Made by a program: the position numbers and the translations under genes | Notes under the pieces: generated by a model | What the model saw: the letters and a program-made list of their open reading frames with translations, nothing else | Databases searched by the model: none | Told to the model about the DNA's origin: nothing | Shown here: positions 1 through 64,000 of the stretch, one piece after another | How positions within the stretch are numbered: position 1 is the first letter of the stretch | How the letters are laid out: each line of letters starts with the position of its first letter | Origin: Methanobacteriota archaeon | GTDB lineage: Archaea; JAADCQ01; Methanopyri; Methanopyrales; Methanopyraceae | Length of the DNA: 64,000 nucleotides | NCBI GenBank assembly: GCA_027064425.1 | Contig: JAMOPO010000015.1 | Coordinates: 64,001 to 128,000, forward strand | Direction of reading: 5' to 3'

Positions 1-1
1 C

Positions 2-805
2 CTGGAGCCCAAGATCGGGCACGGGTCAGCGGACCTAAGGGACGTGTTCGAGCGCGGTGAGGAGGTCCCCCTGGCGAACGACACCTCGTTCGGCGTGGGC
101 TTTGCCCCGCTCACGACGACGGAGAAGCTGGTCTACGAGACGGAGCGGTTCATCAACTCGGACCGGCTCAAGAAGGACCTGCCCGAGGTCGGCGAGGACG
201 TGAAGGTGATGGGCCTCCGCGAGGGGGACAGGATCGAGCTCACCATCGCCGCGGCGATGATTTCGCGGCTGATCGACGACCTCGACCACTACATCTCCGT
301 GGTTGAGGAGCTGCAGGACAGGGTGAAGGACCTCGTCGCCGAGATCGCCCCGGACGCGGACGTCGCGGTGCACATCAACACGGCGGACGACTACGAGCGG
401 GAGTCGGTGTACCTGACGGTCACCGGCACGTCCGCCGAGCAGGGAGACGACGGGTCCGTGGGCCGGGGCAACCGGGTGAACGGGCTGATCACCCCGTGCC
501 GGCCCATGAGCATGGAGGCGGCGGCCGGGAAGAACCCGGTCAACCATGTCGGGAAGCTGTACAACGTGCTGGCGCGCCGGATGGCCAAGCGGATCTACGA
601 GGAGACCTCCGCGGACGAGGTGTACGTGCGCCTGCTGAGCCAGATCGGGCACCCGATCAACGACCCGAAGGCCGTAGACATCCAGCTGGTCGGCGACGTA
701 GGGCGCGAGGACGTGGATCGAGCGGAGAAGATCGCGGACGAGATGCTCGAGGGCATCACCGAGCTCACCGAGGAGTTCGTGCGCGGTGAGATCGAGGTGT
801 TCTAA
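2..805 (+). CDS. mat: Archaeal S-adenosylmethionine synthetase (5'-truncated by window)
   Basis: Frame open from window start; motifs [54 protein letters not shown]. Confidence 0.95.
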
Positions 806-2166
806 AGCCGGTGGTGCGGCCCGTCCGCCGGCTCGAACCCGCCGATCGTCCGCCCCCGCTCAATCTCCCCAACCAGGTTGGTCCGCATCATCCGCTCCAC
901 TTCCTCCAGGTCGTCCGTCTCGTTGAGCACGTACATCAGCTTAACGTAGGCCACCTCCGGCAGCATGTCCTCACCCGGAATCACGCCCGCCGCCCGGAGC
1001 AGCCGCCCCGTCCGGTACACGTTCATGTTGACGCGGCCGTACAGGCACTGCGAGGTCATCACCACCGCTACGCCCTCGTCCACCGCCCGCTCGATGGAGT
1101 CCAGCCACCGCTCCGACACGTGACCCAGCCCCGTACCCTCCAGCACGATCCCTCGGTATCCCTTGTCCACGTAGAAGTCCAGGACCTCGGGATCCATGCC
1201 CGGGGCGAACTTCACCAGCGCGACCCGCTCCTCGAACCCTCCCGACAGCTCCGGTTCACCGTCCTCCGGCTCCCGGTAATCCTCACGCAGGTACTCGACG
1301 CTCGGGTTGCGGAGGTCCCGCACGTCCACCTTAGCGATCGGCAGCGACTCGATCGAGCGGAACGCGTCCCGGCGCGAGGTGTGCATCTTGCGCACCCGGA
1401 CGCCGCGGTGCACCAGACAGACCTCGTCCGCCGTCCACCCGTGCATGCAGACGGTGACCTCGCCCACCTTGCCCTCGCCCGCGAACTTGCACGCGGCGAT
1501 CAGGTTCGACGCCGCGTCCGAGGAGGGCCGGTCCGAGCTCCGCTGCGCCCCCACCAGAACCACCGGCCCGGGCAGCCCGTCCAGGAGGAACGACAGCGCC
1601 GCCGCGGTGAACGCCATCGTGTCCGTACCGTGCGCGACCACGACCCCGTCCACGTCCGGGTCCGAGAGCGCGTCCGCCACCTCCTCCGCGATCTTGACCC
1701 AGTGCTTCGGCTCCATGTTCTCGCTCAGCAGGTCCATGACGGCCCGCACGTCCGCGATGTTAACCACGTCCGGCAGCTCCGGCACCGCGCTCACCAGCTC
1801 CTCCGCCGTGAACGCCGGCTTCACGGCTCCCGTCTCGTAGTCCACGCGGCACGCGATCGTACCGCCCGTCGACATCACGGCCACGTTGGGCAGGGACGGG
1901 TCCTCCGGAATCTCCCCCTCCAGCGGGCGGAACTCCGGCTCTCGCCGCTCCCCGACCGGCTCCAGCCGCTCGATGCGGTCCACTCGCACGCCCACGTTGT
2001 ACCCGTTGTCCATCTTGATGACCAGGTGGCGGTCGTCGCCCAGCTCGGATCTCGGCATGATGATACCCTCGATTTCCACCCCGTCGTCACGCACTATCCT
2101 GACCCTGTCCCCCACCTCCACGCCGTGCTCCTCCAGGAACCTCCGAGCCTCGCCCTTGTACTCCAT
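802..2166 (-). CDS. gatD: Glu-tRNA(Gln) amidotransferase subunit D
   Basis: N-terminal KMDNGYNVG domain, asparaginase motifs [34 protein letters not shown]. Confidence 0.95.
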
Positions 2167-2192
2167 TCCCGAGCCCCCCCGGGGGGTCGACG

Positions 2193-2798
2193 TTGAGGGT
2201 GGCGGTCGTGGAGTACGGGGTTGGGAACCTCAACAGCGTCTGCCGGGCCGTCCAGGAGGTGGGGGGCGACCCCGAGCTGACCCGGGATCCCCGGGATATA
2301 AGGGAAGTTGACGCCGTGATCCTGCCCGGGGTCGGGCACTTCGGCGCGGCCGCCAGGGAGCTGGAAGAGACCGGCCTCAAGGACGAGCTCCTGGACGTGG
2401 TCGGCTCCATCCCCGTGCTGGGCATCTGCCTCGGGATGCAGCTGCTCATGGAGTCCAGCGAGGAGGACCCGTCCGTCGAGGGGCTAGGTGTCTTCCGGGG
2501 CACGTGCGTGGAGCTGCCGGAGGGCGTCAAGCGGCCTCACATGGGGTGGAACGAGGTCAGGTTCCGCGCGGAGGAGTTCTCAGAGTTCGACGGTTCCATG
2601 TTCTACTTCGCCCACTCCTACCGGGTCGCCCCGGAGGACGACCGGGTGGTTCTCGCGGTGACCGAGTACGGGGAGGAGTTTCCCAGCATGATCGGGGACG
2701 TTGGCAAGCTGGTGTACGGGGTCCAGTTTCATCCTGAAAAGAGCGGGCCAATAGGGTTAAAGCTGCTGGAGCGGGTGCTATGGGGGGCAGATCGATGA
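2193..2798 (+). CDS. hisH: Imidazole glycerol phosphate synthase glutaminase subunit
   Basis: YGVGNL, LPGVGHF, GICLGMQ, PHMGWN, QFHPEKS. Confidence 0.95.
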   Translation: MRVAVVEYGVGNLNSVCRAVQEVGGDPELTRDPRDIREVDAVILPGVGHFGAAARELEETGLKDELLDVVGSIPVLGICLGMQLLMESSEEDPSVEGLGVFRGTCVELPEGVKRPHMGWNEVRFRAEEFSEFDGSMFYFAHSYRVAPEDDRVVLAVTEYGEEFPSMIGDVGKLVYGVQFHPEKSGPIGLKLLERVLWGADR

Positions 2799-3295
2799 GG
2801 CTGGTTAGGGAGGAAATTTTCGGTAGAGTGGAGGAGTCGCTGAAGAACCTTGATGAGGCCCGAGCCACGCTGGGAGACGAGATCAAACTGTCCGCCGTTC
2901 GGTACATGCTCGCATCAATGGTGCTAACGCTGGGCCGTGGCGCCGGATCAACGTTTTATCGGGCCGGCTTCGATATCGGCGTCTACAAGGCTGAAGGTGA
3001 GGGTGTGGAAGGGCTGGAAGAAGCGCTCGAGTACATCAAGGAGAAGTTCATGGATACCAAGTTAGGAGTAATCGAGAAGGCTGAGGCTAAGGACGATGAC
3101 AGTGTCGAGATCGTAATGAAAGAGTCCGCCACCGCGGCCGGCTACTCCGTGGACGAGAAGCTCTGCTACTTCCAGGCCGGCTTCATGGCGGGTGTGCTAA
3201 GGGCGGCGACCGGAGACCGGTGGGAGGTGAGGGAGGTCGAGTGCGTGGCCGAAGGACACGACGCGTGCAGGTTCATCGCTCAGCGGAGGGGGTAA
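2795..3295 (+). CDS. V4R (4-vinyl reductase-like) small-ligand-binding protein
   Basis: [11 protein letters not shown]...[16 protein letters not shown] pattern; ATG overlaps hisH stop. Confidence 0.8.
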
Positions 3296-3296
3296 C

Positions 3297-3923
3297 GTGG
3301 AGCGGGTCGTCGTGCACGGCACCCTGGTCGACGTCTTCGGGGTGGGCGTCTTACTGGTGGGGCCTCGGGGCGTCGGGAAGAGCGAAACGTCCCTCGAGCT
3401 GATACGGCGCGGCCACCGGCTGGTCTCCGACGACGCGGTGATCGTGGAGTACGACGAGCACCATGAGTACCCGATCGGGAGGCCGCCCAAGAACCTGGCA
3501 GGCAAGGTCGAGATCCGTCTGGCGCTGGCGGAGCTGTACTGCCCGGAGTGCGGGCGGGTTTACTCCTTCTCCGCGGTCCGGATGAAGAAAGGGTGCGAGT
3601 GCGGCGGTGAGGTCAAGCTCCGGCCGATTCAGGACAAGATCGACGTGGACGTGGCGGAGCTGTACGGTGTCCGGGCGCTGCGCAGCCGAAAGGGGATCGG
3701 CGTCGTGATCAAGATGATTCCCGGGCCGCATCACCCGCACCACGATCCGTCGATGAAGCCGGACGACGCCGTGTCCTCGACGCCGGAGGAGGAGCGGAAA
3801 GTAATCGAGTGGGTGAAGGAGCGGGGAGGCAAGGTCTTCCACCTGGACGTCGTCCCGGGCCGGGATTTGGCAACCCTCATAGAAACGATCGCACTTCAGG
3901 AGAGCCTGCGGCGGAGGAGGTGA
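3297..3923 (+). CDS. HPr kinase/phosphorylase-like P-loop protein (catalytic domain only) with Zn-ribbon insertion
   Basis: [40 protein letters not shown]; CPECG...CECGG insert; C-terminal [12 protein letters not shown]. Confidence 0.85.
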
Positions 3924-3927
3924 ACCG

Positions 3928-4287
3928 TTGGCGGTCACGATCCCGGACTGGCTGGGCGCGGCCCTCCTGTTGTCGTTCAGCGACGAGCTGCACACCCGGC
4001 TCGTCTGGGGCCCGCTCCGGAACCACTACCTACTCCTCGGCGCTTACCTCCGGGTCCGCCATTCGCCACTGTTCGTCTGGTTCGTTCACGAGTCCCTCGA
4101 GCTGATCTTCCACGCGATCATCCTGTCGCTGGTCCTTCCCGTCACCATGGCTTTGACGGCCGCCCTACTCCACTTCTCGCTCGACCTGGTGCACGAGGCC
4201 CTCCTCGGAACGCTCAGGAACCCTTACCTCCACAGGGCCTTCCATCTCGGAACGGAATCGGCCGTGCTCTACTGCGTGTGGGGGTAG
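3928..4287 (+). CDS. Small hydrophobic membrane protein, His-rich
   Basis: Hydrophobic ORF in operon spacing; HESLE, LLHFSLD segments. Confidence 0.6.
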   Translation: MAVTIPDWLGAALLLSFSDELHTRLVWGPLRNHYLLLGAYLRVRHSPLFVWFVHESLELIFHAIILSLVLPVTMALTAALLHFSLDLVHEALLGTLRNPYLHRAFHLGTESAVLYCVWG

Positions 4288-4293
4288 CCCGGA

Positions 4294-4572
4294 TTGCGCG
4301 TGCTCCGCGACCTCATCGGCAAGCCCGTGATCGACTCCTCCGCCCGGAACATTGGGGACGTCGTGGACGTGGAGATCGACGAGGAGTCGGGCCAGGTCAG
4401 CGCGATCCTGGTGGGCCACTCCAAGCGCCCCGGCGTGTTGCGCAGGGTCAAGTGGCTCGGAGGCAGGGAGAAGCTGATCAGGATCCCGTACTCCCGCATC
4501 ATTGCCATTGAGGACGCGGTGCTGGTTGAAGGGGAGTGGGATCGGGAGAAGAGCGCGGAGGAGGAGTCATGA
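4294..4572 (+). CDS. PRC-barrel domain protein
   Basis: LIGKPVIDSSARNIGDVVDVEID...IPYSRIIAIEDAVLV. Confidence 0.85.
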   Translation: MRVLRDLIGKPVIDSSARNIGDVVDVEIDEESGQVSAILVGHSKRPGVLRRVKWLGGREKLIRIPYSRIIAIEDAVLVEGEWDREKSAEEES

Positions 4573-5213
4573 GGGTCAGGGAGGTCGACATCATCCAGGC
4601 GCTGCGGGATCGAGCCGAGGACCCGCTCGAGTTCCCAGTCGTGAGCGGGGTTCCGGTGGACCTCTACGACCGCGCGGAGAAGCACGCCTACCTGGCCGCC
4701 GTCCCGGAAACGTTGGAGCGGAAGCTCGGGAGAGCGGCGCTCCTCCTGGGCCGGGTCCCGAGGGTCTCGCTGGCCGTCCCCTCCCGAGAGGTGGACGAGG
4801 TGAGGTTGGCCGCGGAGGAGATGGGAATTGGGCTCCTCTCCTACCGGAACGGGGAGCTCGAGACCGTGGTGGAGCCGGAGGAGCGGGACGTTGACCCGGA
4901 GGTGGAGGCGCCGTGGGAGCGAGCCGAAGAGCTCGCAGAGCTGCTGAAGGCCGTGTCGGACGAGCGCCGACTCACGGCTCTGAGGCTGCTCGAGCACGGT
5001 GAGGAGTGCCTGTGTAAGATCGCCGAGGCGCTGGGGGAGAGCGAGCCTTCCACGGTGTACCACCTGAACCAGCTCCTCGAGGCCGGCCTCCTCGAGAAGC
5101 GGTCCGAGGGCGGGAAGACGTTCTACCGGCTCACGGAGCGCGGGCGCATCGTGGTTCAGGTCCTCAAAAGGCTTGAAGACCGGCTGAGACCAGGCTCGAG
5201 GCCAGGTGAGTGA
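4569..5213 (+). CDS. ArsR-family HTH regulator with extra N-terminal domain
   Basis: C-terminal KAVSDERRL...CLCKIAEALGESEPSTVYHLNQLLEAGLL...FYRLT; ATG overlaps upstream stop. Confidence 0.75.
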   Translation: MRVREVDIIQALRDRAEDPLEFPVVSGVPVDLYDRAEKHAYLAAVPETLERKLGRAALLLGRVPRVSLAVPSREVDEVRLAAEEMGIGLLSYRNGELETVVEPEERDVDPEVEAPWERAEELAELLKAVSDERRLTALRLLEHGEECLCKIAEALGESEPSTVYHLNQLLEAGLLEKRSEGGKTFYRLTERGRIVVQVLKRLEDRLRPGSRPGE

Positions 5214-6078
5214 TCACCGGCGCCAGGATCGCGACCACCCACACCGCGCCCGCCGCGTCCATGACCTCCTCCCACCCCGGTAACGAGCTCCCTCCCCGGA
5301 GCACGTACTCGCCCGGCTTCTCCAACCTCACCCGCAGCGCGCACGCGCCCACGTACATCGGCAGCCAGGAGCACGGGCTCTCCACCTCCCTCACCGCCGC
5401 CCGCACCCCGGAGATCGACGCGGACGCCACCCACCAGGGCAGCGCCACCGTCAGCACCAGGGCACAGCACGGCAGCGCGGCCAGGTTCATCGCGTCGTCC
5501 ATCCTCGCCGGCACCTTACCGAACGCCTCAAGCTTGCCCTCCCGATAGCCGAACATCGCGTCCGCGATGTTAACGGCTCGGTAGACCGGAACCGCCCACC
5601 ACCCGGCCACGTGGAACCACCAGAGCGGTCCGACCAGCGAGTCCAGGAGGTTCTCATAGCAGCTCTCCACCGCGGCCGACGCCACCCTACCCTCATCCAG
5701 CCGGCTAACGTCCCGGCTCACCAGGAGCCGGACTCGCTCCCGCGCCCCCTCGAGATCCCCTCGACGGAGCCGCTCGCCGACCTGAACAACGTGCTCCACG
5801 AGGCCCCTCGCTGAGAGACAGACCCAGAGCACCAGCGCGTCCCCGACCGCCGGGATCAGGTGCAGCAGCGCGCAGACGCCCGTCAGCACCGCGATCCCGG
5901 CCGCCAGCGTCACCCCACCGCCGAGGACCAGGCCGAGCCTGGACTCACCTCGCAACAGCCGCCCGGCGACGATCTCCATCACACGACCGGCCCAGGCGAC
6001 GGGGTGAAAGGGGTCGGGCGGATCCCCGACCAAGAGATCAAGAGCCACCGCCAGGTACGTCGTCAGCAGCGGATCCAT
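5164..6078 (-). CDS. cbiB: Adenosylcobinamide-phosphate synthase CbiB/CobD
   Basis: DLLVGDP..HPVAWAG, LVSRD, AVESCYEN, YRAVNIADAMFGYR, ARMDD. Confidence 0.9.
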   Translation of the reverse strand: MDPLLTTYLAVALDLLVGDPPDPFHPVAWAGRVMEIVAGRLLRGESRLGLVLGGGVTLAAGIAVLTGVCALLHLIPAVGDALVLWVCLSARGLVEHVVQVGERLRRGDLEGARERVRLLVSRDVSRLDEGRVASAAVESCYENLLDSLVGPLWWFHVAGWWAVPVYRAVNIADAMFGYREGKLEAFGKVPARMDDAMNLAALPCCALVLTVALPWWVASASISGVRAAVREVESPCSWLPMYVGACALRVRLEKPGEYVLRGGSSLPGWEEVMDAAGAVWVVAILAPVITHLASSLVSAGLQAF

Positions 6079-7129
6079 TACGCAGCCCCCGCAGGGCCCG
6101 AAGCACCCCCCTGTCCGCCGGGATCTCGTCCAGCCGGTACCCCTGAGCCCCCTGAAGCGCCGCCGCCACCTCCGCCGGGTTGAGCACCACCCACCGCTTG
6201 AACCGGGCCGCCTCGTCGACGGGGACCCTCGGACACCCACAGTAGATGCACTGATCGCACCGGAGCGACCGCAGGACGTCCTCGGTAAGGTATCGAACCT
6301 CCCACCGGGCCCCGCCCAGCGCCTTGAGAACGTCCTCCCGGCGCTGACCGATGCAGGTGCTTCCCACCACCTCGACGTCCTCCTCAGGGTCGAACTCCCG
6401 GATCTTGGAGAGCCGGACGGCGAGGACGCGTCTCACGGACTCCTCCAGCGACTCGGGGTCGATGACGCCCCGAGTCGGATCGATCTGCACCACGGGCTGA
6501 CCCGTTCTCAGCCTCGCTCCCAGCGGGTGGAACCGGCCGCTGCACACGATCACCACGGGCCGGTTCTCCAGGCAGGAGAAGTTGCAGCCCAGGACCAGCC
6601 CGGGCTCCGGGACACGCCCCGGGTCCCCGCGACCGACGTGGGCGCGGATCCCTTCCCGCTCGAGCAGCCTCGCCACCCGGTCCAGCTCGTGCACGTGCTG
6701 TGCCGTGGCGCAGAGGTCGACCTCCTCCACCCCGGCAGACCTCAGGATCTCCGCCGCCTCCTCGACCATCCACTCCTCGACCGCCTTCCTCCCACGGGTG
6801 GGTAAGAAGATAGGCCGAACGCCGAGCCTGCGGAGCTCCTCCTCCACCTCTGGGATCGGGTAGTGACCTAGGTGGAGGAGGTAATCCGCCCCGGCGGCCA
6901 TGCCCGGCGTGACGTCGCAGGCTCCGAACACCCGACCCGCGTCCAGGACGACCTCGCACCCTTTTCCCTCGAGGATGTCGGCGACCTCCCGGGCGATCCC
7001 CTTCAGACCGTCGGGGGCCTGCACCAGGACGCGGCCTGACACCTCGAGATCCTCAACCACCCTCGGCACGTCCTCCTCGTCATACGGGCCGTCAGCGGAG
7101 GTGCATCTCCTCATCGGGATCACCTGCAC
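6038..7129 (-). CDS. dph2: Diphthamide biosynthesis enzyme Dph2
   Basis: VQAPDGLK, FGACD, HLGH, VLGCN, GRFHP, GCPRV; three Fe-S cysteines; start uncertain (7129 or 7114). Confidence 0.85.
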   Translation of the reverse strand: MQVIPMRRCTSADGPYDEEDVPRVVEDLEVSGRVLVQAPDGLKGIAREVADILEGKGCEVVLDAGRVFGACDVTPGMAAGADYLLHLGHYPIPEVEEELRRLGVRPIFLPTRGRKAVEEWMVEEAAEILRSAGVEEVDLCATAQHVHELDRVARLLEREGIRAHVGRGDPGRVPEPGLVLGCNFSCLENRPVVIVCSGRFHPLGARLRTGQPVVQIDPTRGVIDPESLEESVRRVLAVRLSKIREFDPEEDVEVVGSTCIGQRREDVLKALGGARWEVRYLTEDVLRSLRCDQCIYCGCPRVPVDEAARFKRWVVLNPAEVAAALQGAQGYRLDEIPADRGVLRALRGLRNGSAADDVPGGGS

Positions 7130-7152
7130 GGGAGTGCGGAGGTGGGCGCTAA

Positions 7153-7524
7153 ATGCCTGACACTTACGCCCTCGGGCTCGGGATGAGGAGGCGGGTCGAC
7201 CCGGGCGACCTAGAGGCGGCCATCGAGTGGGGGCTGGACCGGTCGGGCGGGAGGCTCCGTGAGGTGATCACGCTGCGGCGGAAGGCCGAGCAGCCTTCGG
7301 GTCGAGAGCTCGTGAGGCTGGCCCGCGAGCGGGGTCTCAAGCCGGTCTTCGTCCGCGATCGGGAGCTGTCCGCCACCCCCAGCCGCTCGAGGGCGGAGGA
7401 TCTCCTGGGACTTCCCGGGTCCGTCTGCGAGGGCGTGCTGCTGGCCCGCGGCTACGAGCTGGTCGAGAGGAAGCGGCGCTTCGGACGGACCGTCACCGCC
7501 GCGCTGGGCAGACTCCGGGGGTGA
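7153..7524 (+). CDS. CbiG C-terminal-domain protein (cobalamin biosynthesis)
   Basis: LGLGMRR...SVCEGVLL...KRRFGRTVTAAL resembles the CbiG C-terminal domain. Confidence 0.65.
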   Translation: MPDTYALGLGMRRRVDPGDLEAAIEWGLDRSGGRLREVITLRRKAEQPSGRELVRLARERGLKPVFVRDRELSATPSRSRAEDLLGLPGSVCEGVLLARGYELVERKRRFGRTVTAALGRLRG

Positions 7525-8048
7525 GCGCTGTGACCAAGGTGATCGCCGTGGTCGGCGGTCGCGGGGACGGGTTCACCCGGCTGGCCCGCGTCCTAACCCG
7601 GGCCCTGGAGCTCTCAGGCAAGCGGGTTGAGACTCTAATGATGCCCCAATCGACCGGTGGGGTTGGTCGCAAGTGGTTAACGGCGTACCGGTGGGGTGAC
7701 GCGGACGTGGTCGTCGCCACCACGGACCGGTGCTCCCAGGTGGACGCCGCGCTGACCGTCAGCCGTTACGGGGCCGCCGTCAACGCTCCCCGCGCGGTTT
7801 ACGACGCCTCCCACCCCTCCTTCGCGGGCTTTAAGCCCCCGGACGGGTGGATCGGGCTGGACTGCCGCCGCATCGTCAGGGAACGCAGGGTTCCGGCCAT
7901 GCACGGGCTCATACTGCTGGGGGCCCTGTGCCGGGTGGAGAACCTGTGCCCGCTCGACGTGTTGAGGGAGGCGCTGGTGAAAGAGGAGGGAAGGCTGGGG
8001 ACGCTCGCCTTCCAGGCCGTGCGGGCGGGCTGGGAGGAGGCCGACTAG
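7521..8048 (+). CDS. Divergent 2-oxoacid:ferredoxin oxidoreductase gamma-subunit-like protein
   Basis: VGGRGDG N-terminal loop, ILLGAL, AVRAGWE C-terminus. Confidence 0.5.
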   Translation: MSAVTKVIAVVGGRGDGFTRLARVLTRALELSGKRVETLMMPQSTGGVGRKWLTAYRWGDADVVVATTDRCSQVDAALTVSRYGAAVNAPRAVYDASHPSFAGFKPPDGWIGLDCRRIVRERRVPAMHGLILLGALCRVENLCPLDVLREALVKEEGRLGTLAFQAVRAGWEEAD

Positions 8049-8989
8049 AGTCGCTCCTTCACCTCCTCCGCGATGACCCTCGACAGCGCGGGTGGGACGG
8101 ACTCGCCCACCTGGTCGTACTGGGCCTCGTACCCACCCTCGAACACGTGATCGTCCGGGTAGCTCATCAGCCGGGCCTGCTCGCGCACGGTCAGCAGTCG
8201 GTCCTCGAACGGGTGGATGAACCTCGAGCCGCCCATCACGGTGGGCGCGGGCTTCCACGGGTGCAACCGCAGCCAGTTCTTGAACTCACCCTTCGCCCCC
8301 TTGATGACGTTCAGCGCCTGACCCCACCGCAGCCTCCTGATCCTACGCAGCTTCCGACGTGAGAGCGGCCGGCGCTCGTGGTTCGGGATGTCCGAACCGT
8401 CGGGCTCCGGGAGGTCACCGATCGCGTCCCAGACGGTCTTGGGCCGGTCCACCGTGGGCTCCGGCTCGATCTTCACGTTGGAGATGAAGACGCGCCGTCG
8501 GTAGGATGGGACCCCGTAGTCGACGGCCTGAAGGACGTTGAAGTACACCTCGTCGTACCCGACCCGCCTGAACTCCTTCCGCAGCGCCTTCTCCAGCGGC
8601 CCCTCGAGAATCGCCGGCACGTTCTCCATCACGAACACCTCGGGCTGCAGGTCCCCCACCAGCCGGATGAAGTGCAGGACCAGGCGGCCCGTGGGGTCGT
8701 CGTAGAGCCGGTCCAGCGGGTTGGGCCTGCGCTCCGCGTTGGCGGCCGTGAACGGCTCGCACGGCGGCCCCCCGATCACCACGTCCGGGTCTCCCAGCTC
8801 GCTCAGGATGTCCTCCGCGTCCACCCGCTTGATGTCCTCCTCCAGCACCTTCACCCCGAAGTTGTTCCGGTACGTGGCCGCGGGAGCCGGGTGGTTGTCC
8901 ACGCCGCCCAGGATCTTGAAGCCGGCCTCGCGGAAGCCCAGCGAGAACCCGCCGGCCCCGCAGAACAGGTCCACCACCTTCGGCTTCAT
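8045..8989 (-). CDS. DNA (cytosine-5) methyltransferase, orphan
   Basis: Motif I DLFCGAGG, IV GGPPCEPF, VI MENV, VIII YRRRVF, IX-X LTVREQARL/QVGESVPP. Confidence 0.92.
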   Translation of the reverse strand: MKPKVVDLFCGAGGFSLGFREAGFKILGGVDNHPAPAATYRNNFGVKVLEEDIKRVDAEDILSELGDPDVVIGGPPCEPFTAANAERRPNPLDRLYDDPTGRLVLHFIRLVGDLQPEVFVMENVPAILEGPLEKALRKEFRRVGYDEVYFNVLQAVDYGVPSYRRRVFISNVKIEPEPTVDRPKTVWDAIGDLPEPDGSDIPNHERRPLSRRKLRRIRRLRWGQALNVIKGAKGEFKNWLRLHPWKPAPTVMGGSRFIHPFEDRLLTVREQARLMSYPDDHVFEGGYEAQYDQVGESVPPALSRVIAEEVKERL

Positions 8990-9114
8990 GGCCCGGCCCC
9001 CGTGGAGTTCACTTCAACACCCTCGGCGGGATTCCCGGGCTTTTAATCGGGTCGCAGGGGGCGAGCGGTACGGCGATACGAATCGCACGATCATGGTGTT
9101 CAGGGGATCCGGGG

Positions 9115-9873
9115 TTGGACGCCCGGGCCGGCCTCGCCGTGGGCCTCATAGCGGCCCTGATCGTCGGCGCGGCGGTCGGGCACTATTACACCTCATCCCA
9201 GCAGCTGACCGTTTTCGCGGCCGCGAGCCTGAAGAAGCCGCTGACCGAGCTGGCCAGGCGGTACGAGAAGGAGAGGGGAGTCAAGGTCGCGCTCAACTTC
9301 GGCCCGTCCGGCGGTCTCACGGCACAGATAATGCAGGGGCAGAGGTGCGACCTGTTCTTCTCCGCGGACTGGAGGTACATCGTCAAGCTGCGGAAGGCCG
9401 GCAAGGCCGCGAGGACGAGGAAGTTCCTGAGGGATTACCTTGTGCTGGTCGTCTCCGAGACGGGCCGACGGAAGCGCATCGAGGACGTCAGGGACCTCAC
9501 AAGGCCGGGCGTGACGGTCGCCGTCGCCGACCCGAAGGCGCCAGTCGGCGAGTACGCTCAGCGCGCGCTGCAGCGGCTCGGGATCTGGGACACGATCGTC
9601 AAGAACGGGAACCTGAAGGCTCGGCCGGGTACCGTCAATCAGGTGGCCACGATGGTGAAGAAGGACCAGGTGGACGCCGGATTCGTCTATCGGAGCGTGG
9701 CCGTCGGATTCGGGCTGCCGATCGTGCAGACGCTCCCGCACTCGCTGACGGGCCCGATCGTCTGGGGAGCGGCGGTGATCAGGGGAGGCAACGAGCGGCT
9801 GGCCGAGGACTTCCTGAGCTACTGCCTGCAGCACATCGACGAGTTCGAAAAGTACGGGTGGGAACCGGCTTGA
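9115..9873 (+). CDS. modA: Molybdate/tungstate ABC transporter substrate-binding protein
   Basis: N-terminal anchor, FAAASL, FGPSGGL, DLFFSAD, APVGEYA, DAGFVYRS. Confidence 0.9.
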   Translation: MDARAGLAVGLIAALIVGAAVGHYYTSSQQLTVFAAASLKKPLTELARRYEKERGVKVALNFGPSGGLTAQIMQGQRCDLFFSADWRYIVKLRKAGKAARTRKFLRDYLVLVVSETGRRKRIEDVRDLTRPGVTVAVADPKAPVGEYAQRALQRLGIWDTIVKNGNLKARPGTVNQVATMVKKDQVDAGFVYRSVAVGFGLPIVQTLPHSLTGPIVWGAAVIRGGNERLAEDFLSYCLQHIDEFEKYGWEPA

Positions 9874-10661
9874 TCGGCAGGTACGAGCTCCTCGGCGCCC
9901 TGTTCCCACCCTTGTTCTTCCTGTTCATCGTGTTCCCGCTGGTGGTCCTGGCGCTGAACTTGACCCCGCAGGGGCTCGCGCAGGCGCTCGGTGACCCGTA
10001 CTTTTGGTCCGCCACGTTCAACACCATCCTGTGCGCCGTCGCGGCCGCGGTAATGGGCGTGGTGATCGCGGTGGGCTTCGGTTACTACCACCTGTTTAAG
10101 CGGGACTCGGTGATTTACCGGGTCGCCGACTTCCTCAACGACTTGCCCATCGCGCTGCCGCACACCGTTGCGGGACTCGCGCTGCTGCTCGCGTTCGGTC
10201 GACGGTACTTCTGGTGGCTGGGCGAGAACGGACTCGCGTTCACGCTCGTCGCCGTCACGCTCGCGATGCTCTTCGTGTCGTACCCGCTGGCCGCCCGAGC
10301 GGTGCAGGCGGGCCTTGAGGAGGTGGGGAGAGATCTCGTAGAGGTCGCCAGGACCCTGGGGGACTCCCCGGCGCAGGCCTACGCCAGGGTCGTCATCCCG
10401 GCGCTCCGGGAGGCCTTACTGGGCGGGTTCCTCCTCGGGTTCTCACGGTCGCTCAGCGAGTTCGCCGCCGTGATCATGTTCGGTGGAAACCTGCCCGGAA
10501 GGACCCAGGTGCTGGCCTCCTACGTGTTCACCCGGGTCGAGGCGGGCGACCTGGAGGCGGCCGTCGCGGCCAGCGTCTTCTGCATGGTACTCTCGCTGGT
10601 CATGGTGGCGCTGACACGCTCGCTGACCGGGGCCGGGGGACTCCGACGTGCTCAAGGTTGA
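9870..10661 (+). CDS. modB: Molybdate/tungstate ABC permease
   Basis: TTG overlapping modA stop; DLPIALPHTVAG, EAA loop VARTLG, RSLSEFAAVIMFGGN. Confidence 0.9.
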   Translation: MIGRYELLGALFPPLFFLFIVFPLVVLALNLTPQGLAQALGDPYFWSATFNTILCAVAAAVMGVVIAVGFGYYHLFKRDSVIYRVADFLNDLPIALPHTVAGLALLLAFGRRYFWWLGENGLAFTLVAVTLAMLFVSYPLAARAVQAGLEEVGRDLVEVARTLGDSPAQAYARVVIPALREALLGGFLLGFSRSLSEFAAVIMFGGNLPGRTQVLASYVFTRVEAGDLEAAVAASVFCMVLSLVMVALTRSLTGAGGLRRAQG

Positions 10662-11337
10662 GAACGTGCACTTCTCCTACGGCGACAGACCCGTCCTGCG
10701 CGGCGTGAGCCTGAGCGTTGAACCGGGCGAGGTGCGCGTGATCTTCGGTCCTAACGGCAGCGGCAAGTCCACGCTGCTGAGGGTCGTGGCCGGGATACTG
10801 CGGCCCGACCGGGGCCGGATCGTCATCGACGGGGAGGACGTCACCGACCGGCCACCCGAGGACCGTCGGGTCGGCTACGTCCCGCAGCGCCCGACACTGT
10901 TCCCGCACCTCACGGTGCGGGGTAACATCACCTACTCTTTAAGGAACGGTCGGGGGGACCCGGATCGACTGGACGAGCTCGTCAAGCTGCTGGGACTCGA
11001 GGAACACCTCGACCGGCGCCCGGACGAGCTCAGCGGTGGCTATCAGAGCCGCGTGGCGCTGGCCCGAGCGCTCTTCTCCGACCCCCGGGTGCTGCTTCTG
11101 GACGAGCCGCTCAGCGACGTCGATCCCGCCGCGAAGCGGGACCTGGTGAGGCGGTTTCGAGAGGTCCTTGACCGGGCGGGCGTGCCCACGCTCTACGTGA
11201 CGCACGACCCGTGGGAGGCGGAGTGCGTCGGTGACTCTTATACGGTGTTGCTGGGCGGCAGGGCGGTCGACGTCGACACCGTTGACGAGGCGATCGAACG
11301 GCTCAAGCGGGGCGCAGGCCTTGGGGAAGGGGCGTAA
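10648..11337 (+). CDS. modC: Molybdate/tungstate ABC ATPase
   Basis: GPNGSGKST, LSGG, LLLDEP, VTHD. Confidence 0.9.
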   Translation: MLKVENVHFSYGDRPVLRGVSLSVEPGEVRVIFGPNGSGKSTLLRVVAGILRPDRGRIVIDGEDVTDRPPEDRRVGYVPQRPTLFPHLTVRGNITYSLRNGRGDPDRLDELVKLLGLEEHLDRRPDELSGGYQSRVALARALFSDPRVLLLDEPLSDVDPAAKRDLVRRFREVLDRAGVPTLYVTHDPWEAECVGDSYTVLLGGRAVDVDTVDEAIERLKRGAGLGEGA

Positions 11338-12580
11338 GTACCGCGGGTTCGTCTACACCGACGACCTCACCCACCCGGCGAAGTTCCTCGAGTTCCTCCG
11401 CGAGCGCGTCGAGCCGCCGGAAGTCGAGGAGCTGGAAGTGGGGCCCGAGGTCGCCGGGCGCGTCCTGGCAGAGGACGTCCGGGCCGAGCGTCCCTCCCCG
11501 CCGTTCACTCGGTCCGCCATGGACGGGTACGCCGTCCGGGCCGAGGACGCGGAGCCCGGGGCCCGGCTGAAGGTGGTGGGGGAGTCCCGGATCGGCGAGG
11601 AGAGCGGGGTCAAGGTCGGGCCCGGGGAGGCGGCGTACGTGGACACCGGCGCCCGCGTTCCCGAGGGCGCCGACGCGGTCGTGCCGGTGGAGTTCGTGGA
11701 GCGTGACGGGGACGAGATCGTCATCAAGGAGGGGGTGGAACCGGGCGACAACCTGGATCGGCGGGGCTGCTACGTCGAGGAGGGTGAGATCCTGTACCCG
11801 GCCGGCCACGTGGTGGAGCCCGTGGACGTGGGCGTCATGCTGGAGCACGGGGTTGAGGAGGTCCGGGTCCGTCGCCCGCTGCGCGTCTCGGTGATCATCA
11901 CCGGGAGCGAGCTCGTGGAGCGGCCCTCGGAGCTCGAGTCTGAGACCCAGGTGGTTGAGTCGATCGGGCCCGTACTCGAGGCGGAGCTGGCCAGGCTGGG
12001 CTTCACCAAGCTCCTGGACCGGAGGCTCGTGGAGGACGACCCGGGGGAGATCGAGCGCGCGATCGTCGACGCCGCGGCCGAGTCCGACGTGCTGATCGTC
12101 ACCGGCGGGTCCTCCGTGGGCGAGCGGGACTACGTCAAGGAGATCCTCGAGGACGTGTTCGAGGACTTCATTCACGGGATCCGGGCCCGGCCCGGCCGTC
12201 CGTTCGGCGTGGCGCTCCGCGAGGACGCCGTGGCGTTCACCCTTCCGGGCTGGCCCACGTCGGCCTACACGACCTTCCGCGTGTGGGTGACCCCGTGCCT
12301 GCTCGCCCTGGCGGGCGCGGATCCGGAGGTTCTCGGCCTTGAGCTGCCGTGCGAGGAGGTCAGGGGTAAGAGGGCCCTGGGCGTGATCGCCCGGGTCAAG
12401 CTGGAGGATGGTCGGGCACGCGGGCTCCCGAGGGACCGCTCCAGCCATTACGCCCTCTTCCGTGAGACCGACGCCCTGGCCGTGCTCCCGCCGGGCGAGG
12501 AGGAGCGCGCGCTGATTCTGCCGCTGAGGCGCCGCGTGAACCCCTTCGAGTGGGTGGAGCGACGCTCAGGCGGCGACTGA
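11321..12580 (+). CDS. moeA: Molybdopterin molybdo/tungstotransferase MoeA
   Basis: GRVLAED, SAMDGYA, TGARVPEGADAVV, TGSEL, TGGSSVG, RPGRP, LPGWP; TTG start inferred. Confidence 0.9.
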   Translation: MGKGRKYRGFVYTDDLTHPAKFLEFLRERVEPPEVEELEVGPEVAGRVLAEDVRAERPSPPFTRSAMDGYAVRAEDAEPGARLKVVGESRIGEESGVKVGPGEAAYVDTGARVPEGADAVVPVEFVERDGDEIVIKEGVEPGDNLDRRGCYVEEGEILYPAGHVVEPVDVGVMLEHGVEEVRVRRPLRVSVIITGSELVERPSELESETQVVESIGPVLEAELARLGFTKLLDRRLVEDDPGEIERAIVDAAAESDVLIVTGGSSVGERDYVKEILEDVFEDFIHGIRARPGRPFGVALREDAVAFTLPGWPTSAYTTFRVWVTPCLLALAGADPEVLGLELPCEEVRGKRALGVIARVKLEDGRARGLPRDRSSHYALFRETDALAVLPPGEEERALILPLRRRVNPFEWVERRSGGD

Positions 12581-12619
12581 GTGTCCACTGCGCATCAACG
12601 GCCCCCGGCCGCCCTCGCC

Positions 12620-12626
12620 TTTTTAT
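12620..12626 (+). promoter_or_regulatory. TATA-like box upstream of fwd operon
   Basis: TTTTTAT in GC-rich intergenic region about 40 bp before fwdG start. Confidence 0.5.
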
Positions 12627-12662
12627 CGAGCATCCCGCGGGGCTCCGTAGGGAGCGGCGGGA

Positions 12663-12899
12663 TTGGTCGAGATCAAGGTCCACGAGGACCGATGCCACGG
12701 GTGCGGTAACTGCGTCGTCGCCTGCCCCGTCAACGCCAGGAACTCGCCGAACGCGTGGGGAGGGAAGGGGCCGGAGGAGGACGACGTCGTCATCAAGGTG
12801 GTGAACGGGGTGGTGAAGGTCGTAAACGAGGACCTGTGCGAGGCCTGCCTCACCTGCGAGCTCGCCTGTCCCGTCGACGCCATCGAGGTCCGGCCCTGA
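12663..12899 (+). CDS. fwdG: Formylmethanofuran dehydrogenase ferredoxin subunit G
   Basis: CHGCGNCVVACPVN and CEACLTCELACP 4Fe-4S motifs. Confidence 0.9.
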   Translation: MVEIKVHEDRCHGCGNCVVACPVNARNSPNAWGGKGPEEDDVVIKVVNGVVKVVNEDLCEACLTCELACPVDAIEVRP

Positions 12900-12913
12900 C
12901 GGGGGTGCCCGGG

Positions 12914-13312
12914 TTGGCCGAGTTCACTCTCATCACCGGCCGAACCATCTGGCAGGGGGAGGCTATCGAGACGGGCAAGGACGAGGAGATTTACCCCGAG
13001 GCCGTCGCGGTCTGCTACTTCAACCCGGCCGACATGGAGGAGCTCGGCATCCGGGATGGCGACCCCGTCAGGGTCAGGTCCGAGCACGGAGAGGTCGTCG
13101 TGAGGGCTCGCGCGGCCGAGACCGACGTCCCGCCCCGCGGGGTCGTGTTCATCCCGATGGGCCCGTGGGCGAACCGGGTGGTGGACCCGGACACCGCCAG
13201 CACCGGAATGCCGGGGTTCAAGGGCGTCAAGGTCGAGGTGGAACCCACGGATGAGGAGCCTGTCGAGGACATGTCCGAGCTGATGCGCAAGGAGTACCTG
13301 AAGGAAGAGTAG
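12914..13312 (+). CDS. fwdD: Formylmethanofuran dehydrogenase subunit D
   Basis: ITGRTIWQG, VFIPMGPWAN, TGMPGFKG; start TTG 12914 (or GTG 12905). Confidence 0.92.
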   Translation: MAEFTLITGRTIWQGEAIETGKDEEIYPEAVAVCYFNPADMEELGIRDGDPVRVRSEHGEVVVRARAAETDVPPRGVVFIPMGPWANRVVDPDTASTGMPGFKGVKVEVEPTDEEPVEDMSELMRKEYLKEE

Positions 13313-13374
13313 CCCTCACGCTCACCCTCTGGCGCTCGAGCTCGCCCTCTACAGCGGGAAGGGGGTGAGAACGA

Positions 13375-14679
13375 GTGGGGGACAGGGAGGTAGTCAAGGA
13401 CGTGGTGTGCCCGTTCTGAGGGACGCTGTGCGACGACCTAGAGGTGGTCGTGGAGGACGGTAAGATCGTCGAGGTGCGGCACGCGTGCAGGATCGGTGCG
13501 GCGAAGTTCCTCAGCGCGCAGGAGGAGGACCGGCCGACGGAGCCGATGATCCGGGAGAACGGTGAGTGGAAGAAGGTCGACTACGAGGACGCCGCCGAGG
13601 AGACCGCTCGGATCCTCGTCGAGGCCAAGCTGCCGATCCTGTACGGCTGGTCCGCCACGCTGGTTGAGGCGCACGAGAAGGGTATCGAGCTAGCGGAGCT
13701 CGTCGGTGGCGTCATCGACAACACCGCCTCGGTGTGACACGGCCCGTCGGTGCTGGCGCTCCAGGACGTGGGCGTGCCCAGCTGCACGCTGGGCGAGGTG
13801 AAGAACAGGGCGGACACGATCATCTACTGGGGCAGCAACCCGATGCACGCTCACCCGCGGCACATGAGCCGGTACACCACGTTCGCGCGCGGGTACTTCC
13901 GGCCGAAGGGTCGCCAGGACCGCACGATCATCGTCGTGGACCCGCGGAAGACCGCGACCGCCCGGCTAGCGGACGTGTACATCCAGGTGCGGCCGCACGA
14001 GGACTACGAGCTGATCAGCGCGCTCCGCGCGGCGGTGCACGGGGTCGAGATCGAGCGGGAGGAGGTCGCCGGCGTCCCGGTAGAGAAGATCTACGAGGTC
14101 GCGGACCTGCTCAAGGAGGCGAGCTTCGGCACGCTGTTCTGGGCCATGGGCCTGACGATGTCCCGCGGTAGGCACCGGAACATCGACAACGCGATCTGCC
14201 TGGTCCGGGACCTAAACGAGCACACCAAGTGGGTCCTAATCATGATGCGCGGGCACTACAACGTGACAGGGTTCAACGAGGTGCTCGCGTGGACCACGGG
14301 CTACCCGTACGCCGTGGACTTCACCCGCGGGTACCCGCGGTACAACCCGGGCGAGACCAGCACCGTGGACCTGCTGACCCGCGGCGAGGCGGACGCGATG
14401 ATGGTGGTCGCCAGCGACCCGGGCGCGCACTTCCCGCAGAAGGCGGTGGAGCGGATGGCCGAGATCCCGCTGGTGTGCGTGGACCCGCACTGGACGCCGA
14501 CGGCCGAGCTCGCGGACGTGTACGTGCCCACGGCGATCGCCGGCATCGAGTGGGAGGGCACCGCCTACCGCATGGATGCGGTACCCATCCGCATGCGCAA
14601 GGTCGTCGACCCGCCCGAGGGCCTGCTCAACGACGTCGAGTTCCTCGAGATGGTCATCGAGAAGGTCGAGGAGATGTAA
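13375..14679 (+). CDS. fwuB: Selenocysteine-containing formylmethanofuran dehydrogenase subunit B; 434 aa with in-frame TGA at 13417-13419 (codon 15) and 13735-13737 (codon 121)
   Basis: SD GGGGTGA then GTG; one continuous frame [21 protein letters not shown]...[15 protein letters not shown]...LGEVKNRAD...MRGHYNV...; SECIS hairpin downstream. Confidence 0.92.
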
Positions 14680-14712
14680 CGCCAAACCCCGGCACTCGGG
14701 GTCCCCGGGCCG

Positions 14713-14752
14713 CCCCGCGGGGCGAACCCCGCACCCGGGGAGCCCCGCGGGG
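14713..14752 (+). ncRNA. Archaeal SECIS element in fwuB 3' UTR
   Basis: CCCCGCGGGGC-GAA-CCCCG-CACC-CGGGG-A-GCCCCGCGGGG: 11-bp lower stem, GAA/A internal loop, GC upper stem. Confidence 0.88.
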
Positions 14753-14818
14753 TTAAGCGGGGGTAAGCCCCCCGCGGCCCGGGGCCCTCACCCCCTCCTC
14801 CCCTCAGGGGGTCCTCCG

Positions 14819-15145
14819 TTGGGGCGCGATCCCGAGCCCCGCTGCCCGTACTGCGGGTCCCCGTCCTGCGTCAACGAGTCCGCCCTGTCGCTGTTCCTCC
14901 GCGCCTCCGAGCGCATCGCGAGATACGTCGTGAAGGAGCGAGACAAGGTGGACGATGACGACCCCCTGTTCCGCCCCTCCTTCGGCGAGGTTGGCGTCTG
15001 CCGAGAGACCTCGCGCCGGATTTGGGCGTGCCCGTACTGCCGCTCCCTGATCCCCGAGCCGGAACCCGACGGGATGACCGCCCGGTGCCCCGAGTGCGGT
15101 CGCGAGGCCAACGTTGCCCCCTCACGCCGCAAGATCGTGTGCTGA
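14819..15145 (+). CDS. Cys-rich Zn-ribbon protein inside fwd operon
   Basis: CPYC, CPYC and CPEC motifs plus extra Cys; TTG start inferred. Confidence 0.7.
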   Translation: MGRDPEPRCPYCGSPSCVNESALSLFLRASERIARYVVKERDKVDDDDPLFRPSFGEVGVCRETSRRIWACPYCRSLIPEPEPDGMTARCPECGREANVAPSRRKIVC

Positions 15146-15154
15146 CGCGGGGGG

Positions 15155-16903
15155 ATGCCCTTGGCCAAAGAGCTCCTGATCAAGAACGCGTGCGTGTACG
15201 ACCCGCTCAACGGTATTGAGGGCGAGGTGATGGACCTGGGCGTGAAGGATGGCAAGATCGTGGACCCGTCCGAGGTGGACGAGTCGAAGGCGAAGGTCAT
15301 CGACGCGGAAGGACGCCTGACCATGGCCGGTGGGGTCGACATTCACGCGCACGTGGCCGGGCCCAAGGTGAACGTCGGCCGCATCTTCCGCCCGGAGGAC
15401 AGCCGCCGGCTGCAGGTGGCGCTCAAGAAGCTCGGTCCCCGGTCCGGCTCCGGCTTCTCCGTCCCGTCCACGACGCTGACGGGCTACATGTACGCGCAGA
15501 TGGGCTACACGACCGTGATGGAGGCCGCGACCCCGCCCCTAATGACGCGGCACACGCACGAGGAGATCCGGGACACGCCCATCCTGGACCAGAGCGCCTA
15601 CACTCTGATGGGTAACAACTGGATCCTGTACGAGTACATCCGGGAGGGAGAGCTGGAGAAGGCGGCCGCGTTCGCGGCCTGGCTGCTGCGGGCGACGAAG
15701 GGCTTCGTGATCAAGATGGTCAACCCCGGCGGCACGGAGGCGTGGGGCTGGGGTAAGAACGTCCACAGCCTGGACGACGAGGTCCCGTACTTCGGCCTGA
15801 CGCCGGCGGAGATCTACCAGAACTACGTCAAGATCAACGAGCTGCTGGGCCTACCGCACTCCATCCACATCCACCCGAACCTGCTGGGCGAGCCCGGCAA
15901 CTACGAGATCACCCTGGGCACGTGGGACGCGGTCCGTGACGCGGGCGTCGATCCCGACCCGCAGCTGGGCGAGCGGGAGCAGATCGTGCACAGCACTCAC
16001 GTGCAGTTCCACGCGTACGGTGGTGACTCCTGGGCGACCTTCGAGTCCCGGGCGGAGGACATCGCGAAGTACCTGAACAAGCACGAGGAGGTCACGATCG
16101 ACCTGGGCGCCGTGACCCTCGACGAGACCACGACCATGACCGCGGACGGCCCGCTGGAGTGGGAGCTGCACGAGCTGACCGGCTTCAAGTGGGCGAACTG
16201 CGACGTCGAGGTCGAGACCGGCTCCGGCGTCGTCCCGTTCATTTACAGCCCGAAGAACCCCGTGCACTCCGTCCAGTGGGCCATCGGCCTCGAGATCGCC
16301 CTGCTGACCGAGAACCCGTGGCAGGTGGTCATCTCGACGGACCACCCCAACGCCGGCCCGTTCCACCGGTACCCGCGGGTCATCGCCTGGCTGATGAGCG
16401 AGCCGTACCGGGAGGAGTGGCTGGAGAGAGTGCACGACTGGGTCGGCCAGCGCGCGGTTCTGGGCACCATCGACCGAGAGTACACCTGGACGGAGGTGGC
16501 CATCACCACCCGGGCCGCGCCCGCCAAGATGCTGGGACTGTCCGATCGGATCGGGCACCTGGGCGAGGGCGCCTACGCGCACATCGCGATCTACGACATC
16601 AAGCCGGACGAGGTGGACCCGTCCCGGGACTACGCTGAGGTCGAGCGAGCCCTGGAGCAGGCTTGGCTGGTCGTGAAGGACGGCGAGATCGTCGTGCAGG
16701 ACGGCGTGGTGGTCAACGAGGTTACCGGTCGGACCTACTGGGTGGACGTGAAGGTGCCCGAGGACATCCTGGAGGAGGTGAAGAAGGACCTGGAGACCAA
16801 GTTCCGGCGCTACTACTCCGTGAACCTGGGCAACTACCAGGTGCAGGACGTGTACCTCCCGCGAGAGGAGCGGATCGTGATCGACGCCCGAGACCGCTTC
16901 TAG
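15155..16903 (+). CDS. fwdA: Formylmethanofuran dehydrogenase subunit A
   Basis: GGVDIHAHVAGPKVNVGR, KMVNPGG, STDHPNAGPF amidohydrolase motifs. Confidence 0.96.
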   Translation: MPLAKELLIKNACVYDPLNGIEGEVMDLGVKDGKIVDPSEVDESKAKVIDAEGRLTMAGGVDIHAHVAGPKVNVGRIFRPEDSRRLQVALKKLGPRSGSGFSVPSTTLTGYMYAQMGYTTVMEAATPPLMTRHTHEEIRDTPILDQSAYTLMGNNWILYEYIREGELEKAAAFAAWLLRATKGFVIKMVNPGGTEAWGWGKNVHSLDDEVPYFGLTPAEIYQNYVKINELLGLPHSIHIHPNLLGEPGNYEITLGTWDAVRDAGVDPDPQLGEREQIVHSTHVQFHAYGGDSWATFESRAEDIAKYLNKHEEVTIDLGAVTLDETTTMTADGPLEWELHELTGFKWANCDVEVETGSGVVPFIYSPKNPVHSVQWAIGLEIALLTENPWQVVISTDHPNAGPFHRYPRVIAWLMSEPYREEWLERVHDWVGQRAVLGTIDREYTWTEVAITTRAAPAKMLGLSDRIGHLGEGAYAHIAIYDIKPDEVDPSRDYAEVERALEQAWLVVKDGEIVVQDGVVVNEVTGRTYWVDVKVPEDILEEVKKDLETKFRRYYSVNLGNYQVQDVYLPREERIVIDARDRF

Positions 16904-16918
16904 CGGGGGAGCGACCCC

Positions 16919-17722
16919 GTGAGGGAGGTCATCCTGACGCCGAAGGAGCGGCCCGACGTACCGCTGGAGGCGGAGGTGATCACGCCGGACGAGTTCGCCG
17001 GCAGGGACCCCGAGGAGATCCTCGAACTCACCGTGTACGAGGGCAACCGAGAGCGCGAGCTGGGCGACTTCTTCGACCTAGAGGGCCGGCCCGGCGACTC
17101 GGCCGACGAGACCCGCATCGTCATCGACGGTGACGTCGACCACGTGAAGCTCATCGGCCACGAGATGAGCGGCGGAGAGATCATCGTCGAGGGCGACGTC
17201 GGCCGCCACGCCGGCGCCCAGATGGAGGGCGGCAGGCTCGTGGTCAAAGGTGACGCCGACGACTGGGTCGGGCGCGAGATGAAGGGCGGCGAGATCATCG
17301 TCAAGGGTGATGCGGGCAACTACGTCGGCGCGACCTACCGGGGCGAGTGGCGCGGTATGAGCGGTGGCCGGATCGTCGTCAAGGGCGACGCCGGCGACGA
17401 GATCGGCGAGTGGATGTCAGACGGCGAGATCGTCATCGAGGGCGACGCCGGCATCATGATCGGCATTCACATGCAGGGTGGTCAGATCATCGTCCGGGGC
17501 AGTTGCGGCGTCCGTCCGGGCGCGGAGATGGAGGCGGGTACTATCGTCGTGCAGGGTCGCGTCGAGGACATCCTCCCGACCTTCAAGTACCAGGGCACGG
17601 AGCGTGACCCGGTCGATGGAGTGTCCGGGGAGTTCCACCTGTTCAAGGGTGACTACTCCAACGGTCCCGACGTGAAGGGCAAGCTCTACGTGGACGCCGC
17701 GCTCAACGACGTCCCCGAGTAG
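16919..17722 (+). CDS. fwdC: Formylmethanofuran dehydrogenase subunit C
   Basis: Repeated MxGGxIxVxGDA beta-helix units; YRGEWRGMSGG. Confidence 0.95.
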   Translation: MREVILTPKERPDVPLEAEVITPDEFAGRDPEEILELTVYEGNRERELGDFFDLEGRPGDSADETRIVIDGDVDHVKLIGHEMSGGEIIVEGDVGRHAGAQMEGGRLVVKGDADDWVGREMKGGEIIVKGDAGNYVGATYRGEWRGMSGGRIVVKGDAGDEIGEWMSDGEIVIEGDAGIMIGIHMQGGQIIVRGSCGVRPGAEMEAGTIVVQGRVEDILPTFKYQGTERDPVDGVSGEFHLFKGDYSNGPDVKGKLYVDAALNDVPE

Positions 17723-17779
17723 GAACGCGGGTAGGGAACGCTTTTTCCTCCCCTCCAGGCGCTCCCCCCGGGGTCGCCC

Positions 17780-18079
17780 TTGAAGGAGCTCGAGATGTCC
17801 CCCGACGAGCTCTACCGCTACTTCCTCGAGCGCGTCGAGCAGGGCGACTACGTCGAGCTCAACTACGCCTTCGTGCACATTCCGGGCGAGGTCGTGCAGG
17901 TTACCGAGCGTCACCTGCACCTGTACGTCAAGTCCGACCTGGCCCCCGGCATCCGCCGGTACGACCTGCGCGAGATCTGCGAGATGATGCTGGAGATGGT
18001 TCACCGGCCCCGCGAGGGCCGACCGGTCAAGATCGTCGTGAAGGGTGGGTCCAAGTCCCCGCGCCTCGAGCTGCTCTAG
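17780..18079 (+). CDS. Small conserved methanogen protein (DUF2097-like)
   Basis: GDYVELNYAFVHIPGEV motif; coding-like codon use. Confidence 0.6.
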   Translation: MKELEMSPDELYRYFLERVEQGDYVELNYAFVHIPGEVVQVTERHLHLYVKSDLAPGIRRYDLREICEMMLEMVHRPREGRPVKIVVKGGSKSPRLELL

Positions 18080-18082
18080 TTC

Positions 18083-18139
18083 CGTTGAGGATAACTCAAC
18101 GCCGCCCGGCGACCCGCGGCCTATTTTTAGCGTGCTAAA
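18083..18139 (+). promoter_or_regulatory. Two palindromes/TATA upstream of secreted-protein gene
   Basis: CGTTGAG-GATAA-CTCAACG (18083-18101) and TTTAGC-GT-GCTAAA (18126-18139), the second overlapping a T-rich TATA-like run. Confidence 0.45.
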
Positions 18140-18166
18140 CTGGTTTTGTGGTGGGGTTAACCGGAG

Positions 18167-20059
18167 TTGAGCTGGTGGAGGGCGGCGGTACCCCTCCTCG
18201 CCGCGGTGCTGCTGTGCCTCGGGTCGGGCCAGGCGCTGCAGGTTCAGTGGCAGGTGACGCTGGACCAGGCCATGCAGTGGAACGAGCAGGAGAAGAAGTG
18301 GACCGACCAGTCCGTCGCCTCCCGCGACGGGTACTACTACCAGATCCGCGGCCCGGCCGTGGCCACGGACGGTGACGTGGTCCTCGTCGCCTGGGAGGAG
18401 TGGTCCGAGGGCGGAACCACGGTCGGCAGGATCGGGCTGAAGGCCGTGGATACCGGTGGTCAGGTGGTGGGGGAGGCCACCGTCAACCCCGATGAGAACT
18501 GCGTGATGTTCGGGCCGGCGCTGGCCAGCTACGGTCGGGGCGAGTTCCTGCTGGCGGTCGCCGAGGTGCCGTCGGACAAGCTTCAGACCCAGGATTACGG
18601 GACGCTGAAGGTGTACAAGGTGACCGTGGCGAACGGCCAGGTGACCTGCAACCCGGTGAACGTCACCGCGAGCAACGGCGCCTACCCGTACCTGGTCCAC
18701 CTGGGCCGGGACGCGTCCGGTAACGAGTACGTAGCGCTCCTGTACGAGTCCTGGTCGCCCGACTCCGGCGCGGGCGACGTCGTCCTGCAGGTGCTGAAGA
18801 TCGACACGTCGGGCAACGTGACCGCCCTGTGGTCGACCCCGCTGACGGTCGCTAAGGGCGTGTGCAAGGACTACGTGAAGGACAACGTCCACTACTTCGG
18901 TCACGCGCGGCCGGTGGCCTCGGTGTACCGCGACGGCGGTAGCGAGTACCTGATCGTGGCGCTGACCGACTACTCGAGCGCGACGCCGAACATCTCGAGC
19001 TGGGGCTTCTTCGGCGAGTGGCGGGGCTGCAAGGTCCGCGCGTTCGTGATCCAGCTGCCAGGTGACCTGTCCGAGCTGGAGCGGAGTCAGCCGAGCGTGA
19101 TCGAGGTCCAGGGCAGCCTCACGCTGATCAACGACACGAACGAGCTGCCGTGGGTCGCGGACAACGTGATCGTGTACCGGGCCGGCCCGCTCTGGGGCAG
19201 CATGAGCGCCTCGGACACGACGCCGGACATCTACGCGGCCGTCATCGAGAATGAGGGCGGTCAGTGGGTCTTCAAGTGCGACCGGCCCGTGTACCGGCGG
19301 ATCTACACGCAGACGGCCCCGTGCGTGGTCCATGTGTACAATGACACCAGCGGCGGTCGCTATTACCTGGTGGTGTTCTCGGACAACAGCGGCGGGTTCG
19401 GTAAGGAGCGAATCGCCGGGGTCCTGCTGAGGTACAAGAGCGGCCGGCTGCAGGTGCTGGCCCAGTACGACCTGACGGGGTACGGGAACGGCGTGTACTT
19501 CTACTGCCCGACGGCGGCCGCGGTGGCGACGGAGTACGGTAACGCCGAGGTGGCGGTGACGTTCTACAAGGGCGACTCAGGGTACGGTGGGCACAAGATC
19601 GGCGACGTGGTCGTCGACCTGGCGGTGATCGGCGAGCCGGTCGAGGAGATGGCTTCCTGGGTGGAGCAGCTCGTCTCGGAGCTGGAGCGGACGCGCGTGG
19701 ACCTGCAGCAGGGTCTGAAGAACGTGCAGCGCGACCTGAAGAGCACCAAGAAGGAGCTGGACAGCGTCAAGCAGGACGTCGACAAGGTGAAGCAGGATCT
19801 CCAGGGTGTGCGGAGCAAGGTGAGCGATCTCGAGAAGAAGGTGAAGGACGTCGAGAGCCGGATCAGCGGCGTGGAAAGTGAGATCCAGGGCGTCAAGAGC
19901 GAGGTGAAGAGCGTGAAGGAGGAGGTGAGCGGCGTGAAGGGCAAGGTGGAGAGACTGGAGGGGCGAGTGAGCAAGCTGGAGCGGCGCAAGATTCCGGTGG
20001 CCGGTGCGGTGGCGCTGCTGTCACTGATCGCCGCGCTGGCGGCGCGCCGGCGGCACTAG
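18167..20059 (+). CDS. Secreted beta-rich surface protein with coiled-coil stalk and C-terminal IPV-TM-RRR anchor
   Basis: Signal peptide; heptad repeats near C-terminus; tail RRKIPVAGAVALLSLIAALAARRRH. Confidence 0.85.
   Translation: MSWWRAAVPLLAAVLLCLGSGQALQVQWQVTLDQAMQWNEQEKKWTDQSVASRDGYYYQIRGPAVATDGDVVLVAWEEWSEGGTTVGRIGLKAVDTGGQVVGEATVNPDENCVMFGPALASYGRGEFLLAVAEVPSDKLQTQDYGTLKVYKVTVANGQVTCNPVNVTASNGAYPYLVHLGRDASGNEYVALLYESWSPDSGAGDVVLQVLKIDTSGNVTALWSTPLTVAKGVCKDYVKDNVHYFGHARPVASVYRDGGSEYLIVALTDYSSATPNISSWGFFGEWRGCKVRAFVIQLPGDLSELERSQPSVIEVQGSLTLINDTNELPWVADNVIVYRAGPLWGSMSASDTTPDIYAAVIENEGGQWVFKCDRPVYRRIYTQTAPCVVHVYNDTSGGRYYLVVFSDNSGGFGKERIAGVLLRYKSGRLQVLAQYDLTGYGNGVYFYCPTAAAVATEYGNAEVAVTFYKGDSGYGGHKIGDVVVDLAVIGEPVEEMASWVEQLVSELERTRVDLQQGLKNVQRDLKSTKKELDSVKQDVDKVKQDLQGVRSKVSDLEKKVKDVESRISGVESEIQGVKSEVKSVKEEVSGVKGKVERLEGRVSKLERRKIPVAGAVALLSLIAALAARRRH
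19680..19990 (+). repeat. Heptad (coiled-coil) repeat region, imperfect 21-bp periodicity
   Basis: LKNVQRD/LKSTKKE/LDSVKQD/VDKVKQD/LQGVRSK/VSDLEKK/VKDVESR/ISGVESE/IQGVKSE/VKSVKEE/VSGVKGK. Confidence 0.75.
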
Positions 20060-21616
20060 CGGTGCGACGGGGATCACCTTGGGCTTCCGCGGTTTCTTCT
20101 CCCCTCCCGCCGGTGCCGTCCTCTTCTTGTGGCTCACCTCGGTCCTCTGGGCCGTCTTGCTAACCTTCCCGCTCACCTTCTTCTCGGACCCGGACTCCAC
20201 GGCCTCAGCTCCCTCGGCGGCTCCGGTTTCTACGCGGCTCGGCTGATTAGTGCCGTAGTACAGGTCCGGTCGCAGGTACGCCTCGAGCGCCCTCATGGCG
20301 TACGATGTCGCCCAGATCGAGGCGGGCTCGTAGGAGGCCCCCTCGGCGGTGCTCGTGACGTTCCTCGCCGGCCAGGGCCACCCGCCGTACCACTCCGGGT
20401 GTCCCAGCCTCAGGGCGTCCTCGCGCCACTGCTGGGAGACTAGCCACGCGATCGTGGCGTGCACGTTGTACTCCGGGTCCGTGATCAGGTCCGCCAGCCT
20501 GCGCTCGCCTCCGGGGGTCTTGACCGGCACGTCCGCGCCCACGTTGAACCAGATCGCCTTGAGGACGGCCAACCGGAGCACGTTGGCCGTGACGGTGGTC
20601 TCCGGTGATCCCTGGGCCTCGAGGTAGGCCGCTGAGTACGCCCAGGCCGGGCCCCTGCCGAGCTCCGTCTGGACCCACGTGACGCCCGCCTTGTCCGAGT
20701 TGAACAGCCACTGCAGGCCCAGCTTGATGGCCTTCAGTATCCGATCCTCGCTCACGTTCAGGCCGAGCCGATCGGCCAGCCGGTAGACGTCGATCAGCGT
20801 TGAGAGCACGTAGGCCTGGGTGTCGGCCGAGTACTCCTGGCACATCAGGCCGGAGTACCAGGAACCGTCCTCGTTCTGGTTCCTCAGCAGCCACTCGACG
20901 CCGCGCTCGACGGCCCTCTTGACGCGCTCGACGAGGTCCGAGGGAAGTCCCAGCTCGCTCCGGCGCTGCAGGACCTCGAGCAGGGCGGAGACGGCCGCCG
21001 CCGTGTGCCACGCGGAGCCCTCCTTGGACTCCTCCTTCTTCCTGCTCCATCCGCCGTCCTCCAGCTGCTCGTCCAGGAGCCAAACCACCGCCCGCTTGAC
21101 CGCGTTGAGGACCTCGGGAGAGTCACCACCGATCCTGAGGAGCAGCCGGATCCCGGCGGCGGTGTCGGACGTTTGGCTGCCGGAGTGCACGATCCCGCGG
21201 TAGGCCCAGCCGACCCCCCAACCGCCGTCCTCGTTCTGGTTCTCAACCGCCCACCTGACGGCCGCCCGCAGGGCCTCCCGCCACTCCCGCTGGGGCGGCT
21301 CGGCCGGGACTCCGTCCGGCGCGCGGTCCGGTAGCAGGCCCATTTCATCCGCCAGGTGCAGCGCCGGGCACGCCAGGCAGATGGACTTCAGCTCGTAGTT
21401 GAACGTCGGCTTCCACAGGTGCTCACTGGGCAGGTACCAGCCGCCCTTGTCCGCCGGCACGAACCACCAGACGGCTCCCGCCTCGATGGCCCCCCTGCAG
21501 GACCCGGACAGCCGCTGGTAGGCGCCGGTTTTCGTCCAGTCCAGAGCCAGGCCGGGGGTAAGCTGGGCGAGCAGGGCCGCGAGCAGGATCGCGACGGGGC
21601 GGCTCAGCGCGGTCAC
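20021..21616 (-). CDS. Secreted prenyltransferase/squalene-cyclase-repeat (alpha-alpha barrel) protein
   Basis: Signal peptide; QW-type repeats WAVENQNEDGGW, WLLDEQLEDGGW, WLLRNQNEDGSW; Pro-rich/basic tail. Confidence 0.85.
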   Translation of the reverse strand: MTALSRPVAILLAALLAQLTPGLALDWTKTGAYQRLSGSCRGAIEAGAVWWFVPADKGGWYLPSEHLWKPTFNYELKSICLACPALHLADEMGLLPDRAPDGVPAEPPQREWREALRAAVRWAVENQNEDGGWGVGWAYRGIVHSGSQTSDTAAGIRLLLRIGGDSPEVLNAVKRAVVWLLDEQLEDGGWSRKKEESKEGSAWHTAAAVSALLEVLQRRSELGLPSDLVERVKRAVERGVEWLLRNQNEDGSWYSGLMCQEYSADTQAYVLSTLIDVYRLADRLGLNVSEDRILKAIKLGLQWLFNSDKAGVTWVQTELGRGPAWAYSAAYLEAQGSPETTVTANVLRLAVLKAIWFNVGADVPVKTPGGERRLADLITDPEYNVHATIAWLVSQQWREDALRLGHPEWYGGWPWPARNVTSTAEGASYEPASIWATSYAMRALEAYLRPDLYYGTNQPSRVETGAAEGAEAVESGSEKKVSGKVSKTAQRTEVSHKKRTAPAGGEKKPRKPKVIPVAPLVPPARRQRGDQ

Positions 21617-21669
21617 CCCCGAAACCTTAATTTCAGCGGCGTTTCCGGCCGGTCACCCGGGGTTAAGTT

Positions 21670-24600
21670 GTGATACAAGTAGTTTCAGCTTTGCTTTTGG
21701 CGCTTTTAGTGGTCCAGTCCCCCGTTTCCGCCGCTCCCGTCGGACCCGTGGAAATCACGATCTTCGGGAACGCGGCTAAGGGGTCGCCCGAGGAGGTCAA
21801 GCTGGTGGAGGAGACCGTCTACTCCGACCTCGGGATTCGGGTCAAACTGCACGTTCACAACGTGCTGGTGAGCTGGGGCGACCAGAGCGCGCCGGTGGAC
21901 TTCGACGCGCTGGCACGGGACATCGAACGGTCGCAGATCGTCGTGCTCGACAACATGGGCCCGCTACCGGGACCGTTCGTGGAGGAGCTCTCCTCTCGGG
22001 TGCTCGGCCACCCGGTGACCGACGTCTCGAGCTTCTTCCGCGAGCTGGCGCGGCGGAAGCGGCTCGTCGCCTGCGTGACGGGTGACCAGCACGACTTCAT
22101 CCTCCTCGGCCCCGGGTGCCGCAGAATCTGCGACAACACGGCCGCGGTCGCCAACTTGGGCTTCCTGTTCCGGTTCTCGGACTCGCTGGTGCCGGTGGTG
22201 GAGTACCTGCTGTGGCTCGCGTACCCGGACGTGCCCGCGGAGCGGCTTCGCCTCTCCTCCATCCGCGTCTCCTTCGTGGCCGCCTATGTGCCCGGTCGGG
22301 GATGGGTGTTCCCGGAGGTTTCCGGCGCCGAGCTGGAGCGGGCGTACCACGAGTGGCTCCGCAGGCTGGAGTCGGGCCGCGGTGGGGGGCTGTGGTTCGA
22401 GGTTAGGATGGCGATCCTGCCGTCCTGGGTCAGGGGGTTGCGCGAGCGCTGCCTGGGCTTCCTCAAGGGATTGAATCTGCCGACACGCCGGCTGGTGGTC
22501 GTGCTGGACTACGTCGACGCGCTGTACAAGGGTGAAGCGGACCTGGTGGTCCGGATCGTGGAGGCCGTTCGGAGCGAGCTGGAGCGGGCCGGCCTGAAGG
22601 ACGTGGGCGTCATCGCCCTGCTCTGCGACGGGAACGTGGTCTCCCCGGTGGACTACCAGGGGACCGGGCTCCTGCAGGAGCTCAGGCGCCTGGGCTACGA
22701 GGTGGCCGCGGTGGTCTCCCTGTGGGCGTTCACGATGAACTACCCGGACTCGGCCGCGTGGGCGCTCATGGAGCTCGACGCGCCCGTGATCAAGGTCGTG
22801 TATCCGTTCTGGGCCGACTGGCTCTGCGAGCCGTGGCGCTACCTGAACATGGAGCGGGGCTCGCCCGACACTGGGCTCACCGGGGCCGTGTTCGAGTGGA
22901 GCTACCAGGTGGTCGGCGGGCCCGAGCTGGAGGGCGCGTTCTGGTTCAAGCTGTGCGCGCTGAAGCGGACCGGGGAGATGCGGCTCCTGCCACTGCGGGA
23001 CGTGATCGAGGATCTCGCTCGGTTAGTCACCGGGTTCGTGCGGCTCCGTTACCTGCCGGAGTCGAGGAAGCGGGTCGCGTTCATCCTCTACTGCTACCCG
23101 CCGGGCCGGGACGCGATCGGCGCCTCGTACCTGGACGTTTTCCGGTCGCTGATCAACGTCCTAACGGCCATGGTCGAGCGGGGGTACGACCTGGGTCCGG
23201 CGACCCCGTTGTTCCGCACGTTGGCGGAGCTGCGGCGCCGGGATCCCGGGGCGGCTGAGGAGTTCGAGGAGCGGCTGGCTCACGCCCTGATGGAGGCCGC
23301 GGACCTGGTGCTCAAGAACGTGGGGCCGTGGGCGAAGGGTGAGCTCGCGGAGATGGTCCGGCTGTACCGGGGTGGGCGCGCCGAGCGCGTGATCCGCTGG
23401 AGGTCGGGCGAGATGAGGGTCACCGTAGAGGGCGGGCGAGTGGTCTGGGTGGACGTGGACGGGCGCTCCTACGTGCTCGGCACGGTCGGGCCGGACCAGC
23501 TGGTGCCCGTGGAGGAGCTCGAGCGGTGGTATCGGGAGGACGTCCTCCCCCGGTTCCGGTACTACCTGTCCCTGCTGCAGGGTGACGATGAGCGGGTGCG
23601 GCGGGCGCGGGAGTCGCTTGAGCGGTGGATGAGGGCGGTGGAGCGCTGCTTCGGGCCGCCGACGGACAACAGGGGGATCATGCGGTGGGGCCGGCACTAC
23701 GTCATCCCGGCGCTCAGGCTGGGCAACGTGGTGATCATGCTGCAGCCCGTCAGGGGGTGGTCGGGCTCCCCGGAGCTCGTGTACCACTCGCCGGACCTGC
23801 CGCCGCAGTGGCAGTACATCGCCGCGTACGAGTGGCTGCGCCGCGTGTTCCGGGCGGACGCGGTGGTGCACGTGGGCACGCACGGGACGCTGGAGTGGTT
23901 GCCGGGACACCAGGTGGGGCTGCTGGGCGTGGACTGGTCGCACCTGCTCCTACCCGACGTCCCGCACTTCTACATTTACATCGTCAGTAACCCGGGCGAG
24001 GCCATGGTCGCCAAGTACCGATCCGGCCCCGTCCTCCTCACGCACCTCCCACCAGCCTGGAGCTACTTCCGCGACTTCAAGAGGTACGGCAGGCTGTGGC
24101 GCGAGATCACGCACTACCTGCAGCTGCGGATGATCGGTGGAGACCCGAGGGTGATGGGGGAGATCCGCAGGCGGATCGTGGAGGAGGCGGAGCGCCTGGG
24201 ACTGCTGCGGACCGTGGTCGACGCGATCCTGTCGGAGCAGGGTGGTGGTACGGCTCAGGACCCGAGGCGGTGGGCGCTTGAGCACTTCGACGAGTTCGTG
24301 GACAAGCTGCACGACTTCCTGCTGGAGCTGGCGCTGAGCAACGTGGCGTACGGGCTCCACGTGTACGGTCGGGATCCGGACCCGGAGGTCGCGCTGGAGG
24401 AGGCGAGCGCGCTAGCCTCCTCGATGATCAAGGTCAACGCCGTCTTCGCTTACTACGCGGGGCTGATCGGGTACCCGGACCCGGGCGAGCTGGAGCGGTT
24501 CCGGGCGGAGCGTCCCGACGAGTTCGTGACGTTCAAGACTCGACTCCGGGAGTGCCTCCGGCGGATCCTTTCCGAGGTCATCCGAGACCCCGTCCTAGTC

Positions 24601-27192
24601 CAGGCCCTCGACGAGTACGTCCGCTGGAAGGACCTGCAGGACTACTACGGCTGGAGGCCCGCCGTTAGCAACCCTGCGACCAAGGTGTTTTGGAAGGTCG
24701 CGTCCAGGCTGGTGGAGATCGCCGAGCGCGCGGTCCGTGCCACGTTCGGGGCGGTCCGGGAGGACGACAGTCACGCGCACCTGCTCGCGGAGGCCGTGGC
24801 CACGCTTTACCGGATCTACGTCCACTACCTGCGCTCAGGGAGCGAGGAGCTCGAGAACCTGCTGCGGGGCCTGGACGGCCGCTTCGTCCCGCCCGGCCTG
24901 CTGGGCGAGCCGATGTGGAACCCGGCCGTGCTGCCCACGGGTCGCGACGGGTACCCGATTGACCCCAGCATGCTGCCGACGCCGACGGCCTGGGAGGTGG
25001 CCAAGCGGCTCGTGGACGAGTTCCTGGCGCGGTACTACAGGGAGCATCGCTCCTGGCCGGAGGCCGTCGGTGTGGTGATCTGGGGCGTGCACGAGCTCTG
25101 CACGGGCGGCCTGAACATCGCGATGGTCCTGTACCTGCTCGGCGTCCGTCCGGTTTGGGACCCGGACACGGGCCGGGTGATCGGCGTCGAGCTGATCCCG
25201 CTGAAGGATCTCACGGTGAACGTGGACGGGGTGCCGGTGCGCCGGCCGCGGATCGACGTGGTCGTGTGGGCCGCCCTGCACATGGAGGCGCCTCTGAAGC
25301 TACTCGCCGACGCGTTCTACCTGGTCTCGCACGTGGATGAGCCCCCGGCGTGGAACTACCGCCGGAAGCACTACCTGGAGCTGAAGCCGGTGGTCGTGGA
25401 GGAGCTCAGGAGGAAGGGTCACCCGGCCGAAGAGGCCGAGGAGCTGGCGGACGTGATCGCCTCCAGCGGGTACTTCGCGCAGCCGCCCGGGGTCTTCACG
25501 GGCGCGGGCGCCTCGGACGTCGTGGAGCACGCGTGGACGGACGTGTCCGGCACGGTCGGAGTGCTGGAGAGCGCGAGCGAGGCCCTGCGGGAGTTCCAGC
25601 GGAGGTTCTGGGAGAGGTTCCGGGTGGCCTGTGAGGCGCGGATGGCCTACGTCTACGGAGCGCGGGCGCGAATCGTGATCGTTCGGCAGGGTGAGCGGGT
25701 CCGCGTGATGGTCCTTCGAACCAGCACGGACGAGGTCTACCACGCGATCCCAGCGGTCACCGCGTTCCGCTACCTGATGTCCAAGGTCCAGGCGGTGCTG
25801 CACAGCGTGGTGAACACCTGGGGCCTGATCGACACCGACGACTTCTACGACTGGGTGGGCGGGATGGCCCTGTACGCCACCTTCGCCTCCGGGCGCGCCC
25901 CGGAGGTGTACATCGCCAACGCCATCGACCCGACCGCGGCCAGGACCCTGTCCGCCTTCGAGCAGCTGGCCGGGGAGGTGTACACGAAGCTCCTGAGCCC
26001 GTCCTGGTGGGGGGCGATGCTCGAGCACGGCGACTACGGCTGGTCCCGGATCGCGCGGCGAATCGAGTACCTGGCCGGCTGGGGCGTTACCGTCCCGTCG
26101 ATGAGGCCCTACCTCAACGGGCTGTACACTCGGGTCGCGGGGAAGCTCCTGGAGGAGATCGCGAGACACCCGCCCAGGACGGAGTACGGGTGGGCCGCGG
26201 TCGTGTCCTCGCTGGCCTGGTTCGTGGAGCTGGCGAGAGTGGGCGTCTGGCAGCCGAAGGATAGGACCGTGCTCGCGAAGGTGGCCCGCGCGCTGCTCGA
26301 GGTGATGGCCCGCCACGGGCCGGCCACCTGCCACCACACGAGTCCGAACCCGGCCCTGATCGCGTACAGCGTCCGGACCCTGTTGGAGGCGGGGTACTCG
26401 TACTCCGAGGTGTCCGGGCTGGTGAGTCGGGTGCTGCAGTGGTACCAGCGGCTGGACAACCCGACCATCGTGCAGCAGATCCGGGCCCTGCTACGGGAGG
26501 TTCTACAGCGGTTCGGGGCCGGCACCACCTCCCGGACGTCGGGCCGCTCCACGGTCGCTCGCGCCGGTCGGGCGACCGCGATCAACGCCAGCGGGGTCAG
26601 CGCCCGGGCCCCGGGCGCCTCCGGCCGGGTCGTGAGCGGTGGGCGGGGGGCGCAGGCCCCCGGAGCGGCGCCGAGCTCGGCGGCGTCTGGGGTGGTTTCA
26701 CGGGCCTTAAGGGCCGTGAGGAGCGTCGCTGAGGCAGTCCGGGCGGTGGTCTCATCGCGGAGCTCCGCGGTGCCGTCCGCCGCCGAAGCCGCCACCAGGG
26801 TGATGGCGCGGGTGGTTGGAGGCGGAGCGGCCGGCCCCGCGGGCCGGACGGGCTCGGGTCTGGGTGGTAAGGGCAGGGTGACCGTGGTGGGCGTTCGTGG
26901 CTCCCCGCTCTCGGGCCGGCCGAGCTCTGGGCGGTCGGGGGCGGGCTCAGCCGGGTCCCGGGCGGCCTCGGCCGCCGCGTCGGTCGCGGCCAGGGTGGCC
27001 GCTCGGGCCTCCGCCGAGTCGGCGCGGGCGGTCGCGTCGACGGCGGCGAGGGTGATGTCGAGGGCCGCGTCGCCGGCCTCGGCGTCGTCGAGGAGGATCT
27101 GGGAGTGGGTGCTGGCGCTGCTGCTCACCGCGCTGGTCGTCTGCGGGTGCGTGGCGGCCCGTCGGGTGGGCCCGGTGGGTGCGCGCTGGTGA
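21670..27192 (+). CDS. Extracytoplasmic CobN/Mg-chelatase-H-like protein
   Basis: YCYPPG, IGASYLDV, LQPVRGW, HVGTHGTLEWLPG, NPGEA, LPTGRD, RRPRIDV; signal peptide, A/S/R/G-rich linker, C-terminal TM. Confidence 0.9.
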   Translation: MIQVVSALLLALLVVQSPVSAAPVGPVEITIFGNAAKGSPEEVKLVEETVYSDLGIRVKLHVHNVLVSWGDQSAPVDFDALARDIERSQIVVLDNMGPLPGPFVEELSSRVLGHPVTDVSSFFRELARRKRLVACVTGDQHDFILLGPGCRRICDNTAAVANLGFLFRFSDSLVPVVEYLLWLAYPDVPAERLRLSSIRVSFVAAYVPGRGWVFPEVSGAELERAYHEWLRRLESGRGGGLWFEVRMAILPSWVRGLRERCLGFLKGLNLPTRRLVVVLDYVDALYKGEADLVVRIVEAVRSELERAGLKDVGVIALLCDGNVVSPVDYQGTGLLQELRRLGYEVAAVVSLWAFTMNYPDSAAWALMELDAPVIKVVYPFWADWLCEPWRYLNMERGSPDTGLTGAVFEWSYQVVGGPELEGAFWFKLCALKRTGEMRLLPLRDVIEDLARLVTGFVRLRYLPESRKRVAFILYCYPPGRDAIGASYLDVFRSLINVLTAMVERGYDLGPATPLFRTLAELRRRDPGAAEEFEERLAHALMEAADLVLKNVGPWAKGELAEMVRLYRGGRAERVIRWRSGEMRVTVEGGRVVWVDVDGRSYVLGTVGPDQLVPVEELERWYREDVLPRFRYYLSLLQGDDERVRRARESLERWMRAVERCFGPPTDNRGIMRWGRHYVIPALRLGNVVIMLQPVRGWSGSPELVYHSPDLPPQWQYIAAYEWLRRVFRADAVVHVGTHGTLEWLPGHQVGLLGVDWSHLLLPDVPHFYIYIVSNPGEAMVAKYRSGPVLLTHLPPAWSYFRDFKRYGRLWREITHYLQLRMIGGDPRVMGEIRRRIVEEAERLGLLRTVVDAILSEQGGGTAQDPRRWALEHFDEFVDKLHDFLLELALSNVAYGLHVYGRDPDPEVALEEASALASSMIKVNAVFAYYAGLIGYPDPGELERFRAERPDEFVTFKTRLRECLRRILSEVIRDPVLVQALDEYVRWKDLQDYYGWRPAVSNPATKVFWKVASRLVEIAERAVRATFGAVREDDSHAHLLAEAVATLYRIYVHYLRSGSEELENLLRGLDGRFVPPGLLGEPMWNPAVLPTGRDGYPIDPSMLPTPTAWEVAKRLVDEFLARYYREHRSWPEAVGVVIWGVHELCTGGLNIAMVLYLLGVRPVWDPDTGRVIGVELIPLKDLTVNVDGVPVRRPRIDVVVWAALHMEAPLKLLADAFYLVSHVDEPPAWNYRRKHYLELKPVVVEELRRKGHPAEEAEELADVIASSGYFAQPPGVFTGAGASDVVEHAWTDVSGTVGVLESASEALREFQRRFWERFRVACEARMAYVYGARARIVIVRQGERVRVMVLRTSTDEVYHAIPAVTAFRYLMSKVQAVLHSVVNTWGLIDTDDFYDWVGGMALYATFASGRAPEVYIANAIDPTAARTLSAFEQLAGEVYTKLLSPSWWGAMLEHGDYGWSRIARRIEYLAGWGVTVPSMRPYLNGLYTRVAGKLLEEIARHPPRTEYGWAAVVSSLAWFVELARVGVWQPKDRTVLAKVARALLEVMARHGPATCHHTSPNPALIAYSVRTLLEAGYSYSEVSGLVSRVLQWYQRLDNPTIVQQIRALLREVLQRFGAGTTSRTSGRSTVARAGRATAINASGVSARAPGASGRVVSGGRGAQAPGAAPSSAASGVVSRALRAVRSVAEAVRAVVSSRSSAVPSAAEAATRVMARVVGGGAAGPAGRTGSGLGGKGRVTVVGVRGSPLSGRPSSGRSGAGSAGSRAASAAASVAARVAARASAESARAVASTAARVMSRAASPASASSRRIWEWVLALLLTALVVCGCVAARRVGPVGARW

Positions 27193-27196
27193 TGGG

Positions 27197-28486
27197 TCAG
27201 TCGAGGAGGTGCTCGGCCAGGGTCCTGGCGGCCTCTCGGGTGTGCTCCCGCGGGACCACGACGCTGACGGCGACGGCCCCGTAGGCGCTGCCCAGCAGGT
27301 CGAACCCGTCGCAGGATGATAGGAACGTGGACACATCCCTGGGCGACATTCCCTCGCCGACGACCGTCACGAGGCCGACCTCCTCCCGGACCTCCCAGTC
27401 GTAGTCGAGCTCGCGTAGGGCCTCTCGGGCCTCGTCCACGCTCCGCTCCTCGATCAGGATGTTGATGCACGGCTCGGAGGCGGTGGTGAGGAGGGCCAGG
27501 ATGTTCACCCCGTGGTCACCCAGGCGGGTGGTCACGGTCCCGATCACGCCGGGCTCGTCCATCATTCGGGCGCCCGTCACCTGGATGAGGGCGACGTCCT
27601 CGCGCGAGGCGACGACCTTGGGGCCGGGCTCGGTCTCCTCGGAGATCACGGTGCCCACGTTGGCCGTGCGGGAGTTGCCGATCAGGACCTTGACCCCGAG
27701 GTTCTTCGCGGCCTCTACGGCCTTGGGGTGGATGACCTCGGCCCCGGAGGCGCCGGCCATCATGGCCTCCTCGTAGGAGAGCCGCTCGACGACGCGGGCC
27801 TCGGCGAGGTCCGGGTCCGTGGTCATGATGCCGTCCACGTCGGTCCAGATGAGGGCGCGGACCCCGAGGATGCCGGCGAGCACGGTGGCGGTGTAGTCCG
27901 AGCCGCCGCGGCCGAGGGTCGTGATGTGACCGCGCTCGGACCGGCCTATGAAGCCGGTCACGATGGGGACGCGGCCGGCGCGGAGGTCGCTCATGAGCTT
28001 GGATCGGGTGCCCTCCCAGCGGATGATGTCGGCGTTGCCCGGGCGGTCGGTGGTGACGAGGCCGATCTCCCAGGAATCGTACGCGACGGCCCGGATCCCG
28101 CGCTCGCGGAGGTAGGCGGCGATTAACCGGGCGGAGGCGCGCTCGCCGAGGGCTAGGACCAGGTCCTTGAGCCGGTCCTCGGGCCGCTCGAGCTGCTCGA
28201 GAACCGTGGCGACGCCTTCGAGCAGCGTCTCCATCTTGCGGAGGAACTCGCGGACCTCTCGGTGCTCCTCCTCCAGGTGTTCGGCGATGAAGCGCTCGTG
28301 CTCCTCGATGATGGGATCGGGGTCCGCGGCGCCCCTGCAGGCGTCTTGGATGAACTGCTCGAGCGCGTCGGTGACCCCGGCGAGGGCGGAGACGACCACG
28401 ACGTTGCCCGAGGTGGCGGAGGCTTCCAGGGTCTGGAGGCCTTCCTCGGACGACACCGAGGTGCCTCCGAACTTGTGTACCTCCAT
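27197..28486 (-). CDS. lysC: Aspartate kinase
   Basis: VHKFGGTSV, VVSALAGVTD, TTLGRGGSDYTA, WTDVDG, ACT domains. Confidence 0.93.
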   Translation of the reverse strand: MEVHKFGGTSVSSEEGLQTLEASATSGNVVVVSALAGVTDALEQFIQDACRGAADPDPIIEEHERFIAEHLEEEHREVREFLRKMETLLEGVATVLEQLERPEDRLKDLVLALGERASARLIAAYLRERGIRAVAYDSWEIGLVTTDRPGNADIIRWEGTRSKLMSDLRAGRVPIVTGFIGRSERGHITTLGRGGSDYTATVLAGILGVRALIWTDVDGIMTTDPDLAEARVVERLSYEEAMMAGASGAEVIHPKAVEAAKNLGVKVLIGNSRTANVGTVISEETEPGPKVVASREDVALIQVTGARMMDEPGVIGTVTTRLGDHGVNILALLTTASEPCINILIEERSVDEAREALRELDYDWEVREEVGLVTVVGEGMSPRDVSTFLSSCDGFDLLGSAYGAVAVSVVVPREHTREAARTLAEHLLD

Positions 28487-28530
28487 CACGGCTCCCGCCG
28501 CATCGTTATGATTTTCGTAACGATTCCGGC

Positions 28531-28621
28531 TGGCGCCGGGGCCGGGATTTGAACCCGGGCGGCCCATACGGGCCACGGGATCTCCAATCCCGCGCCTTGG
28601 ACCGGGCTCGGCCGCCCCGGC
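28531..28621 (-). tRNA. tRNA-Ser(GGA), encoded CCA, C at position 8
   Basis: GCCGGGG/CCCCGGC acceptor, CGGGA-TTGGAGA-TCCCG anticodon arm, long variable arm, GGTTCAAATCC; TTTTAA about 30 bp upstream. Confidence 0.95.
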
Positions 28622-28659
28622 GCCTCCGTGCCCGCTCCCCGCCGGCTGGATTAAAACGG

Positions 28660-30564
28660 TTACGGTACCGTCTGGACCCTGATCTCCCGCCCCTGGTGCA
28701 GGGCGCGCTCGAGCCGCTCGCCCACCGAGGTCTCCTTGCTCACCCGGACCTCTCCCTTCGACCCGACGGTGGCCGTGAACACGTACTCGTCCTCCACGAA
28801 CACCTTCACCGGCCGGCCCGCGAACCGCTCGCCGACGTGGAGCCGGATGTACTCACCGTCGTCCACGACCTCTAGGGGGAACTCCTCGCCCGACTCCACC
28901 TCGATCACCCTTCCCTCCGACTGTTGAGGTCCCTGAGGTCCCGGGGACTCCTGCCCTCCCCCCTCCCGCTCCTCGAGCGGCTTGACCACGATCTTCAGGC
29001 CGGTGCGGCGCTCGATCTGCTCGACGTTGCGGCCCCGCTTCCCGATGACCATGGGGACGACGTTCTCGGGTACGTAGACGGTGGCCTGGGAGCCCTTCAC
29101 CTCGACCTCCACCGGCACGCGCCCGCCCACGAACTTGCGCACCTCCCGCTCGATGACCTCCGCCGCGAGGCGCTCGGAGGGGGTTTCCTTCTCCTCGGCC
29201 TCCTTGACCGGGACGACGAAGACCTCCTCGCCGTACGTGTAGATCTCGTACTCCAGCTCGCCGGTCTCGAAGTCGCGCACCTCGACCACCGGTCGCGCGA
29301 GGTCCTCCTCCGTCATCCCCGTCGGGACCTTGACCGTCATGGAGACGTCGTACACCTTCTTGATCTCGCCGTCCTCGATGAAGATCACCGTGTCGACGAC
29401 CTGCGGGATGAGGCCCAGCTCGACCCGGCCGATGAGGCGCTGGATCGCGTCGATGGGCCGGGTCGCGTGCACGACGCCGATCATGCCCACGCCGGCGAGC
29501 CGCATGTCGGCGAAGACCTCGAAGTCCTTGGTCTTGCGCACCTCGTCGTAGATCGTGTAGTCCGGGCGGACGAGTAGCAGGATGTCCGCGGTCTTCTCCA
29601 TGTCCCCGTCCAGCGGGGCGTACTGAGTGATCTCGTCGCCCACCTGCAGGTCGCGCGGGCTCTCCATCGTCTTCACGATCTTGCCCTGCTTGGCGTAGAA
29701 CTCGGCCAGCGCCGCGCAGAACGTGGACTTACCGGAGCCGGGCGGTCCGGCGACCAGGATACCCTCCGCCTGCTCCTTCAGCCGCTTCTTCAGCTTGTCC
29801 GAGAGGTCATAGTCGTCCAGGGTGACCTTGACCACGGGCCGGACCGCGGTGATCTCCCAACCCTCGGAGAACGGTGGCCGGGCGATGGAGACTCGGAGGT
29901 CGCGCAGCTGGACGACGGTGGCGCCGCCCCGGTCGATCTCCACGAAGCTGTCCTCGTCGGAGTGGGCCTTCTCGATGATCTCCTGCGCCCAGCGCTCGAG
30001 CTCCTCCCGCGTGCACGGCTCGGGCCGCAGCTCGACGAGCTTCCAGTCTCCGGGCCGTCCGACCTTGGCCATCGGGGGCACGTTCTCCTTGAGGTGCAGG
30101 GACATCGCGTTCTCCGGCATCATCCGCTCGATCTCGGTCTCACCGGTCTTCGTGATCGGTTCGAAGTAGACGACCTCAATACCCTCGGCCTTGGCCACCT
30201 CGGCCTGCACCTTGTCGCTGGTGATCAGCGTCGCGTCGTACTCCTTCGCCACCTCCCGGATCATCGCGTCGATCTCACCGCTCCGGGCCAGCCGGATCTC
30301 CTCGAGCCCGGGCCGCTCGCCCGCGAACTTGACCTCGATGATGCCCTCGTCGGCCAGCTTCTGCAGCTCCTGGAGCTCCCGGAGCCCCGTGAACCCCGTC
30401 TCGCGCCCGCGGTTGGCCTGGTACTCCAGCTCGGAGACCACCGCCTTGGGGACGACGATGACCTTGCCCTCCAGGTACCCTTCCTCAACCAGCCTGGAGA
30501 TGCGGCCGTCCACGATGACGCTCGTGTCGGGTACCACGTGCTTGGTCTTCACCTCGATCTCCAT
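28660..30564 (-). CDS. PIN-domain ATPase with KH domains (PINA family)
   Basis: VPDTSVI PIN start, GPPGSGKST, MESPRDL, DEVR, GVVHAT, VIGKRG KH. Confidence 0.9.
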   Translation of the reverse strand: MEIEVKTKHVVPDTSVIVDGRISRLVEEGYLEGKVIVVPKAVVSELEYQANRGRETGFTGLRELQELQKLADEGIIEVKFAGERPGLEEIRLARSGEIDAMIREVAKEYDATLITSDKVQAEVAKAEGIEVVYFEPITKTGETEIERMMPENAMSLHLKENVPPMAKVGRPGDWKLVELRPEPCTREELERWAQEIIEKAHSDEDSFVEIDRGGATVVQLRDLRVSIARPPFSEGWEITAVRPVVKVTLDDYDLSDKLKKRLKEQAEGILVAGPPGSGKSTFCAALAEFYAKQGKIVKTMESPRDLQVGDEITQYAPLDGDMEKTADILLLVRPDYTIYDEVRKTKDFEVFADMRLAGVGMIGVVHATRPIDAIQRLIGRVELGLIPQVVDTVIFIEDGEIKKVYDVSMTVKVPTGMTEEDLARPVVEVRDFETGELEYEIYTYGEEVFVVPVKEAEEKETPSERLAAEVIEREVRKFVGGRVPVEVEVKGSQATVYVPENVVPMVIGKRGRNVEQIERRTGLKIVVKPLEEREGGGQESPGPQGPQQSEGRVIEVESGEEFPLEVVDDGEYIRLHVGERFAGRPVKVFVEDEYVFTATVGSKGEVRVSKETSVGERLERALHQGREIRVQTVP

Positions 30565-30593
30565 GGAGTAAGCACCATCCCTTTCGCCTCTTC

Positions 30594-31028
30594 TTATCGC
30601 CCGTAGACCTCATCAGGGTCGAAGACTCGCTCCTCGACGGTCGACAGACGGCCGTCTCGGGTGACGCGCCGGTAGAAGCACGTCTCGTAGCCCCTGTGAC
30701 AGGCTCCCCCCTCCTGCTCGACCAGGTAGAGCAGCGCGTCCTCGTCGCAGTCCACCCGGACCTCCCGAACCTTCTGGACGTGCCCCGACTCCTCCCCCTT
30801 TTTCCAGATTTCTCCCCGTGAAGTACTCCAGTAGTGCGCCAGCCCGGTCACCAGCGTGCGGAACACGGCCTCCTCGTTGGCGAACGCGGTCATGAGCACC
30901 TTGCCCGAGTCCACGTCCTGCGTGACCACCACGACGAGCGGCTCGCCGTTGATCTCGAACCGGTAGTTGAGCCGGGAGGCCAGGCGCTTCGCGGCCTCCT
31001 CATCCAGGGGGAGCTCGACGCCACTCAT
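30594..31028 (-). CDS. hisI: Phosphoribosyl-AMP cyclohydrolase
   Basis: [38 protein letters not shown]. Confidence 0.95.
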
Positions 31029-32287
31029 ACCTCAGCCGCCCGCTCGATCTCGTCCAGCGGAACCTCCTCCTGATCGCCCGTCTCCAGGTTCTTCACGGAG
31101 ATGTATCCGCCTTCAAGCTCTCGCTCCCCGATGATCACCGCGTAGTCATACCCCTTCGCGTCCGCCATGGAGAGGGCCTTCCGGATGTTCTTGCCCGAGA
31201 CCTCCACGTCCACGACCCAACCCAGCTCCCGGAGCTCCCGGGCCACCTCCCAGACCTTGCCGGACTTGACCAGCGGGATGAGCAGGGCCCGGGTCTCCTC
31301 GAACGCGTCCTCCGGGATCCGGTCGTAAACCTTGAGCGCCATCAGCAGCCGGTCGAATCCGATCGCCATGCCGACGGCGGGCACGTCGGGCCCGCCCAGG
31401 TCCCGGACCAGCGTGTCGTATCGGCCGCCACCGGCGCACTGGGACCCGCCGCCCAGCTCCGGAACGTGGATCTCGAAGACCATGCCCGTGTAGTAATCGA
31501 GGCCCCGGGCGACGGAGAAGTCGAGCTCGTGGTCGACGCCGGCCTCCTTCAGCTGGTCGGAGATCGTGAGGAGGTTCTCGAGCGCCTCCTCGGCCGGCTC
31601 GGCTCCGGAGATGGCCTCCTCCACCTCGTCCACGGACTCCGCGGTGACGATCTGCAGCACGCGCTCGGCCGCGTCCTCGGGCAAGACCTCCCGAACCTCA
31701 TCCAGCTCGCCCTTGTCGACCAGGTGCGCGACCTTGTTCTGCTTCTCCTCGCCGATTCCGTGCTCCTCCAGCAGCCCTCGAAGGATGCCGAGGTGGCCGA
31801 CCCGGGTCTCGAAGGCGTCACTCGGGAGCAGGTCGTCGAAGATCCCGTGGGTGAGCTCGATCACCTCGACGTCCGCCTCGGGCTCGGACGATCCGATGAC
31901 CTCGACACCAGCCTGCCAGAACTCGCGCCATCGACCGCGCTGTGGCTGCTCGTACCGGAAGCAGTTCACGAAGTAGCACAGCTTGAGCGGGTGCGGCCGG
32001 GTCTTCAGCGAGTCGTTGTACATTCTGACCACGGGCGCCGTCATCTCGGGTCGGAGGGCCAGCCGGCGGCCCTTCTTGTCCTCGAACACGTACATCTCCT
32101 CGAGGATCTCCTCGCCGGACTTTTCCTCGAAGAGTCGGGCGTGCTCGAAGGTGGGGGTGAGGACCTCCTCGTACCCGTACGACTGGAACCGCTCCCGTAG
32201 GAACTCCTCCAGCCACCGCCGGGCTCGCATCTCCTCGGGCTCGAAGTCCCGGGTGCCCTTAGGCCTCGCTATCCGCACGGGCCTCAC
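31025..32287 (-). CDS. hisS: Histidyl-tRNA synthetase
   Basis: [43 protein letters not shown]. Confidence 0.96.
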
Positions 32288-33638
32288 CCCACCCCTTCCG
32301 GCCCATCATCGCGATGAAGAACCCGCACGTGTCGTGCCGGTGGGGGAAGAGTCGGCAGGCCTCCGGCATGTCGAAGCCCGGGTCGCCGACCTGCACGTCG
32401 ATGAGCTCGAAGTCCGGGTTGCGCTCCAGGAACTTTCGAACCACTTCCTCGTTCTCCTCCGGGAACATCGAGCACGTCGAGTAGACGATCCTGCCGCCGG
32501 GCTTGACGAGCCTTGCTCCCGCCTCCAGCAGCTCCAGCTGGAACTTGGGCAGCCGCTCCACCTCATCCTTCGTGATCCTCCACCGCCGCTCCGGATTCTT
32601 CCGGATCGTTCCGTCGGCGGAGCACGGCGGGTCCACGAGCACGGCGTCGGCGAAGCCCTCACCGAGCTCCTCCGGCGCCTCCCGGCCGTCCATCAGGTGC
32701 GTCTCGATGCAGTCCAGAACGCCCAGCTTGCCCGCGATCTCGACCAGCCGGTCCATCCTCGTCTCGTCGATGTCGATGGCGATGATCTTGCCCTCGCAGC
32801 CCATGAGCTGCGCCATGTGCGTGGTCTTGCCGCCGGGAGCCGCGCACAGGTCGACCACGACCTCGCCCGGCTTCGGGTTCAGGACGGCTGAGGCCAGCGC
32901 GGCCGCCTCGTCCTGGACCACGAACAGGCCCTCGTCCCACTCGTCCATCACCGCGATCGGAAGGCCCTCCGGGATGCGTAGGATCTCCTCCAGGAACCGG
33001 CCGGGCTTGACCGTGACCTCGTACTTCCTCTCAAGGTGCTCCGCCAGCTCCTTCGGCTCGATCTTCAGGGTGTTCACGCGGATGCACAGGGGCGGCTCGG
33101 TGTTGTTGGCCTCGAGCAGCTGCAGGACCTCCTCCTCGTCCCCGAGCATCTCGAACCAGCGCTCGATGAGCCACCGCGGGTGGTAGTACTTCCACTTCAG
33201 CTCGTCCAGCTCGTCCTCCGGCTCCGGGAGCTCGTAATCCTCGAGGTCCAGGGTGAACGCCTTCACGATGGCCGCGGCGCCCGGATTGTCCAGCTCCCGG
33301 ACGAGATCGTGCAGGACCTCCGCGACCTCCTCCGGGTCCTTACCCTCGAACACGACCTCGTTGGCCGCGATTCGGCAGGCGTTGCGCACCCACCGATCCA
33401 GGTCCGCCACGTCGTCCGCCAGCTCCAACACGTCAGTAACGATCTCGTCCAACAGGCCGCGCTTTTGCATGATCGTGTACAGCATGCCCGCGGAGATGGA
33501 CCGGGCCTCGCGGGAGGGCTTGACCTCCTTCAGCACCAGCCGGCGGGCGTACTGCGTCGGCTTGATCTTCTCCGCTTTAACCATCGTTCTTAGGACGATT
33601 TCCACCGCTTCCTTGTAGGTCGCGTCGACCTCCGACAC
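32259..33638 (-). CDS. RsmB/NOL1/NOP2/Sun RNA m5C methyltransferase with NusB-like N-terminus
   Basis: [37 protein letters not shown]. Confidence 0.92.
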
Positions 33639-34548
33639 GTCCCACTGCTACCCCCTGCCACCGAAGGTTCTTCCCAAGCGTATCGTCTCTCTCCCGTATG
33701 TACCTCCGGAGCGTATTAAGAAGATGGTGGTAGTTGTCCAGGGGCAGCTCCCTGGGTGATCCCAGGATGCACCCCTTGAACATCCCATTGTGGGTTATTC
33801 TGATCCTGGAGCACGCCCTACACATCACCCCATCCTCGGGCTTTACGGTCTCGAGCATCACCCCGTTCTCGAGCTCGTAAACCCTCCTGTTTTGAAATCT
33901 CCTAACCCTCGTCAGCCTCGGCCCGAGGTCCGACAGGGCCTCCAGCGCCTCCTCCACGGTCGCGGGCCGCAGCTCGGCGCCCGCGCTCGGAGCCGCCATC
34001 GGCTCGATCAGCTGCAGCCGCACGTCCTCACCGGCCACCTCCTCCACGAGCTCACGGAGGCCGGCGAGCGTCTCCCGAAACAGCACCACGTTGACCTTCA
34101 CCGGGGTCAACCCAGCGGAGACCGCCGCCTCGATCCCTCGCACCACGCCGCGCGGGGAGAACCCGGATCGGGTAATCCGGCGGTACAGGCGGGGATCGAG
34201 CGTGTCCAGGCTGACGTTGACCCGGTCCAAGCCGGCCTCCCGCAGCTCCTCCGCCCGACAGCGCAGCAGTGACCCGTTCGTCACCAGGGACACGTCCCGG
34301 AAGTGGTCACGGACGCCCTCGATGATCCAGGGAAGGTCCTCGCGCAGCGTGGGCTCGCCGCCCGTGAGCTTGACCCGGCGGATCCCCAGGTCGGCGCAGG
34401 CCCGGAGGACGCGCACCCACTCCCGCCACGAGAGCTCTCGACCCGCGGGTTCCTCCCCCTCCCGGTGGCAGTAGACGCAGTCCATGTTACACCGAAGGGT
34501 CACCGTGGCGCGAACGCTGTCGACGCGCCGGCCGAGGGCGTCCCTCAC
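33577..34548 (-). CDS. moaA: GTP 3',8-cyclase (radical SAM)
   Basis: DALGR, CNMDCVYCHREG, LTGGEP, NVSLDTL, CRACSRIRIT..KGC. Confidence 0.88.
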   Translation of the reverse strand: MRDALGRRVDSVRATVTLRCNMDCVYCHREGEEPAGRELSWREWVRVLRACADLGIRRVKLTGGEPTLREDLPWIIEGVRDHFRDVSLVTNGSLLRCRAEELREAGLDRVNVSLDTLDPRLYRRITRSGFSPRGVVRGIEAAVSAGLTPVKVNVVLFRETLAGLRELVEEVAGEDVRLQLIEPMAAPSAGAELRPATVEEALEALSDLGPRLTRVRRFQNRRVYELENGVMLETVKPEDGVMCRACSRIRITHNGMFKGCILGSPRELPLDNYHHLLNTLRRYIRERDDTLGKNLRWQGVAVGRVGGRRDLQGSGGNRPKNDG

Positions 34549-34566
34549 CGAGGGTCCCCCGGGTGG

Positions 34567-35790
34567 TTAGGCGGGGAGGAGGGCGTAAATCCGGCAGTAG
34601 ATGACGCCGCCGATCTCCGGCTTACCCTTGAACCCCATCTCGATCAGTATCGGGTACGGCTTGTTGTTGTAAACGACGACGTCCTCCGTCGGGTGGAACC
34701 CGTACTCCATCGGGTGCTCCCCTCCACTGATCCCACGGGGCCACGGCAGCCCGGCCGCCAGACAGGCGTCCCTCAGCGCCCGCGCCGGCGGGCAGCAGCC
34801 GTGCGCCCCCTTCTCGTACCCCGGCACGGAGAACACGTCGAAGTACCGGCGCTTACCGTGCGTCCACGAGTGCGGCGGGACGATCACACCGTTCCAGCCC
34901 TGGCACATCCTGACGGCGTTCCGGAGCCGCATGTCGTCGTGCGACCCGACGCCCTCCATGGTCGTCTCAGCCTCGCCGATGAGCTTCTTGCGGTACTTGC
35001 CGATCCACACCACGACCGCGGAGTAGTCGGCCATCTCCACCATGCGGCGGTAGGCCCGCTCTCCGAAGACCTTCTTGACCTCCTGCTCCGTCATCGGTCG
35101 GCGACCGTCGTAGAACCTCAGCTCGGAGACCAGCACCGCGCGCTGACCGACGTCGGCCTCCCTCAGGTACTTCACCTTGTCCTCGCCGTACCTGCGCGCG
35201 ACCTCGTCGAGCGTCATCCTCTTGCCGTTGACCTCCACCTCGTTCGGCCCGACCTTGACCGCCACCACCTTCGGGACCTTTCGCCCCCACACCACCAGAC
35301 CCGGTCGCTTGACGTGCAGGTGACCGTCCTTGATCAGCACGACCCCGGGCCCGGTGTACTTGGCCACGATCCAGCCCTCGCTGATGCGATAGTCCCCGTG
35401 CACCCACCGCTCCGCGGGCGACGGGACGATGCCCAGGAACACCGCCGACAGGGCCGCCGGCGCCCCGTACTCACTGATGGCCCGGCCGGCGTAGCCCGGG
35501 TGCGCCCAGACGCTGTACCACGGGAGGGAGTACACGCTGGCGATCCGCTGCCCGCCCCAGACGGTCTCGCCGCTGCGGACTCGGTAGTGGGGCTTCCCTG
35601 ACGAGACCGCCAGGGCAACGTGTCCGGCGGCCTGGCCGAGCCCGATGACGATGGCCAGCAGGACCGGGATGGCCCGGGCGTACCCAACCTCCTTTACCCA
35701 GCCCGGTAGGTTCCTGATGCGGTCCCACGCCCACTGAAGGGGGTTGGGCTTCCTCCCTGGTCCACCACTCCTGCCGCTCTTCACGATCAT
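34567..35790 (-). CDS. Membrane-anchored protein with C-terminal VanW-like domain
   Basis: N-terminal TM; RNAVRMCQGWNGVIVPP...HGCCPPARALRDACLAAGL...DVVVYNNKPYPILI. Confidence 0.7.
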   Translation of the reverse strand: MIVKSGRSGGPGRKPNPLQWAWDRIRNLPGWVKEVGYARAIPVLLAIVIGLGQAAGHVALAVSSGKPHYRVRSGETVWGGQRIASVYSLPWYSVWAHPGYAGRAISEYGAPAALSAVFLGIVPSPAERWVHGDYRISEGWIVAKYTGPGVVLIKDGHLHVKRPGLVVWGRKVPKVVAVKVGPNEVEVNGKRMTLDEVARRYGEDKVKYLREADVGQRAVLVSELRFYDGRRPMTEQEVKKVFGERAYRRMVEMADYSAVVVWIGKYRKKLIGEAETTMEGVGSHDDMRLRNAVRMCQGWNGVIVPPHSWTHGKRRYFDVFSVPGYEKGAHGCCPPARALRDACLAAGLPWPRGISGGEHPMEYGFHPTEDVVVYNNKPYPILIEMGFKGKPEIGGVIYCRIYALLPA

Positions 35791-35853
35791 CCCCCCCGGC
35801 GCCCCCCTCCGATACATTTTTATATAACTGCCGTGGTGCGGCGCCCGGGAGGC

Positions 35854-35931
35854 CCGGCCGCAGCTCAGTCTGGCTAGAGCGCGGGACTGTAGATCCCGTG
35901 GTCCCGGGTTCAAATCCCGGCGGCCGGACCA
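35854..35931 (+). tRNA. tRNA-Tyr(GTA), intronless, encoded CCA, C at position 8
   Basis: CCGGCCG/CGGCCGG acceptor (C1-G72), CGGGA-CTGTAGA-TCCCG, GGTTCAAATCC; TTTTTATATA at about 35817-35826. Confidence 0.96.
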
Positions 35932-36026
35932 CCGGAAATCGTTACGAGGGTCGTAACGTTAACCGGGTTCCCGGTTCGGTGAACTTTTATTCCCGGGTCG
36001 TGAGGTCAACCACCGGGGCCGCCGAC

Positions 36027-36719
36027 ATGAAGGTGACCTGGCTGGGCCACGCCGCCTTCGAGATCGAGCTGGACGGCGTCAACGTGCTGATCGACCCGTT
36101 CCTGAGCGGGAACCCGAAGGCGGCGAAGTCGCCCGAGGAGGTGGAGCCCGACCTGGTTCTGGTCACGCACGGGCACTCGGACCACCTCGGCGACGCCATC
36201 GACATCTGCAAGCGGACTGGGGCGACCCTGGTCGGGATCTACGAGGTGGCGGTCTACGCTCAGAATCAGGGCGTGGAGAACGTCGAGGAGATGAACATTG
36301 GCGGCACCATCGAGGTGGAGGGGCTCAAGATCACGCAGGTGCCCGCCTGGCACTCCTCCGAGATCGTGGAGGAGGACGAGATCGTGGCCGGCGGCACCCC
36401 GGTGGGGTACGTGGTCTCGGGTGACGAGGGCACCGTGTACCACGCGGGCGACACGGGCCTGTCCATGGACATGAAGCTGATCGGCGAGCTCTACGAGCCG
36501 GACGTGGCGCTGCTGCCCATCGGCAGCCGGTTCACGATGGGTCCGAAGGAGGCCGCGAAGGCCGTGGAGCTGATCGAGCCGGACGTGGCGATCCCGATGC
36601 ACTACGGCACGTTCCCGCCGATCGAGCAGGACCCGGAGGAGTTCAAGCGGGAGGTTGAGCGGCTGGACGTGGACACGGAGGTGGTGATACTGGAGCCCGG
36701 AGAGTCCTACGAGCTGTAA
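36027..36719 (+). CDS. Metal-dependent hydrolase, metallo-beta-lactamase fold (UPF0173-like)
   Basis: WLGHAAF, IDPFL, THGHSDH, YHAGDT, IPMHYGTF. Confidence 0.92.
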   Translation: MKVTWLGHAAFEIELDGVNVLIDPFLSGNPKAAKSPEEVEPDLVLVTHGHSDHLGDAIDICKRTGATLVGIYEVAVYAQNQGVENVEEMNIGGTIEVEGLKITQVPAWHSSEIVEEDEIVAGGTPVGYVVSGDEGTVYHAGDTGLSMDMKLIGELYEPDVALLPIGSRFTMGPKEAAKAVELIEPDVAIPMHYGTFPPIEQDPEEFKREVERLDVDTEVVILEPGESYEL

Positions 36720-36802
36720 GCGACCCGGGGTGGTCAAGGCAGCGGTGTGATGAGCACCTTTCCGGCTGAAAGCAGATGAAGAGCGCCGTCGGGCCTGACC
36801 GC

Positions 36803-37531
36803 TCAGGGCTCCCGCTCCTTCTTTTCCCGAGCCTTCACTAATTCCAGGTTCACGTGGTCCAGGAACCGGACGGCGGCCAGTCCCGTCGCGCACGCCACCA
36901 GGACCACCCCGAGCAGGCCGGCGCCCAGCCTCGACGCCACGAAGGCTCCTCCCAGCCCCGCGAAGGTCATCGCGGCCACCGTCACCGCGGTGAGGGCGGG
37001 GAGCCGACCCGGCTCCTTCAGGCACTCGCGTATGAGCTCGAAGGAGCCGGTCCTCCACGGGAGCAGGTACCCCGTTAGGACGGAGACGGCCGCGATCCCG
37101 GCGTAAACGGCCGGGCTCAGCGGCCACCAGGCGGCCTCCGCCAGCGCCAGGGCCACCGAGCCCGCGGTCCACGCCAGGCACCGGCGCTCGAGGCGCGACC
37201 TGACGACCTCGGGGCGCTCGAAGCCCCCGACCGGCGTGACGCGCAGGAAGGCCCGTCCGGCCCACAGCAGCCTCTTCTCGCCCCCGGCGAGCTCGGCCAG
37301 GGTGTCGACGAGTCGGTCCTCCAGCCTCCGGGCCGCCTCCTCGTCGCCCTTAACCAGCACCCAGAGCTGGTCCACCCGCCGGACGACGCCCACGGAGCGG
37401 CGGTAGCCGAGCGCCCGGATCTCCTCCACGCCCTCCGGGGCCGCGTCCCGGAGCACCTCCTCGAGGTCCAGCTCGGCCCCTGTGAGCCGCTTCCAGACCT
37501 CTCTCGCCCTCGCGGAGAGGTCCACGCGCAT
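36803..37531 (-). CDS. Hypothetical membrane protein
   Basis: Soluble N-terminus plus about 4 hydrophobic segments; follows hypE. Confidence 0.6.
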   Translation of the reverse strand: MRVDLSARAREVWKRLTGAELDLEEVLRDAAPEGVEEIRALGYRRSVGVVRRVDQLWVLVKGDEEAARRLEDRLVDTLAELAGGEKRLLWAGRAFLRVTPVGGFERPEVVRSRLERRCLAWTAGSVALALAEAAWWPLSPAVYAGIAAVSVLTGYLLPWRTGSFELIRECLKEPGRLPALTAVTVAAMTFAGLGGAFVASRLGAGLLGVVLVACATGLAAVRFLDHVNLELVKAREKKEREP

Positions 37532-37535
37532 CCCT

Positions 37536-38531
37536 TCAGCACACCCTCGGGACGGGGTCGCCCACCGGCTTCTCAACGATCCTGGTGCCACCGACCTCGG
37601 TCTCCATCTCGACCCGGGGCGGGCCCTCCTCCACCCGGCCGATGATCTCGGCGTCCTTCCCCACCCTCGTCGACCGGATGGCCTCGAGCACGTCCTCCGC
37701 GACCTCGCCCTTCACGCCGATCACGGCCTTGCCCTCGTTGGCCACGTGCAGCGGGTCCACCCCGAGCATCTCGGAGAGGACCTTCACCTCCTCCCGGATG
37801 GGCAGCCGCTCCTCCTCGATGACGATCCTGACCCCCGACTTCTCCGCCATCTCGTTCAGCGCGCCCGCCAGCCCGCCGCGGGTCGGGTCCTTCATCGCGG
37901 TGACGCCGCCCACCTCGAGCGCCGCCTCGACGGCCTCCCAGACCGGGGCCACGTCGGACTTCAGGTCCGTCTCCAGCCCCTGCTGGGCCGCGAGGATCGC
38001 CATACCGTGGTCGCCGATCGTGCCCGTGACCAGGATGGCGTCGCCGGGCTGCAGCCCGGAGTCGCGGACGAGTCGGACCACCTCGCCGACGCCGGTCATG
38101 GTCACGATGACGTCCACCTCGCCCGTGTTGCCCACCTTCGTGTCGCCCGTGATCAGGTGGGCGTCCACCTCCTCGAGCACCTCGTTGATCGACCGGTAGA
38201 TGCGCTTCAGGTCCTCGATCGGGAACCCCTCCTTCACGACGATGGAGCAGGCGAATGCGACGGGCCGCGCGCCCATCACGGCCAGGTCGTTGGCCGTGCC
38301 GGCCGCCGCGAGTCGGCCGATGTCCCCGCCGGGGAAGAACGGCGGGTCCACGATGTGCGCGTCGGTGGTGAGCACCATCTCGCCCTCGCTGGCCGGGAAC
38401 GTGGCCCCGTCGTCCAGGTCCTCCAGCGTGACCGAGCCCTCACCGGACCTGGAGATCAGCGGGAGGAGCTCCCCGAGCAGCTCCTCCATCATCTCGCCGC
38501 CCGCGCCGTGCTCGCGGCGCACCTCGGACAC
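37536..38531 (-). CDS. hypE: Hydrogenase maturation carbamoyl dehydratase
   Basis: [31 protein letters not shown]-terminal PRVC. Confidence 0.96.
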
Positions 38532-38592
38532 GCGCCGTCCCCCCGGCAGCTTTTTTACCCGAGCTCACCCGCGGGCCCGGGGGTGTGGAGCG

Positions 38593-39024
38593 ATGGGTGT
38601 GTGGCACGGTAGGTCGCTGAGGAAGCCGACGGGAGGCAGGATCCGACCGCACAGGAAGAAGCGGAAGTACGAGATGGGCAACCCACCGACCGAGACGCTG
38701 GTCGGTGACAAGATGAAGATCAAGGAGCGCCGCGGTATGGGAGGGAACATCAAGCAGGGCCTGAAGTTCGCGTCGCACGCCAACGTCGCGGACCCCGAAA
38801 CGGGCGAGGTCAAGAACGTTCGGATCCTGGAGGTGGTCAAGAACCCCGCCTCGCAGTACTACGAGCGGCACGGCGTGATCACCAAGGGGGCGATCATCCG
38901 GACGGAGATCGGGCTGGCGAAGGTGACCAACCGGCCCGGCCAGGAGCCGGTGGTGAACGCGGTCCTGATCAAGAAGGAGGAAGAGGAGGAGTCCGAGTCC
39001 GAGGAGGAGTCAGAGGGTGAGTAG
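38593..39024 (+). CDS. rps8e: 30S ribosomal protein S8e
   Basis: [31 protein letters not shown]; acidic tail. Confidence 0.96.
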
Positions 39025-39669
39025 GCGCCTCGACAGCTCGTCCATGCCCTCCCCCGTCTTCACGCTCGTCCGGTAAATCTCGATGTCCGGGTTGATCTCC
39101 CGCGCCGCCTCGACCATCTTCTCGACCGAGACTCCGCACGGCTCGGCCAGGTCGACCTTGTTGATGACCAGCACGTCACCCTCCCGGATGATCATCGGGT
39201 GCTTGCCGACCACGTCCTCACCCTCCGTGGCCGAGACGACGATGACCCGCTCGTGCGCCCCGACCGGGAAGTCCGCGGGGCAGACCAGGTTCCCCACGTT
39301 CTCGATGAACAGCACGTCGAGCTCGTCCAGATCGACCTCCTCCTCCAGGTGCTCCAGCCCGTGCTGCACCATGTGCGCGTCCAGGTGACACTCGCGTCCC
39401 GTGTTCAGCCCGACCACGGGCACGCCGAGGCGCTTGAACCGCCGCTCATCGTACTCGCTCACGACGTCCCCGGCGAGCACGGCGAAGGAGTACTCGTCCC
39501 CGTGCTCGCGGATGATCCACTCGATGATTGAGGTCTTCCCGGAGCCGATCGAGCCCAGGAGCTCGACGGCCCTAACCCCGTGATCCTCCAGGTGCTGCCT
39601 CACCTCCTTCGCCAGGTTCTCGTTAACCTTCAGCAGGTCCTCGGAAACGTCGACCTCCACTTTATGCAT
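39010..39669 (-). CDS. hypB: Hydrogenase nickel incorporation GTPase
   Basis: [34 protein letters not shown]. Confidence 0.95.
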
Positions 39670-39674
39670 GAGAA

Positions 39675-40094
39675 TCACCCAAGCTCCAGCCTGATCGAGC
39701 GGACTTCGCACGAGTCACCGTCCCGGATCTCTACCGACTTGGACCCGCACTTCGGGCACTTTAAGTCGAGGAGCGAGGGAAGCTCGTCCGAGCCGAACGC
39801 GGCGTGGAGCGCTGGATCCTGAAGATCCTTTAAAGATTCCTCTTCGTCCGTCCGCCACTCCGCTCCGCACTCCCGGCACCGCAACCGCCCGCGCTCCAGC
39901 TCGATCTCGAACTCGGCCCCCTCGGCCGGGGTCCCCTCCGCCAGCGCCTCCAGGCAGAACCGGAGCTGCTCCGGGTTCACAAGGGTGAACTCGCCGACCC
40001 GGATCTCGACCTTGAGAACTCGCTCCGCCCCGCGGTCCTCCGCGATCTCTAAAACCGTGTCCAGGATCGACTGGGCGAGGCTCAGCTCGTGCAA
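39675..40094 (-). CDS. hypA: Hydrogenase nickel metallochaperone
   Basis: (M)HELSLA start, CRECG and CPKCGS Zn sites. Confidence 0.93.
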   Translation of the reverse strand: MHELSLAQSILDTVLEIAEDRGAERVLKVEIRVGEFTLVNPEQLRFCLEALAEGTPAEGAEFEIELERGRLRCRECGAEWRTDEEESLKDLQDPALHAAFGSDELPSLLDLKCPKCGSKSVEIRDGDSCEVRSIRLELG

Positions 40095-40119
40095 ACCCGG
40101 CCCTAGGGGTCTCACGTCG

Positions 40120-40866
40120 TTGCCCGGTAAACTCGTTTTGGTCGGGGCCGGCCCGGGCGACCCCGAGCTGCTCACCGTCCGCGCCGCCCGAGCCCTCTCC
40201 GAGGCGGACGTGGTGCTCAAGGACCGGCTGGTTCCCGACGCCGTGGTGGAGCGGTACGTGCCCGAGGACGCCAAGGTGGTGGACGTGGGCAAGCGGCCCG
40301 GGGGTCGCGGGTGGACGCAGGAGGAGATCAACGAGCTGATCGTGCGCGAGGGGAAGCGCGGGAAGACCGTGGTCCGGCTGAAAAGCGGCGACCCGCTGAT
40401 CTTCGGTCGTGGGGCGGAGGAGCTCGAGGTGGCCCTTGAGCACGGCCTGGAGGTCGAGGTCGTTCCCGGCGTCACCTCCGCCACCGGCGTGCCCTCAGCC
40501 CTCGGTCTACCCCTCACCCACCGTCGCTACGCCTCCAGCTTCGTCGTGGCGACCGGGCACGAGGACCCGAGCAAGGAGGAGCCGCGGGTCGACTTCGAGG
40601 AGCTCGCCCGGGCGGCCGACACGCTCGTCGTCCTCATGGGCGCGCGGCGGCTCCGGGAGATCGCCCGGGACGTGCGGCGAGCGATCGGGGACGCGCCGAT
40701 GGCGATCATCGAGCGCGGGACGACGGAGGAGGAGCGGGTCAGGGTCTGCCGGCTGTCCGACGCCGAGGAGGGCCGGGTCCGGGCGGAGCCGCCCGCCGTC
40801 ATCGTGATCGGAGAGGTGGTGAAATGGTGGAGCGAGGTGGTGGGTAACGGGAAGGTTGAGGGCTAA
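40120..40866 (+). CDS. cobA: Uroporphyrinogen-III C-methyltransferase
   Basis: VGAGPGDPELLT, RLKSGDPLIFGRG, VPGVTS, TGH, LMG. Confidence 0.93.
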   Translation: MPGKLVLVGAGPGDPELLTVRAARALSEADVVLKDRLVPDAVVERYVPEDAKVVDVGKRPGGRGWTQEEINELIVREGKRGKTVVRLKSGDPLIFGRGAEELEVALEHGLEVEVVPGVTSATGVPSALGLPLTHRRYASSFVVATGHEDPSKEEPRVDFEELARAADTLVVLMGARRLREIARDVRRAIGDAPMAIIERGTTEEERVRVCRLSDAEEGRVRAEPPAVIVIGEVVKWWSEVVGNGKVEG

Positions 40867-42001
40867 GGTCCGCGCCCTCCGGTACGTCTGGAGCTTCCTG
40901 AAGGAGGCCGCGGACGTCCCCACGGTCAAGTACGCGGTCCTGTACGTCGCCTCCCTTCTGATCCTCGGCACGCTGGGGTTCTGGTGGCTCGAGGATCGCC
41001 CGCCCGTCGACGCCTTCTACACGACCGTCCTGATCCTCACCGGGGTGGGCTGCGCGAGCCCGCCCCAGACCCCGGCCGGGAAGGTCTTCACGATCGGGCT
41101 CCTGGCGGTGGGCCTCGGCGCGCTTATCCACATCATCTCCCGCGTCTTCGGCGCCCTGATGCGGGGCGACGTGCTGTTGCGGATTAAGGAGAGCGACGCG
41201 ATGGCCCGGATCGAGCGGCTGCGAGACCACGTGATCGTCTGCGGGTTCGGGCACGAGGGGCGCGAGATCGCGGAGAACCTGCGGGAGCACGGGTTCGACG
41301 TGGTGGTCATCGACAAGGACCCGGAGAAGTGCGACGAGGCCTTCCGGAAGGGCTACCTGGCCGTGCAGGGCGACGTGACGTCGGAGAGGACGCTGAAGAA
41401 GGCCGGCGTGGAGCGCTCGCAGGCCGTCGCGCTCGTCACCGGGTCGGACGAAACGAACGTGTTCGCCTGCGTCCTGGTCCGGGACCTCAACCCGGACGTG
41501 TGGATCGTCGCCGCGGCCAAGTCCCGGACGGGCGTCCGGACGCTCAAGAGAGCGGGCGCGGACGAGGTGGTTAACATCTACGAGGCGGCCGGGACGACGA
41601 TCGCGGACCGGCTCATCGAGCCCCTCTCGTTCACCGTCACCGTGCGGCACTCGCTGGAGGAGACGCGGGAGGAGATGCTCCGGATCGTCCGCAACGGCGG
41701 CATCGTCGTCGACGTCCGGTACCACATCCCCTCACTACCGGAGCCCCTGAAGAAGGAGCTCTGGATCGAGAGCGAGGAGGACGTGGAGTCCCGGCACGAG
41801 CTGCACCGGGAGACGCGCACCCGCAGGGCCCTGGAGCGCCTCCACGAGATGTCCAAGGACGTGCACTCTCACAAGATCGTCGTCCGGCGCGAGGAGGACC
41901 GGGAGAAGATCATCGAGGCCCTGGAGAGCATGGGCTGCCTGATCGGCGTCGACATGACCCACGAGGAGGTGCTCAAGGAGGTCTTCGGGACCGAGATCTA
42001 G
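40856..42001 (+). CDS. 2TM potassium-channel-like protein with RCK (TrkA-N) and C-terminal 3H-like domain
   Basis: TM-pore-TM, HVIVCGFGHEG RCK, GADEVV; C-terminal RH...IVRNGG.V.DV...HSHKI. Confidence 0.85.
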   Translation: MRAKVRALRYVWSFLKEAADVPTVKYAVLYVASLLILGTLGFWWLEDRPPVDAFYTTVLILTGVGCASPPQTPAGKVFTIGLLAVGLGALIHIISRVFGALMRGDVLLRIKESDAMARIERLRDHVIVCGFGHEGREIAENLREHGFDVVVIDKDPEKCDEAFRKGYLAVQGDVTSERTLKKAGVERSQAVALVTGSDETNVFACVLVRDLNPDVWIVAAAKSRTGVRTLKRAGADEVVNIYEAAGTTIADRLIEPLSFTVTVRHSLEETREEMLRIVRNGGIVVDVRYHIPSLPEPLKKELWIESEEDVESRHELHRETRTRRALERLHEMSKDVHSHKIVVRREEDREKIIEALESMGCLIGVDMTHEEVLKEVFGTEI

Positions 42002-42674
42002 CCACCCTGACCGCCGCCTCAACCACCCCGCGCAGCGAGGGCTCCGGCGCCTCGATCACCTCCAGACCCGCCCGCTCGAGCTCGCGCGAGGTCACCGGCC
42101 CGATGCTGACCACCGGCTCCGGTAGCTCGGTCCCCACGCGCTCGAGGAAGCACCGCGCGGTTACGGCACTAAAGAAGCAGACCACGTCGAACCTGGACGG
42201 GTCCACGCGCACCCGGCGCGGCTTCAGGTCGTAGACCTCGACCTCGTCCACCTCGACCCCCGCCCGCGCCAGCCTCGTCCTGAGCTCATCCGTGCGCCGC
42301 CGGGACCGCAGCGCGAGTACCCTGGAGTAGCCTCGCAGGGCCTCGGCCAGCGACCCCGTCGTGAACCGGTCCGGCAGCACGTCCACGGCCAGCCCGTGCT
42401 CCTCGAGCGCCCGCCGCGTCCGCGGGCCGACCGCGGCGATATCGAGGTCCGCCCTCCGGAGGTTCTCCAGCTCGTCCTCCGCCAGGAACTCGACCGTCCT
42501 GGGGCTGGTGAACGCGACGACGTCGTACCCTCGGAGCCGCTCGACGGTGAGCCGGGGTCGGGGGAGCGGGACCAGCCGGACGGGGTGGACGACCACCGCC
42601 TCCAGCCCGGCCCGGGCGAACGCGCGACGCGTCTCCCGGTCCAGTCCCGGGGCGCGAACGGCGAGGGCTCTCAA
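41973..42674 (-). CDS. hemD: Uroporphyrinogen-III synthase
   Basis: AFTSPRTV, AVGPRT, VYD, SIGPVTS. Confidence 0.85.
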   Translation of the reverse strand: MRALAVRAPGLDRETRRAFARAGLEAVVVHPVRLVPLPRPRLTVERLRGYDVVAFTSPRTVEFLAEDELENLRRADLDIAAVGPRTRRALEEHGLAVDVLPDRFTTGSLAEALRGYSRVLALRSRRRTDELRTRLARAGVEVDEVEVYDLKPRRVRVDPSRFDVVCFFSAVTARCFLERVGTELPEPVVSIGPVTSRELERAGLEVIEAPEPSLRGVVEAAVRVARSRSRRPP

Positions 42675-42982
42675 CGCTCCCGCCGCTCCTTGAGCTTCTC
42701 GGCGATCATCAGCAGGGTCTTCCGCTTGGACTCCACCTTATCGACGATCAGCCGGCCGCGGTCCTTCCACCAGCTCTTGGGGTACTGCTTGTCCCGCTGC
42801 ACCTCCGGGTTCAGGCCCAGCTCCTCCGCGACCCGCTTGATCTCGCTGAGCCGCGGGTTCCTCACGGCCAGCTTCTTCGGCACCTTCCTACCCTCCGAGC
42901 GCGACCGCTCGGCGTCGAAGTAAACGGGCCAGATCACGACACGGTCCTTGCCCTTCAGCTTGATCGTGGGCGTCTCCGACAT
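42671..42982 (-). CDS. srp19: Signal recognition particle protein SRP19
   Basis: IWPVYFD..RSRSEGRKVP..LAVRNP, YPKSWW, GRLIV. Confidence 0.93.
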   Translation of the reverse strand: MSETPTIKLKGKDRVVIWPVYFDAERSRSEGRKVPKKLAVRNPRLSEIKRVAEELGLNPEVQRDKQYPKSWWKDRGRLIVDKVESKRKTLLMIAEKLKERRER

Positions 42983-44253
42983 CTCGCCCCTCCCCACGGG
43001 AGGGCGGGAATTACCGGGAACTTCTTCCGATTACGATGCCCGGAACCACTCCCGGGCGACCCGGTATTGCCACTCCCGCCCTCCTGACCGGTCTCCGTCC
43101 TTTTACCTCCTCCCTGAGTCCCATGACGATCACCCTGACCGCCCACCTCTCCCGGGCTCTCCCGCCCGGCCCGCTCGCCACCGCTACCGGTGCCCGCGGG
43201 GTTCCCGCCGCCGTGCCCGCCGTGCTTAACGTAGTTTATGGGCACGGAGAGGAGGCGGAGCACCCTCACGTTGACCAGCGGTATCTCGACGATCTGGCCC
43301 CGAAAGGCCAGCTCCGCGAAGGGCTTCCGAACGATGCACTCCACCGGGATCCCGCGCCGGAGGAGCCGTCGCGCGATCTCGAGCACGTCGGAGATCGTTG
43401 AGGCCAGGAAGACGTAGAAGTGTGCACTCAGCCCGCCGCTCAGGCTGACGACCCGGTCGCCGACGAAGAAGGGCAGCAGGTCCTCGGGGACGCCGCTCTC
43501 CGGCACCGGGAACAGCAGCACCGGGACCTCGGCACCGGACTCCTGCAGCGGGTTCGAGACGGCCTCCACGGCCTCCGCGATGTTCAGCTCGAGCGAGTAG
43601 GACGGGACGAGGTAGTAATCCTCCCGCCAGTCGTAGTCCCGGGTCTGGAGCGCGGAGCAGTCCTTCACGATGAAGTACCGCCCGTCGTCCGAGACTCCCG
43701 CGAGCAGGACCGCGTGCATGGCGGGTGGGACGACGACGAACCACTTGCTCACCGCGGCCAGCGGCGCGTAGAGGACGACCCCGAGCCCGTTTGGGCGGTC
43801 CCGGGCTGCGGCCAGCGCGACGAGGGTGGGGAACCATGGTGGCGAGGTGGAGGCCATGGGGCCATCGTAGTACTCGTCCTCGGTCGGGATGCCGGTGACC
43901 CTGGTGAACCAGACCTCACGCCGCTCGAGCGCGAGCGGGGTGACCTCGGATCCCGCGGTGGGCCTCCAGATCCCTTCGGCCACGGCGATGTTGTAGAGGG
44001 TGAGCGCCGCGACCTCGCCGCACCAGGTGTGGTCGGGCCGGCCGTCGCCGTCCACGTCGCGGCCGAACTCGACCTGACCGAAGTCGGGGTTCGCGACCAC
44101 GAACCGGACGTGCGCTGGGTGGAGCAGCCGGACGTCGACGGGGCCCTGAGCCGTCCTCAGCGTGACCGCCGTGATGGTCCAGTCGTACTGCAGGACCTGC
44201 GCGGACGCGGCCGGGCTGGGAAGAAGCAGAAAGGCGATGAGGAGGGTGAGCAC
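42955..44253 (-). CDS. Secreted protein with papain/C39-like peptidase motifs and Pro-rich/basic C-terminal tail
   Basis: Signal peptide; WCGEVA...HAVLLAG...FIVKD; Gly-rich linker; RKKFPVIPALP...RRR. Confidence 0.7.
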   Translation of the reverse strand: MLTLLIAFLLLPSPAASAQVLQYDWTITAVTLRTAQGPVDVRLLHPAHVRFVVANPDFGQVEFGRDVDGDGRPDHTWCGEVAALTLYNIAVAEGIWRPTAGSEVTPLALERREVWFTRVTGIPTEDEYYDGPMASTSPPWFPTLVALAAARDRPNGLGVVLYAPLAAVSKWFVVVPPAMHAVLLAGVSDDGRYFIVKDCSALQTRDYDWREDYYLVPSYSLELNIAEAVEAVSNPLQESGAEVPVLLFPVPESGVPEDLLPFFVGDRVVSLSGGLSAHFYVFLASTISDVLEIARRLLRRGIPVECIVRKPFAELAFRGQIVEIPLVNVRVLRLLSVPINYVKHGGHGGGNPAGTGSGGERAGRESPGEVGGQGDRHGTQGGGKRTETGQEGGSGNTGSPGSGSGHRNRKKFPVIPALPWGGARCRRRPRSS

Positions 44254-44279
44254 GGGGCGCCCCCCAGGGGGTGTGGAGC

Positions 44280-44780
44280 GTGAAGCGGTTCGAGCTGGAC
44301 GTGGTCCTGCCCGACAAGCCCGGGCAGCTGGTGAAGATCCTGGAGCCGCTGTCGGAGGTCGGTGGGAACGTTATTAGCATTTCACACTCGCGGGACGGCG
44401 ACCGCGCGCGCGTTCACGTCGTGTTCGAGGCGGACGAGGAGGCGGCGGAGGAGTACTCCAGGCGGATCAGCGAGCTGGAGGACGTCAAGATCCTGCGGTT
44501 CGGCCGCGGCCCCGGGCACGAGATGGAGGTCATCCTGATCGGGCACATCGTGGACACGGACATCAAGGACACGATCGACCGGGTCAACGCGGTCGAGGGC
44601 GTGCAGGTCGTGGACGTCGACCTGGAGATGCCGGACCCGGAGAAGCGCTCGTCCGCCGGCTTCACCGTGATCTACGAGGACGAGGAGGCGCTCAGGGAGG
44701 CCGTCAAGGTCATCGAGGAGATCGCCGAGGAGAAGGATCTCACGGTCATCTTCCCGATGGAGGTGGTACGGTGCGTGTAG
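44280..44780 (+). CDS. ACT-domain protein coupled to homoserine dehydrogenase
   Basis: LPDKPGQL...GGNVISISH, LIGHIVDTDIKDTID. Confidence 0.85.
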   Translation: MKRFELDVVLPDKPGQLVKILEPLSEVGGNVISISHSRDGDRARVHVVFEADEEAAEEYSRRISELEDVKILRFGRGPGHEMEVILIGHIVDTDIKDTIDRVNAVEGVQVVDVDLEMPDPEKRSSAGFTVIYEDEEALREAVKVIEEIAEEKDLTVIFPMEVVRCV

Positions 44781-45793
44781 TCCGGCTGTTCGTGGTCGGG
44801 CTGGGCGCGGTCGGGCAGGGGCTGATGCGACTGCTCAAGAAGAAGCGCGAGCAGTACGCCCGGGAGCTGGGCCTCCGGGTCGAGCTGGTCGGGGTCGCGG
44901 ACTCGCGGGGCGTGTGGACGGGCGAGGACCTGGACCCCGAGGAGGTGCTCCGGGTTAAGTCCGAGCACGGGACGGTCGCCGAGGTGGGGGAGGAGGTCGA
45001 GGCCGTCCAGGCCATGGAGGACGTCGAGTTCGACGTCCTCGTCGAGCTGACGCCGACGGACATCGAGACCGGGGAGCCCGGCCTCTCGCACATCATGAAG
45101 GCGATCGAGCTGGGCCGGCACGTGGTCACGGCCAACAAGGGCCCGCTCGCGGTCGCCTACGGGGAGATCATGCGGGCGGCCGAGGAGAACGGGGTCATGA
45201 TCCGGTACGAGGCGACGGCCGGCGGCGCGATGCCCGTGTTCAACCTCGTCCGCGAGACGCTCAAGAGCGTGGACGTCCTCTCCATCGAGGGCGTCCTGAA
45301 CGGCACGGTCAACTACGTGCTCACGCGCATGGAGAGCGAGGGCATCTCCCTCGACGACGCCATCGCCGACGCCCAGTCCCGAGGGATCGCCGAGGCCGAC
45401 CCCAGCATGGACATCGAGGGCTGGGACACCGCCTGCAAGATCGTCATCCTCGCGAACTCCATCCTCGACGTCCCGTGCACCATCGACGACGTCGACGTGA
45501 CCGGGATCGAGGACATCACGCCCGAGGCCATCCGAATCGCCAACGAGCGCGGCTACCGGATCAAGCTCGTCGGCCGCGCCGACCGGGACGGCAACCTCGT
45601 CGTCAGGCCGTGCCTGGTCCCCAAGTCCGACCCCATCGCCCGCGTCCGCGGCGTCATGAACGTGGTCAGGCTGGAGACCGACGTGGCCGGGACCATCTAC
45701 GTCTCCGGCCGCGGCGCCGGCCCCCTGGAGACCGCCAGCGCCGTCATGAGCGACATCATCTCCATCGCCGAGCGCGCCTCACGGGAAGGGTAA
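44771..45793 (+). CDS. hom: Homoserine dehydrogenase
   Basis: GLGAVGQG, VVTANKGP, YEATAGGAMP, GVLNGT, AEADP, GRGAG. Confidence 0.95.
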   Translation: MRVVRLFVVGLGAVGQGLMRLLKKKREQYARELGLRVELVGVADSRGVWTGEDLDPEEVLRVKSEHGTVAEVGEEVEAVQAMEDVEFDVLVELTPTDIETGEPGLSHIMKAIELGRHVVTANKGPLAVAYGEIMRAAEENGVMIRYEATAGGAMPVFNLVRETLKSVDVLSIEGVLNGTVNYVLTRMESEGISLDDAIADAQSRGIAEADPSMDIEGWDTACKIVILANSILDVPCTIDDVDVTGIEDITPEAIRIANERGYRIKLVGRADRDGNLVVRPCLVPKSDPIARVRGVMNVVRLETDVAGTIYVSGRGAGPLETASAVMSDIISIAERASREG

Positions 45794-46306
45794 CCACCGG
45801 AGCAGGCTCTCCAACACCGAGGACACGTGCCACTCCGACCGATCCTCCCCCGACCTCTCCACCACCTTCAGCGCCTCCGCCACGGCCGGCGAGAGCCCCC
45901 GGGCGTCCCGCAGCGCCTCCAACACGTCCCGCGAGAACCGCCGCACGACCCACTCGTCGTGATCCAGCAGCGCGTTCACGTACCCGCGCAGCCGGTGGCC
46001 CAGGTTCTCCAGCGCCAAGGCGAACGCCCCATCCGGATCCTCCGTCGACCTCTTCACCGCCCTCGCCAGCCCGCGCACGTCGAACTCCACCTCCCGACGG
46101 TACGCCCTCACGTACTCCAACCCGCGCAGCGCCGGCAGCGCGACCTCTCGATCCACCGGCTCCCCCTCCATCTCGATCCCCGTCACGTACAACACCGCGC
46201 CCACCTCAATGACCCGAGACCCGAGAGCCCGCCAGTGCTCCCGGCTCGGCGCCAGCCGCCCGCCCACGTACAGGCACAGAGAGCCCGCGAGCGTGGGGCT
46301 CGACAC
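45779..46306 (-). CDS. Hypothetical protein
   Basis: Coding-like helical ORF in minus-strand run; start inferred at GTG. Confidence 0.55.
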   Translation of the reverse strand: MSSPTLAGSLCLYVGGRLAPSREHWRALGSRVIEVGAVLYVTGIEMEGEPVDREVALPALRGLEYVRAYRREVEFDVRGLARAVKRSTEDPDGAFALALENLGHRLRGYVNALLDHDEWVVRRFSRDVLEALRDARGLSPAVAEALKVVERSGEDRSEWHVSSVLESLLRWLPFP

Positions 46307-46322
46307 GCGGAACACCCCCCGG

Positions 46323-46772
46323 CTACTCCCAACCCCACCTCCTGCACACCTCCACGACCCGCCGAGCCGCCTCCACGTCACCCCGATCCACCTTCCCCTC
46401 CACACCCACCCGCTCCAGCGCCCGCGTCAGCAGCGCGCCCGCCCGGCTGGGCCGAGAGATATCGGCCTCCTGCCCACCACCGTGCCCCCGAAGCCACCCC
46501 AGCAGCAGCCAGAGCGTGCTCCTGATCCACGTGTAGGTGATGTGGCCCAGCGCCGCCAGGATCGCGAACGCCAGCCCCCACGTCGGCAACAGCTCCGAGA
46601 ACTGACCCCCGTTCAGCGCGACGTAGATCGCCGCCGCGCACACCAGCAGGTCCGCCACCGTGAACCAGGTGGTCGCCTCGATCCGACGCTCCAGCAGCAG
46701 CCCCGTCACCAGCGAGATCGCGGCCAGCACCATGCACACCATGGCCAGCACCGTCCACACCGTGACGTGCAC
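46323..46772 (-). CDS. Hypothetical membrane protein
   Basis: Three hydrophobic helices; follows AIR-synthase-like gene. Confidence 0.55.
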   Translation of the reverse strand: MHVTVWTVLAMVCMVLAAISLVTGLLLERRIEATTWFTVADLLVCAAAIYVALNGGQFSELLPTWGLAFAILAALGHITYTWIRSTLWLLLGWLRGHGGGQEADISRPSRAGALLTRALERVGVEGKVDRGDVEAARRVVEVCRRWGWE

Positions 46773-46788
46773 CCGACCACCCCCCAGC

Positions 46789-47667
46789 TCACTCTCCCGC
46801 ACTCAGCTCCTCCAACCTCTCCGCAATCTCATCCATCAAATCTTCACCCACCAGCTCCCGACCCGCGATCTCCAGCACCGGCTCCTCCACCACCCGACCG
46901 ACCACCGAGACCGGACACCCACACTCCGAGCACACCCGCAGCACCTCCTCCACGTCGTCCTCCTCCACCACCGCCAGCACGTTGTCCCAGTTCCTTGTAA
47001 TCGACGAGTACGGGACCGAGTCCAGCCGCATCCCCACCCCCGACTTCGCGCACACCAGCGCCGCCATCGCCACCAGACCACCCTTCGTCACGTCCTTCGC
47101 CGCCTTCACCAGCCCCCGCCGCGCCACCTCCGGGAACGCCCGAAACAGCCTCCTGGCCTTCTCCATCCGCTCCTCGAACCCACCGTGGATCGGCTCCCCC
47201 ACGAGCACCACCACGTCCCCCGGCTCCGCCCCCTCATCCGTGATCGGCTCCGGCGCCACCAGCTCCCCCATGATCGTCAACGACACCTTCGGCTCCTCCA
47301 CGTCATCCTCCACCATCGTGTTCCCACCCAGCACCTCCAACCCCAGCTCCCGCGCCTGCCGCCCGATACACTCCGCCGCCTCCAACGCCCCCTCCTCCGA
47401 CGGCGCGATGATCGTGTCCACCACGAACCGCGGCCGCCCACCCACCACCAGCACGTCCGTCGCCGCGTGCACCACCGCCGACCTCCGCACCAGCCGAAAC
47501 GCGTAGGGACCATCCGCGCTCACCACCAGCCCGTCCTCCACGCTCACCACCGCCGCATCATCGAAGTCCGCCAGCCCCACCCGCGCCTCCGACCTCCTCG
47601 GCAGCAACCGCTTCACCACCTTCACGTCATCCACCGCGTACCGCAGCACGTGCTTCCGCAGGTCCAC
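46789..47667 (-). CDS. AIR synthase (PurM/ThiL superfamily)-related protein
   Basis: DDAAV, ATDVLVVGGRP, LGGNT, GAEPGD, AKDVTKGGL, VVGRV. Confidence 0.8.
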   Translation of the reverse strand: MDLRKHVLRYAVDDVKVVKRLLPRRSEARVGLADFDDAAVVSVEDGLVVSADGPYAFRLVRRSAVVHAATDVLVVGGRPRFVVDTIIAPSEEGALEAAECIGRQARELGLEVLGGNTMVEDDVEEPKVSLTIMGELVAPEPITDEGAEPGDVVVLVGEPIHGGFEERMEKARRLFRAFPEVARRGLVKAAKDVTKGGLVAMAALVCAKSGVGMRLDSVPYSSITRNWDNVLAVVEEDDVEEVLRVCSECGCPVSVVGRVVEEPVLEIAGRELVGEDLMDEIAERLEELSAGE

Positions 47668-47928
47668 CCCGACCACCCCCAGACAGTCCCCTGACCGGCA
47701 CGAAACTTGAGTCCTGCCCACGGGGTGGGGCCGGTTCACGGCGGCCGTCCTCGGGGATCGTTATGCGACACGAAACGATTCGCCCCGCAGCCCCGCCGCG
47801 TCATCGCAAGTGCCACCTGTGGAAGGCCGGGCGAGCGCGCTGGTCCCGGTAAGCACGGCGTATCGGGGCACTCCATCGGCCCCTCACCGAGTCCTCAGCG
47901 GGCCTCAGGCATCGAGAGACGCCGACAC

Positions 47929-47972
47929 CTCTCCCCGCAGCGTTAACGGCGCGTCCACACTCAGGAAAACCC
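47929..47972 (+). repeat. Copy 1 of a 44-bp degenerate repeat (copy 2 at 49566-49609)
   Basis: 32/44 identical by hand alignment, core GTTAACGGCGCGT exact. Confidence 0.7.
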
Positions 47973-48070
47973 GCACCGCCCCCGTTCCCCAAGGAGAGTC
48001 TTCACATCGGAGTTGGGTCGGGAAGGGAAGTTAAGGAGATGTTGAGTTAAGCGGCGATCTGGGGGGCGCC

Positions 48071-49114
48071 GTGTTGCTGACTGCGCTGCTAGTCGTGTCG
48101 CTGGTCACGGTTACCAGCGTGACACAGCCCACCGAGGCGTTGACAGTCAATTCGGCGTCCAGGGACTGCCCGCCGTGGGTAGTGCCGGCGCTCTTCGTTC
48201 AGCTGCCTGGAGGAGGCGGTCTCGGATCCCCGAGCCTCACGGGCGACCGTTTCCTGCTCGTGGCACCGCTGTGGCGGGAAGGTGACCACCACCGGGTGAT
48301 CCTCGGCGCGTACGGGGTGGACGAGGTGGTCTTACCGCGGGGAGCGACCGTCCACCGTGTGTTAATTCCGAGCGGGGTGGAGTGGAAGTGGACTGAACTC
48401 TGCAGGCAGGCGGTTCCGCAGGGGCCGTGGCGTGAGGTCCGGTACTCTCTGCGAAAGTCGGACGGGCTGCTCCAGCTTAAGCCGTCGAAGGCCGTGGACA
48501 ACACGTTCGTAGTGGAGGCGAGCCTGCCCGCACGCGGCGAGTGGGTGCGGATCGCGCTGGCGCCGGGTGACTGGCTCGTGGCGCTGGGTTGGAGCATGGA
48601 CTTCAACGTGCTGACGCTGGACGGGAAGGTCCTGTTCCGGGGCCGGCACCCGTACGATGAGGTCGTGTACGACCTGCCGGACGGCGTGCACCTCGCGTTC
48701 TGGGTGCACTGGTACGGGCTGGACTTGAGTGGTGGAGAGAGGTGGACGAGAGTGCCACGCCTCGTAGCTAAGGGTGAAGTACCGAGCGAGTTCAATCCAA
48801 AATGGCAGTACGAGCACGGGCTGTTTTACGGGTACTGCACGGTGCTCGAGGTCCGGACGAGTAAGCCGCTAATCCTGGAGTTTAGAGCGCCGAGGCAAGG
48901 TGAGAAGTTAGAATCCCCCAACGAGCTCGTCGACCGGCGTGAGTTCGTCACGGAGGAGTTCGTGCGCAGCCACCAGTCACATTACGTGCCACCTATCCCT
49001 CCCTCGAAGTTGCTGTACGAAATCCTCAGGGCTCTGCCGGTGCTACCCCTGCTACCGCTCGTCGCTCCCACGGGAAGGCGTGAGGGGGGCCGGCGGAGAG
49101 AAAGGACCGACTGA
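48071..49114 (+). CDS. Secreted hypothetical protein with Pro-rich/basic tail
   Basis: Signal peptide; tail RALPVLPLLPLVAPTGRREGGRRR. Confidence 0.7.
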   Translation: MLLTALLVVSLVTVTSVTQPTEALTVNSASRDCPPWVVPALFVQLPGGGGLGSPSLTGDRFLLVAPLWREGDHHRVILGAYGVDEVVLPRGATVHRVLIPSGVEWKWTELCRQAVPQGPWREVRYSLRKSDGLLQLKPSKAVDNTFVVEASLPARGEWVRIALAPGDWLVALGWSMDFNVLTLDGKVLFRGRHPYDEVVYDLPDGVHLAFWVHWYGLDLSGGERWTRVPRLVAKGEVPSEFNPKWQYEHGLFYGYCTVLEVRTSKPLILEFRAPRQGEKLESPNELVDRREFVTEEFVRSHQSHYVPPIPPSKLLYEILRALPVLPLLPLVAPTGRREGGRRRERTD

Positions 49115-49565
49115 CTGCCGGCTCCGGCGAGCCTGGCGCGACCCCCTTTCCGCTTGCAGAGGCTTCCTGAGCGTCGGTACCAAAGCGGCCTGGGCGCCAG
49201 GCGGACGCACCACCGGGTTCTTCTTACTCCCGCACGGGTTCCTCCCGTCGCCGGCGCACTTGCGTTTGCGGATTGATGGAAGTGACGTGAAATCGCACCG
49301 CGTATGGCGAGGGAATAGCCGTTACCGGGTGGCCCTCGGCATGCGCGAGGGGAGGGAGTTGACCCTACCTCCAATCTGCGGGTTCGCGGACCGTTTCTAG
49401 TATCCGTTTTGCTTACGAGGTTGAGAGCTCTCTCGACCCAGTACCTAAGACTGAACTAACTTTAGGTTGCGCGCTCTCAACGGTTCCTCAATGAGGCAAC
49501 GTGCCACGGATCATTATTATCGATCCGTATTCGTGGGGCTTTGCGACGTACAGGGTCCCGTAGCG

Positions 49566-49609
49566 CTCCTCTCGTAGTGTTAACGGCGCGTTTACGCTCC
49601 GGCGAATCC
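49566..49609 (+). repeat. Copy 2 of the 44-bp degenerate repeat
   Basis: Aligns with 47929-47972. Confidence 0.7.
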
Positions 49610-49742
49610 ATGCGATCTTCATTTTTCGCGGAGAGTTGGTGCCGGGGACGAGGGGACGGAGGCCTTCCCAGTCCTCACCCTCGCAGCTCGGTTTTCCCTG
49701 TGTGAGGCGAGCGTGGGAAGGTGATGCTCGGGGGAGCAGACG

Positions 49743-51380
49743 ATGGCCCGAGCCCTGCTGGTTCTACTAACCCTGGCGGCGGTCGCGACCCCCGCTTCGG
49801 GTGCCACCATCCTCCTACCGGACCTCGTGGGCCAAGCCATCGCGTTGGAGAAGGAGGGGCTGAGGCACGCCACCCCGGTGGCCACGAGAGGGCTCGTCGA
49901 ACGCTTCAACACGCTCGAGAATCTGGCCGTCGACTACGAGTATATATCAACCCCAGACCACCATGATCTCATCATCTTCTGCGGCGAGGTTCGCGTGAGG
50001 ATTACACCCGAAGAGGTCCGCGTAGAGTACTCGACCCAGCGTGGACCGGTCCGGCGCTCGCTATCCCTCAACCCCGAGCACACTTACCTCGTCCTCTCCC
50101 CGCAGGGCCTCCGTACGATCCCAGTCACACCACAGCATAGAGGCAAAGAACTCCCCATCCTCATCATTCGCGGCGGCCGAGCTTACGAGCCCACCACGTA
50201 CCTCCCGTCCTTCATCCTCGGGGACTACGCCGAGAACGTCACCCCACTCGACCAGGCCGTCGGACTCATGGGTGACTGGGACCTCCTCGTCCGGCTGAAG
50301 ATCGAGGGTGAGACCGTCGCCTTCGACCTCGTGAGGTCGGACGGCTCGGGCGCCTACCGCGTCGTCTGCGACCTAAGAACGGGGAGCGCCTGGCGCGAGC
50401 CCCTGCCGCCCGGGGAGGCCCGGAGGCTCCTCGACCTCGCCCGCGAGGACCTCGCCAAGCTCCACAAGCTGAAATCCGGCGAGCTCGAGAGCGAGCCGGG
50501 GCTACGACTGATCGTCTACGACGCCACCGAGGGCAGGGTCCTCCTGGAGCTCGCGCGCCCCTCCCTAAGGTTCATCCGGGAGTGTAACCCGCGTCTCGCA
50601 GGACTCCTCGAGCTCCTTCAACAAATTAGGATGGAGAGGCTCATCAAGTGGGATCTCCTCCAGCTCTCCCTCCGGGCTCACGAGCTCCAGGACCTCCTCG
50701 AGAGCGCGGGGCTCGCGAGCACGAGGGCGATCCGGTGCCTCCTGCACCCGGAGCTCGTCCTGGGGTCATACCTCCTCACGGCCGGTCTTGGACTTGCGGC
50801 CTTCCTGCCCTGGATCGAGCTGCTGAAACGCTTCCCGCGGCTAGGCGAGGCGCCCGAGTTCAGGTGGGAACCTTCGACCCTCCTTGAGTACGCGGAGCGC
50901 CTAGTGTACGCGGGGACCCTCTGCGGCGTAGAAGCCGCTTATCGGGTGTGCTGTAAGGTCGCCGTCGAGGTCCTACTGCGTGCCTTGGGGCTCTGGGATT
51001 ACGCGATGAACGGTAAAGTCCTAGAGCTCACGGGCTGCATTGTCTGGGCTCCGCTGTTCGAGGAATCGACGAAGCGGTTGATGAGTGCGCTCACCGGACT
51101 GCCACGATGGCTTGTGGGGCTCTGGTACGGGCTGTTAGAGGCCGTAGAATGGCGTGAAATCTGGCCGGGCGAGCTGAAACCTGTGAGGGTAGTCTGGAGG
51201 GTCATCGATCACATCGCGTACTCGGTCCTTCCGCTGCCACTCGGTGCGCTCCTGCACTCGCTTTGGAACGTGATAAGCGACCTCGGAGGCGAGATCCTCG
51301 AGTACTGGCCCGGAGTGCTTGGCATGACGCTCGCCGCACTTGGAGCACTGGTGGAGAACGCGCTGACTGGGGTGTGGTGA
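49743..51380 (+). CDS. Secreted-domain fusion to PrsW/CPBP-like intramembrane protease
   Basis: Signal peptide; C-terminal TM region with PLFEESTK, YGLLE, DH and LLHSLWN motifs. Confidence 0.72.
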   Translation: MARALLVLLTLAAVATPASGATILLPDLVGQAIALEKEGLRHATPVATRGLVERFNTLENLAVDYEYISTPDHHDLIIFCGEVRVRITPEEVRVEYSTQRGPVRRSLSLNPEHTYLVLSPQGLRTIPVTPQHRGKELPILIIRGGRAYEPTTYLPSFILGDYAENVTPLDQAVGLMGDWDLLVRLKIEGETVAFDLVRSDGSGAYRVVCDLRTGSAWREPLPPGEARRLLDLAREDLAKLHKLKSGELESEPGLRLIVYDATEGRVLLELARPSLRFIRECNPRLAGLLELLQQIRMERLIKWDLLQLSLRAHELQDLLESAGLASTRAIRCLLHPELVLGSYLLTAGLGLAAFLPWIELLKRFPRLGEAPEFRWEPSTLLEYAERLVYAGTLCGVEAAYRVCCKVAVEVLLRALGLWDYAMNGKVLELTGCIVWAPLFEESTKRLMSALTGLPRWLVGLWYGLLEAVEWREIWPGELKPVRVVWRVIDHIAYSVLPLPLGALLHSLWNVISDLGGEILEYWPGVLGMTLAALGALVENALTGVW

Positions 51381-51385
51381 GGTAC

Positions 51386-52434
51386 ATGGGGGCCGGCGCT
51401 CCTCTTACCTCATCCTAGGGCTGTTCCTAGCGCTGGCCCCAGCTTCAGGGAAACCGCTGATCCTGGGGAGTCTCTCGGAGGACTTGAAGCTCCTGCAGGG
51501 GTACTTCCGAAATCAAGTCCTGCCCAAGTGGAGGGATGACCCGCGCGTGATCGTGGACGTCACGCAATACTCGGAGTCGCCAGCGAGGTGGGCGGTTTAC
51601 GTACCAAAGAAGGACCTTTTCGTGTACATGTTCGTGCCCTCGAGGATGCGGACGTCGGTTGAACCGGGGCGCGTTCAGGTGGTGCTTCCACCGGTGACGG
51701 GCGGGAGACCCGTCGTGGTAGAGGAGCGTTTGGAGAGCCCGGCGGTGGTTGTGAGCGTGGATCAATTCTGCCCACTGGCGAGCGCGTCCTTAGACGTCGT
51801 GGTGGGGGACCATGTGTGCAGCTTCCTCCGCATTGATGTTCCCGTGCTCGGAGGCCCTTGCTCGGTCGAGTACGTCCTCACCCTGAGGGTTGGGGACCGG
51901 ATGGTCGACGAGGAGGTTCTGAAATCGTTCGACCCGGTGGATGTGGAGTACGCGGTGTACCCGGACCGGGTGGTCATGAGGATATTCGGGATCCCGGAAG
52001 GGGTTGAGGACCGAGCGCTCGTCATCAACGCGACGTTCGACCTCCGGCGTGACAGGATCCTCGTTGAGCGCTGGGAGAGTGCGGACCCGAGGCTGATCTC
52101 CAGGCTGCGCGAGCTGAAGAGGAAGTGGGCCACGCCCCCTGAGGAAGGGATCGCGGAGTTCTTCGGTGGATTACTGCGCGAGCGCTCCGGCGTGAAGCCC
52201 CTCTTGGTGGGCTTCCAACTACCGCACGACGACCCGCTGGTGCGGTTCGTCGAGAAGGTAGTCAGGATGTACAACCAGGGCGCCGGTGAGGAGGAACTCC
52301 AGAAGGCCATGGAAGAGCACCCGAACGTCGAGTTCCTGTTCCCGAAAAAGGGTGCAAAGGAAGCTTCGAGGTTCCCAGTGTGGATGCCACCACTGCCACT
52401 AGTGCCGCAAGTGGGTCGCCGGAACAGCGCCTGA
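51386..52434 (+). pseudogene. Secreted protein gene frameshifted in a G5 run just after the ATG (or intact if sequencing error)
   Basis: SD GGTGAGGT then ATG 51386; one extra G joins it to RRSSYLILGLFLALAPASG signal peptide and ORF 51484-52434; tail SRFPVWMPPLPLVPQVGRR. Confidence 0.65.
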
Positions 52435-52619
52435 CGCTGCCGACCCCATAGGAGGCGTGTTAAACCGGGATGCTAAGTGGAAGGTGGGGCGGCGGTCCTT
52501 CGGCTCTAGGTACTGCGCCGCTCCGCTCCTTCACCACCCGTAAAATACGCGTAAGTGCGGCAACGTCAGTCCCGTGGCAGTGCGACTTCGGTGTGGTGCG
52601 AAATCTACAGTCATGAGTC

Positions 52620-52960
52620 ATGGAAGCTTCCGGAGCTTGCCAAGGAGACCCTTAACCTCGAGTCGCCCCATCGGGTTCCCCCACGCGCTTCTCGGCGCGC
52701 TCAGTCGTTCCTTGAGGCACTCCGCCCGGTCGTCGTCGGGCTCCTCCGGCCCGTCCCGAAGGCGCTGCATCTCCTCTTAAGCTCGGCGAGCTCGCGCCAG
52801 GCGCCTGAGTCGGGGAGGGCGAGGGTCTCGGCACGCTTCGCAACCTCAGCTGAGTCCTCCTCCAGCGCGCGTCATGCGACTCCGACGGAGTTGGCGGTGA
52901 GGTCAAGGAAGGTGAGGGACCGGTTCACGAGGCCCGGTTCTCGCCGAGTTGGTAATGGTG
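52620..52960 (-). pseudogene. Probable decayed gene remnant
   Basis: Protein-like segments (RALEEDSAEVAKRAETL...WRELAELKRR; DGPEEPDDDRAECLKERL) split by stop and frameshift. Confidence 0.35.
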
Positions 52961-53240
52961 GTCGAGGCGGGGTGGGCGGCCTTATTCGACCGTGATCCGC
53001 CGGGCCTTGACCGCCTGCTAGTGCTCGTGTACGACCCCGCCACGCGCCGAGGATCCTCACCGAGCGCGAGGCGAGGCATCCCTGATCGCTGGCTCCCCAC
53101 CCCCGAAATAATGCCCTGAAGTGGGCGGTACTCGCGCCACGGAGCACCGTAACGGTTGCCGCCACCCTGAAGAAGTGCGGAGGAGTGAGGGCCTTACACC
53201 GGTGGATGGTGTGGCCCGGGCCTGGGCCGGGCTCACATCC

Positions 53241-53825
53241 CTACGCCCGAACTCCACCGCCCGAGCTAGGTTGAGCGTCCGACACTCGATGCCTCCCGTC
53301 CCGGGACCTGCGATACAGGAGCTTTTTGAGCACTCGCTCGGCGAACCAGGCCTCCCACGGACCGAGCACGACGCGCGCGAACTTGGGGACTTTCTTGAGC
53401 AGGTCACCAACGCGGGGCGTGTCCGCGGGGGCGAGGGACGGGAAGGCGGCCAGAAGACGCGCTATCATCCTGCGCGTATCCTTTACCCGCCGCGCCCTCA
53501 TAGCGATCAGCTTCAGGCTTGTTCGGAGGTGCCGCACGGCCAACCTCGCCAGCTCGAGCACTCGCTCCTCCGACTGCTCGGCCAACCACTCCACGAACTC
53601 GACACTCGGGTTCGACTTGCCCAGGTAGATCAGGCGCGGGTGCCGGTACCTCCGCGTCCGCTTGAAGTACGCCACGAAGTACGGCCCGTAGGTCTTCCCA
53701 CCGATCTTACGATAAGTCTCCTGCAGCTTGGGCTTAACCCGCCTCCGGTACGCCTCGCGCAGCACACGAAGGCATCGAATGCGTTCCACGGGGTCGGTCG
53801 GTAGGGGCACCCCGGTCCAGGTCAC
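53241..53825 (-). CDS. Basic Methanopyrus-family protein (DUF1678-like)
   Basis: KIGGKTYGPYFVAY...LIYLGKS motif, very Arg/Lys-rich. Confidence 0.65.
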   Translation of the reverse strand: MTWTGVPLPTDPVERIRCLRVLREAYRRRVKPKLQETYRKIGGKTYGPYFVAYFKRTRRYRHPRLIYLGKSNPSVEFVEWLAEQSEERVLELARLAVRHLRTSLKLIAMRARRVKDTRRMIARLLAAFPSLAPADTPRVGDLLKKVPKFARVVLGPWEAWFAERVLKKLLYRRSRDGRHRVSDAQPSSGGGVRA

Positions 53826-54005
53826 GGCCCGCCACCCCAGCCTCAGGCCGGCCGTCCTTTTGTAATCAGGCGGGAGGATAAAAGGGTTGCGAGTGGACGG
53901 CCCGGCCTCCGAGCTCGGCTTCGAGGGGCGCTCGCTCGTAATTACAAAACTCCGGTCGGGGGGAGGGAGGTCGGCCGCGTGGTGCTCGGTGGTGAGAACC
54001 AGGAG

Positions 54006-54416
54006 CTACTCGCGCTCGACGATGACCTCCTTGTGGACGATGGCGTGGCCGAGGGTGCGGCTGATGATGCACCGGTCGGCGCCGCGTTCGGCGACCTTCT
54101 TGGCCTTCTCGGGGTCGGTGTCGTCGCGCAGCTTCACGCGGATCTTGACGTGGATGTCGGTGATGGCGCCGCGGTCGAAGTCGCGCTCTCCGGTGGCCTC
54201 TCCCGTGACCTCTGCGTCGATGCCTTCCTCTCGGAGGGCGGCGTCGGCGTTCATCAGGACGCAGGCGAGCAGGCCTGACAGGAACATGTGCACCGGGGTG
54301 ACCTCGTCCTCCTTCGCGACCTTGCTGCTGGTGAGTTTCTTCCGCTCGCCCACGAACTCGACCGCGCAGTGGCCCTTGTCCAGGACCTCGGCGGTGACCT
54401 TGGGCTCCTCGGTCAT
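54006..54416 (-). CDS. OsmC-family protein
   Basis: TPVHMFLSGLLAC...RCIISRTL two-Cys pattern. Confidence 0.8.
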   Translation of the reverse strand: MTEEPKVTAEVLDKGHCAVEFVGERKKLTSSKVAKEDEVTPVHMFLSGLLACVLMNADAALREEGIDAEVTGEATGERDFDRGAITDIHVKIRVKLRDDTDPEKAKKVAERGADRCIISRTLGHAIVHKEVIVERE

Positions 54417-54437
54417 GGCTCGGCCCTCTTCAGCAAG

Positions 54438-54454
54438 ATTTGAAATGTTCAAAT
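54438..54454. promoter_or_regulatory. Palindromic operator in divergent promoter
   Basis: ATTTGAA-ATG-TTCAAAT in 58-bp gap between OsmC and AEC transporter genes. Confidence 0.6.
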
Positions 54455-54474
54455 TTGTTTCGAGGGGGAGCGGG

Positions 54475-55356
54475 ATGGAGGGGCTGCGGGCGTTCCTGGA
54501 GCTGTTGGCGCTGGTCGGGCTGGGGTACGCGGCGCGTCGGGTGGGGGCGCTGGAGGAGGAGGCGCCGTCGCACCTGAACGCGTACGTGGTGTACCTGGCG
54601 ATGCCGGCGCTGGTGTTCGCGACGGTCGCGCGGCTGCCGCCGGGCAAGGTCGCCCGCTACGCGCTGCTGGTCCTGGTTTCGGTGGGCGTGGCGGCGGTCT
54701 GCTGTCTGGTGGGGTACTGGCTGGCTCGGTGGGTGGGTCTGGATCGTCGGGATGCGGTGGCGGTGGGGCTCGCGTCGGGGTTGGGGAACACGGGGTTCCT
54801 GGGGTACCCGATCTGCCTGTCCGTGCTGGGTCGGGGCGGGCTGGAGGCGGCTGTGTTCTACGACTTCGGGACGACCCTGTCGGTGATCGGGGCGTACCTG
54901 CTCCTGGCGCGGGGCGGGAACCCGGTGAGGATGAGCCTGCGGTTCCCGCCGGCGTACGCGGCGCTGGTGGGGATGGTGTGGTCGCTGCTGCGCCTGCCGC
55001 TGCCGGGGGTCGCGCGGCACGCGCTGGAGACGCTGGGGGCGTCCGCGGTGCCGGCGATCATGGTCTCGCTGGGCGCGTCGCTGCGGTGGGAGGTGGCGGT
55101 GGGTCGGGCGCTGCCGGTGGTGTGGGGGGTGAAGCTGGGGCTGTCGCCGGTGCTGGGGTGGCTGGTCGGGCCGTCGGGGCCGGAGGGCCGGGTGGTCGTG
55201 CTCGAGGCGGCGATGCCGCCGGCGCTGATGAACCTGGTGCTGGCGGAGCTGCTGGGGCTGCGGCCGCACGTGGTGGCGACGCTGGTCTTTACGAGCACGG
55301 TGCTCGCGCTGGGAACGGTACCGGTGACGGTGCTGGTGGTGGGTGGGTGGCGTTGA
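54475..55356 (+). CDS. AEC (auxin efflux carrier/malate permease) family transporter
   Basis: VVYLAMPALVF, GNTGFLGYP, EAAMPPA motifs; multi-TM. Confidence 0.88.
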   Translation: MEGLRAFLELLALVGLGYAARRVGALEEEAPSHLNAYVVYLAMPALVFATVARLPPGKVARYALLVLVSVGVAAVCCLVGYWLARWVGLDRRDAVAVGLASGLGNTGFLGYPICLSVLGRGGLEAAVFYDFGTTLSVIGAYLLLARGGNPVRMSLRFPPAYAALVGMVWSLLRLPLPGVARHALETLGASAVPAIMVSLGASLRWEVAVGRALPVVWGVKLGLSPVLGWLVGPSGPEGRVVVLEAAMPPALMNLVLAELLGLRPHVVATLVFTSTVLALGTVPVTVLVVGGWR

Positions 55357-55871
55357 GGGTGCCGACGGTGTGCTACGGTCGGGTGGAGGGGTGTGAGGTG
55401 AGCCGGTGGGACTCGTACGAGGACTACCTGGCGGACGTGATGCGCCGGCTGAGCGAGGAGCGGCCGTCGCGGCTGGAGTTCGAGCTGGGGGAGTGTGAGC
55501 GGTCGTGGCGGCACGTGTTGACGGCGTTCGACGTGCTCCTGCGGGCGTACGAGCGGAAGCTGCCGCTGGAGGAGGTGCGGGTGGGGGGCGAGGACGTGAG
55601 CGGCCTGCTGCGTCCGCTGTACGAGCAGGTGTTCACCAACTACGACGTGGAGCGGGCGCGGGTTGGGGTGCCGGAGGGGCACCGGCACGTGAGGACGGAG
55701 CTGGTGATCCGGGACGGGCGGCGGCTGGTCTTCCAGGAGGCGACGGTCTCGAACATCCTGCGGGCGTTCGTGACAGTGAAGACGCGGCCGGACGTGCGGT
55801 GCGTGCGGCTGAGGCGGAGACGGTTCGACGTCCCGGAGTACGCCGAGTGGCAGCTGATCGAGGAGGACTAG
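55353..55871 (+). CDS. Hypothetical protein
   Basis: TTG overlapping upstream stop; coding-like composition. Confidence 0.6.
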   Translation: MRVPTVCYGRVEGCEVSRWDSYEDYLADVMRRLSEERPSRLEFELGECERSWRHVLTAFDVLLRAYERKLPLEEVRVGGEDVSGLLRPLYEQVFTNYDVERARVGVPEGHRHVRTELVIRDGRRLVFQEATVSNILRAFVTVKTRPDVRCVRLRRRRFDVPEYAEWQLIEED

Positions 55872-56959
55872 CCGGACCAGCGGTCGGCGAAGTCCTCGGC
55901 GAGGGCCAGGATCGCGCCGATCGTGGGGCGGCCGAGGGCCTCGTCTAGGGCGTTGACGTCCACGACGTGCAGGTTCTCGAACCCCTCCAGCCCGTACTCG
56001 CGGTCCAGGCGCTCGGCGAGCGCGCCGCCCGGGTGGGCGCCGGCGGGCCGGGTGACGGTCTCGACGCGGGCGCCCAGCTCGCGGAGGAGCTCCCCGGCCA
56101 GGGCGCATCCCTCGGCGATGCGGGTGGCGTCCGCCGCGGTCACCGGCTTCCGTCGCTCGGCGACGCTGCCCGCGAGCTCGTCGCGGATTTTGACCATGAG
56201 GGCGTACCGGTCGGGGTGCCGCGAGGTGCGGTGCGGGGAAATCATGAACTCGTCCTCGTGAACGATCACGGGCATCTGGAGCCCGGGCCGGGCCTCCAGA
56301 TCGGCGATGACGTGGACGTAGAGGTCGGCGAACAGGGGCGCGTCGATCTCGACGCCGCTCCGGCGGAGGAGGTCCGGGGTCCCGGGGCACCCGGCGCTGA
56401 GCACGACTGCGTCGTCCTCGCTGACCTCGAGCCGGCGCTCCTCGAGGACGAGCTCGGTCACGCGCCCGGAGGAGGCCCGGAGTTCTAGGCAGTGGTCCTC
56501 GATCACCTCGACGCCGTCTGGGACCTCGCGCATCGGGTTCCACTTGGCTCCCTCGGGGCACTTCAGGCAGCGTCCGCAGCCCGTGCAGCGTTCGAAGTCG
56601 ATGGCCTTCGGCGTCCGCTCGACCTCGAGGCCCAGGTCCCTCGCCGCGCGCTCGAGCTCGAGGTCCAGATCGTTGAGGACGTCGTCCGGGGCCCGCTCGA
56701 CGGGCACCGACAGGTCGGCGAGTGCGCGCCGAAAGCGGCGCTCGAGCCGCTTTGGGCCCCAGAAGCCGAGGTTGCCCATCGAGTAGCGGGCGGATCCTCC
56801 GGGACCTAGCCCGTAATATACGAGGCACTCGCCGAAACGCTCACGCGCGAGCTTCGGCCCGCGCCCGGTGATCAGGGTGACCTCGTGACCCGACTCGGTG
56901 AGGCGCCTCGCGACCCAGCACCCCGCGGGCCCGGCCCCGACCACGTAAACCCGGGTCAA
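55868..56959 (-). CDS. GMC-type FAD oxidoreductase with 4Fe-4S-like motif
   Basis: VVGAGPAG, CTGCGRCLKCPEG, VLSAG, AHPGG, LHVVD, RPT. Confidence 0.75.
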   Translation of the reverse strand: MTRVYVVGAGPAGCWVARRLTESGHEVTLITGRGPKLARERFGECLVYYGLGPGGSARYSMGNLGFWGPKRLERRFRRALADLSVPVERAPDDVLNDLDLELERAARDLGLEVERTPKAIDFERCTGCGRCLKCPEGAKWNPMREVPDGVEVIEDHCLELRASSGRVTELVLEERRLEVSEDDAVVLSAGCPGTPDLLRRSGVEIDAPLFADLYVHVIADLEARPGLQMPVIVHEDEFMISPHRTSRHPDRYALMVKIRDELAGSVAERRKPVTAADATRIAEGCALAGELLRELGARVETVTRPAGAHPGGALAERLDREYGLEGFENLHVVDVNALDEALGRPTIGAILALAEDFADRWSG

Positions 56960-56997
56960 GCTGGCGACACCCTGGAGCGGTGCTGGGGGCTCGCCGG

Positions 56998-59217
56998 GTG
57001 AAGAGGATCAACGTGGCGATCGCGGGTCACGTGGATCACGGCAAGTCGTCCCTGCTGAAGTGTATTACCGGTGAGTTCCCGGACTCGGAGGAGTTCGAGC
57101 TGGACCGCGGGATCACGGTCGTGATGAAGGTCATCCCGGCGGAGTGGAAGGGCGTGGAGATCCGGTTCATCGACACCCCGGGTCACTCGGACTTCCGGGA
57201 GGAGGTGGGCAAGGCGCTGCTGCTGGCGGACGGGCTGGTCCTGGTCGTGGCGGCGGACGAGGGGGTGCAGGCGCGGACGGAGGTGATCATCGAGGAGGCG
57301 AAGGAGCTGGGCCTCCCGGTCGTCCTGGCTGTTAACAAGATGGATAAGGAGGGGGCGGACTTCGATCGGGTGGTGAAGGAGGTCAGGGAGCGGGGGCTCG
57401 AGCCGGAGGCGGCGGTTCCCACCTCGGCGAAGACGGGGGAGGGGATCGAGGAGCTGCTGGACGCGATCGTCGAGCACATCGAGCCGTGCGGGTACGGGGA
57501 TCCGGACGACGAGACGGAGTTCCTGGTGGTGGACGTCCAGCGGATGAAGGGTGTGGGGACGGTCGCGCTGGGTGTGGTCCGGTCGGGCACGCTGGAGCCG
57601 GGCATGACGCTGAGGATGCGGGAGGAGGAGTACCGGGTGAAGGCCGTGTTCTCGCCCGAGCGGGAGCGGGTCGGGTCGGCGGGGCCGGGCGACATCGTCC
57701 TGGCGGCTCTGGACCGGGCGCCGGAGACGGGCTACCTGCTGACGGAGAGCGGCGGTTACCGGGTGGACAACCCGGAGGACGTCCGGCCGTGCGTCCGCTT
57801 CGTGATCGACGTCGACGATACCTCGCGCGCGGTGGAGGTGCTGCGGGACCTCTCCCGTCGGAACATGGGGCTGGAGTACGAGGTCCGGGACGACGGAACG
57901 CTGGTCGTCTCGTGCCTCGGTGACGTGCACTTCGATCGGGTGAGGTCGGAGCTGGAGGACGCGGGCGTGGAGGTGGAGGTCAGGTCCCGGGAGTTCGAGG
58001 GTGTCAAGACGGTCGGGAGGCGGGCCCGGGGCCGGTTTGGATCGGTGGAGGTGGAGGTCCTGCCGCGCGCGACGGAGGGCGTGCGGGTGTTCCGGCGGGG
58101 TAAGGACCGGGCGACGACGGACGAGATCACGACCGCGCACCTGGTCGCGGACGAGTTGGGGATCGACGGGCTGGTCGTGAACATCCTCAGCGAGGGTGAG
58201 GCCAAGCCGGAGGAGCTCGCGGAGGCGCTGGCGTCCGCCATCGAGGAGGCCGGGATCTTCGAGCTGTACCCGATGGAGAACGTGCTGATCGAGGTCGGGA
58301 ACGTCGGCAAGGCCGCCTCGCTGGTCTACAAGCACGAGGGTCACGTCATCGAGTCGGACGAGCGGAGCCTGAAGGCGGTCGTCCCGGCGCCCCGGCTCAA
58401 CGACCTCGTGGACGAGCTCATGCGCGAGACCTCCGGACGGGCCCGGGTCCGGCTGCTCTCGTCGTCCGGCGTCGAGGGCCCGATCCTGTCGATCGACCCG
58501 GGAGAGGTGAACTTCGGGCTCGCCTACATCCCGCGGCGCGGCCCGTGCGACGTGACCTCGGTCAAGCTCACCGGGCACTCGGAGGAGGACAAGGTCCGGG
58601 AGCTTCGGCGGACCCTTAGGATGTTCCTGGCGGACCGGGAGGAGCCCTCGCTGGTGTACGTGGGCAACGGGCCGGGTCACGAGATCGCGGTCGAGGCCGT
58701 GCGCGGGGTGCTGGAGGACGCCGAGGTGATCCTCGTGGACGAGCGGGAGACGACGAAGGAGGCGCTCTACCGGCTCTCCTCGGGCAAGCTGGAGAACGTG
58801 GAGTCCCGGGACCTCCGGGATCACGGCGTGGCCGCGCTCGCGATCGCCCGGCGCGGGCAGCTGGGCCGCCGGGTCAAGGAGCGCGTGGACCGGGATCGGA
58901 TCCGGCGCCGCGTCACCACGGCGTTCGGCGGTGGTTCCAGTCGGTTCGGGGACTACTCGCGGCTGCCGCTCAGCGACCCGGAGGAGCTCAAGGAGGGGAC
59001 GATGCTGCAGATCAAGGACCCGAGCCGCATCAGCACGGGCCTCTCCCGCGGCGACGTGGTCATCTTCCAGGGCTGGCGCGAGGACGGCGGCATGATCGCG
59101 TCCACCCTGACCGGAAACCGGGTGATCATCAAGCCCAAGGACGGTAAGTCGCTGAAGCATCCCAAGAGGTTCTTCGAGGTGTTCCGCCCCGTCAAGCCCA
59201 GGGACTCGTCCGGATGA
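56998..59217 (+). CDS. EF-G/EF-2-like translational GTPase fused to YqgF-type RNase H-fold domain
   Basis: GHVDHGKS, RGITV, DTPGHSDF, NKMD, SAK, LGDVH; C-terminal SIDPG..FGLA, VGNG, VDERETT, AALAIAR; start 56998 or 56980. Confidence 0.8.
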   Translation: MKRINVAIAGHVDHGKSSLLKCITGEFPDSEEFELDRGITVVMKVIPAEWKGVEIRFIDTPGHSDFREEVGKALLLADGLVLVVAADEGVQARTEVIIEEAKELGLPVVLAVNKMDKEGADFDRVVKEVRERGLEPEAAVPTSAKTGEGIEELLDAIVEHIEPCGYGDPDDETEFLVVDVQRMKGVGTVALGVVRSGTLEPGMTLRMREEEYRVKAVFSPERERVGSAGPGDIVLAALDRAPETGYLLTESGGYRVDNPEDVRPCVRFVIDVDDTSRAVEVLRDLSRRNMGLEYEVRDDGTLVVSCLGDVHFDRVRSELEDAGVEVEVRSREFEGVKTVGRRARGRFGSVEVEVLPRATEGVRVFRRGKDRATTDEITTAHLVADELGIDGLVVNILSEGEAKPEELAEALASAIEEAGIFELYPMENVLIEVGNVGKAASLVYKHEGHVIESDERSLKAVVPAPRLNDLVDELMRETSGRARVRLLSSSGVEGPILSIDPGEVNFGLAYIPRRGPCDVTSVKLTGHSEEDKVRELRRTLRMFLADREEPSLVYVGNGPGHEIAVEAVRGVLEDAEVILVDERETTKEALYRLSSGKLENVESRDLRDHGVAALAIARRGQLGRRVKERVDRDRIRRRVTTAFGGGSSRFGDYSRLPLSDPEELKEGTMLQIKDPSRISTGLSRGDVVIFQGWREDGGMIASTLTGNRVIIKPKDGKSLKHPKRFFEVFRPVKPRDSSG

Positions 59218-59681
59218 TCCTGGGCGAGGAGCTGCTCCGCCGGGTCTTCCCGGGCCTCGAGGAGGACCAGTACCAGCCCGCCGGAATCGACCTGAAGCTC
59301 CGGCGCGTGTTCCGACTGCGTGGCGAGGCGGGTCTGCTCCGCGGGGACGAGAAGCGGCTGCCGGAGTACCGAGAGGTCGAGCCTGAGGGCGGGGAGTACC
59401 GTCTGGACCCCGGCGAGCCTTACGTGCTCGAGCTGGCCCCGAAGCTCGAGATCCCGGAGGACACCGTCGCCCTGTTCTTCCCCCGCTCCACGCTCATCCG
59501 GTCCGGCGTCGCCGTGCACACCGCGGTCGGGGACCCCGGGTTCCGGGGACACATCCGGGTGCTCGCCGTGAACCACCACCGCGAACCGTACCGGCTGGCC
59601 CGGGGCGAGCGCGTGGTCCAGGCAGTCTTCATCAAGGCCAAGGGGGCCGGCACTTACTCCGGAGACTACGGCGAGGGGTGA
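59214..59681 (+). CDS. Archaeal dUTPase / dCTP deaminase-like protein
   Basis: QPAGIDL, PRSTLIRSG, DPGFRG, GERVVQ, YSGDY. Confidence 0.85.
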   Translation: MILGEELLRRVFPGLEEDQYQPAGIDLKLRRVFRLRGEAGLLRGDEKRLPEYREVEPEGGEYRLDPGEPYVLELAPKLEIPEDTVALFFPRSTLIRSGVAVHTAVGDPGFRGHIRVLAVNHHREPYRLARGERVVQAVFIKAKGAGTYSGDYGEG

Positions 59682-59688
59682 GCGAGAA

Positions 59689-60243
59689 GTGCCCGTCGAG
59701 GTGGTCGTCGTCCGGCCCGGCTACCTGGAGCGGACCGCGAGCGGCGGCGTCCGGCGGGCCGACTCCGCCGTCGTGCTCCTGATCACGGACGAGATGAACC
59801 TGCTCGTCGACGTGGGCTGCGAGAAGCCGAGACAGCTGGTCCGGCGGCTGGAGCCGTACGGCGTCGACGCGGTGGTGTTCACCCACGGCCATCACGACCA
59901 CGTGGGCAACGCCGAGGAGATCCGGGAGGCCTTCGACCCGGACTTCTACGCCCACCCGGAGGAGGCGGGCTCCGTCCCGGTGGACGTGGACGACGTCGAC
60001 GAGCTCGATCCGCCCGAGGGCGTTGAGGTCGTGGAGACGCCGGGCCACACGCCGGGGCACGTATCGGTGGCCGTCGGCGACCACCTGATCGTGGCCGGCG
60101 ACGCGTGTCCGACGCCCGACAACGCGGTGGAGCGAACGCCGCCCGCCATCGCCTGGGACCGGGAGAGGGCGGAGAAGTCCCTGGAGGTGGTCCTGTCCTA
60201 CCCTACAGTCATCCCGGGGCACGGCGTCCACGTGCGCCCCTAG
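59689..60243 (+). CDS. MBL-fold metallo-hydrolase
   Basis: THGHHDH, TPGHT, AGD, PGHG. Confidence 0.85.
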   Translation: MPVEVVVVRPGYLERTASGGVRRADSAVVLLITDEMNLLVDVGCEKPRQLVRRLEPYGVDAVVFTHGHHDHVGNAEEIREAFDPDFYAHPEEAGSVPVDVDDVDELDPPEGVEVVETPGHTPGHVSVAVGDHLIVAGDACPTPDNAVERTPPAIAWDRERAEKSLEVVLSYPTVIPGHGVHVRP

Positions 60244-60551
60244 CCGAGTGGGCTCAGCGAGGGATGCACCCCGGGCCGGTGCCGCTCGCACCACTCGCCG
60301 ATCAGTAGTGCCCGCACGGAGTCCCGGGACAGCTCCACCGCCGGCTCCCCGTCCCCCAGTCTCTCGAGCCTCTCGGAGAGCACGTCGGCCAGGACCTCGA
60401 CGTCCTCCGGCGTCAGTCCCTTGACGTACACCGCGTAGCCCCGGCACCCGCACCTCCTGGCGAAGGCCTCCACCACGGGAACGACGATCCTCTTACCCAG
60501 CAGGCTGGACAGCTCCTCCTCCAGCCGCCGCGCGAACCGATCCGGCTCCAA
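60240..60551 (-). CDS. Small conserved hypothetical protein
   Basis: RCGC motif and C-terminal CERH; fits between neighbours. Confidence 0.55.
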   Translation of the reverse strand: MEPDRFARRLEEELSSLLGKRIVVPVVEAFARRCGCRGYAVYVKGLTPEDVEVLADVLSERLERLGDGEPAVELSRDSVRALLIGEWCERHRPGVHPSLSPLG

Positions 60552-60612
60552 GCGAGATCACCCCCCGGGGGAGTCCAACTCGCGGGAGACCGCCGCCAGG
60601 CTCGGACTGTAC

Positions 60613-61623
60613 GTGAACTCCGCCGTAATCTCGGCCGCGGCGGCCCTGATCCTGCCCAACGTACCCGCGTACGTGTACGGGAGAGGCGGCAGCGAGCTCA
60701 CGGCGGGCATCGTGCTCTCCGTGTTCTCCGTGACCATGGCCGCGGTCTCCCTACCCGTCACCCGCGTCCTGGAGGGTCTCCCCGCCGGCCTCCCCATCAT
60801 GCTGGGATGCCTGGGTTACGGCCTGACGCTGACTCCGTTCATCCTCGCCCCCTCCATCGCGACCTTGGGAATCGCGCGCGCCCTCCAGGGCGTCTGCTCC
60901 GCGTTCTCCTTCACGGCGAACGTGGCGGCCGCCGTGCAGATGGGGCGGCGCGTCGTCTCGGTCAACAACTTCGTCTCCAACCTCGGGTTCATCGCGGGCT
61001 ACGCGGCCTCCTCCTACCTCCCGAACCCATTCGAGACCTGCCTGCTCCTGAGCGCGGTCTCCTCGGTGTTCGGACTCCCGCTCCTGTTCATCAGGATCCG
61101 GCCCCAGGAGGCCGTCACAAGGGAGCACGAGTACCCGCGCTCCTTCCCCGCCGCGCTCCTCCTGACCCTCGCCTCCACCCTGCCCAACTCCGCCGTCACC
61201 CTGATCGCCCCGAAGGTGGAGCCCAACTACGGGCCCATCATCGCCGCGATGACGGCCGCCGGCGGGCTGGCGCAGCTGCTGGGGCCCACGCTCGGGGAGG
61301 ACCTGTCCGCCGCGCTGGCGGCCCTCCTCGCGGGCCTGTCCGGTCTCATGGGCTACTCGGTCGCGAGCGTGCTCCTCGCCGGCGTGGCCACGGGGCTGAT
61401 GTACTACGCGGCCAACATATACAGCGGTGGCGGGCGCGGCGTCCGGGCGATCTCGCTGGCCATCGGGGTTGGGTACGCGGTCAATCAGCCCCTGATCGGA
61501 GCGATCATGATGTGCGGCTGGGACGGCTGGGGCCTCCCGACCGCGGTGTCCGGCGCCATGACCCTGGCCGCCCTGCTGGGGACCGCGTCAGGTTGGATGC
61601 GCAGGAGAGATTCGACCGGATAG
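60613..61623 (+). CDS. MFS-like membrane protein (divergent)
   Basis: Many hydrophobic helices, ARALQG motif; start uncertain. Confidence 0.65.
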   Translation: MNSAVISAAAALILPNVPAYVYGRGGSELTAGIVLSVFSVTMAAVSLPVTRVLEGLPAGLPIMLGCLGYGLTLTPFILAPSIATLGIARALQGVCSAFSFTANVAAAVQMGRRVVSVNNFVSNLGFIAGYAASSYLPNPFETCLLLSAVSSVFGLPLLFIRIRPQEAVTREHEYPRSFPAALLLTLASTLPNSAVTLIAPKVEPNYGPIIAAMTAAGGLAQLLGPTLGEDLSAALAALLAGLSGLMGYSVASVLLAGVATGLMYYAANIYSGGGRGVRAISLAIGVGYAVNQPLIGAIMMCGWDGWGLPTAVSGAMTLAALLGTASGWMRRRDSTG

Positions 61624-62468
61624 AGACGGGAGCGGCGGTGGGAGTGGCCGGCAACGTCGGGCTGGCCGCCGCCAAGGTCGCGGTCGGACTCCTAGCGAAC
61701 AGCTGGGCCCTGGTGGCGGACGGCCTCCACTCCGCCAGCGACGTCGTCGCCTCCGCGCTGGTCTACCTAGGCTCCCGGCTCGCGCGGAAGCCCCCCGACG
61801 AGCGCCACATGTACGGGCACTACAAGGCCGAGGTGCTCGCCGGCCTGCTCGTCTCCGCCATCGTGGCCGGTACCGGGATATCCATCGGGTGGGAGTCGAT
61901 CACCAGCCTCCCGCGCCCCAAACCGGTGACCTCCACCCTCCCCCTGATCATCGCCCTCGCCTCCGCCGCGGTGAAGGAGGGGATGTACCGGTACACCATG
62001 CGCCTGGCCGAGCGCGCCCAGAGCTCCTCGCTGAAGGCGGACGCCAAGCACCACCGCAGCGACGCCCTCTCCTCGCTCGCCGCGGCCGCGGGCGTTCTCG
62101 GCGCCCTCCTCGGCCACCCATGGGCCGATCCCGCCGCCGCCCTCCTCGTCGCCGGCCTGATCGTGAAGATGGGGGTTGAAGTCGGCTGGGAGTGCGTGCA
62201 CGAGCTGATGGACGTCGCACCACCGCCCGAGCTGATCCGGGAGATCCACCGCGCCCTGGAGCGCGAGCTGTCCGAGTACGGCGCCGAACCGGCCATCGTC
62301 CGCGGGCGCAAGATGGGCCCCGCCTACCACATCGACGTGGTGATCACCGCGGACCCGAGCCTGCGGCTCCGCGAGCTGGAGAGGCTGAGGAACAGGGTGA
62401 CGAGGTGCGTCCGCCGCGTCCTCCCCTCCGCCGACATCGTGACCGTTGAGTTCCACCCGCGCGAGTGA
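61593..62468 (+). CDS. Cation diffusion facilitator (FieF-like) transporter
   Basis: ALVADGLHSASD, PPDERHMYGH, ADAKHHRSD, C-terminal EFHP. Confidence 0.9.
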   Translation: MDAQERFDRIETGAAVGVAGNVGLAAAKVAVGLLANSWALVADGLHSASDVVASALVYLGSRLARKPPDERHMYGHYKAEVLAGLLVSAIVAGTGISIGWESITSLPRPKPVTSTLPLIIALASAAVKEGMYRYTMRLAERAQSSSLKADAKHHRSDALSSLAAAAGVLGALLGHPWADPAAALLVAGLIVKMGVEVGWECVHELMDVAPPPELIREIHRALERELSEYGAEPAIVRGRKMGPAYHIDVVITADPSLRLRELERLRNRVTRCVRRVLPSADIVTVEFHPRE

Positions 62469-62480
62469 GGGGGAGCACCC

Positions 62481-63824
62481 GTGCGAGGCCTCGTGATCGC
62501 CGGCGTTCGGAGCGGGTGCGGCAAGACCTCCCTCACGATCGGACTGCTCCGCGCGCTCCGCGAGGAGGGCCACCGCGTCCGCCCCTTCAAGGTCGGGCCC
62601 GACTACATCGACCCCACCTACCTCGAGGTGGCCGCCGGGGCGGAGAGCTACAACCTGGACGTCTGGATGATGGGCGAAGGGGGCGTCGTGGACACCTTCC
62701 TCCGCGCCACGAAGGGCTTCGACTGCGCCGTGATCGAGGGCGTCATGGGGATGTTCGACGGGCACGGGGAGGGGGACGCGTCCGGGAGCACCGCTCACGT
62801 GGCCCGCCTGGTCGGTGCGCCCGTGGTCCTCGTCGTGGACTGCCGGAGCTACTCCACCACCGTGGCGGCCGAGGTGCGAGGGTTCCTCGACCTGGCCCGG
62901 GAGCTCGGCGTCGAGCTCGCCGGCGTGATCCTCAACCGGGTGGGAAGCGAGCGCCACGAGCGGCTGCTGCGCCGCGCCCTCGAGCGCTACTGCCCCGAAG
63001 CCCGGGTCCTCGGCGCGGTACCCCGGCTGAGGAACGCGGTGATCCCGGACCGACACCTGGGCCTGATCCCCGCGGACGAGCGACGGGAGTTCGCCGAGCG
63101 GGTCGCGGAGTACTGGGGCGAGGTCGCCGCCGAGCACCTCGACCTGGACGCGATCGCCGAGCTGGAGGTAGGCGAGCCCGCGGTCGAGCCCACCCCGCCA
63201 CCGGAGCCGCCGGAGTCCGGGGCCAAGATCGCCGTGGTCTCCGGGCGCGTCTTCACGTTCTACTACCGGGAGAACCTGGAGTACCTGACCTCCGCGGGCG
63301 AGGTCGTGCACGTGGATCCCGAGGGCGACCGGCTCCCGGACGTGGACGCGGTCTACATCCCCGGCGGGTACCCGGAGGTGTACGCCGAGCACCTCGACGA
63401 GCGGCTCATGGAGGACCTCCGGGCCTTTCACGAGGACGGCGGGCCGATCCTGGCGGAGTGCGGCGGCCTCATGTACCTGTGCTCCGAGCTGGTGGACGCG
63501 GACGGAGAAGAGCATGAGATGGTCGGGATCTTCGACGCGGTCGCCCGGATGCGGGACAGGCTGGTCGCTCTCGGCTACGTCGAGGGGACGATCACGCGAG
63601 CGCACCCGTTCGGCCGCCCGGGTCGGAGCGTTCGCGGCCACGAGTTCCACTACTCCGAGGTCGAGGTCCGGGAGGAGGTCGACTACGCGTACCGGCTGAA
63701 GCGCGGGAAGGGTGTCGAGGAGGGTCGGGACGGCTTGGTAAAGGGGAACACGGTCGCCTCGTACACGCACCTGCACGTGCGCTCGGACGGGGGCGTGTTC
63801 GCAGGCCTGGCCCGGGGATCCTAA
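62481..63824 (+). CDS. Cobyrinate a,c-diamide synthase family (CbiA, or CfbB for F430)
   Basis: SGCGKT, FKVGPDYIDP, IEGVMG, RHLGL, GGYPE, AECGGLMYL, GHEFHYS, YTHLH. Confidence 0.9.
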   Translation: MRGLVIAGVRSGCGKTSLTIGLLRALREEGHRVRPFKVGPDYIDPTYLEVAAGAESYNLDVWMMGEGGVVDTFLRATKGFDCAVIEGVMGMFDGHGEGDASGSTAHVARLVGAPVVLVVDCRSYSTTVAAEVRGFLDLARELGVELAGVILNRVGSERHERLLRRALERYCPEARVLGAVPRLRNAVIPDRHLGLIPADERREFAERVAEYWGEVAAEHLDLDAIAELEVGEPAVEPTPPPEPPESGAKIAVVSGRVFTFYYRENLEYLTSAGEVVHVDPEGDRLPDVDAVYIPGGYPEVYAEHLDERLMEDLRAFHEDGGPILAECGGLMYLCSELVDADGEEHEMVGIFDAVARMRDRLVALGYVEGTITRAHPFGRPGRSVRGHEFHYSEVEVREEVDYAYRLKRGKGVEEGRDGLVKGNTVASYTHLHVRSDGGVFAGLARGS

Positions 63825-63848
63825 CCCTGCCCGAGACCGCCGGGCGGG

Positions 63849-64000
63849 GTGCGCGCGTTGGAGGCGGTCGTGCGCATCCTAGTCGACAACCGGGTCGGGA
63901 TGGTTCGGGACCCGTACCTCGGCCGGCACGGGCTGGCGGTGGTCGTGGAGGTGCCCTCGGAGGACCTGCGGGTACTCTTCGACACGGGCCCGTCGAAGGA
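63849..64000 (+). CDS. MBL-fold protein, N-terminal part (truncated by window)
   Basis: ILVDN...HGLAVVVE...LFDTG. Confidence 0.7.
   Translation, partial: MRALEAVVRILVDNRVGMVRDPYLGRHGLAVVVEVPSEDLRVLFDTGPSK

Follow-up and report, generated by a model that had tools for sequence, protein, structure and literature searches.

The question raised by this locus is what a second in-frame TGA, at codon 15, means in a selenoprotein-type gene that has another at codon 121. The gene lies within a window of 64,000 nucleotides, by which we mean the whole stretch of DNA analysed, and the source lineage is a deep-sea, Methanopyrus-like methanogen. Read from the sequence, the frame runs from a GTG preceded by a Shine-Dalgarno-like motif to a TAA and contains exactly two TGAs, as the initial annotation had described:

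13361-13368, + strand: Shine-Dalgarno-like GGGGGTGA, 6 nt ahead of the fwuB GTG, read from sequence
13375-14679, + strand: fwuB coding sequence, GTG at 13375 to TAA at 14677-14679; 434 codons and a TAA stop, two TGAs in frame
13408-13488, + strand: predicted N-terminal [4Fe-4S] motif C12-x2-U15-x3-C19-x18-C38; spacing conserved, with Cys at every position, in 16/16 homologues
13417-13419, + strand: extra TGA, codon 15, in the context VVCPF-TGA-GTLCDD
13735-13737, + strand: canonical active-site TGA, codon 121, U-H-x-P motif, in the context NTASV-TGA-HGP; tungsten ligand position

Standard ORF calling yields two pieces, 13444-13737 (97 aa) and 13750-14679 (309 aa), and misses the N-terminus, a loss that had been foreseen. 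The end coordinate first assigned, 14752, is the end of the SECIS hairpin; the gene itself ends at 14679.

By its profile and structural matches, the gene at 13375-14679 is a selenium-type formylmethanofuran dehydrogenase subunit B (FwuB), the identity proposed at the outset, with CO2-reducing activity predicted. The product matches TIGR03129 at 683.6 bits (cut-off 327.8), residues 9-431 lying on profile positions 1-421, it aligns to the structures 5T5I_B (E 8.5e-185) and 9SFI_Q (E 3.7e-193), and its identity to the congeneric proteins is 87-90%. Partner subunits adjoin it, FwdD directly upstream and FwdA 476 nt downstream, in the following neighbourhood:

8721-11337, + strand: ABC transporter of the molybdate/tungstate type, with a permease encoded by the C-terminal part of ORF 8721-10661 and an ATPase at 10648-11337; ModB/WtpB-like and WtpC/ModC-like NCBIfam models match these ORFs, all below cut-offs
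11231-12580, + strand: MoeA-type molybdopterin molybdo/tungsto-transferase; NCBIfam PRK14498 261.6 bits and MoeA model 220.2 bits, both below equivalog cut-offs
12755-13312, + strand: fwuD/fwdD, the capping 'fourth domain' subunit; NF042908 FwdD 196.1 bits (cut-off 175) over residues 56-183, Pfam PF01568; its true start is probably downstream of 12755
14819-15145, + strand: between fwuB and fwdA, a small ORF encoding a CPYCG...C motif, start uncertain; no family match was found for it, and DNA for the motif also lies 3' of fwuB in L007, L008 and L022
15155-16903, + strand: fwdA/fwuA, amidohydrolase subunit; TIGR03121 876 bits (cut-off 392.75)

In the six orthologues listed codon 121 is likewise TGA, and the Cys paralogue has TGT there. 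In the alignment to 5T5I_B, U121-H122 falls on residues 118-119, and in the M. wolfeii enzyme Cys118 is described as the tungsten ligand, with Cys118-His119 at the tungstopterin (PMC6926001, PMC12054007); the alignment with Cys118 thus agrees with the original view of codon 121 as the selenocysteine that binds tungsten.

The column of codon 15 is Cys in 16 of the 16 other FwdB/FwuB sequences compared, and its counterpart, read in ten relatives, is TGT in eight and TGC in two. Within the first 120 residues of FwuB, C12, U15, C19 and C38 are the only Cys or Sec, and the Mo/W-bisPGD N-terminal [4Fe-4S] domain, PF04879, reaches 22.5 bits on residues 10-35 (E 1.1e-4), 0.2 bits short of its cut-off of 22.7. 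Judged from the alignment, codon 15 takes the place of the second Cys in the C-x2-C-x3-C...C [4Fe-4S] motif, which has four Cys, and is a predicted ligand, in keeping with the initial annotation, which had also called the Cys-to-Sec substitution new. On this point, none of the 10 FwdB matches in five congeners or of the 69 in 40 Methanococci genomes has more than one TGA, and a scan for the motif C-P-F-U-G-x-x-C-D-D gave 0 matches in 185,579 species genomes, a set that possibly excludes the source genome itself. A scan of metagenome contigs gave a single match (L035), which looks non-coding, lies outside any FwdB context and was put down to chance. As far as these genomes indicate, TGA15 occurs in a single species-level lineage, and codon 15 thus has no record of Sec conserved between species.

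Is the TGA at codon 15 real? The initial annotation had asked for A to be checked against C at 13419, where TGC would mean an assembly error. There are grounds for suspicion: the genome is a draft of 57 contigs, the segment 13389-13470 is common to other sequences of the samples, with contigs breaking and depth jumping there, and the N-terminus of the fwdB paralogue is absent from the assembly. Against an error in sequencing, polishing or chimeric assembly, A is found at 13419 in contigs from four public runs (X1, X2, X3 and X5; two studies, four haplotypes), and in all four it is joined to the unique fwuD-fwuB spacer, with unique upstream sequence 30 nt away. The X1 contig has 0 differences over 13000-13452; X2 has six, X3 two and a 9-nt insertion, and X5 six, none of them at 13419. 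Since all counted differences fall at other positions, each run carries A at 13419. The check rests on Logan contigs, which drop rare variants, with variants taken as listed; X1 may be the source sample of the genome, and X2, X3 and X5 belong to one study, giving about two independent sources. The TGA at codon 15 is real and no assembly error, and we regard an artefact at 13419 as extremely improbable.

Translation might also restart beyond TGA15. In-frame GTGs occur at 13444 and onward, and re-initiation, for instance at codon 24 (ORF 13444-13737), would yield a FwuB minus three of the four cluster ligands. The downstream GTGs, however, lack a Shine-Dalgarno motif, codons 1-23 are as conserved as in relatives, and the product would lose the cluster through which electrons reach the tungstopterin (PMC6926001), all of which makes this route very improbable.

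Recoding of UGA as selenocysteine calls attention to the 3'UTR, which contains the following elements:

14712-14753, + strand: SECIS hairpin; 12-bp lower helix, GAA 14724-14726 opposite single A 14741 with G-C pairs on either side, 5-bp G/C upper helix, CACC loop
14703-14784, + strand: three-way 3'UTR structure of an outer helix, the SECIS hairpin and a second G/C hairpin at 14757-14775

The methanogen SECIS is described as a UTR hairpin whose internal loop is asymmetric, GAA facing a single A, between G-C flanks (PMC11881835). By its fold, the hairpin at 14712-14753 is a SECIS of this methanogen type, with a predicted function in recoding. It begins 33 nt past the fwuB stop codon, its distances from the two UGAs are 1307 nt (UGA15) and 989 nt (UGA121), and it agrees with the genome's own seven SECIS elements. 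The fold z-score of the 3'UTR is -4.23, and the structure is kept in four orthologues (32 pairs, of which one is compensatory, G-C to A-U in 2/4, and none is broken). The canonical GAA/A SECIS claimed 3' of fwuB is thus present and conserved, and it is single, as had also been claimed, being the only SECIS-like element at the locus. A search of 12500-15500 against Rfam at E up to 10 gave no SECIS match, although Rfam may or may not model the methanogen type; three weak matches (one miRNA and two C/D snoRNAs) were far below gathering scores and were dismissed. The machinery for selenocysteine, as judged from gene content, is intact: tRNA-Sec was found in the genome, together with SepSecS (562.6 bits), SelB (330.2 bits), a full-length PSTK (253.2 bits, below the cut-off of 290.5) and SelD, with a TGA of its own. 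Other selenoprotein genes are vhuD, with two TGAs and one SECIS in this genome and in three congeners, and fdhA of this genome, with one TGA and a 5'UTR SECIS. Cys-type paralogues, fwdB and hdrA, are also in the genome (C49).

We consider it probable that the locus records a recent Cys-to-Sec gain in FwuB, decoded via the existing 3' SECIS. In one species lineage, the second motif Cys codon of fwuB would have mutated from TGY to TGA in a gene whose mRNA presumably already had a 3'UTR SECIS recoding the active-site UGA121. Given that SECIS and the intact Sec machinery, UGA15 would most likely be recoded as selenocysteine too, and the predicted full-length FwuB would carry a pterin-proximal [4Fe-4S] cluster with one selenolate and three thiolate ligands. 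Two UGAs in one frame multiply the cost of inefficient recoding, which weighs against such a gain.

The same genome offers a parallel. Its Sec-type hdrA, on the minus strand of contig C27 at 219142-217130, has, in the assembly only, an extra TGA at codon 16, a site that is Cys in four orthologues and two paralogues. As the pattern C-H-U-G-x-N-I, this site is TGA in 57 of 61 matches, and it is seen in many Asgard MAGs; from their sequences, the 57 appear to be N-terminal parts of HdrA, from MAGs of Asgard archaea, of Desulfobacterota type and of a few other kinds. The canonical UGA of hdrA lies 1452 nt from its SECIS and the extra UGA 2004 nt, with 184 codons between the two, compared with 106 codons in fwuB. 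Since the canonical hdrA UGA is farther from its SECIS than UGA15 is from that of fwuB (1307 nt), distance should be no obstacle to recoding of UGA15.

The two extra TGAs might instead be plain nonsense, fwuB and the Sec-type hdrA being young pseudogenes while fwdB and the Cys-type hdrA carry the flux. With these Cys paralogues present, the cell could withstand losing the Sec isoforms, and TGA15 is unique to its lineage. A search of RNA runs listed none with this sequence. Furthermore, a related genome (G001) has a TGA-bearing fwuB-like copy for which no 3' SECIS hairpin was recognised in a 200-nt flank by MFE fold and eye, which suggests that apparently broken copies can persist. By its reading frame and substitution pattern, on the other hand, fwuB shows no decay: frameshifts and further stops are absent, pairwise dN/dS against orthologues is 0.018-0.164, although the low divergence leaves little power to detect relaxed selection if TGA15 is recent, and its unique amino-acid changes are fewer than those of any of the other three orthologues (5, including C15U, against 12, 28 and 19). 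Nor is there damage to the SECIS, the canonical Sec codon or the Sec machinery, and TGA15 is common to four diverged haplotypes. Both extra stops, moreover, are Cys-to-TGA changes, which make up only 7/118 of the possible one-step nonsense changes in fwuB and 31/236 in hdrA, a joint expectation of about 0.8% under random knock-out, and the hdrA codon 16 site is a recurrent Sec site elsewhere. Loss of function thus appears unlikely. A strain-level dN/dS from 30 classified contig variants was dropped, the downstream contigs being short and mixing paralogues and other species (one example has 17 differences in 176 nt), with variants that cannot be phased with TGA15.

Selenocysteine insertion could also serve mainly as an early gate, the position of UGA15 and of hdrA UGA16 outweighing the chemistry of the residue. 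With plentiful Sec-tRNA the message would be read through, and with selenium short, translation would stop after 14-15 residues and not leave 120- or 199-residue cluster-binding fragments. Both new UGAs do lie in the first 16 codons, although fwuB has seven Cys codons and hdrA 31 (a post hoc observation), and selenoprotein mRNAs of M. maripaludis, fwuB among them, are described as still transcribed without selenium (PMC11097638). Many Asgard and Desulfobacterota-type genes have Sec at the same hdrA site, which speaks for chemistry over position, and we hold such a checkpoint to be quite unlikely as the main role. It is compatible with the Sec gain, as it also needs Sec insertion.

A wider proposal is that this lineage is spreading Sec into cluster-associated Cys of the electron-bifurcating Hdr-Vhu-Fwd machinery by TGY-to-TGA mutation in genes already owning a 3' SECIS, both gains being adaptive, either by tuning cluster potentials or by gating translation by selenium. 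The FwuB cluster would adjoin the tungsten site, and the HdrA N-terminal-domain cluster would adjoin Sec197 and FAD. We offer this only tentatively and regard it as doubtful.

How does the FwuB found here compare with known systems? A selenium-dependent tungsten formylmethanofuran dehydrogenase, with the FwuB of Methanopyrus kandleri and Methanococcales, was reportedly described by Vorholt et al. in 1997. The gene shares with those the TIGR03129 family, the U-H-x-P Sec, the fwuD-fwuB arrangement and a 3'UTR SECIS, and differs from them in that its second TGA replaces the second Fe4S4-motif Cys. Table 1 of a review gives one Sec for the FwuB family (PMC13188914). The extra-UGA fwuB is a new variant within a known selenoprotein, FwuB. 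Formate dehydrogenase H / FdhA has the same fold, an N-terminal four-Cys [4Fe-4S] domain and a Sec metal ligand; for Sec at the N-terminal cluster ligand in the Mo/W-bisPGD family, we found no report, and no case in the genomes searched with the CPF-U-G-xx-CDD motif only.

The initial annotation had brought in VhuD as a precedent for Sec at Fe-S Cys motifs. This was imprecise, as the Cys/Sec of the MvhD family is described as near the [2Fe-2S] cluster and not as its ligand (2026 preprint), and Sec197 of HdrA is the better precedent. The latter, Cys197 in the crystallised Cys form, is at a Cys ligand position of the N-terminal FeS cluster (PMC9012536) and thus resembles U15 in being Sec at an Fe-S ligand position of the same electron-bifurcating machinery, although HdrA belongs to a different protein family. 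A cryo-EM paper from 2026 instead makes Sec197 part of a selenenylsulfide (Cys-Sec) relay that links cluster A3 with FAD, so the HdrA precedent is itself debated. In the literature searched, no printed precedent for a Sec-ligated [4Fe-4S] cluster was found; extra UGAs might already be recorded in the lists of selenoprotein genes and SECIS elements of Methanopyrus that belong to PMC11227280 (Table S6) and PMC11881835 (Table S3).

Where VhuD does bear on fwuB is in decoding. In Methanococcales and Methanopyrus it likewise has two UGAs per ORF on a single canonical 3' SECIS, which supports one SECIS serving both fwuB UGAs. The VhuD UGAs are, on the other hand, about 50 codons apart and 390 and 237 nt from the SECIS, compared with 106 codons and 1307 nt in fwuB; the VhuD spacing is given as the record for a single archaeal SECIS (PMC4989117). 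The multi-Sec HdrA of Lokiarchaeota/Asgard also has extra Sec at conserved Cys of an Fe-S flavoprotein, one of them in the column of a [4Fe-4S]-motif Cys (Mariotti et al. 2016, PMC4989117), but the Asgard genes use eukaryote-like SECIS elements. For Asgard archaea there is no reported FwdB/FmdB selenoprotein, FmdB there being Cys-containing (PMC11227280).

What follows from these findings concerns annotation first of all: gene callers split both fwuB and hdrA, and the N-termini of both are lost. Second, if both UGAs are decoded, the UGA spacing served per canonical archaeal SECIS would rise from about 50 to 106-184 codons. Third, if Sec is indeed spreading in this lineage, a single canonical archaeal SECIS would reach UGAs up to 2 kb away, and a Mo/W-pterin enzyme would have a Se-ligated [4Fe-4S] cluster, not found in the literature or genomes searched. 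In a gene with a distal 3' SECIS, any Cys codon would be one transversion from Sec, a route by which the archaeal selenoproteome may grow and one that the parallel gain in hdrA supports. Finally, if UGA15 is read as Sec, FwuB would show the effect of a selenolate ligand on a low-potential [4Fe-4S] cluster supplying a tungsten site that reduces CO2, and the Cys form found in sister species (87-90% identity) would serve as a ready-made control.

The Sec-type formylmethanofuran dehydrogenase subunit B gene (fwuB) of this probably Methanopyrus-like methanogen (genome G000 of 1.54 Mb in 57 contigs, 99% complete, of which the window is C15:64001-128000) was read frame by frame, and the initial annotation of an SD-preceded GTG start and two in-frame TGAs before TAA holds; there are exactly two, and GGGGGTGA lies 6 nt 5′ of the GTG. 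The end proposed for the gene, 14752, is that of the 3′UTR hairpin. The features concerned, in window positions, are as follows.

8721-12580, + strand: tungstate/molybdate-type ABC transporter and moeA, immediately 5′ of fwuDB
13375-14679, + strand: fwuB, GTG 13375 to TAA 14677-14679, 434 codons
13417-13419: extra TGA of fwuB, codon 15 (VVCPF-U-GTLCDD)
13735-13737: canonical active-site TGA of fwuB, codon 121 (NTASV-U-HGP)
14703-14784: three-way structure that includes the SECIS
14712-14753: SECIS, a GAA/A hairpin
14819-15145, + strand: small ORF with a CPYCG...C motif, between fwuB and fwdA

As had been anticipated, a standard ORF list breaks fwuB into 13444-13737 and 13750-14679, and the N-terminus is missing. 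With TGA read as Sec, FwuB matches the TIGR03129 equivalog over its whole length at 683.6 bits (cut-off 327.8), as well as the solved FwdB chains 9SFI_Q (E 3.7e-193) and 5T5I_B (E 8.5e-185); by these matches its product is identified as formylmethanofuran dehydrogenase subunit B. Upstream, FwdD is preceded by the transporter and the MoeA homologue, and genes for metal uptake, for cofactor insertion and for the enzyme thus stand side by side. Downstream, the small unassigned ORF is followed by FwdA; its motif DNA is also present 3′ of fwuB in three congeners, and no Pfam family scores above threshold (DUF7575 reaches 19.2 bits, below cut-off).

An artefactual TGA15, with A in place of a true C at 13419, is scarcely credible in light of public DNA sequencing. 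Six runs from three studies matched the locus, and the contigs of four were compared; these are Logan contigs, in which rare variants are dropped, and the differences counted are those listed. The contig of run X1 (record 1) covers 13000-13452 with 0 differences to the window, that of X2 (record 9) 13000-13439 with six, that of X3 (record 17) 13022-13452 with two and a 9-nt insertion after 13342, and that of X5 (record 25) 13000-13500 with six. All four span 13419 and extend back into the unique fwuD-fwuB spacer; for each, the differences listed elsewhere sum to its total, none of the four differs at 13419, and TGC was not seen. They represent four haplotypes from two studies; X2, X3 and X5 belong to a single study, and X1 is possibly the source sample. 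Public contigs break at ~13389-13470, and short, deeper contigs lie over 13389-13473, a segment common to other sequences in the samples. The X3 insertion repeats the local CGCCCTCTA unit of the spacer and is strain-level length variation just 5′ of the ribosome-binding site.

Codon 15 encodes Cys in all 16 other FwdB/FwuB genes whose N-termini were extracted from 11 related genomes (TGT in eight and TGC in two of the 10 codons read), so the Cys-to-Sec change would be new; the TGA at codon 121 is common to six orthologues. No two-TGA FwdB was found among 10 further matches in five other genomes of the genus, which with its six species makes up the whole phylum-level group among available genomes, nor among 69 matches (our own count) in 40 Methanococci genomes, where 50 have one TGA, 18 have none and one has a TAA. 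A FwdB-like match with an in-frame TAA in one Methanococci genome (G049:C1:630117-631391) may be a broken copy or an alignment run-over. The degenerate pattern C-P-F-TGA-G-x-x-C-D-D occurs in 0 stretches across 185,579 species, one genome each, and in a single stretch (L035) across 241 million metagenome records; having no FwdB context, L035 was read as chance.

The only Cys or Sec residues before the FwuB active site are C12, U15, C19 and C38, spaced as C-x2-C-x3-C-xn-C. Residues 10-35 score 22.5 bits against the Fe4S4 domain of molybdopterin oxidoreductases in Pfam, 0.2 below its cut-off. The proposal that residue 15 is a [4Fe-4S] cluster ligand rests on homology. In the M. wolfeii enzyme, the counterpart of codon 121 by alignment is Cys118, named as catalytic ligand in the accessible parts of published papers.

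The predicted canonical SECIS is indeed present, with GAA 14724-14726 opposite A 14741 and G-C pairs closing both sides, in agreement with the definition in the available portion of PMC11881835. The three-way structure folds better than 200 of 200 shuffles (z -4.23), and the SECIS structure is kept in the fwuB 3′UTRs of three other species (32 pairs, 0 broken; one compensatory change, G-C to A-U). No new SECIS arose alongside the extra TGA. Scanned strictly for GAA/A, the genome yields 10 matches, none within fwuB, and seven adjoin selenoprotein genes: fruA, fdhA (5′UTR), fwuB, selD, vhuD, vhuU and hdrA. The genome encodes tRNA-Sec, SepSecS, SelB, a full-length PSTK slightly below cut-off, and SelD with its own TGA; Sec use within Euryarchaeota is limited to Methanococcales and Methanopyrus in the part of PMC11227280 consulted, and this restriction, the use of Sec here and the single six-species genus of the phylum-level group together point to a Methanopyrus-like host. 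From UGA15 to the SECIS is 1307 nt; the canonical hdrA UGA is 1452 nt away from its SECIS, so the separation should not hinder recoding. In vhuD, as in fwuB, two TGAs are accompanied by one SECIS, both here and in three congeners, and an excerpt of Mariotti et al. 2016 (PMC4989117) gives the VhuD Sec residues, 50 codons apart, as the record for one archaeal SECIS.

Elsewhere in the genome, the apparent TGA stops of fruA (G000:C3 near 33794, minus strand) and selD (G000:C15 near 274904, minus strand) fall within the lower helix of the respective SECIS, 13 nt ahead of its GAA, and are presumably too near for recoding. A GAA/A SECIS-like hairpin at G000:C5:10405 (+) lies ~150 nt 5′ of fdhA, in the 5′UTR, which agrees with M. 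kandleri fdhA as far as the text of PMC11881835 was available. A VhuD match in a related genome (G004:C1:15361-15750) contains one TGA and one TAA and may be a broken copy or an alignment run-over.

A second case is found in the Sec-type hdrA (G000:C27:217130-219142, minus strand; 231-2243 of the extracted stretch L036), where the assembly has the usual TGA at codon 200 (C-A-M-U) and an extra one at codon 16 (V-F-V-C-H-U-G-V-N-I). Codon 16 is TGC or TGT in four orthologues and two Cys-type paralogues of congeners; among the 52 matches to HdrA from 40 Methanococci genomes, 36 have one TGA, 16 have none and no match has more. HdrA with more than one Sec had never been seen outside Lokiarchaeota according to the same excerpt of Mariotti et al. 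fruA, selD and fdhA have a single TGA, the same as their orthologues; lineage-specific gain among these genes, fwuB, hdrA and vhuD (vhuU left out) is seen only in fwuB and hdrA. The pattern [FY]-V-C-H-TGA-G-x-N-I occurs in 61 stretches of species genomes (L061-L121), where our own rough estimate of chance is ~9, and 57 are clearly HdrA-like N-termini by translation (R-I-G-V-F-V-C-H-U-G...); L093, L103, L116 and L120 look like chance. The 57 belong to MAGs of Asgard archaea (Promethearchaeota, Hermod-, Hod-, Thor- and Jordarchaeia), to Desulfobacterota-type ones and to a few others, labelled uncultured archaeon or bacterium, Thermoflexales or Planctomycetota. Given these, the codon-16 site is a recurrent natural Sec site, at which this lineage appears to have arrived independently; the fwuB case is strengthened by the parallel gain. 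In some Asgard copies another TGA lies ~33 codons downstream (S-L-U-T-E-G-G).

A tolerated knock-out of fwuB could be masked by the Cys-type paralogues (contig C49), and the power to detect one is limited if the TGA15 mutation is young; we nevertheless regard it as unlikely. dN/dS between fwuB and four orthologues plus one paralogue is 0.018-0.164, within the range of other pairs. At sites identical among the three remaining full-length orthologues (excluding the duplicate L009, the truncated copy L010 and the paralogue L023), fwuB has five unique amino-acid changes (K5E, C15U, G128A, I277V, I345V) and seven unique synonymous codons, the counts for the other three being 12/16, 28/18 and 19/69. 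Of the one-step stop-creating changes, 118 in fwuB and 236 in hdrA, Cys-to-TGA accounts for 7 and 31 respectively, so that both of two random knock-outs would be of this kind in ~0.8% of cases, which argues that only Cys-to-UGA changes survived, that is, that UGA is read as Sec.

The fwdB paralogue of this genome (G000:C49:3-494) is assembled from residue ~268 on, at a contig end. The related genome G001 has two near-identical fwuB-type copies (dS 0.01), L009 (G001:C1:553194-554489, minus strand) and L022 (G001:C1:155316-156608), both with the active-site TGA; L009 has a 3′ flank typical of a Cys-type fwdB locus, with no GAA/A hairpin in its 200 nt (MFE fold and by eye), as if fwdB had been overwritten by fwuB through gene conversion. 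In G002 (L007 and L023), identical DNA in the codons around the Fe4S4 motif of fwuB and fwdB, and near-identical protein over the first ~80 residues, suggest gene conversion there too.

We consider it most likely that fwuB gained a TGA at a Cys codon and that both UGAs are decoded as Sec via the existing 3′ SECIS. A TGY-to-TGA transversion at the cluster-ligand codon would have struck a transcript to which the Sec elongation system is already recruited via this element; with both UGAs decoded, the pterin-proximal cluster would acquire one Se ligand and the enzyme would stay functional, probably with some loss of yield. That UGA15 is mainly an early regulatory selenium gate, which overlaps with this decoding, is decidedly unlikely, and downstream re-initiation of translation is highly improbable. 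Precedent for Sec at an Fe-S ligand position is debated, because in PMC9012536 the N-terminal FeS cluster of HdrA is ligated by Cys197, which is Sec in the Sec-type enzymes, and in a 2026 cryo-EM paper Sec197 is instead part of a Cys-Sec relay; no precedent was found for FwdB, nor for the Mo/W-pterin family at large, in the literature extracts consulted. A 2026 review table (PMC13188914, in part) gives one Sec for FwdB (U-H-x-P), one for HdrA and two for VhuD, whereas fwuB here has the same site plus the TGA at codon 15. As far as sequence analysis reaches, the Cys-to-Sec interpretation first put forward is supported; with the extra TGA itself confirmed, the two-TGA fwuB would be a previously unseen form of a known selenoprotein.

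Follow-up and report, generated by a model that had tools for sequence, protein, structure and literature searches.

A probable archaeosortase-type sorting signal of Methanopyrus that comes in helical and short proline-rich forms

The window analyzed here is a stretch of 64,000 nucleotides from a genome of the heat-loving archaeon Methanopyrus (G000; contig JAMOPO010000015.1, positions 64,001 to 128,000 of the forward strand). It hosts five genes (ORF1 to ORF5; Table 1) whose products a first-pass annotation had described as secreted proteins with unrelated bodies and a common C-terminal tail. All five quoted tails are present, four of them extending a few residues further to the stop codon, and each protein begins with a hydrophobic segment that ends in a signal-peptidase-like site. 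The bodies are indeed unrelated, as the five proteins form five separate clusters (30% identity over 150 aa), and a linker or stalk precedes three of the tails: the coiled coil of ORF1 (residues 495-608, approximately), the charged linker of ORF2 and the Gly-rich linker of ORF3. The proposed start of ORF5 at 51386 had to be discarded. The ATG at this position is out of frame with ORF5, whose signal h-region (51406-51450) lies in frame, and upstream in the frame there is no ATG, GTG or TTG. Since the contigs compared carry the same ORF5 frame, an assembly error is unlikely.

Table 1. Tail-bearing genes of the window and their C-terminal tails
Feature	Coordinates	Strand	Description
ORF1	18167..20059	+	630 aa: signal peptide, body without assigned function, coiled-coil stalk, helix-form tail
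ORF1 tail	19994..20056	+	PV, hydrophobic tract of 17 residues, RRR (helix form)
ORF2	20021..21616	-	531 aa: signal peptide, prenyltransferase/squalene-cyclase-like repeat body, charged linker, short tail
ORF2 tail	20033..20071	-	Tract of 9 residues with 4 Pro, then Arg cluster
ORF3	42955..44253	-	432 aa: signal peptide, body without assigned function, Gly-rich linker, short tail
ORF3 tail	42970..43017	-	Tract of 11 residues with 3 Pro, then Arg cluster
ORF4	48071..49114	+	347 aa: signal peptide, body without assigned function, Pro-rich tail
ORF4 tail	49037..49081	+	Tract of 13 residues with 4 Pro, then RR
ORF5	51406..52434	+	Signal h-region to stop; frame open from 51367; start codon not located
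ORF5 tail	52375..52422	+	Tract of 14 residues with 5 Pro, then RR

ORF1 and ORF2 are convergent and overlap by 39 nucleotides, so that 20021-20059 codes both for the end of ORF2 and for the ORF1 tail; the Arg cluster of ORF2 and the last five residues of its tract are therefore the antisense of the ORF1 tail. A homologue search with ORF2 returned close relatives only among Methanopyrus or unnamed records, followed by squalene cyclases at approximately 30% identity. ORF3 has a paralogue (36% identical) with a helix-form tail, and some of the short tails of its orthologues have a weak Arg cluster.

Approximately 50 of the 1,556 predicted proteins of G000 end in xPVxP followed by an uncharged tract and an Arg cluster, the latter being part of the search rule. 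These 50 proteins fall in 30 clusters and nearly all have a signal peptide, with an N-terminal hydrophobic segment in 33 of the 34 complete curated ones (signal peptides and genes were called by hydropathy and codon heuristics). A rule composed of PV, uncharged tract and RR, which was written after viewing the tails and lets in some false positives, matched 44 of 1,556 C-terminal windows and 10 of 4,990 internal windows. With a hidden Markov model (HMM) of the 29 tails from the other five genomes, many of which are orthologues and hence not fully independent, 19 of the 20 matches scoring at least 10 bits lay no more than 20 residues from the C-terminus. A compositional rule for the short form retrieved 17 of 1,341 C-termini and 7 of 7,810 internal windows (p 8e-10), and 16 of these 17 proteins had an N-terminal hydrophobic segment, compared with 188 of 1,324 other proteins. 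We did not rely on a self-seeded tail HMM, which was circular and had two of 21 seeds mis-cut. The HMM scan that had been suggested thus returned what was anticipated, an enrichment of the tails at the C-termini of proteins with signal peptides.

The signal is lineage-specific, as had been supposed: the tail occurs in all six genomes of the genus and was not convincingly found among the 295-395 other archaea searched. A mixed tail model matched in two of 295, neither convincingly: the first match falls on a helix inside a 552-codon frame, and the second sits approximately 24 residues short of the end in a 171-codon frame that looks like an antisense shadow. A short tail model matched in three of 395, at 38-102 residues before the stop of frames of 54-143 codons, and these matches were rejected as well. 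A first metagenome scan gave no matches, and the literature searched (not covering Abdul Halim 2016, Haft 2012 or the genome paper) yielded no CTERM sorting signal of Methanopyrus kandleri, nor, judged by titles and the opening of abstracts, any account of this tail. Nor does an archaeal CTERM model appear to cover the tail: among the tails examined, none came up to the cut-off of a PGF-, PEF-, PIP- or VPXXXP-type model of NCBIfam. The best PGF-CTERM score was 15.5 (cut-off 24.5), the PIP-CTERM and VPXXXP-CTERM models were not listed for 37 tails at E<=1 (assuming that the library includes both), and GlyGly-CTERM was not among the matches listed. The cut-off of TIGR03382 was just passed by three of 16 helix tails.

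The tails come in two forms, one with a normal helix of 15-18 residues and one with a Pro-rich tract of 9-14 residues. The replacement of the transmembrane helix by a short Pro tract, which had been put forward for four of the five proteins, is seen in ORF2 to ORF5; genome-wide the helix form is as common as the Pro-rich one. Among 44 curated tails of G000, 23 have a tract of at least 15 residues, 15 are Pro-rich and six are intermediate; when all 89 unique tails are sorted by tract length, 39 have at least 15 residues, 30 have 11 or fewer and 20 lie in between. Common to both forms are P-V at positions 1-2 and, in most tracts, P at position 4 (18 of 30 short and 30 of 39 long ones). Two or more further prolines beyond position 4 are found in 24 of the 30 tracts of up to 11 residues and in none of the 39 tracts of at least 15, and tract length is inversely correlated with Pro content (rho -0.62, one tail per family, n=45). 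Richness in Pro is missing from six of the 30 short tracts and present in 10 of the 20 tracts with 12-14 residues, which points to a continuum rather than to a fixed span of 30 A. The two forms are exchanged between orthologues: an 18-residue helix tail in G000 corresponds to Pro tails of 10 residues in G004 and nine in G005, with bodies 83% and 81% identical to that of G000. Paralogue pairs at 35-37% identity also differ in tail form.

We considered that neither form is processed and that both are permanent or degenerate membrane anchors, the short form having arisen by decay or as a side effect of gene overlap in a genome with 68% GC. Several tails of G002 are in fact shortened without Pro, and seven of the 37 Pro-rich tails examined, ORF2 included, overlap in antisense with the tail of a convergent gene. 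An antisense artifact can, however, account for these seven only: in the other 30 the tract does not lie opposite the tail of a partner, and the same motif is kept without any overlap by the orthologue of ORF2 in G003. A frameshift origin was also dismissed, since inspection by eye of the other frames of the 37 Pro-rich tails revealed no hidden helix tail. Moreover, synonymous changes predominate in the tails: 289 tail codons show 92 synonymous and 63 non-synonymous differences, compared with 21 and 134, respectively, in 190 upstream codons (counts from 19 non-independent pairs). The short form rich in Pro is therefore taken to be genuine and under selection as protein. The conserved motif and an intact enzyme likewise favor processing, and we regard unprocessed anchors as very improbable.

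The candidate enzyme is an archaeosortase. Each of the six genomes has one archaeosortase-family gene, which passes the family signature (TIGR04178, 41.3 bits with a cut-off of 23; PF09721, 35 with a cut-off of 25.7) and stays below every named subfamily cut-off (ArtA, 30.3 of 75; ArtB, 15.9 of 150; ArtD, 20.2 of 125). Cys64, Arg106 and His125 are invariant in all six proteins and, going by this invariance rather than by an alignment to ArtA, would correspond to the ArtA triad. The nearest outside cluster reaches 65 bits, compared with 307, and of the three closest relatives outside, two obtain their highest score with the ArtB model or with the family signature. The low outside score and the absence of a named subfamily indicate a private archaeosortase beside a private signal. 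A structure model (pLDDT 81) had no match in the PDB at E<=0.001. The system had not been recognized as a characterized one; its signal is indeed lineage-specific, but its likely enzyme belongs to a known family. Phylogenetic profiling, the route proposed for finding the enzyme, returns the archaeosortase in six of six genomes but does the same for a sortase and a rhomboid. Since class and phylum in GTDB hold only these same six genomes, profiling cannot single out the enzyme paired with the signal. The gene does not cluster with the tails, the nearest tail gene being 67 kb away. We infer that the archaeosortase is the likeliest enzyme for the tails. PssA and PssD are present, and the candidate archaeosortase points to attachment to lipid rather than to pseudomurein.

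The rhomboid, present once in each genome, could act instead as a rhombosortase analogue. Rhomboids prefer helix-breaking substrates, and many tails follow Gly-Gly linkers. In G000 the rhomboid gene lies 901 nt from a tail gene (51 of 1,273 genes are as close) and in G004 it adjoins one, with adjacency in two of the five loci examined. No tail gene was found near it within the 14 kb examined in G001 and G002 or the 8 kb in G003, however, and rhomboids occur in 14 of 14 control genomes. A rhomboid would also leave the archaeosortase without an evident substrate, and the signature is Pro-based, as in PEP and PGF signals; we consider this enzyme improbable. Attachment of the tail proteins to pseudomurein by the class E-like sortase, also found once in each of the six genomes, is the least probable of the alternatives. 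A sortase E gene cluster is described as specific to pseudomurein archaea in a passage of PMC11915815. Against attachment by this sortase, at five of six loci the sortase's own neighbor ends in Y[KR]TG, a spacer, a helix and Arg, while TG occurs in only one of 96 curated PV tails, misplaced at the inner end of the tract. Two further candidates were rejected. The window gene at 49743-51380 shows by eye what we take to be PrsW-like motifs, but has no Pfam or NCBIfam match, is multi-copy and sometimes broken, and was not found in G003. The gene identified as PrsW by Pfam lies 47 kb from the nearest tail gene.

Evidence on topology comes from three protein families in which the short tract and its Arg cluster continue in frame, without a stop, into a second signal peptide, the layout being tract, Arg cluster, h-region and AxA-type site. 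In the first family the junction is found in eight of eight homologues at 29-87% identity. It is present in both members of the second family, whose first half, encoded elsewhere in G000, is homologous to ORF5, and in one protein of the third. In G000, fused proteins are encoded at C15:231209-233488 and C15:258390-261188. The second halves of the second and third families match stand-alone secreted proteins. Translation might also start internally at the junctions, since in L206 and in L212 an ATG is accompanied by a 5/7 match to a ribosome site; no copy of fused family A turned up in G002-G004. In a structure model of the polyprotein the junction has pLDDT <50, and fold searches and an Atlas look-up returned nothing informative. 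As the Arg cluster is the n-region of the second signal peptide, it should lie inside while the first domain lies outside. A membrane crossing by the short tract is implied by this predicted topology, and the tract might achieve it as an extended strand of polyproline-II type.

The insertion cost of the short tracts could be taken to mean the opposite. On a biological hydrophobicity scale it is approximately +7.5 for Pro-rich and +3.0 for long tracts, so that Pro-rich tracts should not stay in the bilayer unaided. Only the helix form might then be an archaeosortase substrate, and the short form, fully exported or never inserted, might serve as an external PxxP-type docking peptide or form an amphipathic patch, basic in charge, with affinity for a partner, for the wall or for lipid head groups. 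In tracts of nine residues, Pro occupies positions 1, 4 and 7 in 12, nine and nine of 12 cases, a spacing typical of polyproline ligands, and short-tail genes often adjoin helix-tail genes. Docking is nevertheless unlikely, since orthologues swap tail forms and the fused proteins need the Arg cluster inside and the first domain outside.

We therefore return to the archaeosortase reading, and propose that the tail is probably a Methanopyrus sorting signal of this type, in which the xPVxP motif is followed by a tract that crosses the membrane and by an Arg cluster in the cytoplasm. Export would proceed through Sec by means of the N-terminal signal peptide, which is seen in the sequence. The tail would then stop transfer with the Arg cluster inside, as the fused proteins support, and the single archaeosortase would cut at or near PVxP. 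To the new C-terminus a lipid would be attached, which, if Haloferax ArtA is a guide, is probably archaetidylethanolamine made by PssA/PssD. The two tract forms would be interchangeable, the long one being an ordinary helix of 15-18 residues. The short one, with 9-14 residues rich in Pro and Val/Ile/Leu, could not form a spanning helix and would most likely cross extended and polyproline-II-like (28-34 A for 9-11 residues), with the translocon or the enzyme holding it for a short time only, as a substrate that is already unwound. In the three fused families, the short tail joined to the signal peptide of the next gene would create precursors of two surface proteins. We put forward more tentatively, as a possibility short of an even chance, that a natural, non-helical tract of 9-11 Pro/Val/Ile residues acts as stop-transfer element and enzyme substrate in free exchange with a helix, and that it allows single genes to encode surface polyproteins, which signal peptidase and archaeosortase would cut into two proteins, each with an anchor of its own.

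The tail is probably a new version of a known type, the archaeosortase-type surface-sorting signal, with the helix-free form and the fusions to a second signal peptide as its new traits. In the literature passages covered, every described signal of this class has a transmembrane helix, and no polyprotein with an internal signal peptide tied to an archaeosortase was found in the literature searched. The PGF-CTERM/ArtA system of Haloferax volcanii is alike in combining motif, hydrophobic tract and basic tail on many unrelated secreted proteins, in its one Cys-Arg-His enzyme and in the presence of PssA and PssD, and it includes a fusion-made internal signal in the strain-specific HVO_0405 (passages of PMC6098224 and PMC7157517). 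The Methanopyrus motif is xPVxP and not PGF, however, many tracts have only 9-14 residues and are Pro-rich, and the fusions, unlike HVO_0405, are kept across 29% identity and lead into a second signal peptide. VPXXXP-CTERM/ArtB and PIP-CTERM/ArtD share a Pro motif abutting the tract, a restricted lineage and a small archaeosortase, but in the Methanopyrus motif two residues lie between the prolines (PVxP) and not three as in VPXXXP. A motif that abuts the tract without a spacer, as in the Methanopyrus tails, is typical of signals for membrane-embedded enzymes, unlike LPXTG, and MYXO-CTERM/GC_trans_RRR also joins a helix to RRR (passages of bioRxiv 10.1101/2023.06.07.544157). The PV tails lack the TG scissile motif and spacer of LPXTG as well as the invariant Cys of both the MYXO-CTERM motif and that of JDVT-CTERM, and no cognate CPBP protease gene (PF02517/Rce1-like) was found in G000, which is 99% complete. 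A designed polyproline-II helix, a model peptide, is reported to be able to align across a membrane (Kubyshkin 2018, cited in a passage of PMC6862034); the Methanopyrus tracts differ in being natural Pro/Val/Ile/Leu sequences with a conformation that is only proposed. The fused junctions would have the same topology as viral structural polyproteins, in which a stop-transfer segment, a basic loop and an internal signal peptide follow each other, but in Methanopyrus the part of the stop-transfer segment would be played by a short tract rich in Pro, and the gene is one of an archaeal chromosome.

The tail flags approximately 3% of the Methanopyrus proteome as probable surface proteins, and an archaeosortase subfamily that has no name gains a likely function. 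The orthologue series, which runs from a helix of 18 residues to a Pro-rich tract of nine, reveals the actual requirements of translocon and sorting enzyme, and the form-swapped tails are ready substrates for testing how archaeosortases bind and cut. ArtA cleavage was reportedly first proved with a reporter that gave a long, detectable C-terminal fragment, and the fused proteins offer such a fragment as a cleavage reporter. Should the short tract prove to span the bilayer in extended form, the designed polyproline membrane spans would have a counterpart in nature.

The five secreted proteins (ORF1-ORF5) of the window, which covers positions 64001-128000 of contig C15 in the source genome G000, lie in DNA of 63-71% GC, and close homologues of the window's proteins carry Methanopyrus names. 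Their translations match those quoted in the first-pass annotation, and they fall into five different sequence clusters. At their 3' ends, ORF1 and ORF2 share 39 nt, so that part of the ORF2 tail is antisense to the ORF1 tail. The ATG originally given as the start of ORF5 is out of frame. The ORF5 frame, identical in independent contigs, has an in-frame signal peptide (51367-51450), with no standard start codon upstream of its h-region. An ATC at 51412 is not kept in three related sequence runs; ORF5 may have either a non-standard start or one that was recently lost. Besides two tRNA genes, no Rfam family reaches its gathering score in the window. The spacer that follows ORF4 shows 80-90% conservation in paralogous cassettes of contigs C50 and C53.

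Locations of the features discussed (window positions unless a contig, C, of the source genome G000 or a fetched locus, L, is named)
Feature	Location	Strand	Remark
ORF1	18167-20059
ORF2	20021-21616
ORF3	42955-44253
ORF4	48071-49114
ORF5	51406-52434
Very large proteins	21670-27192; C15:216806-223174; C57:147772-152127	+ (window copy)	signal peptides, linkers
tRNA gene	28534-28621	-	Rfam
tRNA gene	35854-35928	+	Rfam
Spacer	49115-49742		non-coding
Polytopic protein	49743-51380	+	PrsW-like motifs by eye, 51048-51077 and 51255-51269
Small basic proteins	53241-53825; C15:244022; C26:11308; C48:1204	- (window copy)
Convergent tail pairs	20021-20059; C9, C10, C43, C55; L004, L005		opposite strands
Archaeosortase-family gene	C57:74023-74508		sole copy in G000
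Sortase gene and adjoining Gly/Ala-rich protein	L002:374-1821; C27:139669-147330		Y[KR]TG tail on the neighbour
Fused Family B	C15:258390; L215		G000 and G001

The tail is an xPVxP motif followed by an uncharged tract and an Arg cluster. In the source Methanopyrus genome (G000), where a codon-score heuristic called 1,588 genes, 1,556 of them with a stop, a rule written after the tails had been seen matched 44 of 1,556 C-terminal windows versus 10 of 4,990 internal ones. We built an HMM from 29 tails of the other five genus genomes (G001-G005), that is, 32 rule matches minus a sortase target, a mis-cut duplicate and a non-PV membrane protein. As the first-pass annotation had anticipated, its matches in the proteome cluster at C-termini: 19 of 20 scoring at least 10 bits, and 24 of 29 scoring at least 6 bits, lie within 20 residues of the end. 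The short-form rule alone matched 17 of 1,341 C-termini (one a false positive) versus 7 of 7,810 internal windows, and an N-terminal hydrophobic segment is found in 16 of these 17 proteins versus 188 of the 1,324 others. Overall, G000 encodes 50 proteins with the tail (six added manually; 42 at 85% identity, 30 at 30%), 28 of them on the five large contigs. Only 5 of 26 bodies tested have a Pfam match (GH114 twice, peptidase M28, squalene-cyclase-like and FG-GAP).

The tail model finds 8-27 matches per genome at E<=10 in all six genus genomes, from which its seeds also come. Outside the genus, searches of 295 and of 395 archaeal genomes gave single weak matches in 2 and in 3 of them, respectively, with no convincing C-terminal signal among these; this negative holds for the genomes searched, and a model of 24-31 positions would miss diverged versions.

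A looser rule, applied to G000 and to loci sampling G001-G005, returned 122 matches. After dropping 26 single-member families as noise, 96 tails (89 unique, 45 families) were retained, with tracts of 9-18 residues. Past position 4, Pro, Val and Leu make up 38%, 21% and 14% of the residues in short tracts, and long ones have 4% Pro, 33% Leu and 30% Ala. At least two extra Pro occur in 24 of 30 tracts of up to 11 residues, in 10 of 20 of 12-14 and in none of 39 of at least 15; the six short tracts without extra Pro count against a strict rule. Frameshift debris was rejected as an explanation of the short tails. So was an antisense by-product, since a partner tail lies on the opposite strand in just 7 of the 37. 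Codon changes in short tails are mostly synonymous, whereas those in the ten codons upstream are not (15 of 19 pairs come from the ORF5 family). The two forms replace each other in one orthologue group: the G000 protein carries an 18-residue helix, those of G001 and G002 have tracts of 14-15 residues, and those of G004 and G005 have Pro-rich tracts of 10 and 9 residues; the G000 member is closest to those of G004 (83%) and G005 (81%). Identical or near-identical tails are borne by unrelated bodies in different genomes, which suggests that tails move as cassettes.

In several convergent gene pairs, the two sorting tails are read from the two strands of one shared stretch of 39-66 nt. Such an overlap is kept in G000, G001 and G002 and is absent in the G003 orthologue. 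A repeated family of small basic proteins adjoins several variable clusters of tail genes and is possibly linked to their mobility.

Scanning for internal copies revealed proteins in which a short tract and Arg cluster run, with no stop, directly into a hydrophobic segment with an AxA-type site. In Family A this junction is kept in 8 of 8 homologues of 29-87% identity (one in G000, one in G001, two in G005 and four on metagenome contigs sharing one assembly prefix); no member was found in G002-G004. The tract is longer, 17 residues, in three of the eight, and six have an N-terminal hydrophobic segment, the other two (L210, L211) being checked over their first 110 codons only. In Family B, the first half is an ORF5 homologue (32% over 352 aa) whose end is in register with the ORF5 tail, and the second half shares 41% identity with a stand-alone secreted protein, beginning just downstream of that protein's signal peptide. 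Family C, a single G001 protein, has a second half with 25% identity to the tail-swapping orthologues. The fusion pattern also matched two polytopic proteins among 1,248 sequences. Candidate internal starts vary among homologues: L205 has no ATG, GTG or TTG in the 14 codons preceding the Arg cluster, whereas an ATG with a fair ribosome site is present at the junction of L206 and L212.

By the positive-inside rule and signal-peptidase topology, the Arg flank of a signal peptide is cytoplasmic. Provided that the second segment acts as a signal peptide, with the first domain outside, the 10-13-residue tract must therefore cross the membrane. Given the rise per residue of each conformation, 9-11 residues are computed to span 14-16 A as a helix and 28-34 A as polyproline II, and long tracts 22-27 A as helices. 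Since the summed insertion cost, on a biological hydrophobicity scale, is unfavourable for Pro-rich tracts, the short tract is unlikely to be a lasting anchor; a transient, protein-held segment of predicted extended conformation, which would then be cut and lipidated, fits best. Membrane-spanning polyproline II has been reported with model peptides (PMC6862034).

We provisionally assign tail processing to the archaeosortase by architecture and elimination, because its gene lies away both from tail genes (the nearest is 67 kb off, and the neighbourhood is housekeeping) and from pssD and pssA, which are present directly upstream of the sortase cluster. PssA and PssD are reported to be required for processing by ArtA, the Haloferax archaeosortase A (PMC7157517). 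The enzyme is single-copy in all six genus genomes, with Cys, Arg and His kept; it passes the family signature, fails every named subfamily model and, in a set of 1.84 billion proteins, is distant from every other cluster. G000 also has one sortase, one rhomboid and one PrsW-family gene, and no Rce1-like match. Of the five rhomboid loci examined, only those of G000 and G004 have tail genes nearby. Five of six loci keep the distinct tail of the sortase neighbour, and L066 carries another of this type; the tail has no match among NCBIfam models. The polytopic protein between ORF4 and ORF5, with a signal peptide and soluble domain, has no family match; it has five matches in G000 and is variable, sometimes broken, across the genus.

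The very large signal-peptide proteins adjoin tail genes and end in a C-terminal helix and a basic stretch with terminal Trp; the window copy is CobN/Mg-chelatase-like. These proteins are candidates for secreted modules that take up metal or tetrapyrrole, with an anchor of a third type.

When 37 tails were compared with known systems at E<=1, MYXO-type models were matched by eight, and JDVT, PEF and PGF by two each. Scored singly, 3 of 16 helix tails fall just above the TIGR03382 cut-off, without its Cys, and none of the 16 passes PGF, PEF, JDVT or TIGR03901. Our literature search, which did not extend to Haft 2012 and its supplement, where the Methanopyrus enzyme or helix form could be mentioned, returned no title or abstract describing the tail; the word Methanopyrus is absent from the main text of bioRxiv 10.1101/2023.06.07.544157, its Table 1 image and supplements aside. 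The tail is a real, lineage-specific sorting-type signal that belongs to no named system tested and putatively works like PGF-CTERM. What is new beyond the helix form is an interchangeable helix-free form, together with conserved fused precursors.

Follow-up and report, generated by a model that had tools for sequence, protein, structure and literature searches.

PrsW of Bacillus subtilis is the site-1 protease of the anti-sigma factor RsiW, and the substrate of the Haloferax PrsW homolog is given as 'unknown' in the excerpted text of the same source (PMC9263693). Some C-terminal CTERM signals are sorted by proteases of the CPBP family (PMC11980579 and the Haft preprint, both in excerpt). According to the part of the Haft preprint considered here, the known CPBP-sorted signals all contain an invariant Cys, and a cognate sorting enzyme is expected to be universal, single-copy and conserved. 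The original prediction for the locus described below had drawn on this CPBP precedent, which is indeed documented, in proposing a PrsW/CPBP-type protease as the candidate processing enzyme of a Pro-rich/Arg tail or, alternatively, as a sensor.

We analysed a 64,000-nucleotide stretch of DNA (the window) from a genome designated G000, together with five other Methanopyrus genomes (G001 to G005). Methanopyrus, a methanogen of hot vents, is a deep-branching hyperthermophile. To our knowledge, a substrate has yet to be assigned to any PrsW-type protease from archaea, and we know of nothing on how the many lineage-specific surface proteins of Methanopyrus are anchored.

RESULTS

An exported polytopic membrane protein with a large ectodomain

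The ORF at 49743-51380 is a genuine gene (Table 1). Homologs align with its protein over the full length, and the AF2 model of the whole protein has a mean pLDDT of 77.5. The N-terminus is signal-peptide-like, as originally predicted, and homologs share the same start Met. From the sequence we infer that this peptide is cleavable; its 'PASG' end is common to the N-termini of the downstream gene's family.

AF2 places a region of ~310 aa before a helix bundle, in agreement with the large ectodomain of about 300 aa that had been proposed. Residues 44-271 are beta-rich with helices after them, and seven helices lie within residues 337-542. The ectodomain has no Pfam match, a language-model search with residues 24-330 gave no usable match, and comparison of its fold with solved structures returned only weak propeller-blade-like fragments (Z<=4.3). 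When residues 325-545 were modelled separately, pLDDT was 86.3 and pTM 0.81; only two of the seven helices of this C-terminal bundle are strongly hydrophobic.

Table 1. Positions and strand of the PrsW-like gene, its parts and its neighbours in the window. Motif conservation was calculated from 10 aligned sequences of the PrsW-like family.
Feature	Positions	Strand	Description	Basis
PrsW-like gene	49743..51380	+	545 aa, ATG start, stop codon within coordinates	ORF
Signal peptide	49743..49802	+	residues 1-20, MARALLVLLTLAAVATPASG	sequence reading; hydropathy peak residues 5-23
Ectodomain	49803..50747	+	about residues 21-335, ~310 aa; beta-rich, then helical	AF2 secondary structure
C-terminal seven-helix membrane domain with PrsW-like core	50748..51377	+	residues 336-545	AF2
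Motif 1	51057..51077	+	FEESTKR, residues 439-445, EExxKR	E441, K444, R445 >=90% conserved
Motif 2	51126..51140	+	YGLLE, residues 462-466	Y462, E466 >=90% conserved
Motif 3	51207..51221	+	DHIAY from residue 489, with H490	H490 >=90% conserved
Motif 4	51255..51269	+	HSLWN, residues 505-509	H505 invariant, N509 variable
Upstream tail-bearing gene	48071..49114	+	347 aa, signal peptide, Methanopyrus-specific family	ORF
Tail of upstream gene	49034..49111	+	LPVLPLLPLVAPTGRREGGRRRERTD	sequence reading, tail census
Downstream tail-bearing gene	51367..52434	+	candidate start only	frame open from 51367
Tail of downstream gene	52372..52431	+	FPVWMPPLPLVPQVGRRNSA	sequence reading, tail census
Third tail-bearing gene in the window	42955..44253	-	432 aa, ending FPVIPALPWGGARCRRRPRSS	ORF, tail census
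DUF1678 gene	53241..53825	-	Methanopyrus family; closes the lower-GC island	PF07913 E 1.2e-41

The membrane domain looks like a very diverged PrsW core

The original prediction held that all four family motifs are present. Their order is as described (FEESTK at 439, YGLLE at 462, H490, HSLWN at 505), and AF2 puts them in that order on helices 425-451, 455-469, 480-495 and 498-514; the family assignment that the motifs were meant to convey, on the other hand, finds no HMM match, and N509 is variable. The arrangement on successive membrane helices is that of PrsW (EExxK/R, E, H, HxxxN/D), this variable position aside; the motif definitions were in part taken from G000's own PrsW. The bare order EE..K/E/H/H...N occurs in 46 of the 1459 coding-like ORFs of G000, and is therefore weak evidence by itself. 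A context pattern derived from the family was far more selective, recovering 4/1459 ORFs, namely three copies of the family and the sole Pfam-certified PrsW of G000.

Among the aligned homologs, H505 and S506 are invariant (10/10), and position 509 is N, S, A or D. A second subfamily in G002 shares 38-40% identity with the protein over a core of 73-81 aa and little similarity elsewhere. It keeps motif 1 and H490, and its motif 2 reads YGLLEGLW; E441, E466, H490 and H505 are preserved across two diverged subfamilies. We regard E440/E441, E466, H490 and H505 as the putative catalytic residues. That they are the best conserved positions in the intact copies of subfamilies which share little else speaks for an active site maintained by selection, and against the view that the family has lost its catalytic function.

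Searches of Pfam and NCBIfam with the protein returned no model at E<=1 or at E<=10, and it accordingly falls outside PF13367 / NF033739 at the curated cut-offs; its flanking genes likewise gave no usable hit to these collections. The HMM check suggested along with the original prediction therefore found no PrsW/Rce1-like family match for the target, an outcome which that prediction had itself named as counting against it. One homolog, P0013 (41% identity to the target, phmmer E 9e-10), was the only one of the 13 family members to match PF13367 at E 2.1e-4, with 21.3 bits, below the cut-off of 23.5. The named language-model clusters nearest to residues 395-545 were PrsW (0.87, 0.83 and 0.83), YhfC (0.80) and CPBP (0.79).

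Motif 2 of CPBP proteins is FxxxH, and this position reads YGLLE in the present protein. Neither the target nor anything else in G000 matches PF02517, a model that in the control search matched 12 of 14 known genomes; membership in CPBP/Rce1 therefore fails both by HMM and by motif 2.

Structure comparisons returned no clear CPBP or PrsW match for either the whole model or the C-terminal domain. With hhalign, the alignment between the PrsW-like family and the genus's true PrsW was confined to the EE motif and spanned 20-22 columns, with a probability of 0.35-1.1% and an E of 0.049-0.17; both profiles were shallow (Neff about 1.7-1.9). The profile of alignment A3 had 0 matches at E<=10 among PDB sequences. 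Foldseek against the PDB gave nothing at E<=0.001 for the C-terminal domain and only multi-domain noise (TM about 0.1) for the whole model. In the fold comparison of the C-terminal domain the best rows were unrelated helical bundles (Z 8.1), with APH-1B (Z 5.6) and SpdC (Z 4.9) within noise, and Rce1 was not among the matches listed; against BFVD, a 'CAAX protease family protein' appeared at rank 46 (TM 0.37, E 3.4).

Taken together, the sub-threshold match of P0013, the language-model clusters, the context pattern and the residues kept across subfamilies suggest that the membrane domain resembles the core of a PrsW-type (glutamic-type) intramembrane protease, though one that has diverged very far. 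Of the PrsW/CPBP-type label, the PrsW resemblance survives in the motifs, in P0013 and in the language-model neighbours; formal family membership and the CPBP FxxxH do not.

The PrsW-like family is restricted to Methanopyrus and volatile

Only 13 proteins among 1.84 billion representatives matched the protein at E<=1e-3. Matches to the family were obtained in 4/5 other Methanopyrus genomes and in 0/15 genomes of other taxonomic families; the family is restricted to the genus. It was not found in G004, which is 94% complete.

Six loci are present in G000; one of them is in fragments, and contig ends truncate another two. Among the four loci of G002, the best-matching (main) copy is interrupted by an in-frame TAG. 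In G003 the copy is split and has neither of the two His residues, and the G001 copy, P0016, has WE in place of EE; several loci are disrupted by stops or frameshifts. The family is volatile and multi-copy, and comprises two or more subfamilies whose ectodomains are not alike. Its members are located in islands of lower GC that hold lineage-specific genes for surface proteins. The island of the present gene is likewise lower in GC, and strain-level indels adjoin the gene. In G003 and G005, the gene immediately upstream of the PrsW-like gene is a homolog of DUF1678. The island gave no hits in scans for Rfam families and tRNAs.

Neighbouring genes carry an uncatalogued C-terminal tail

Both genes flanking the PrsW-like gene encode the tail, as had been noted originally and as their ORFs confirm. 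Its layout is a PVxP motif, a Pro-rich hydrophobic stretch and an Arg cluster. The downstream gene had been thought to start 6 nt past the stop of the PrsW-like gene. An ATG is indeed present there, at 51386, but it is one base off the frame of the long ORF and meets a TAG after 10 codons; the first in-frame ATG, GTG or TTG of the downstream ORF is TTG 51484. Orthologs of the downstream gene in G002 show 49-68% identity.

The tail census returned 26 of 1459 ORFs in G000, a 59-fold C-terminal enrichment relative to internal windows of coding-like ORFs. This control was chosen because the loose tail regex is about equally common in non-coding frames (108/6197, versus 32/1459 coding-like ORFs). 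As few orthologs of two tail-bearing proteins were found in the sister genomes, conservation of the tail was judged from individual sister-genome ORFs and from the census of G002 (25/1609 ORFs); examples also occur in G001, G004 and G005. The tails lack a conserved Cys, and many are too short and too Pro-rich for a normal membrane helix. None of the 16 tail proteins scanned matched a catalogued CTERM model.

Tail genes lie close to PrsW-like loci in some genomes

In the complete sister genome G002, all four PrsW-like loci have a tail ORF less than 2 kb away (gaps of 159, 836, 1031 and 1931 nt), compared to a background of 6.0% of 1609 ORFs and to 4/15 for DUF1678, used as an island control. 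The tail genes concerned belong to different families. In G000, 3/6 loci have a tail ORF within 3 kb versus a background of 5.7%, all three being one duplicated cassette; paralogs of the upstream tail gene adjoin protease paralogs on contigs C53 and C50. The nearest tail ORFs are about 4 and 7 kb away from the PrsW-like gene in G001, and 3.5 kb away in G003. We also considered whether the neighbours specifically carry short Pro-rich tails. This is so for 4/4 in G002, but about 17/25 tails there are of that type, and the feature is not distinctive.

The paralog and co-occurrence check that had been suggested thus gave a divided answer. Proximity exceeds the background in G002, but the family is multi-copy, the tail occurs in G004, where the family was not found, and G001 and G003 show no closeness. 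As the tail genes and the PrsW-like family are concentrated in the same islands, proximity may reflect shared location only; as the loci do lie near tail genes, their products may serve as accessory proteases for surface proteins encoded next to them.

For general tail processing, an archaeosortase-family gene is the stronger candidate

G000 encodes one archaeosortase-family protein (G000:C57:~74.0-74.5 kb). It scored 29.4 bits against PF09721 (cut-off 25.7) and 41.3 against TIGR04178 (cut-off 23), with every subtype model below cut-off. The gene is single-copy in 6/6 Methanopyrus genomes (55-84% identity). As in an archaeosortase system, a gene above cut-off co-occurs with a tripartite C-terminal signal.

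The PrsW-like family does not show what is expected of a cognate sorting protease, which would be conserved, typically single-copy and present in every signal-bearing genome. Being multi-copy, often broken and not found in the tail-bearing G004, it has a profile unlike that of such an enzyme. In addition, the tails lack the invariant Cys of the known CPBP-sorted signals (Haft preprint, in excerpt), and 22 of the 26 strict-tail genes of G000 lie outside the window. The archaeosortase-family gene is the better and more economical candidate for general tail processing, and sorting of the tail in general is probably not the task of the PrsW-like protein. The role of candidate tail-processing enzyme, originally assigned to the latter, is better filled by the former.

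DISCUSSION

Our tentative account, to which we give somewhat less than an even chance, is that this exported, polytopic, Methanopyrus-restricted membrane protein has a diverged PrsW core and acts as an accessory surface-protein protease rather than as the general tail sorter. An accessory protease role appears to be the likeliest one; its proteolytic activity, its substrates and the site of cleavage are inferred. Certain surface proteins that are tethered to the membrane and encoded close by, some of them tail-bearing, would be recognised by the ectodomain. The membrane domain would cut these proteins at the membrane's outer surface or close to it, resulting in their release, maturation or turnover. 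Such a cut would be analogous to the extracytoplasmic site-1 cut of RsiW by PrsW. General tail sorting would fall to the archaeosortase-family gene.

A sensor or regulatory protease is an unlikely alternative, in which the ectodomain would sense a signal, the core would make a site-1 cut in a membrane-tethered regulator and the tail-bearing neighbours would be bystanders. The PrsW-like core fits this, as does a large extracellular domain of no recognised fold that could bind a ligand, and site-1 cleavage of an anti-sigma factor is what PrsW is known for (PMC9263693, in excerpt). However, no candidate membrane-tethered regulator adjoins the gene, whose neighbours are exported proteins and the DUF1678 gene. 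We also know of no sigma or anti-sigma systems in Archaea, and their absence weighs against this reading. Multi-copy, decaying paralogs are atypical of a core signalling protease, and G000 already has a conserved, canonical PrsW.

It is still less probable that the family is non-catalytic or decaying, its core being a relic, and that the protein is a surface receptor, a scaffold or an immunity-type protein of a variable island, or is simply near loss. The many split or degenerate copies, the lack of any model-level family match, the variable N509 and the lower-GC island with its adjoining strain-level indels would be consistent with this, and non-catalytic membrane proteins of the CPBP family are known, namely SpdC and CflP (the latter from PMC13692083, in excerpt). 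The conservation of the putative catalytic residues in intact copies is the evidence that stands against it. Least probable of all, and quite doubtful, is a cognate processing or sorting enzyme that strips most or all of the Pro-rich/Arg tails as a PrsW/CPBP-type counterpart of myxosortase: tail genes on both flanks, the 4/4 proximity in G002 and an uncatalogued tail favour it, and the patchy, often broken family, the archaeosortase-family gene, single-copy in all six genomes, the missing Cys and the many tail genes elsewhere in the genome oppose it.

The accessory-protease account can be extended to a two-tier surface system, which we consider improbable as a whole. Proteins with the uncatalogued tail, here a 'PVxP-CTERM' signal, would be processed by a new archaeosortase subtype, and expanding and decaying PrsW-like proteases, every one equipped with an ectodomain of its own, would selectively shed or mature co-diversifying tail-bearing neighbours, thereby varying the archaeal cell surface. 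The short, proline-patterned versions of PVxP-CTERM would in such a system be unable to form a normal membrane helix.

The locus presents a testable pair, a protease-like membrane protein with a putative recognition domain and, encoded next to it, candidate substrates that have an uncatalogued tail in common, and the rival enzyme, the archaeosortase, is encoded in the same genome. Identification of the tail-cutting enzyme would define a new class of CTERM signal, and could bring to light that surface proteins are processed at a further, accessory level. Even as a decaying relic, the PrsW-like gene would still mark fast-evolving surface islands in Methanopyrus.

Among known systems, the closest comparison is with the true PrsW of G000, a canonical and conserved protein (54.2 bits against PF13367). 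Its motifs, APLVEELSKG, FATIEN, H and HAAFN, follow the same order, but the gaps between motifs are much tighter in the PrsW-like protein (24, 25 and 15 residues, compared to 70, 31 and 35). Relative to PF13367 PrsW in general, the PrsW-like family adds a lineage-specific ectodomain of ~310 aa before the core, is multi-copy and genus-restricted, and has a variable N in the last motif. Rce1 and the CPBP (Abi) proteins resemble it in the EExxxR-type first motif (EESTKR), the HxxxN last motif and the membrane-embedded helical bundle, whereas it has no PF02517 match and no clear structural match to their solved members. The CPBP-family enzymes of CTERM sorting likewise have a glutamic-type core and variable N-terminal domains, and occur in genomes with dozens of tripartite tails; they differ in belonging to PF02517, in being universal and single-copy with their signal and in acting on Cys-containing signals, while the PrsW-like family is patchy and accompanies tails without a conserved Cys (Haft preprint, in excerpt). 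The likeness to archaeosortase and PGF-CTERM (ArtA) concerns the tail, which is similarly tripartite, with PVxP, a hydrophobic stretch and an Arg cluster; here the G000 enzyme differs in scoring below the subtype cut-offs, and the tail in belonging to no catalogued CTERM model and in being, in many cases, short and Pro-rich.

Architecture of the PrsW-like protein and its island

The studied genome (G000) comprises 1.54 Mb in 57 contigs with a GC content of ~68%. Its PrsW-like target gene is listed with related features in the table. Homologs of the protein share its start Met and align end to end with 55–71% identity. The N-terminus, MARALLVLLTLAAVATPASG, is signal-peptide-like, with the hydropathy peak at residues 5–23. 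An AF2 model from a 13-row alignment (mean pLDDT 77.5) has a beta-rich part (44–271), helices to ~334 and then seven helices (337–542); the C-terminal domain modelled alone (residues 325–545) reached pLDDT 86.3 and pTM 0.81. The original prediction of four motifs in order, FEESTK at 439, YGLLE at 462, H490 and HSLWN at 505, was borne out by the sequence, and its description of the gene was largely right.

The gene lies in an island (48.0–53.9 kb) with a GC content of 63–65% versus 69–70% in the flanks. Every gene in it is specific to Methanopyrus: the two with tails, the PrsW-like one, and a DUF1678 gene that closes the island. Housekeeping genes (ACT, homoserine dehydrogenase and an AIR-synthase-like gene) occupy one flank, and OsmC and a membrane transporter the other. 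Scans of the island for tRNA genes and for Rfam families were both negative. The 628-nt gap upstream of the target (49115–49742) has an AT-richer stretch at about 49400–49560; the corresponding space in the C53 and C50 paralogs of this cassette is occupied by an additional paralog of the upstream gene in opposite orientation.

The downstream gene had been placed 6 nt past the target's stop. An ATG does exist there (51386), but it lies one base off the frame of the long ORF and runs into a TAG after 10 codons. The signal-peptide-coding part (…RRSSYLILGLFLALAPASG; region 51367–51490) is in the frame of the long ORF, whose first in-frame ATG/GTG/TTG is TTG 51484. Paralogs in the complete sister genome, G002, have a TTG start (MLPYLVLG…) directly after the upstream stop, where the equivalent codon here is CGC. 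In contigs from three runs of another study 51386 is GTG, and one of these shows an additional C following 51400. The anomaly could come from an indel error, from unusual initiation or from the gene being a pseudogene.

Features of G000 and G002 (C, contigs, of G000 unless G002 is named; bare numbers, coordinates in the window, which spans C15:64001-128000; L001, stretch around the archaeosortase-family gene)
Feature	Location	Strand	Remarks
Third tail gene in window	42955-44253	-	tail at C-terminus
Upstream tail gene	48071-49114	+	
PrsW-like gene (target)	49743-51380	+	ATG start, 545 aa
Downstream tail gene	51367-52434	+	
PrsW-like locus	C53		71% identical to target
PrsW-like locus	C8		56% identical to target
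PrsW-like loci	C50, C42		both truncated by contig ends
PrsW-like locus	C15:253-254.6 kb		broken across several frames
Second PrsW-like subfamily, ORF 1	G002:C1:1282214-1283974		586 codons stop to stop; different N-terminal domain
Second PrsW-like subfamily, ORF 2	G002:C1:1369122-1370000		292 codons stop to stop; short N-terminus
Canonical PrsW	C15:34474-35193		outside window; 208 aa, PF13367 54 bits
Archaeosortase-family gene	L001:1441-1926		161 aa; only one in G000

Relationship of the membrane domain to PrsW

Of the proposed PrsW/CPBP assignment, the resemblance proved real, in the motifs and in indirect lines of evidence, but it stayed below threshold, and model-based tests do not place the target in the family. 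The protein matched zero Pfam/NCBIfam families at E ≤ 1 and zero at E ≤ 10, its family profile had zero matches among PDB sequences, and hhalign aligned the family with the genus's true PrsW over 20–22 columns, around the EE motif only. The top rows of fold searches with the protein or its C-terminal domain were unrelated helical bundles; two proteins with the CPBP fold, APH-1B (Z 5.6) and SpdC (Z 4.9), were inside the noise. FxxxH is a CPBP motif; it is absent from the target, and PF02517 (CPBP proper) has no match anywhere in G000.

Four indirect lines converge on PrsW as the relative. The genome's sole certified PrsW (PF13367, 54.2 bits) has the same motif order (APLVEELSKG, FATIEN, H, HAAFN). 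P0013, a homolog from a low-GC relative, is 41% identical to target residues 410–545 (phmmer E 9e-10, 1.84-billion-protein library) and its PF13367 match (E 2.1e-4, 21.3 bits) falls just short of the 23.5 cut-off; it alone among the 13 family members has such a sub-threshold match. In a language-model search with residues 395–545 the nearest named clusters were PrsW (0.87/0.83/0.83), YhfC (0.80) and CPBP (0.79), and since all scores are <0.9 we treat this neighbourhood as a lead only. A family-derived context pattern selected 4/1459 coding-like ORFs, namely three family copies and the true PrsW, versus 46/1459 for the bare residue order. Across 10 sequences E441, K444, R445, Y462, E466 and H490 are conserved at ≥90% and H505 is invariant. 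Motif spacing much tighter than in PrsW, only two strongly hydrophobic helices in the bundle, and N509 (of HSLWN), which varies among homologs, count against a simple PrsW reading. The C-terminal domain is probably a very diverged PrsW-type core. The canonical PrsW is 50–65% identical in other Methanopyrus genomes and has no adjoining tail gene in our census.

The PrsW-like family is genus-confined and unstable

At E ≤ 1e-3 only 13 proteins of the representative library belonged to the family. Its range is limited to the genus, with matches in four of the five other Methanopyrus genomes and in 0/15 genomes from other families; G004 (94% complete) had no match. It is present in multiple copies and is unstable. 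G000 has six loci, counting the target. The best-matching G002 locus carries an in-frame TAG, the split G003 copy lacks both His residues, and one G001 copy has WE in place of EE. A second subfamily in G002, not found in G000, has only a ~75-aa core in common with the target (38–40% identity) and keeps its motif residues (APxVEEPFKRL, YGLLEGLW, H, LPLPxAMExH).

Contigs from public runs stop or start directly past the target's stop codon, at 51383–51385, and several very short G000 contigs (among C53, C50, C8 and C42) are copies of its cassette. We therefore regard the family as a repeat at which assemblies break; its copy number may be higher than counted here.

Tail genes and their proximity to PrsW-like loci

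Both neighbours of the target end in the claimed tail (PVxP, a Pro-rich hydrophobic stretch and an Arg cluster). For the census we took stop-terminated ORFs of ≥100 codons, stop to stop, excluding those that ran off a contig end unterminated; 1459 ORFs with coding-like codon-position GC were retained and 6197 others set aside. A looser pattern was not enriched over non-coding frames, and internal windows were therefore used as the control. The strict pattern (PVx(x)P, an uncharged stretch, and an Arg pair within 14 residues of the end) was found in 26/1459 C-termini versus 15/49707 internal windows, a 59-fold enrichment. A slightly wider pattern gave 25/1609 in G002, and examples occur in G001, G004 and G005. 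Tails range from helix-length (PVLPVLALVALLPLAARRR) to short proline-patterned forms (PVIPVPPLAPARRQR), and 0/16 tail proteins scanned matched NCBIfam CTERM models.

About 25 proteins per genome (G000, G002) end in basic residues, PVxP, a hydrophobic or Pro-rich stretch and RRR (in G000, for example, C9:577-2445, C3:58221-59717 and C15:212032-214935). They include prenyltransferase/squalene-cyclase-repeat proteins, and one coiled-coil protein has a weak S-layer SlaB match.

Each of the four G002 PrsW-like loci has a tail ORF no more than 2 kb away (gaps of 159, 836, 1031 and 1931 nt), versus a background of 6.0% of ORFs and 4/15 for DUF1678 genes of the same islands; these tail genes are of different families and orientations. 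In G000 a tail gene lies within 3 kb of 3/6 loci (background 5.7%), the three being one duplicated cassette and one neighbour, C53:4442-5506, being outside the strict regex and counted by eye. In G001 the closest tail ORFs lie at distances of ~4 and ~7 kb, and in G003 the closest lies at 3.5 kb. Relatives do not count as independent samples, and tail genes and PrsW-like loci are both concentrated in lineage-specific islands; the link is only suggestive.

In a recurring order, the PrsW-like gene is followed by a gene for a protein of 263–283 aa whose C-terminal part is hydrophobic (G002:C1:1367297-1370000; G001 around a contig start), and in G002 next comes a tail-bearing paralog of the gene downstream of the target.

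Candidate roles and comparison with sorting enzymes

Our best guess, tentatively held, is that the target is a putative accessory protease that would act on neighbouring tethered surface proteins, with which the proximity of tail genes is consistent. A sensor protease, a reading in which the ectodomain would do the sensing, is unlikely. A decaying relic without catalysis would agree with the broken copies; we consider this reading somewhat less likely again. Least probable is the originally proposed sorting enzyme of the tail, given the profile mismatch described below and a single-copy archaeosortase.

The archaeosortase-family gene exceeds the cut-offs of PF09721 and TIGR04178, stays below each subtype cut-off, and is single-copy in each of the five other genus genomes (55–84% identity). 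Just before it, 7 nt away, is the gene for a 296-aa membrane protein that matched no NCBIfam model. The pair (L001:544-1926, G000:C57:~73.1-74.5 kb) is also adjacent in G001 and G004, suggesting a conserved two-gene unit that belongs to an uncatalogued archaeosortase subtype.

In the Haft preprint, CPBP-sorted signals are described as having an invariant Cys; a conserved Cys is missing from Methanopyrus tails. The sorting-enzyme profile given there (universal, conserved, single-copy) fits the archaeosortase and does not fit the PrsW-like family; general tail processing is therefore quite likely the task of the archaeosortase.
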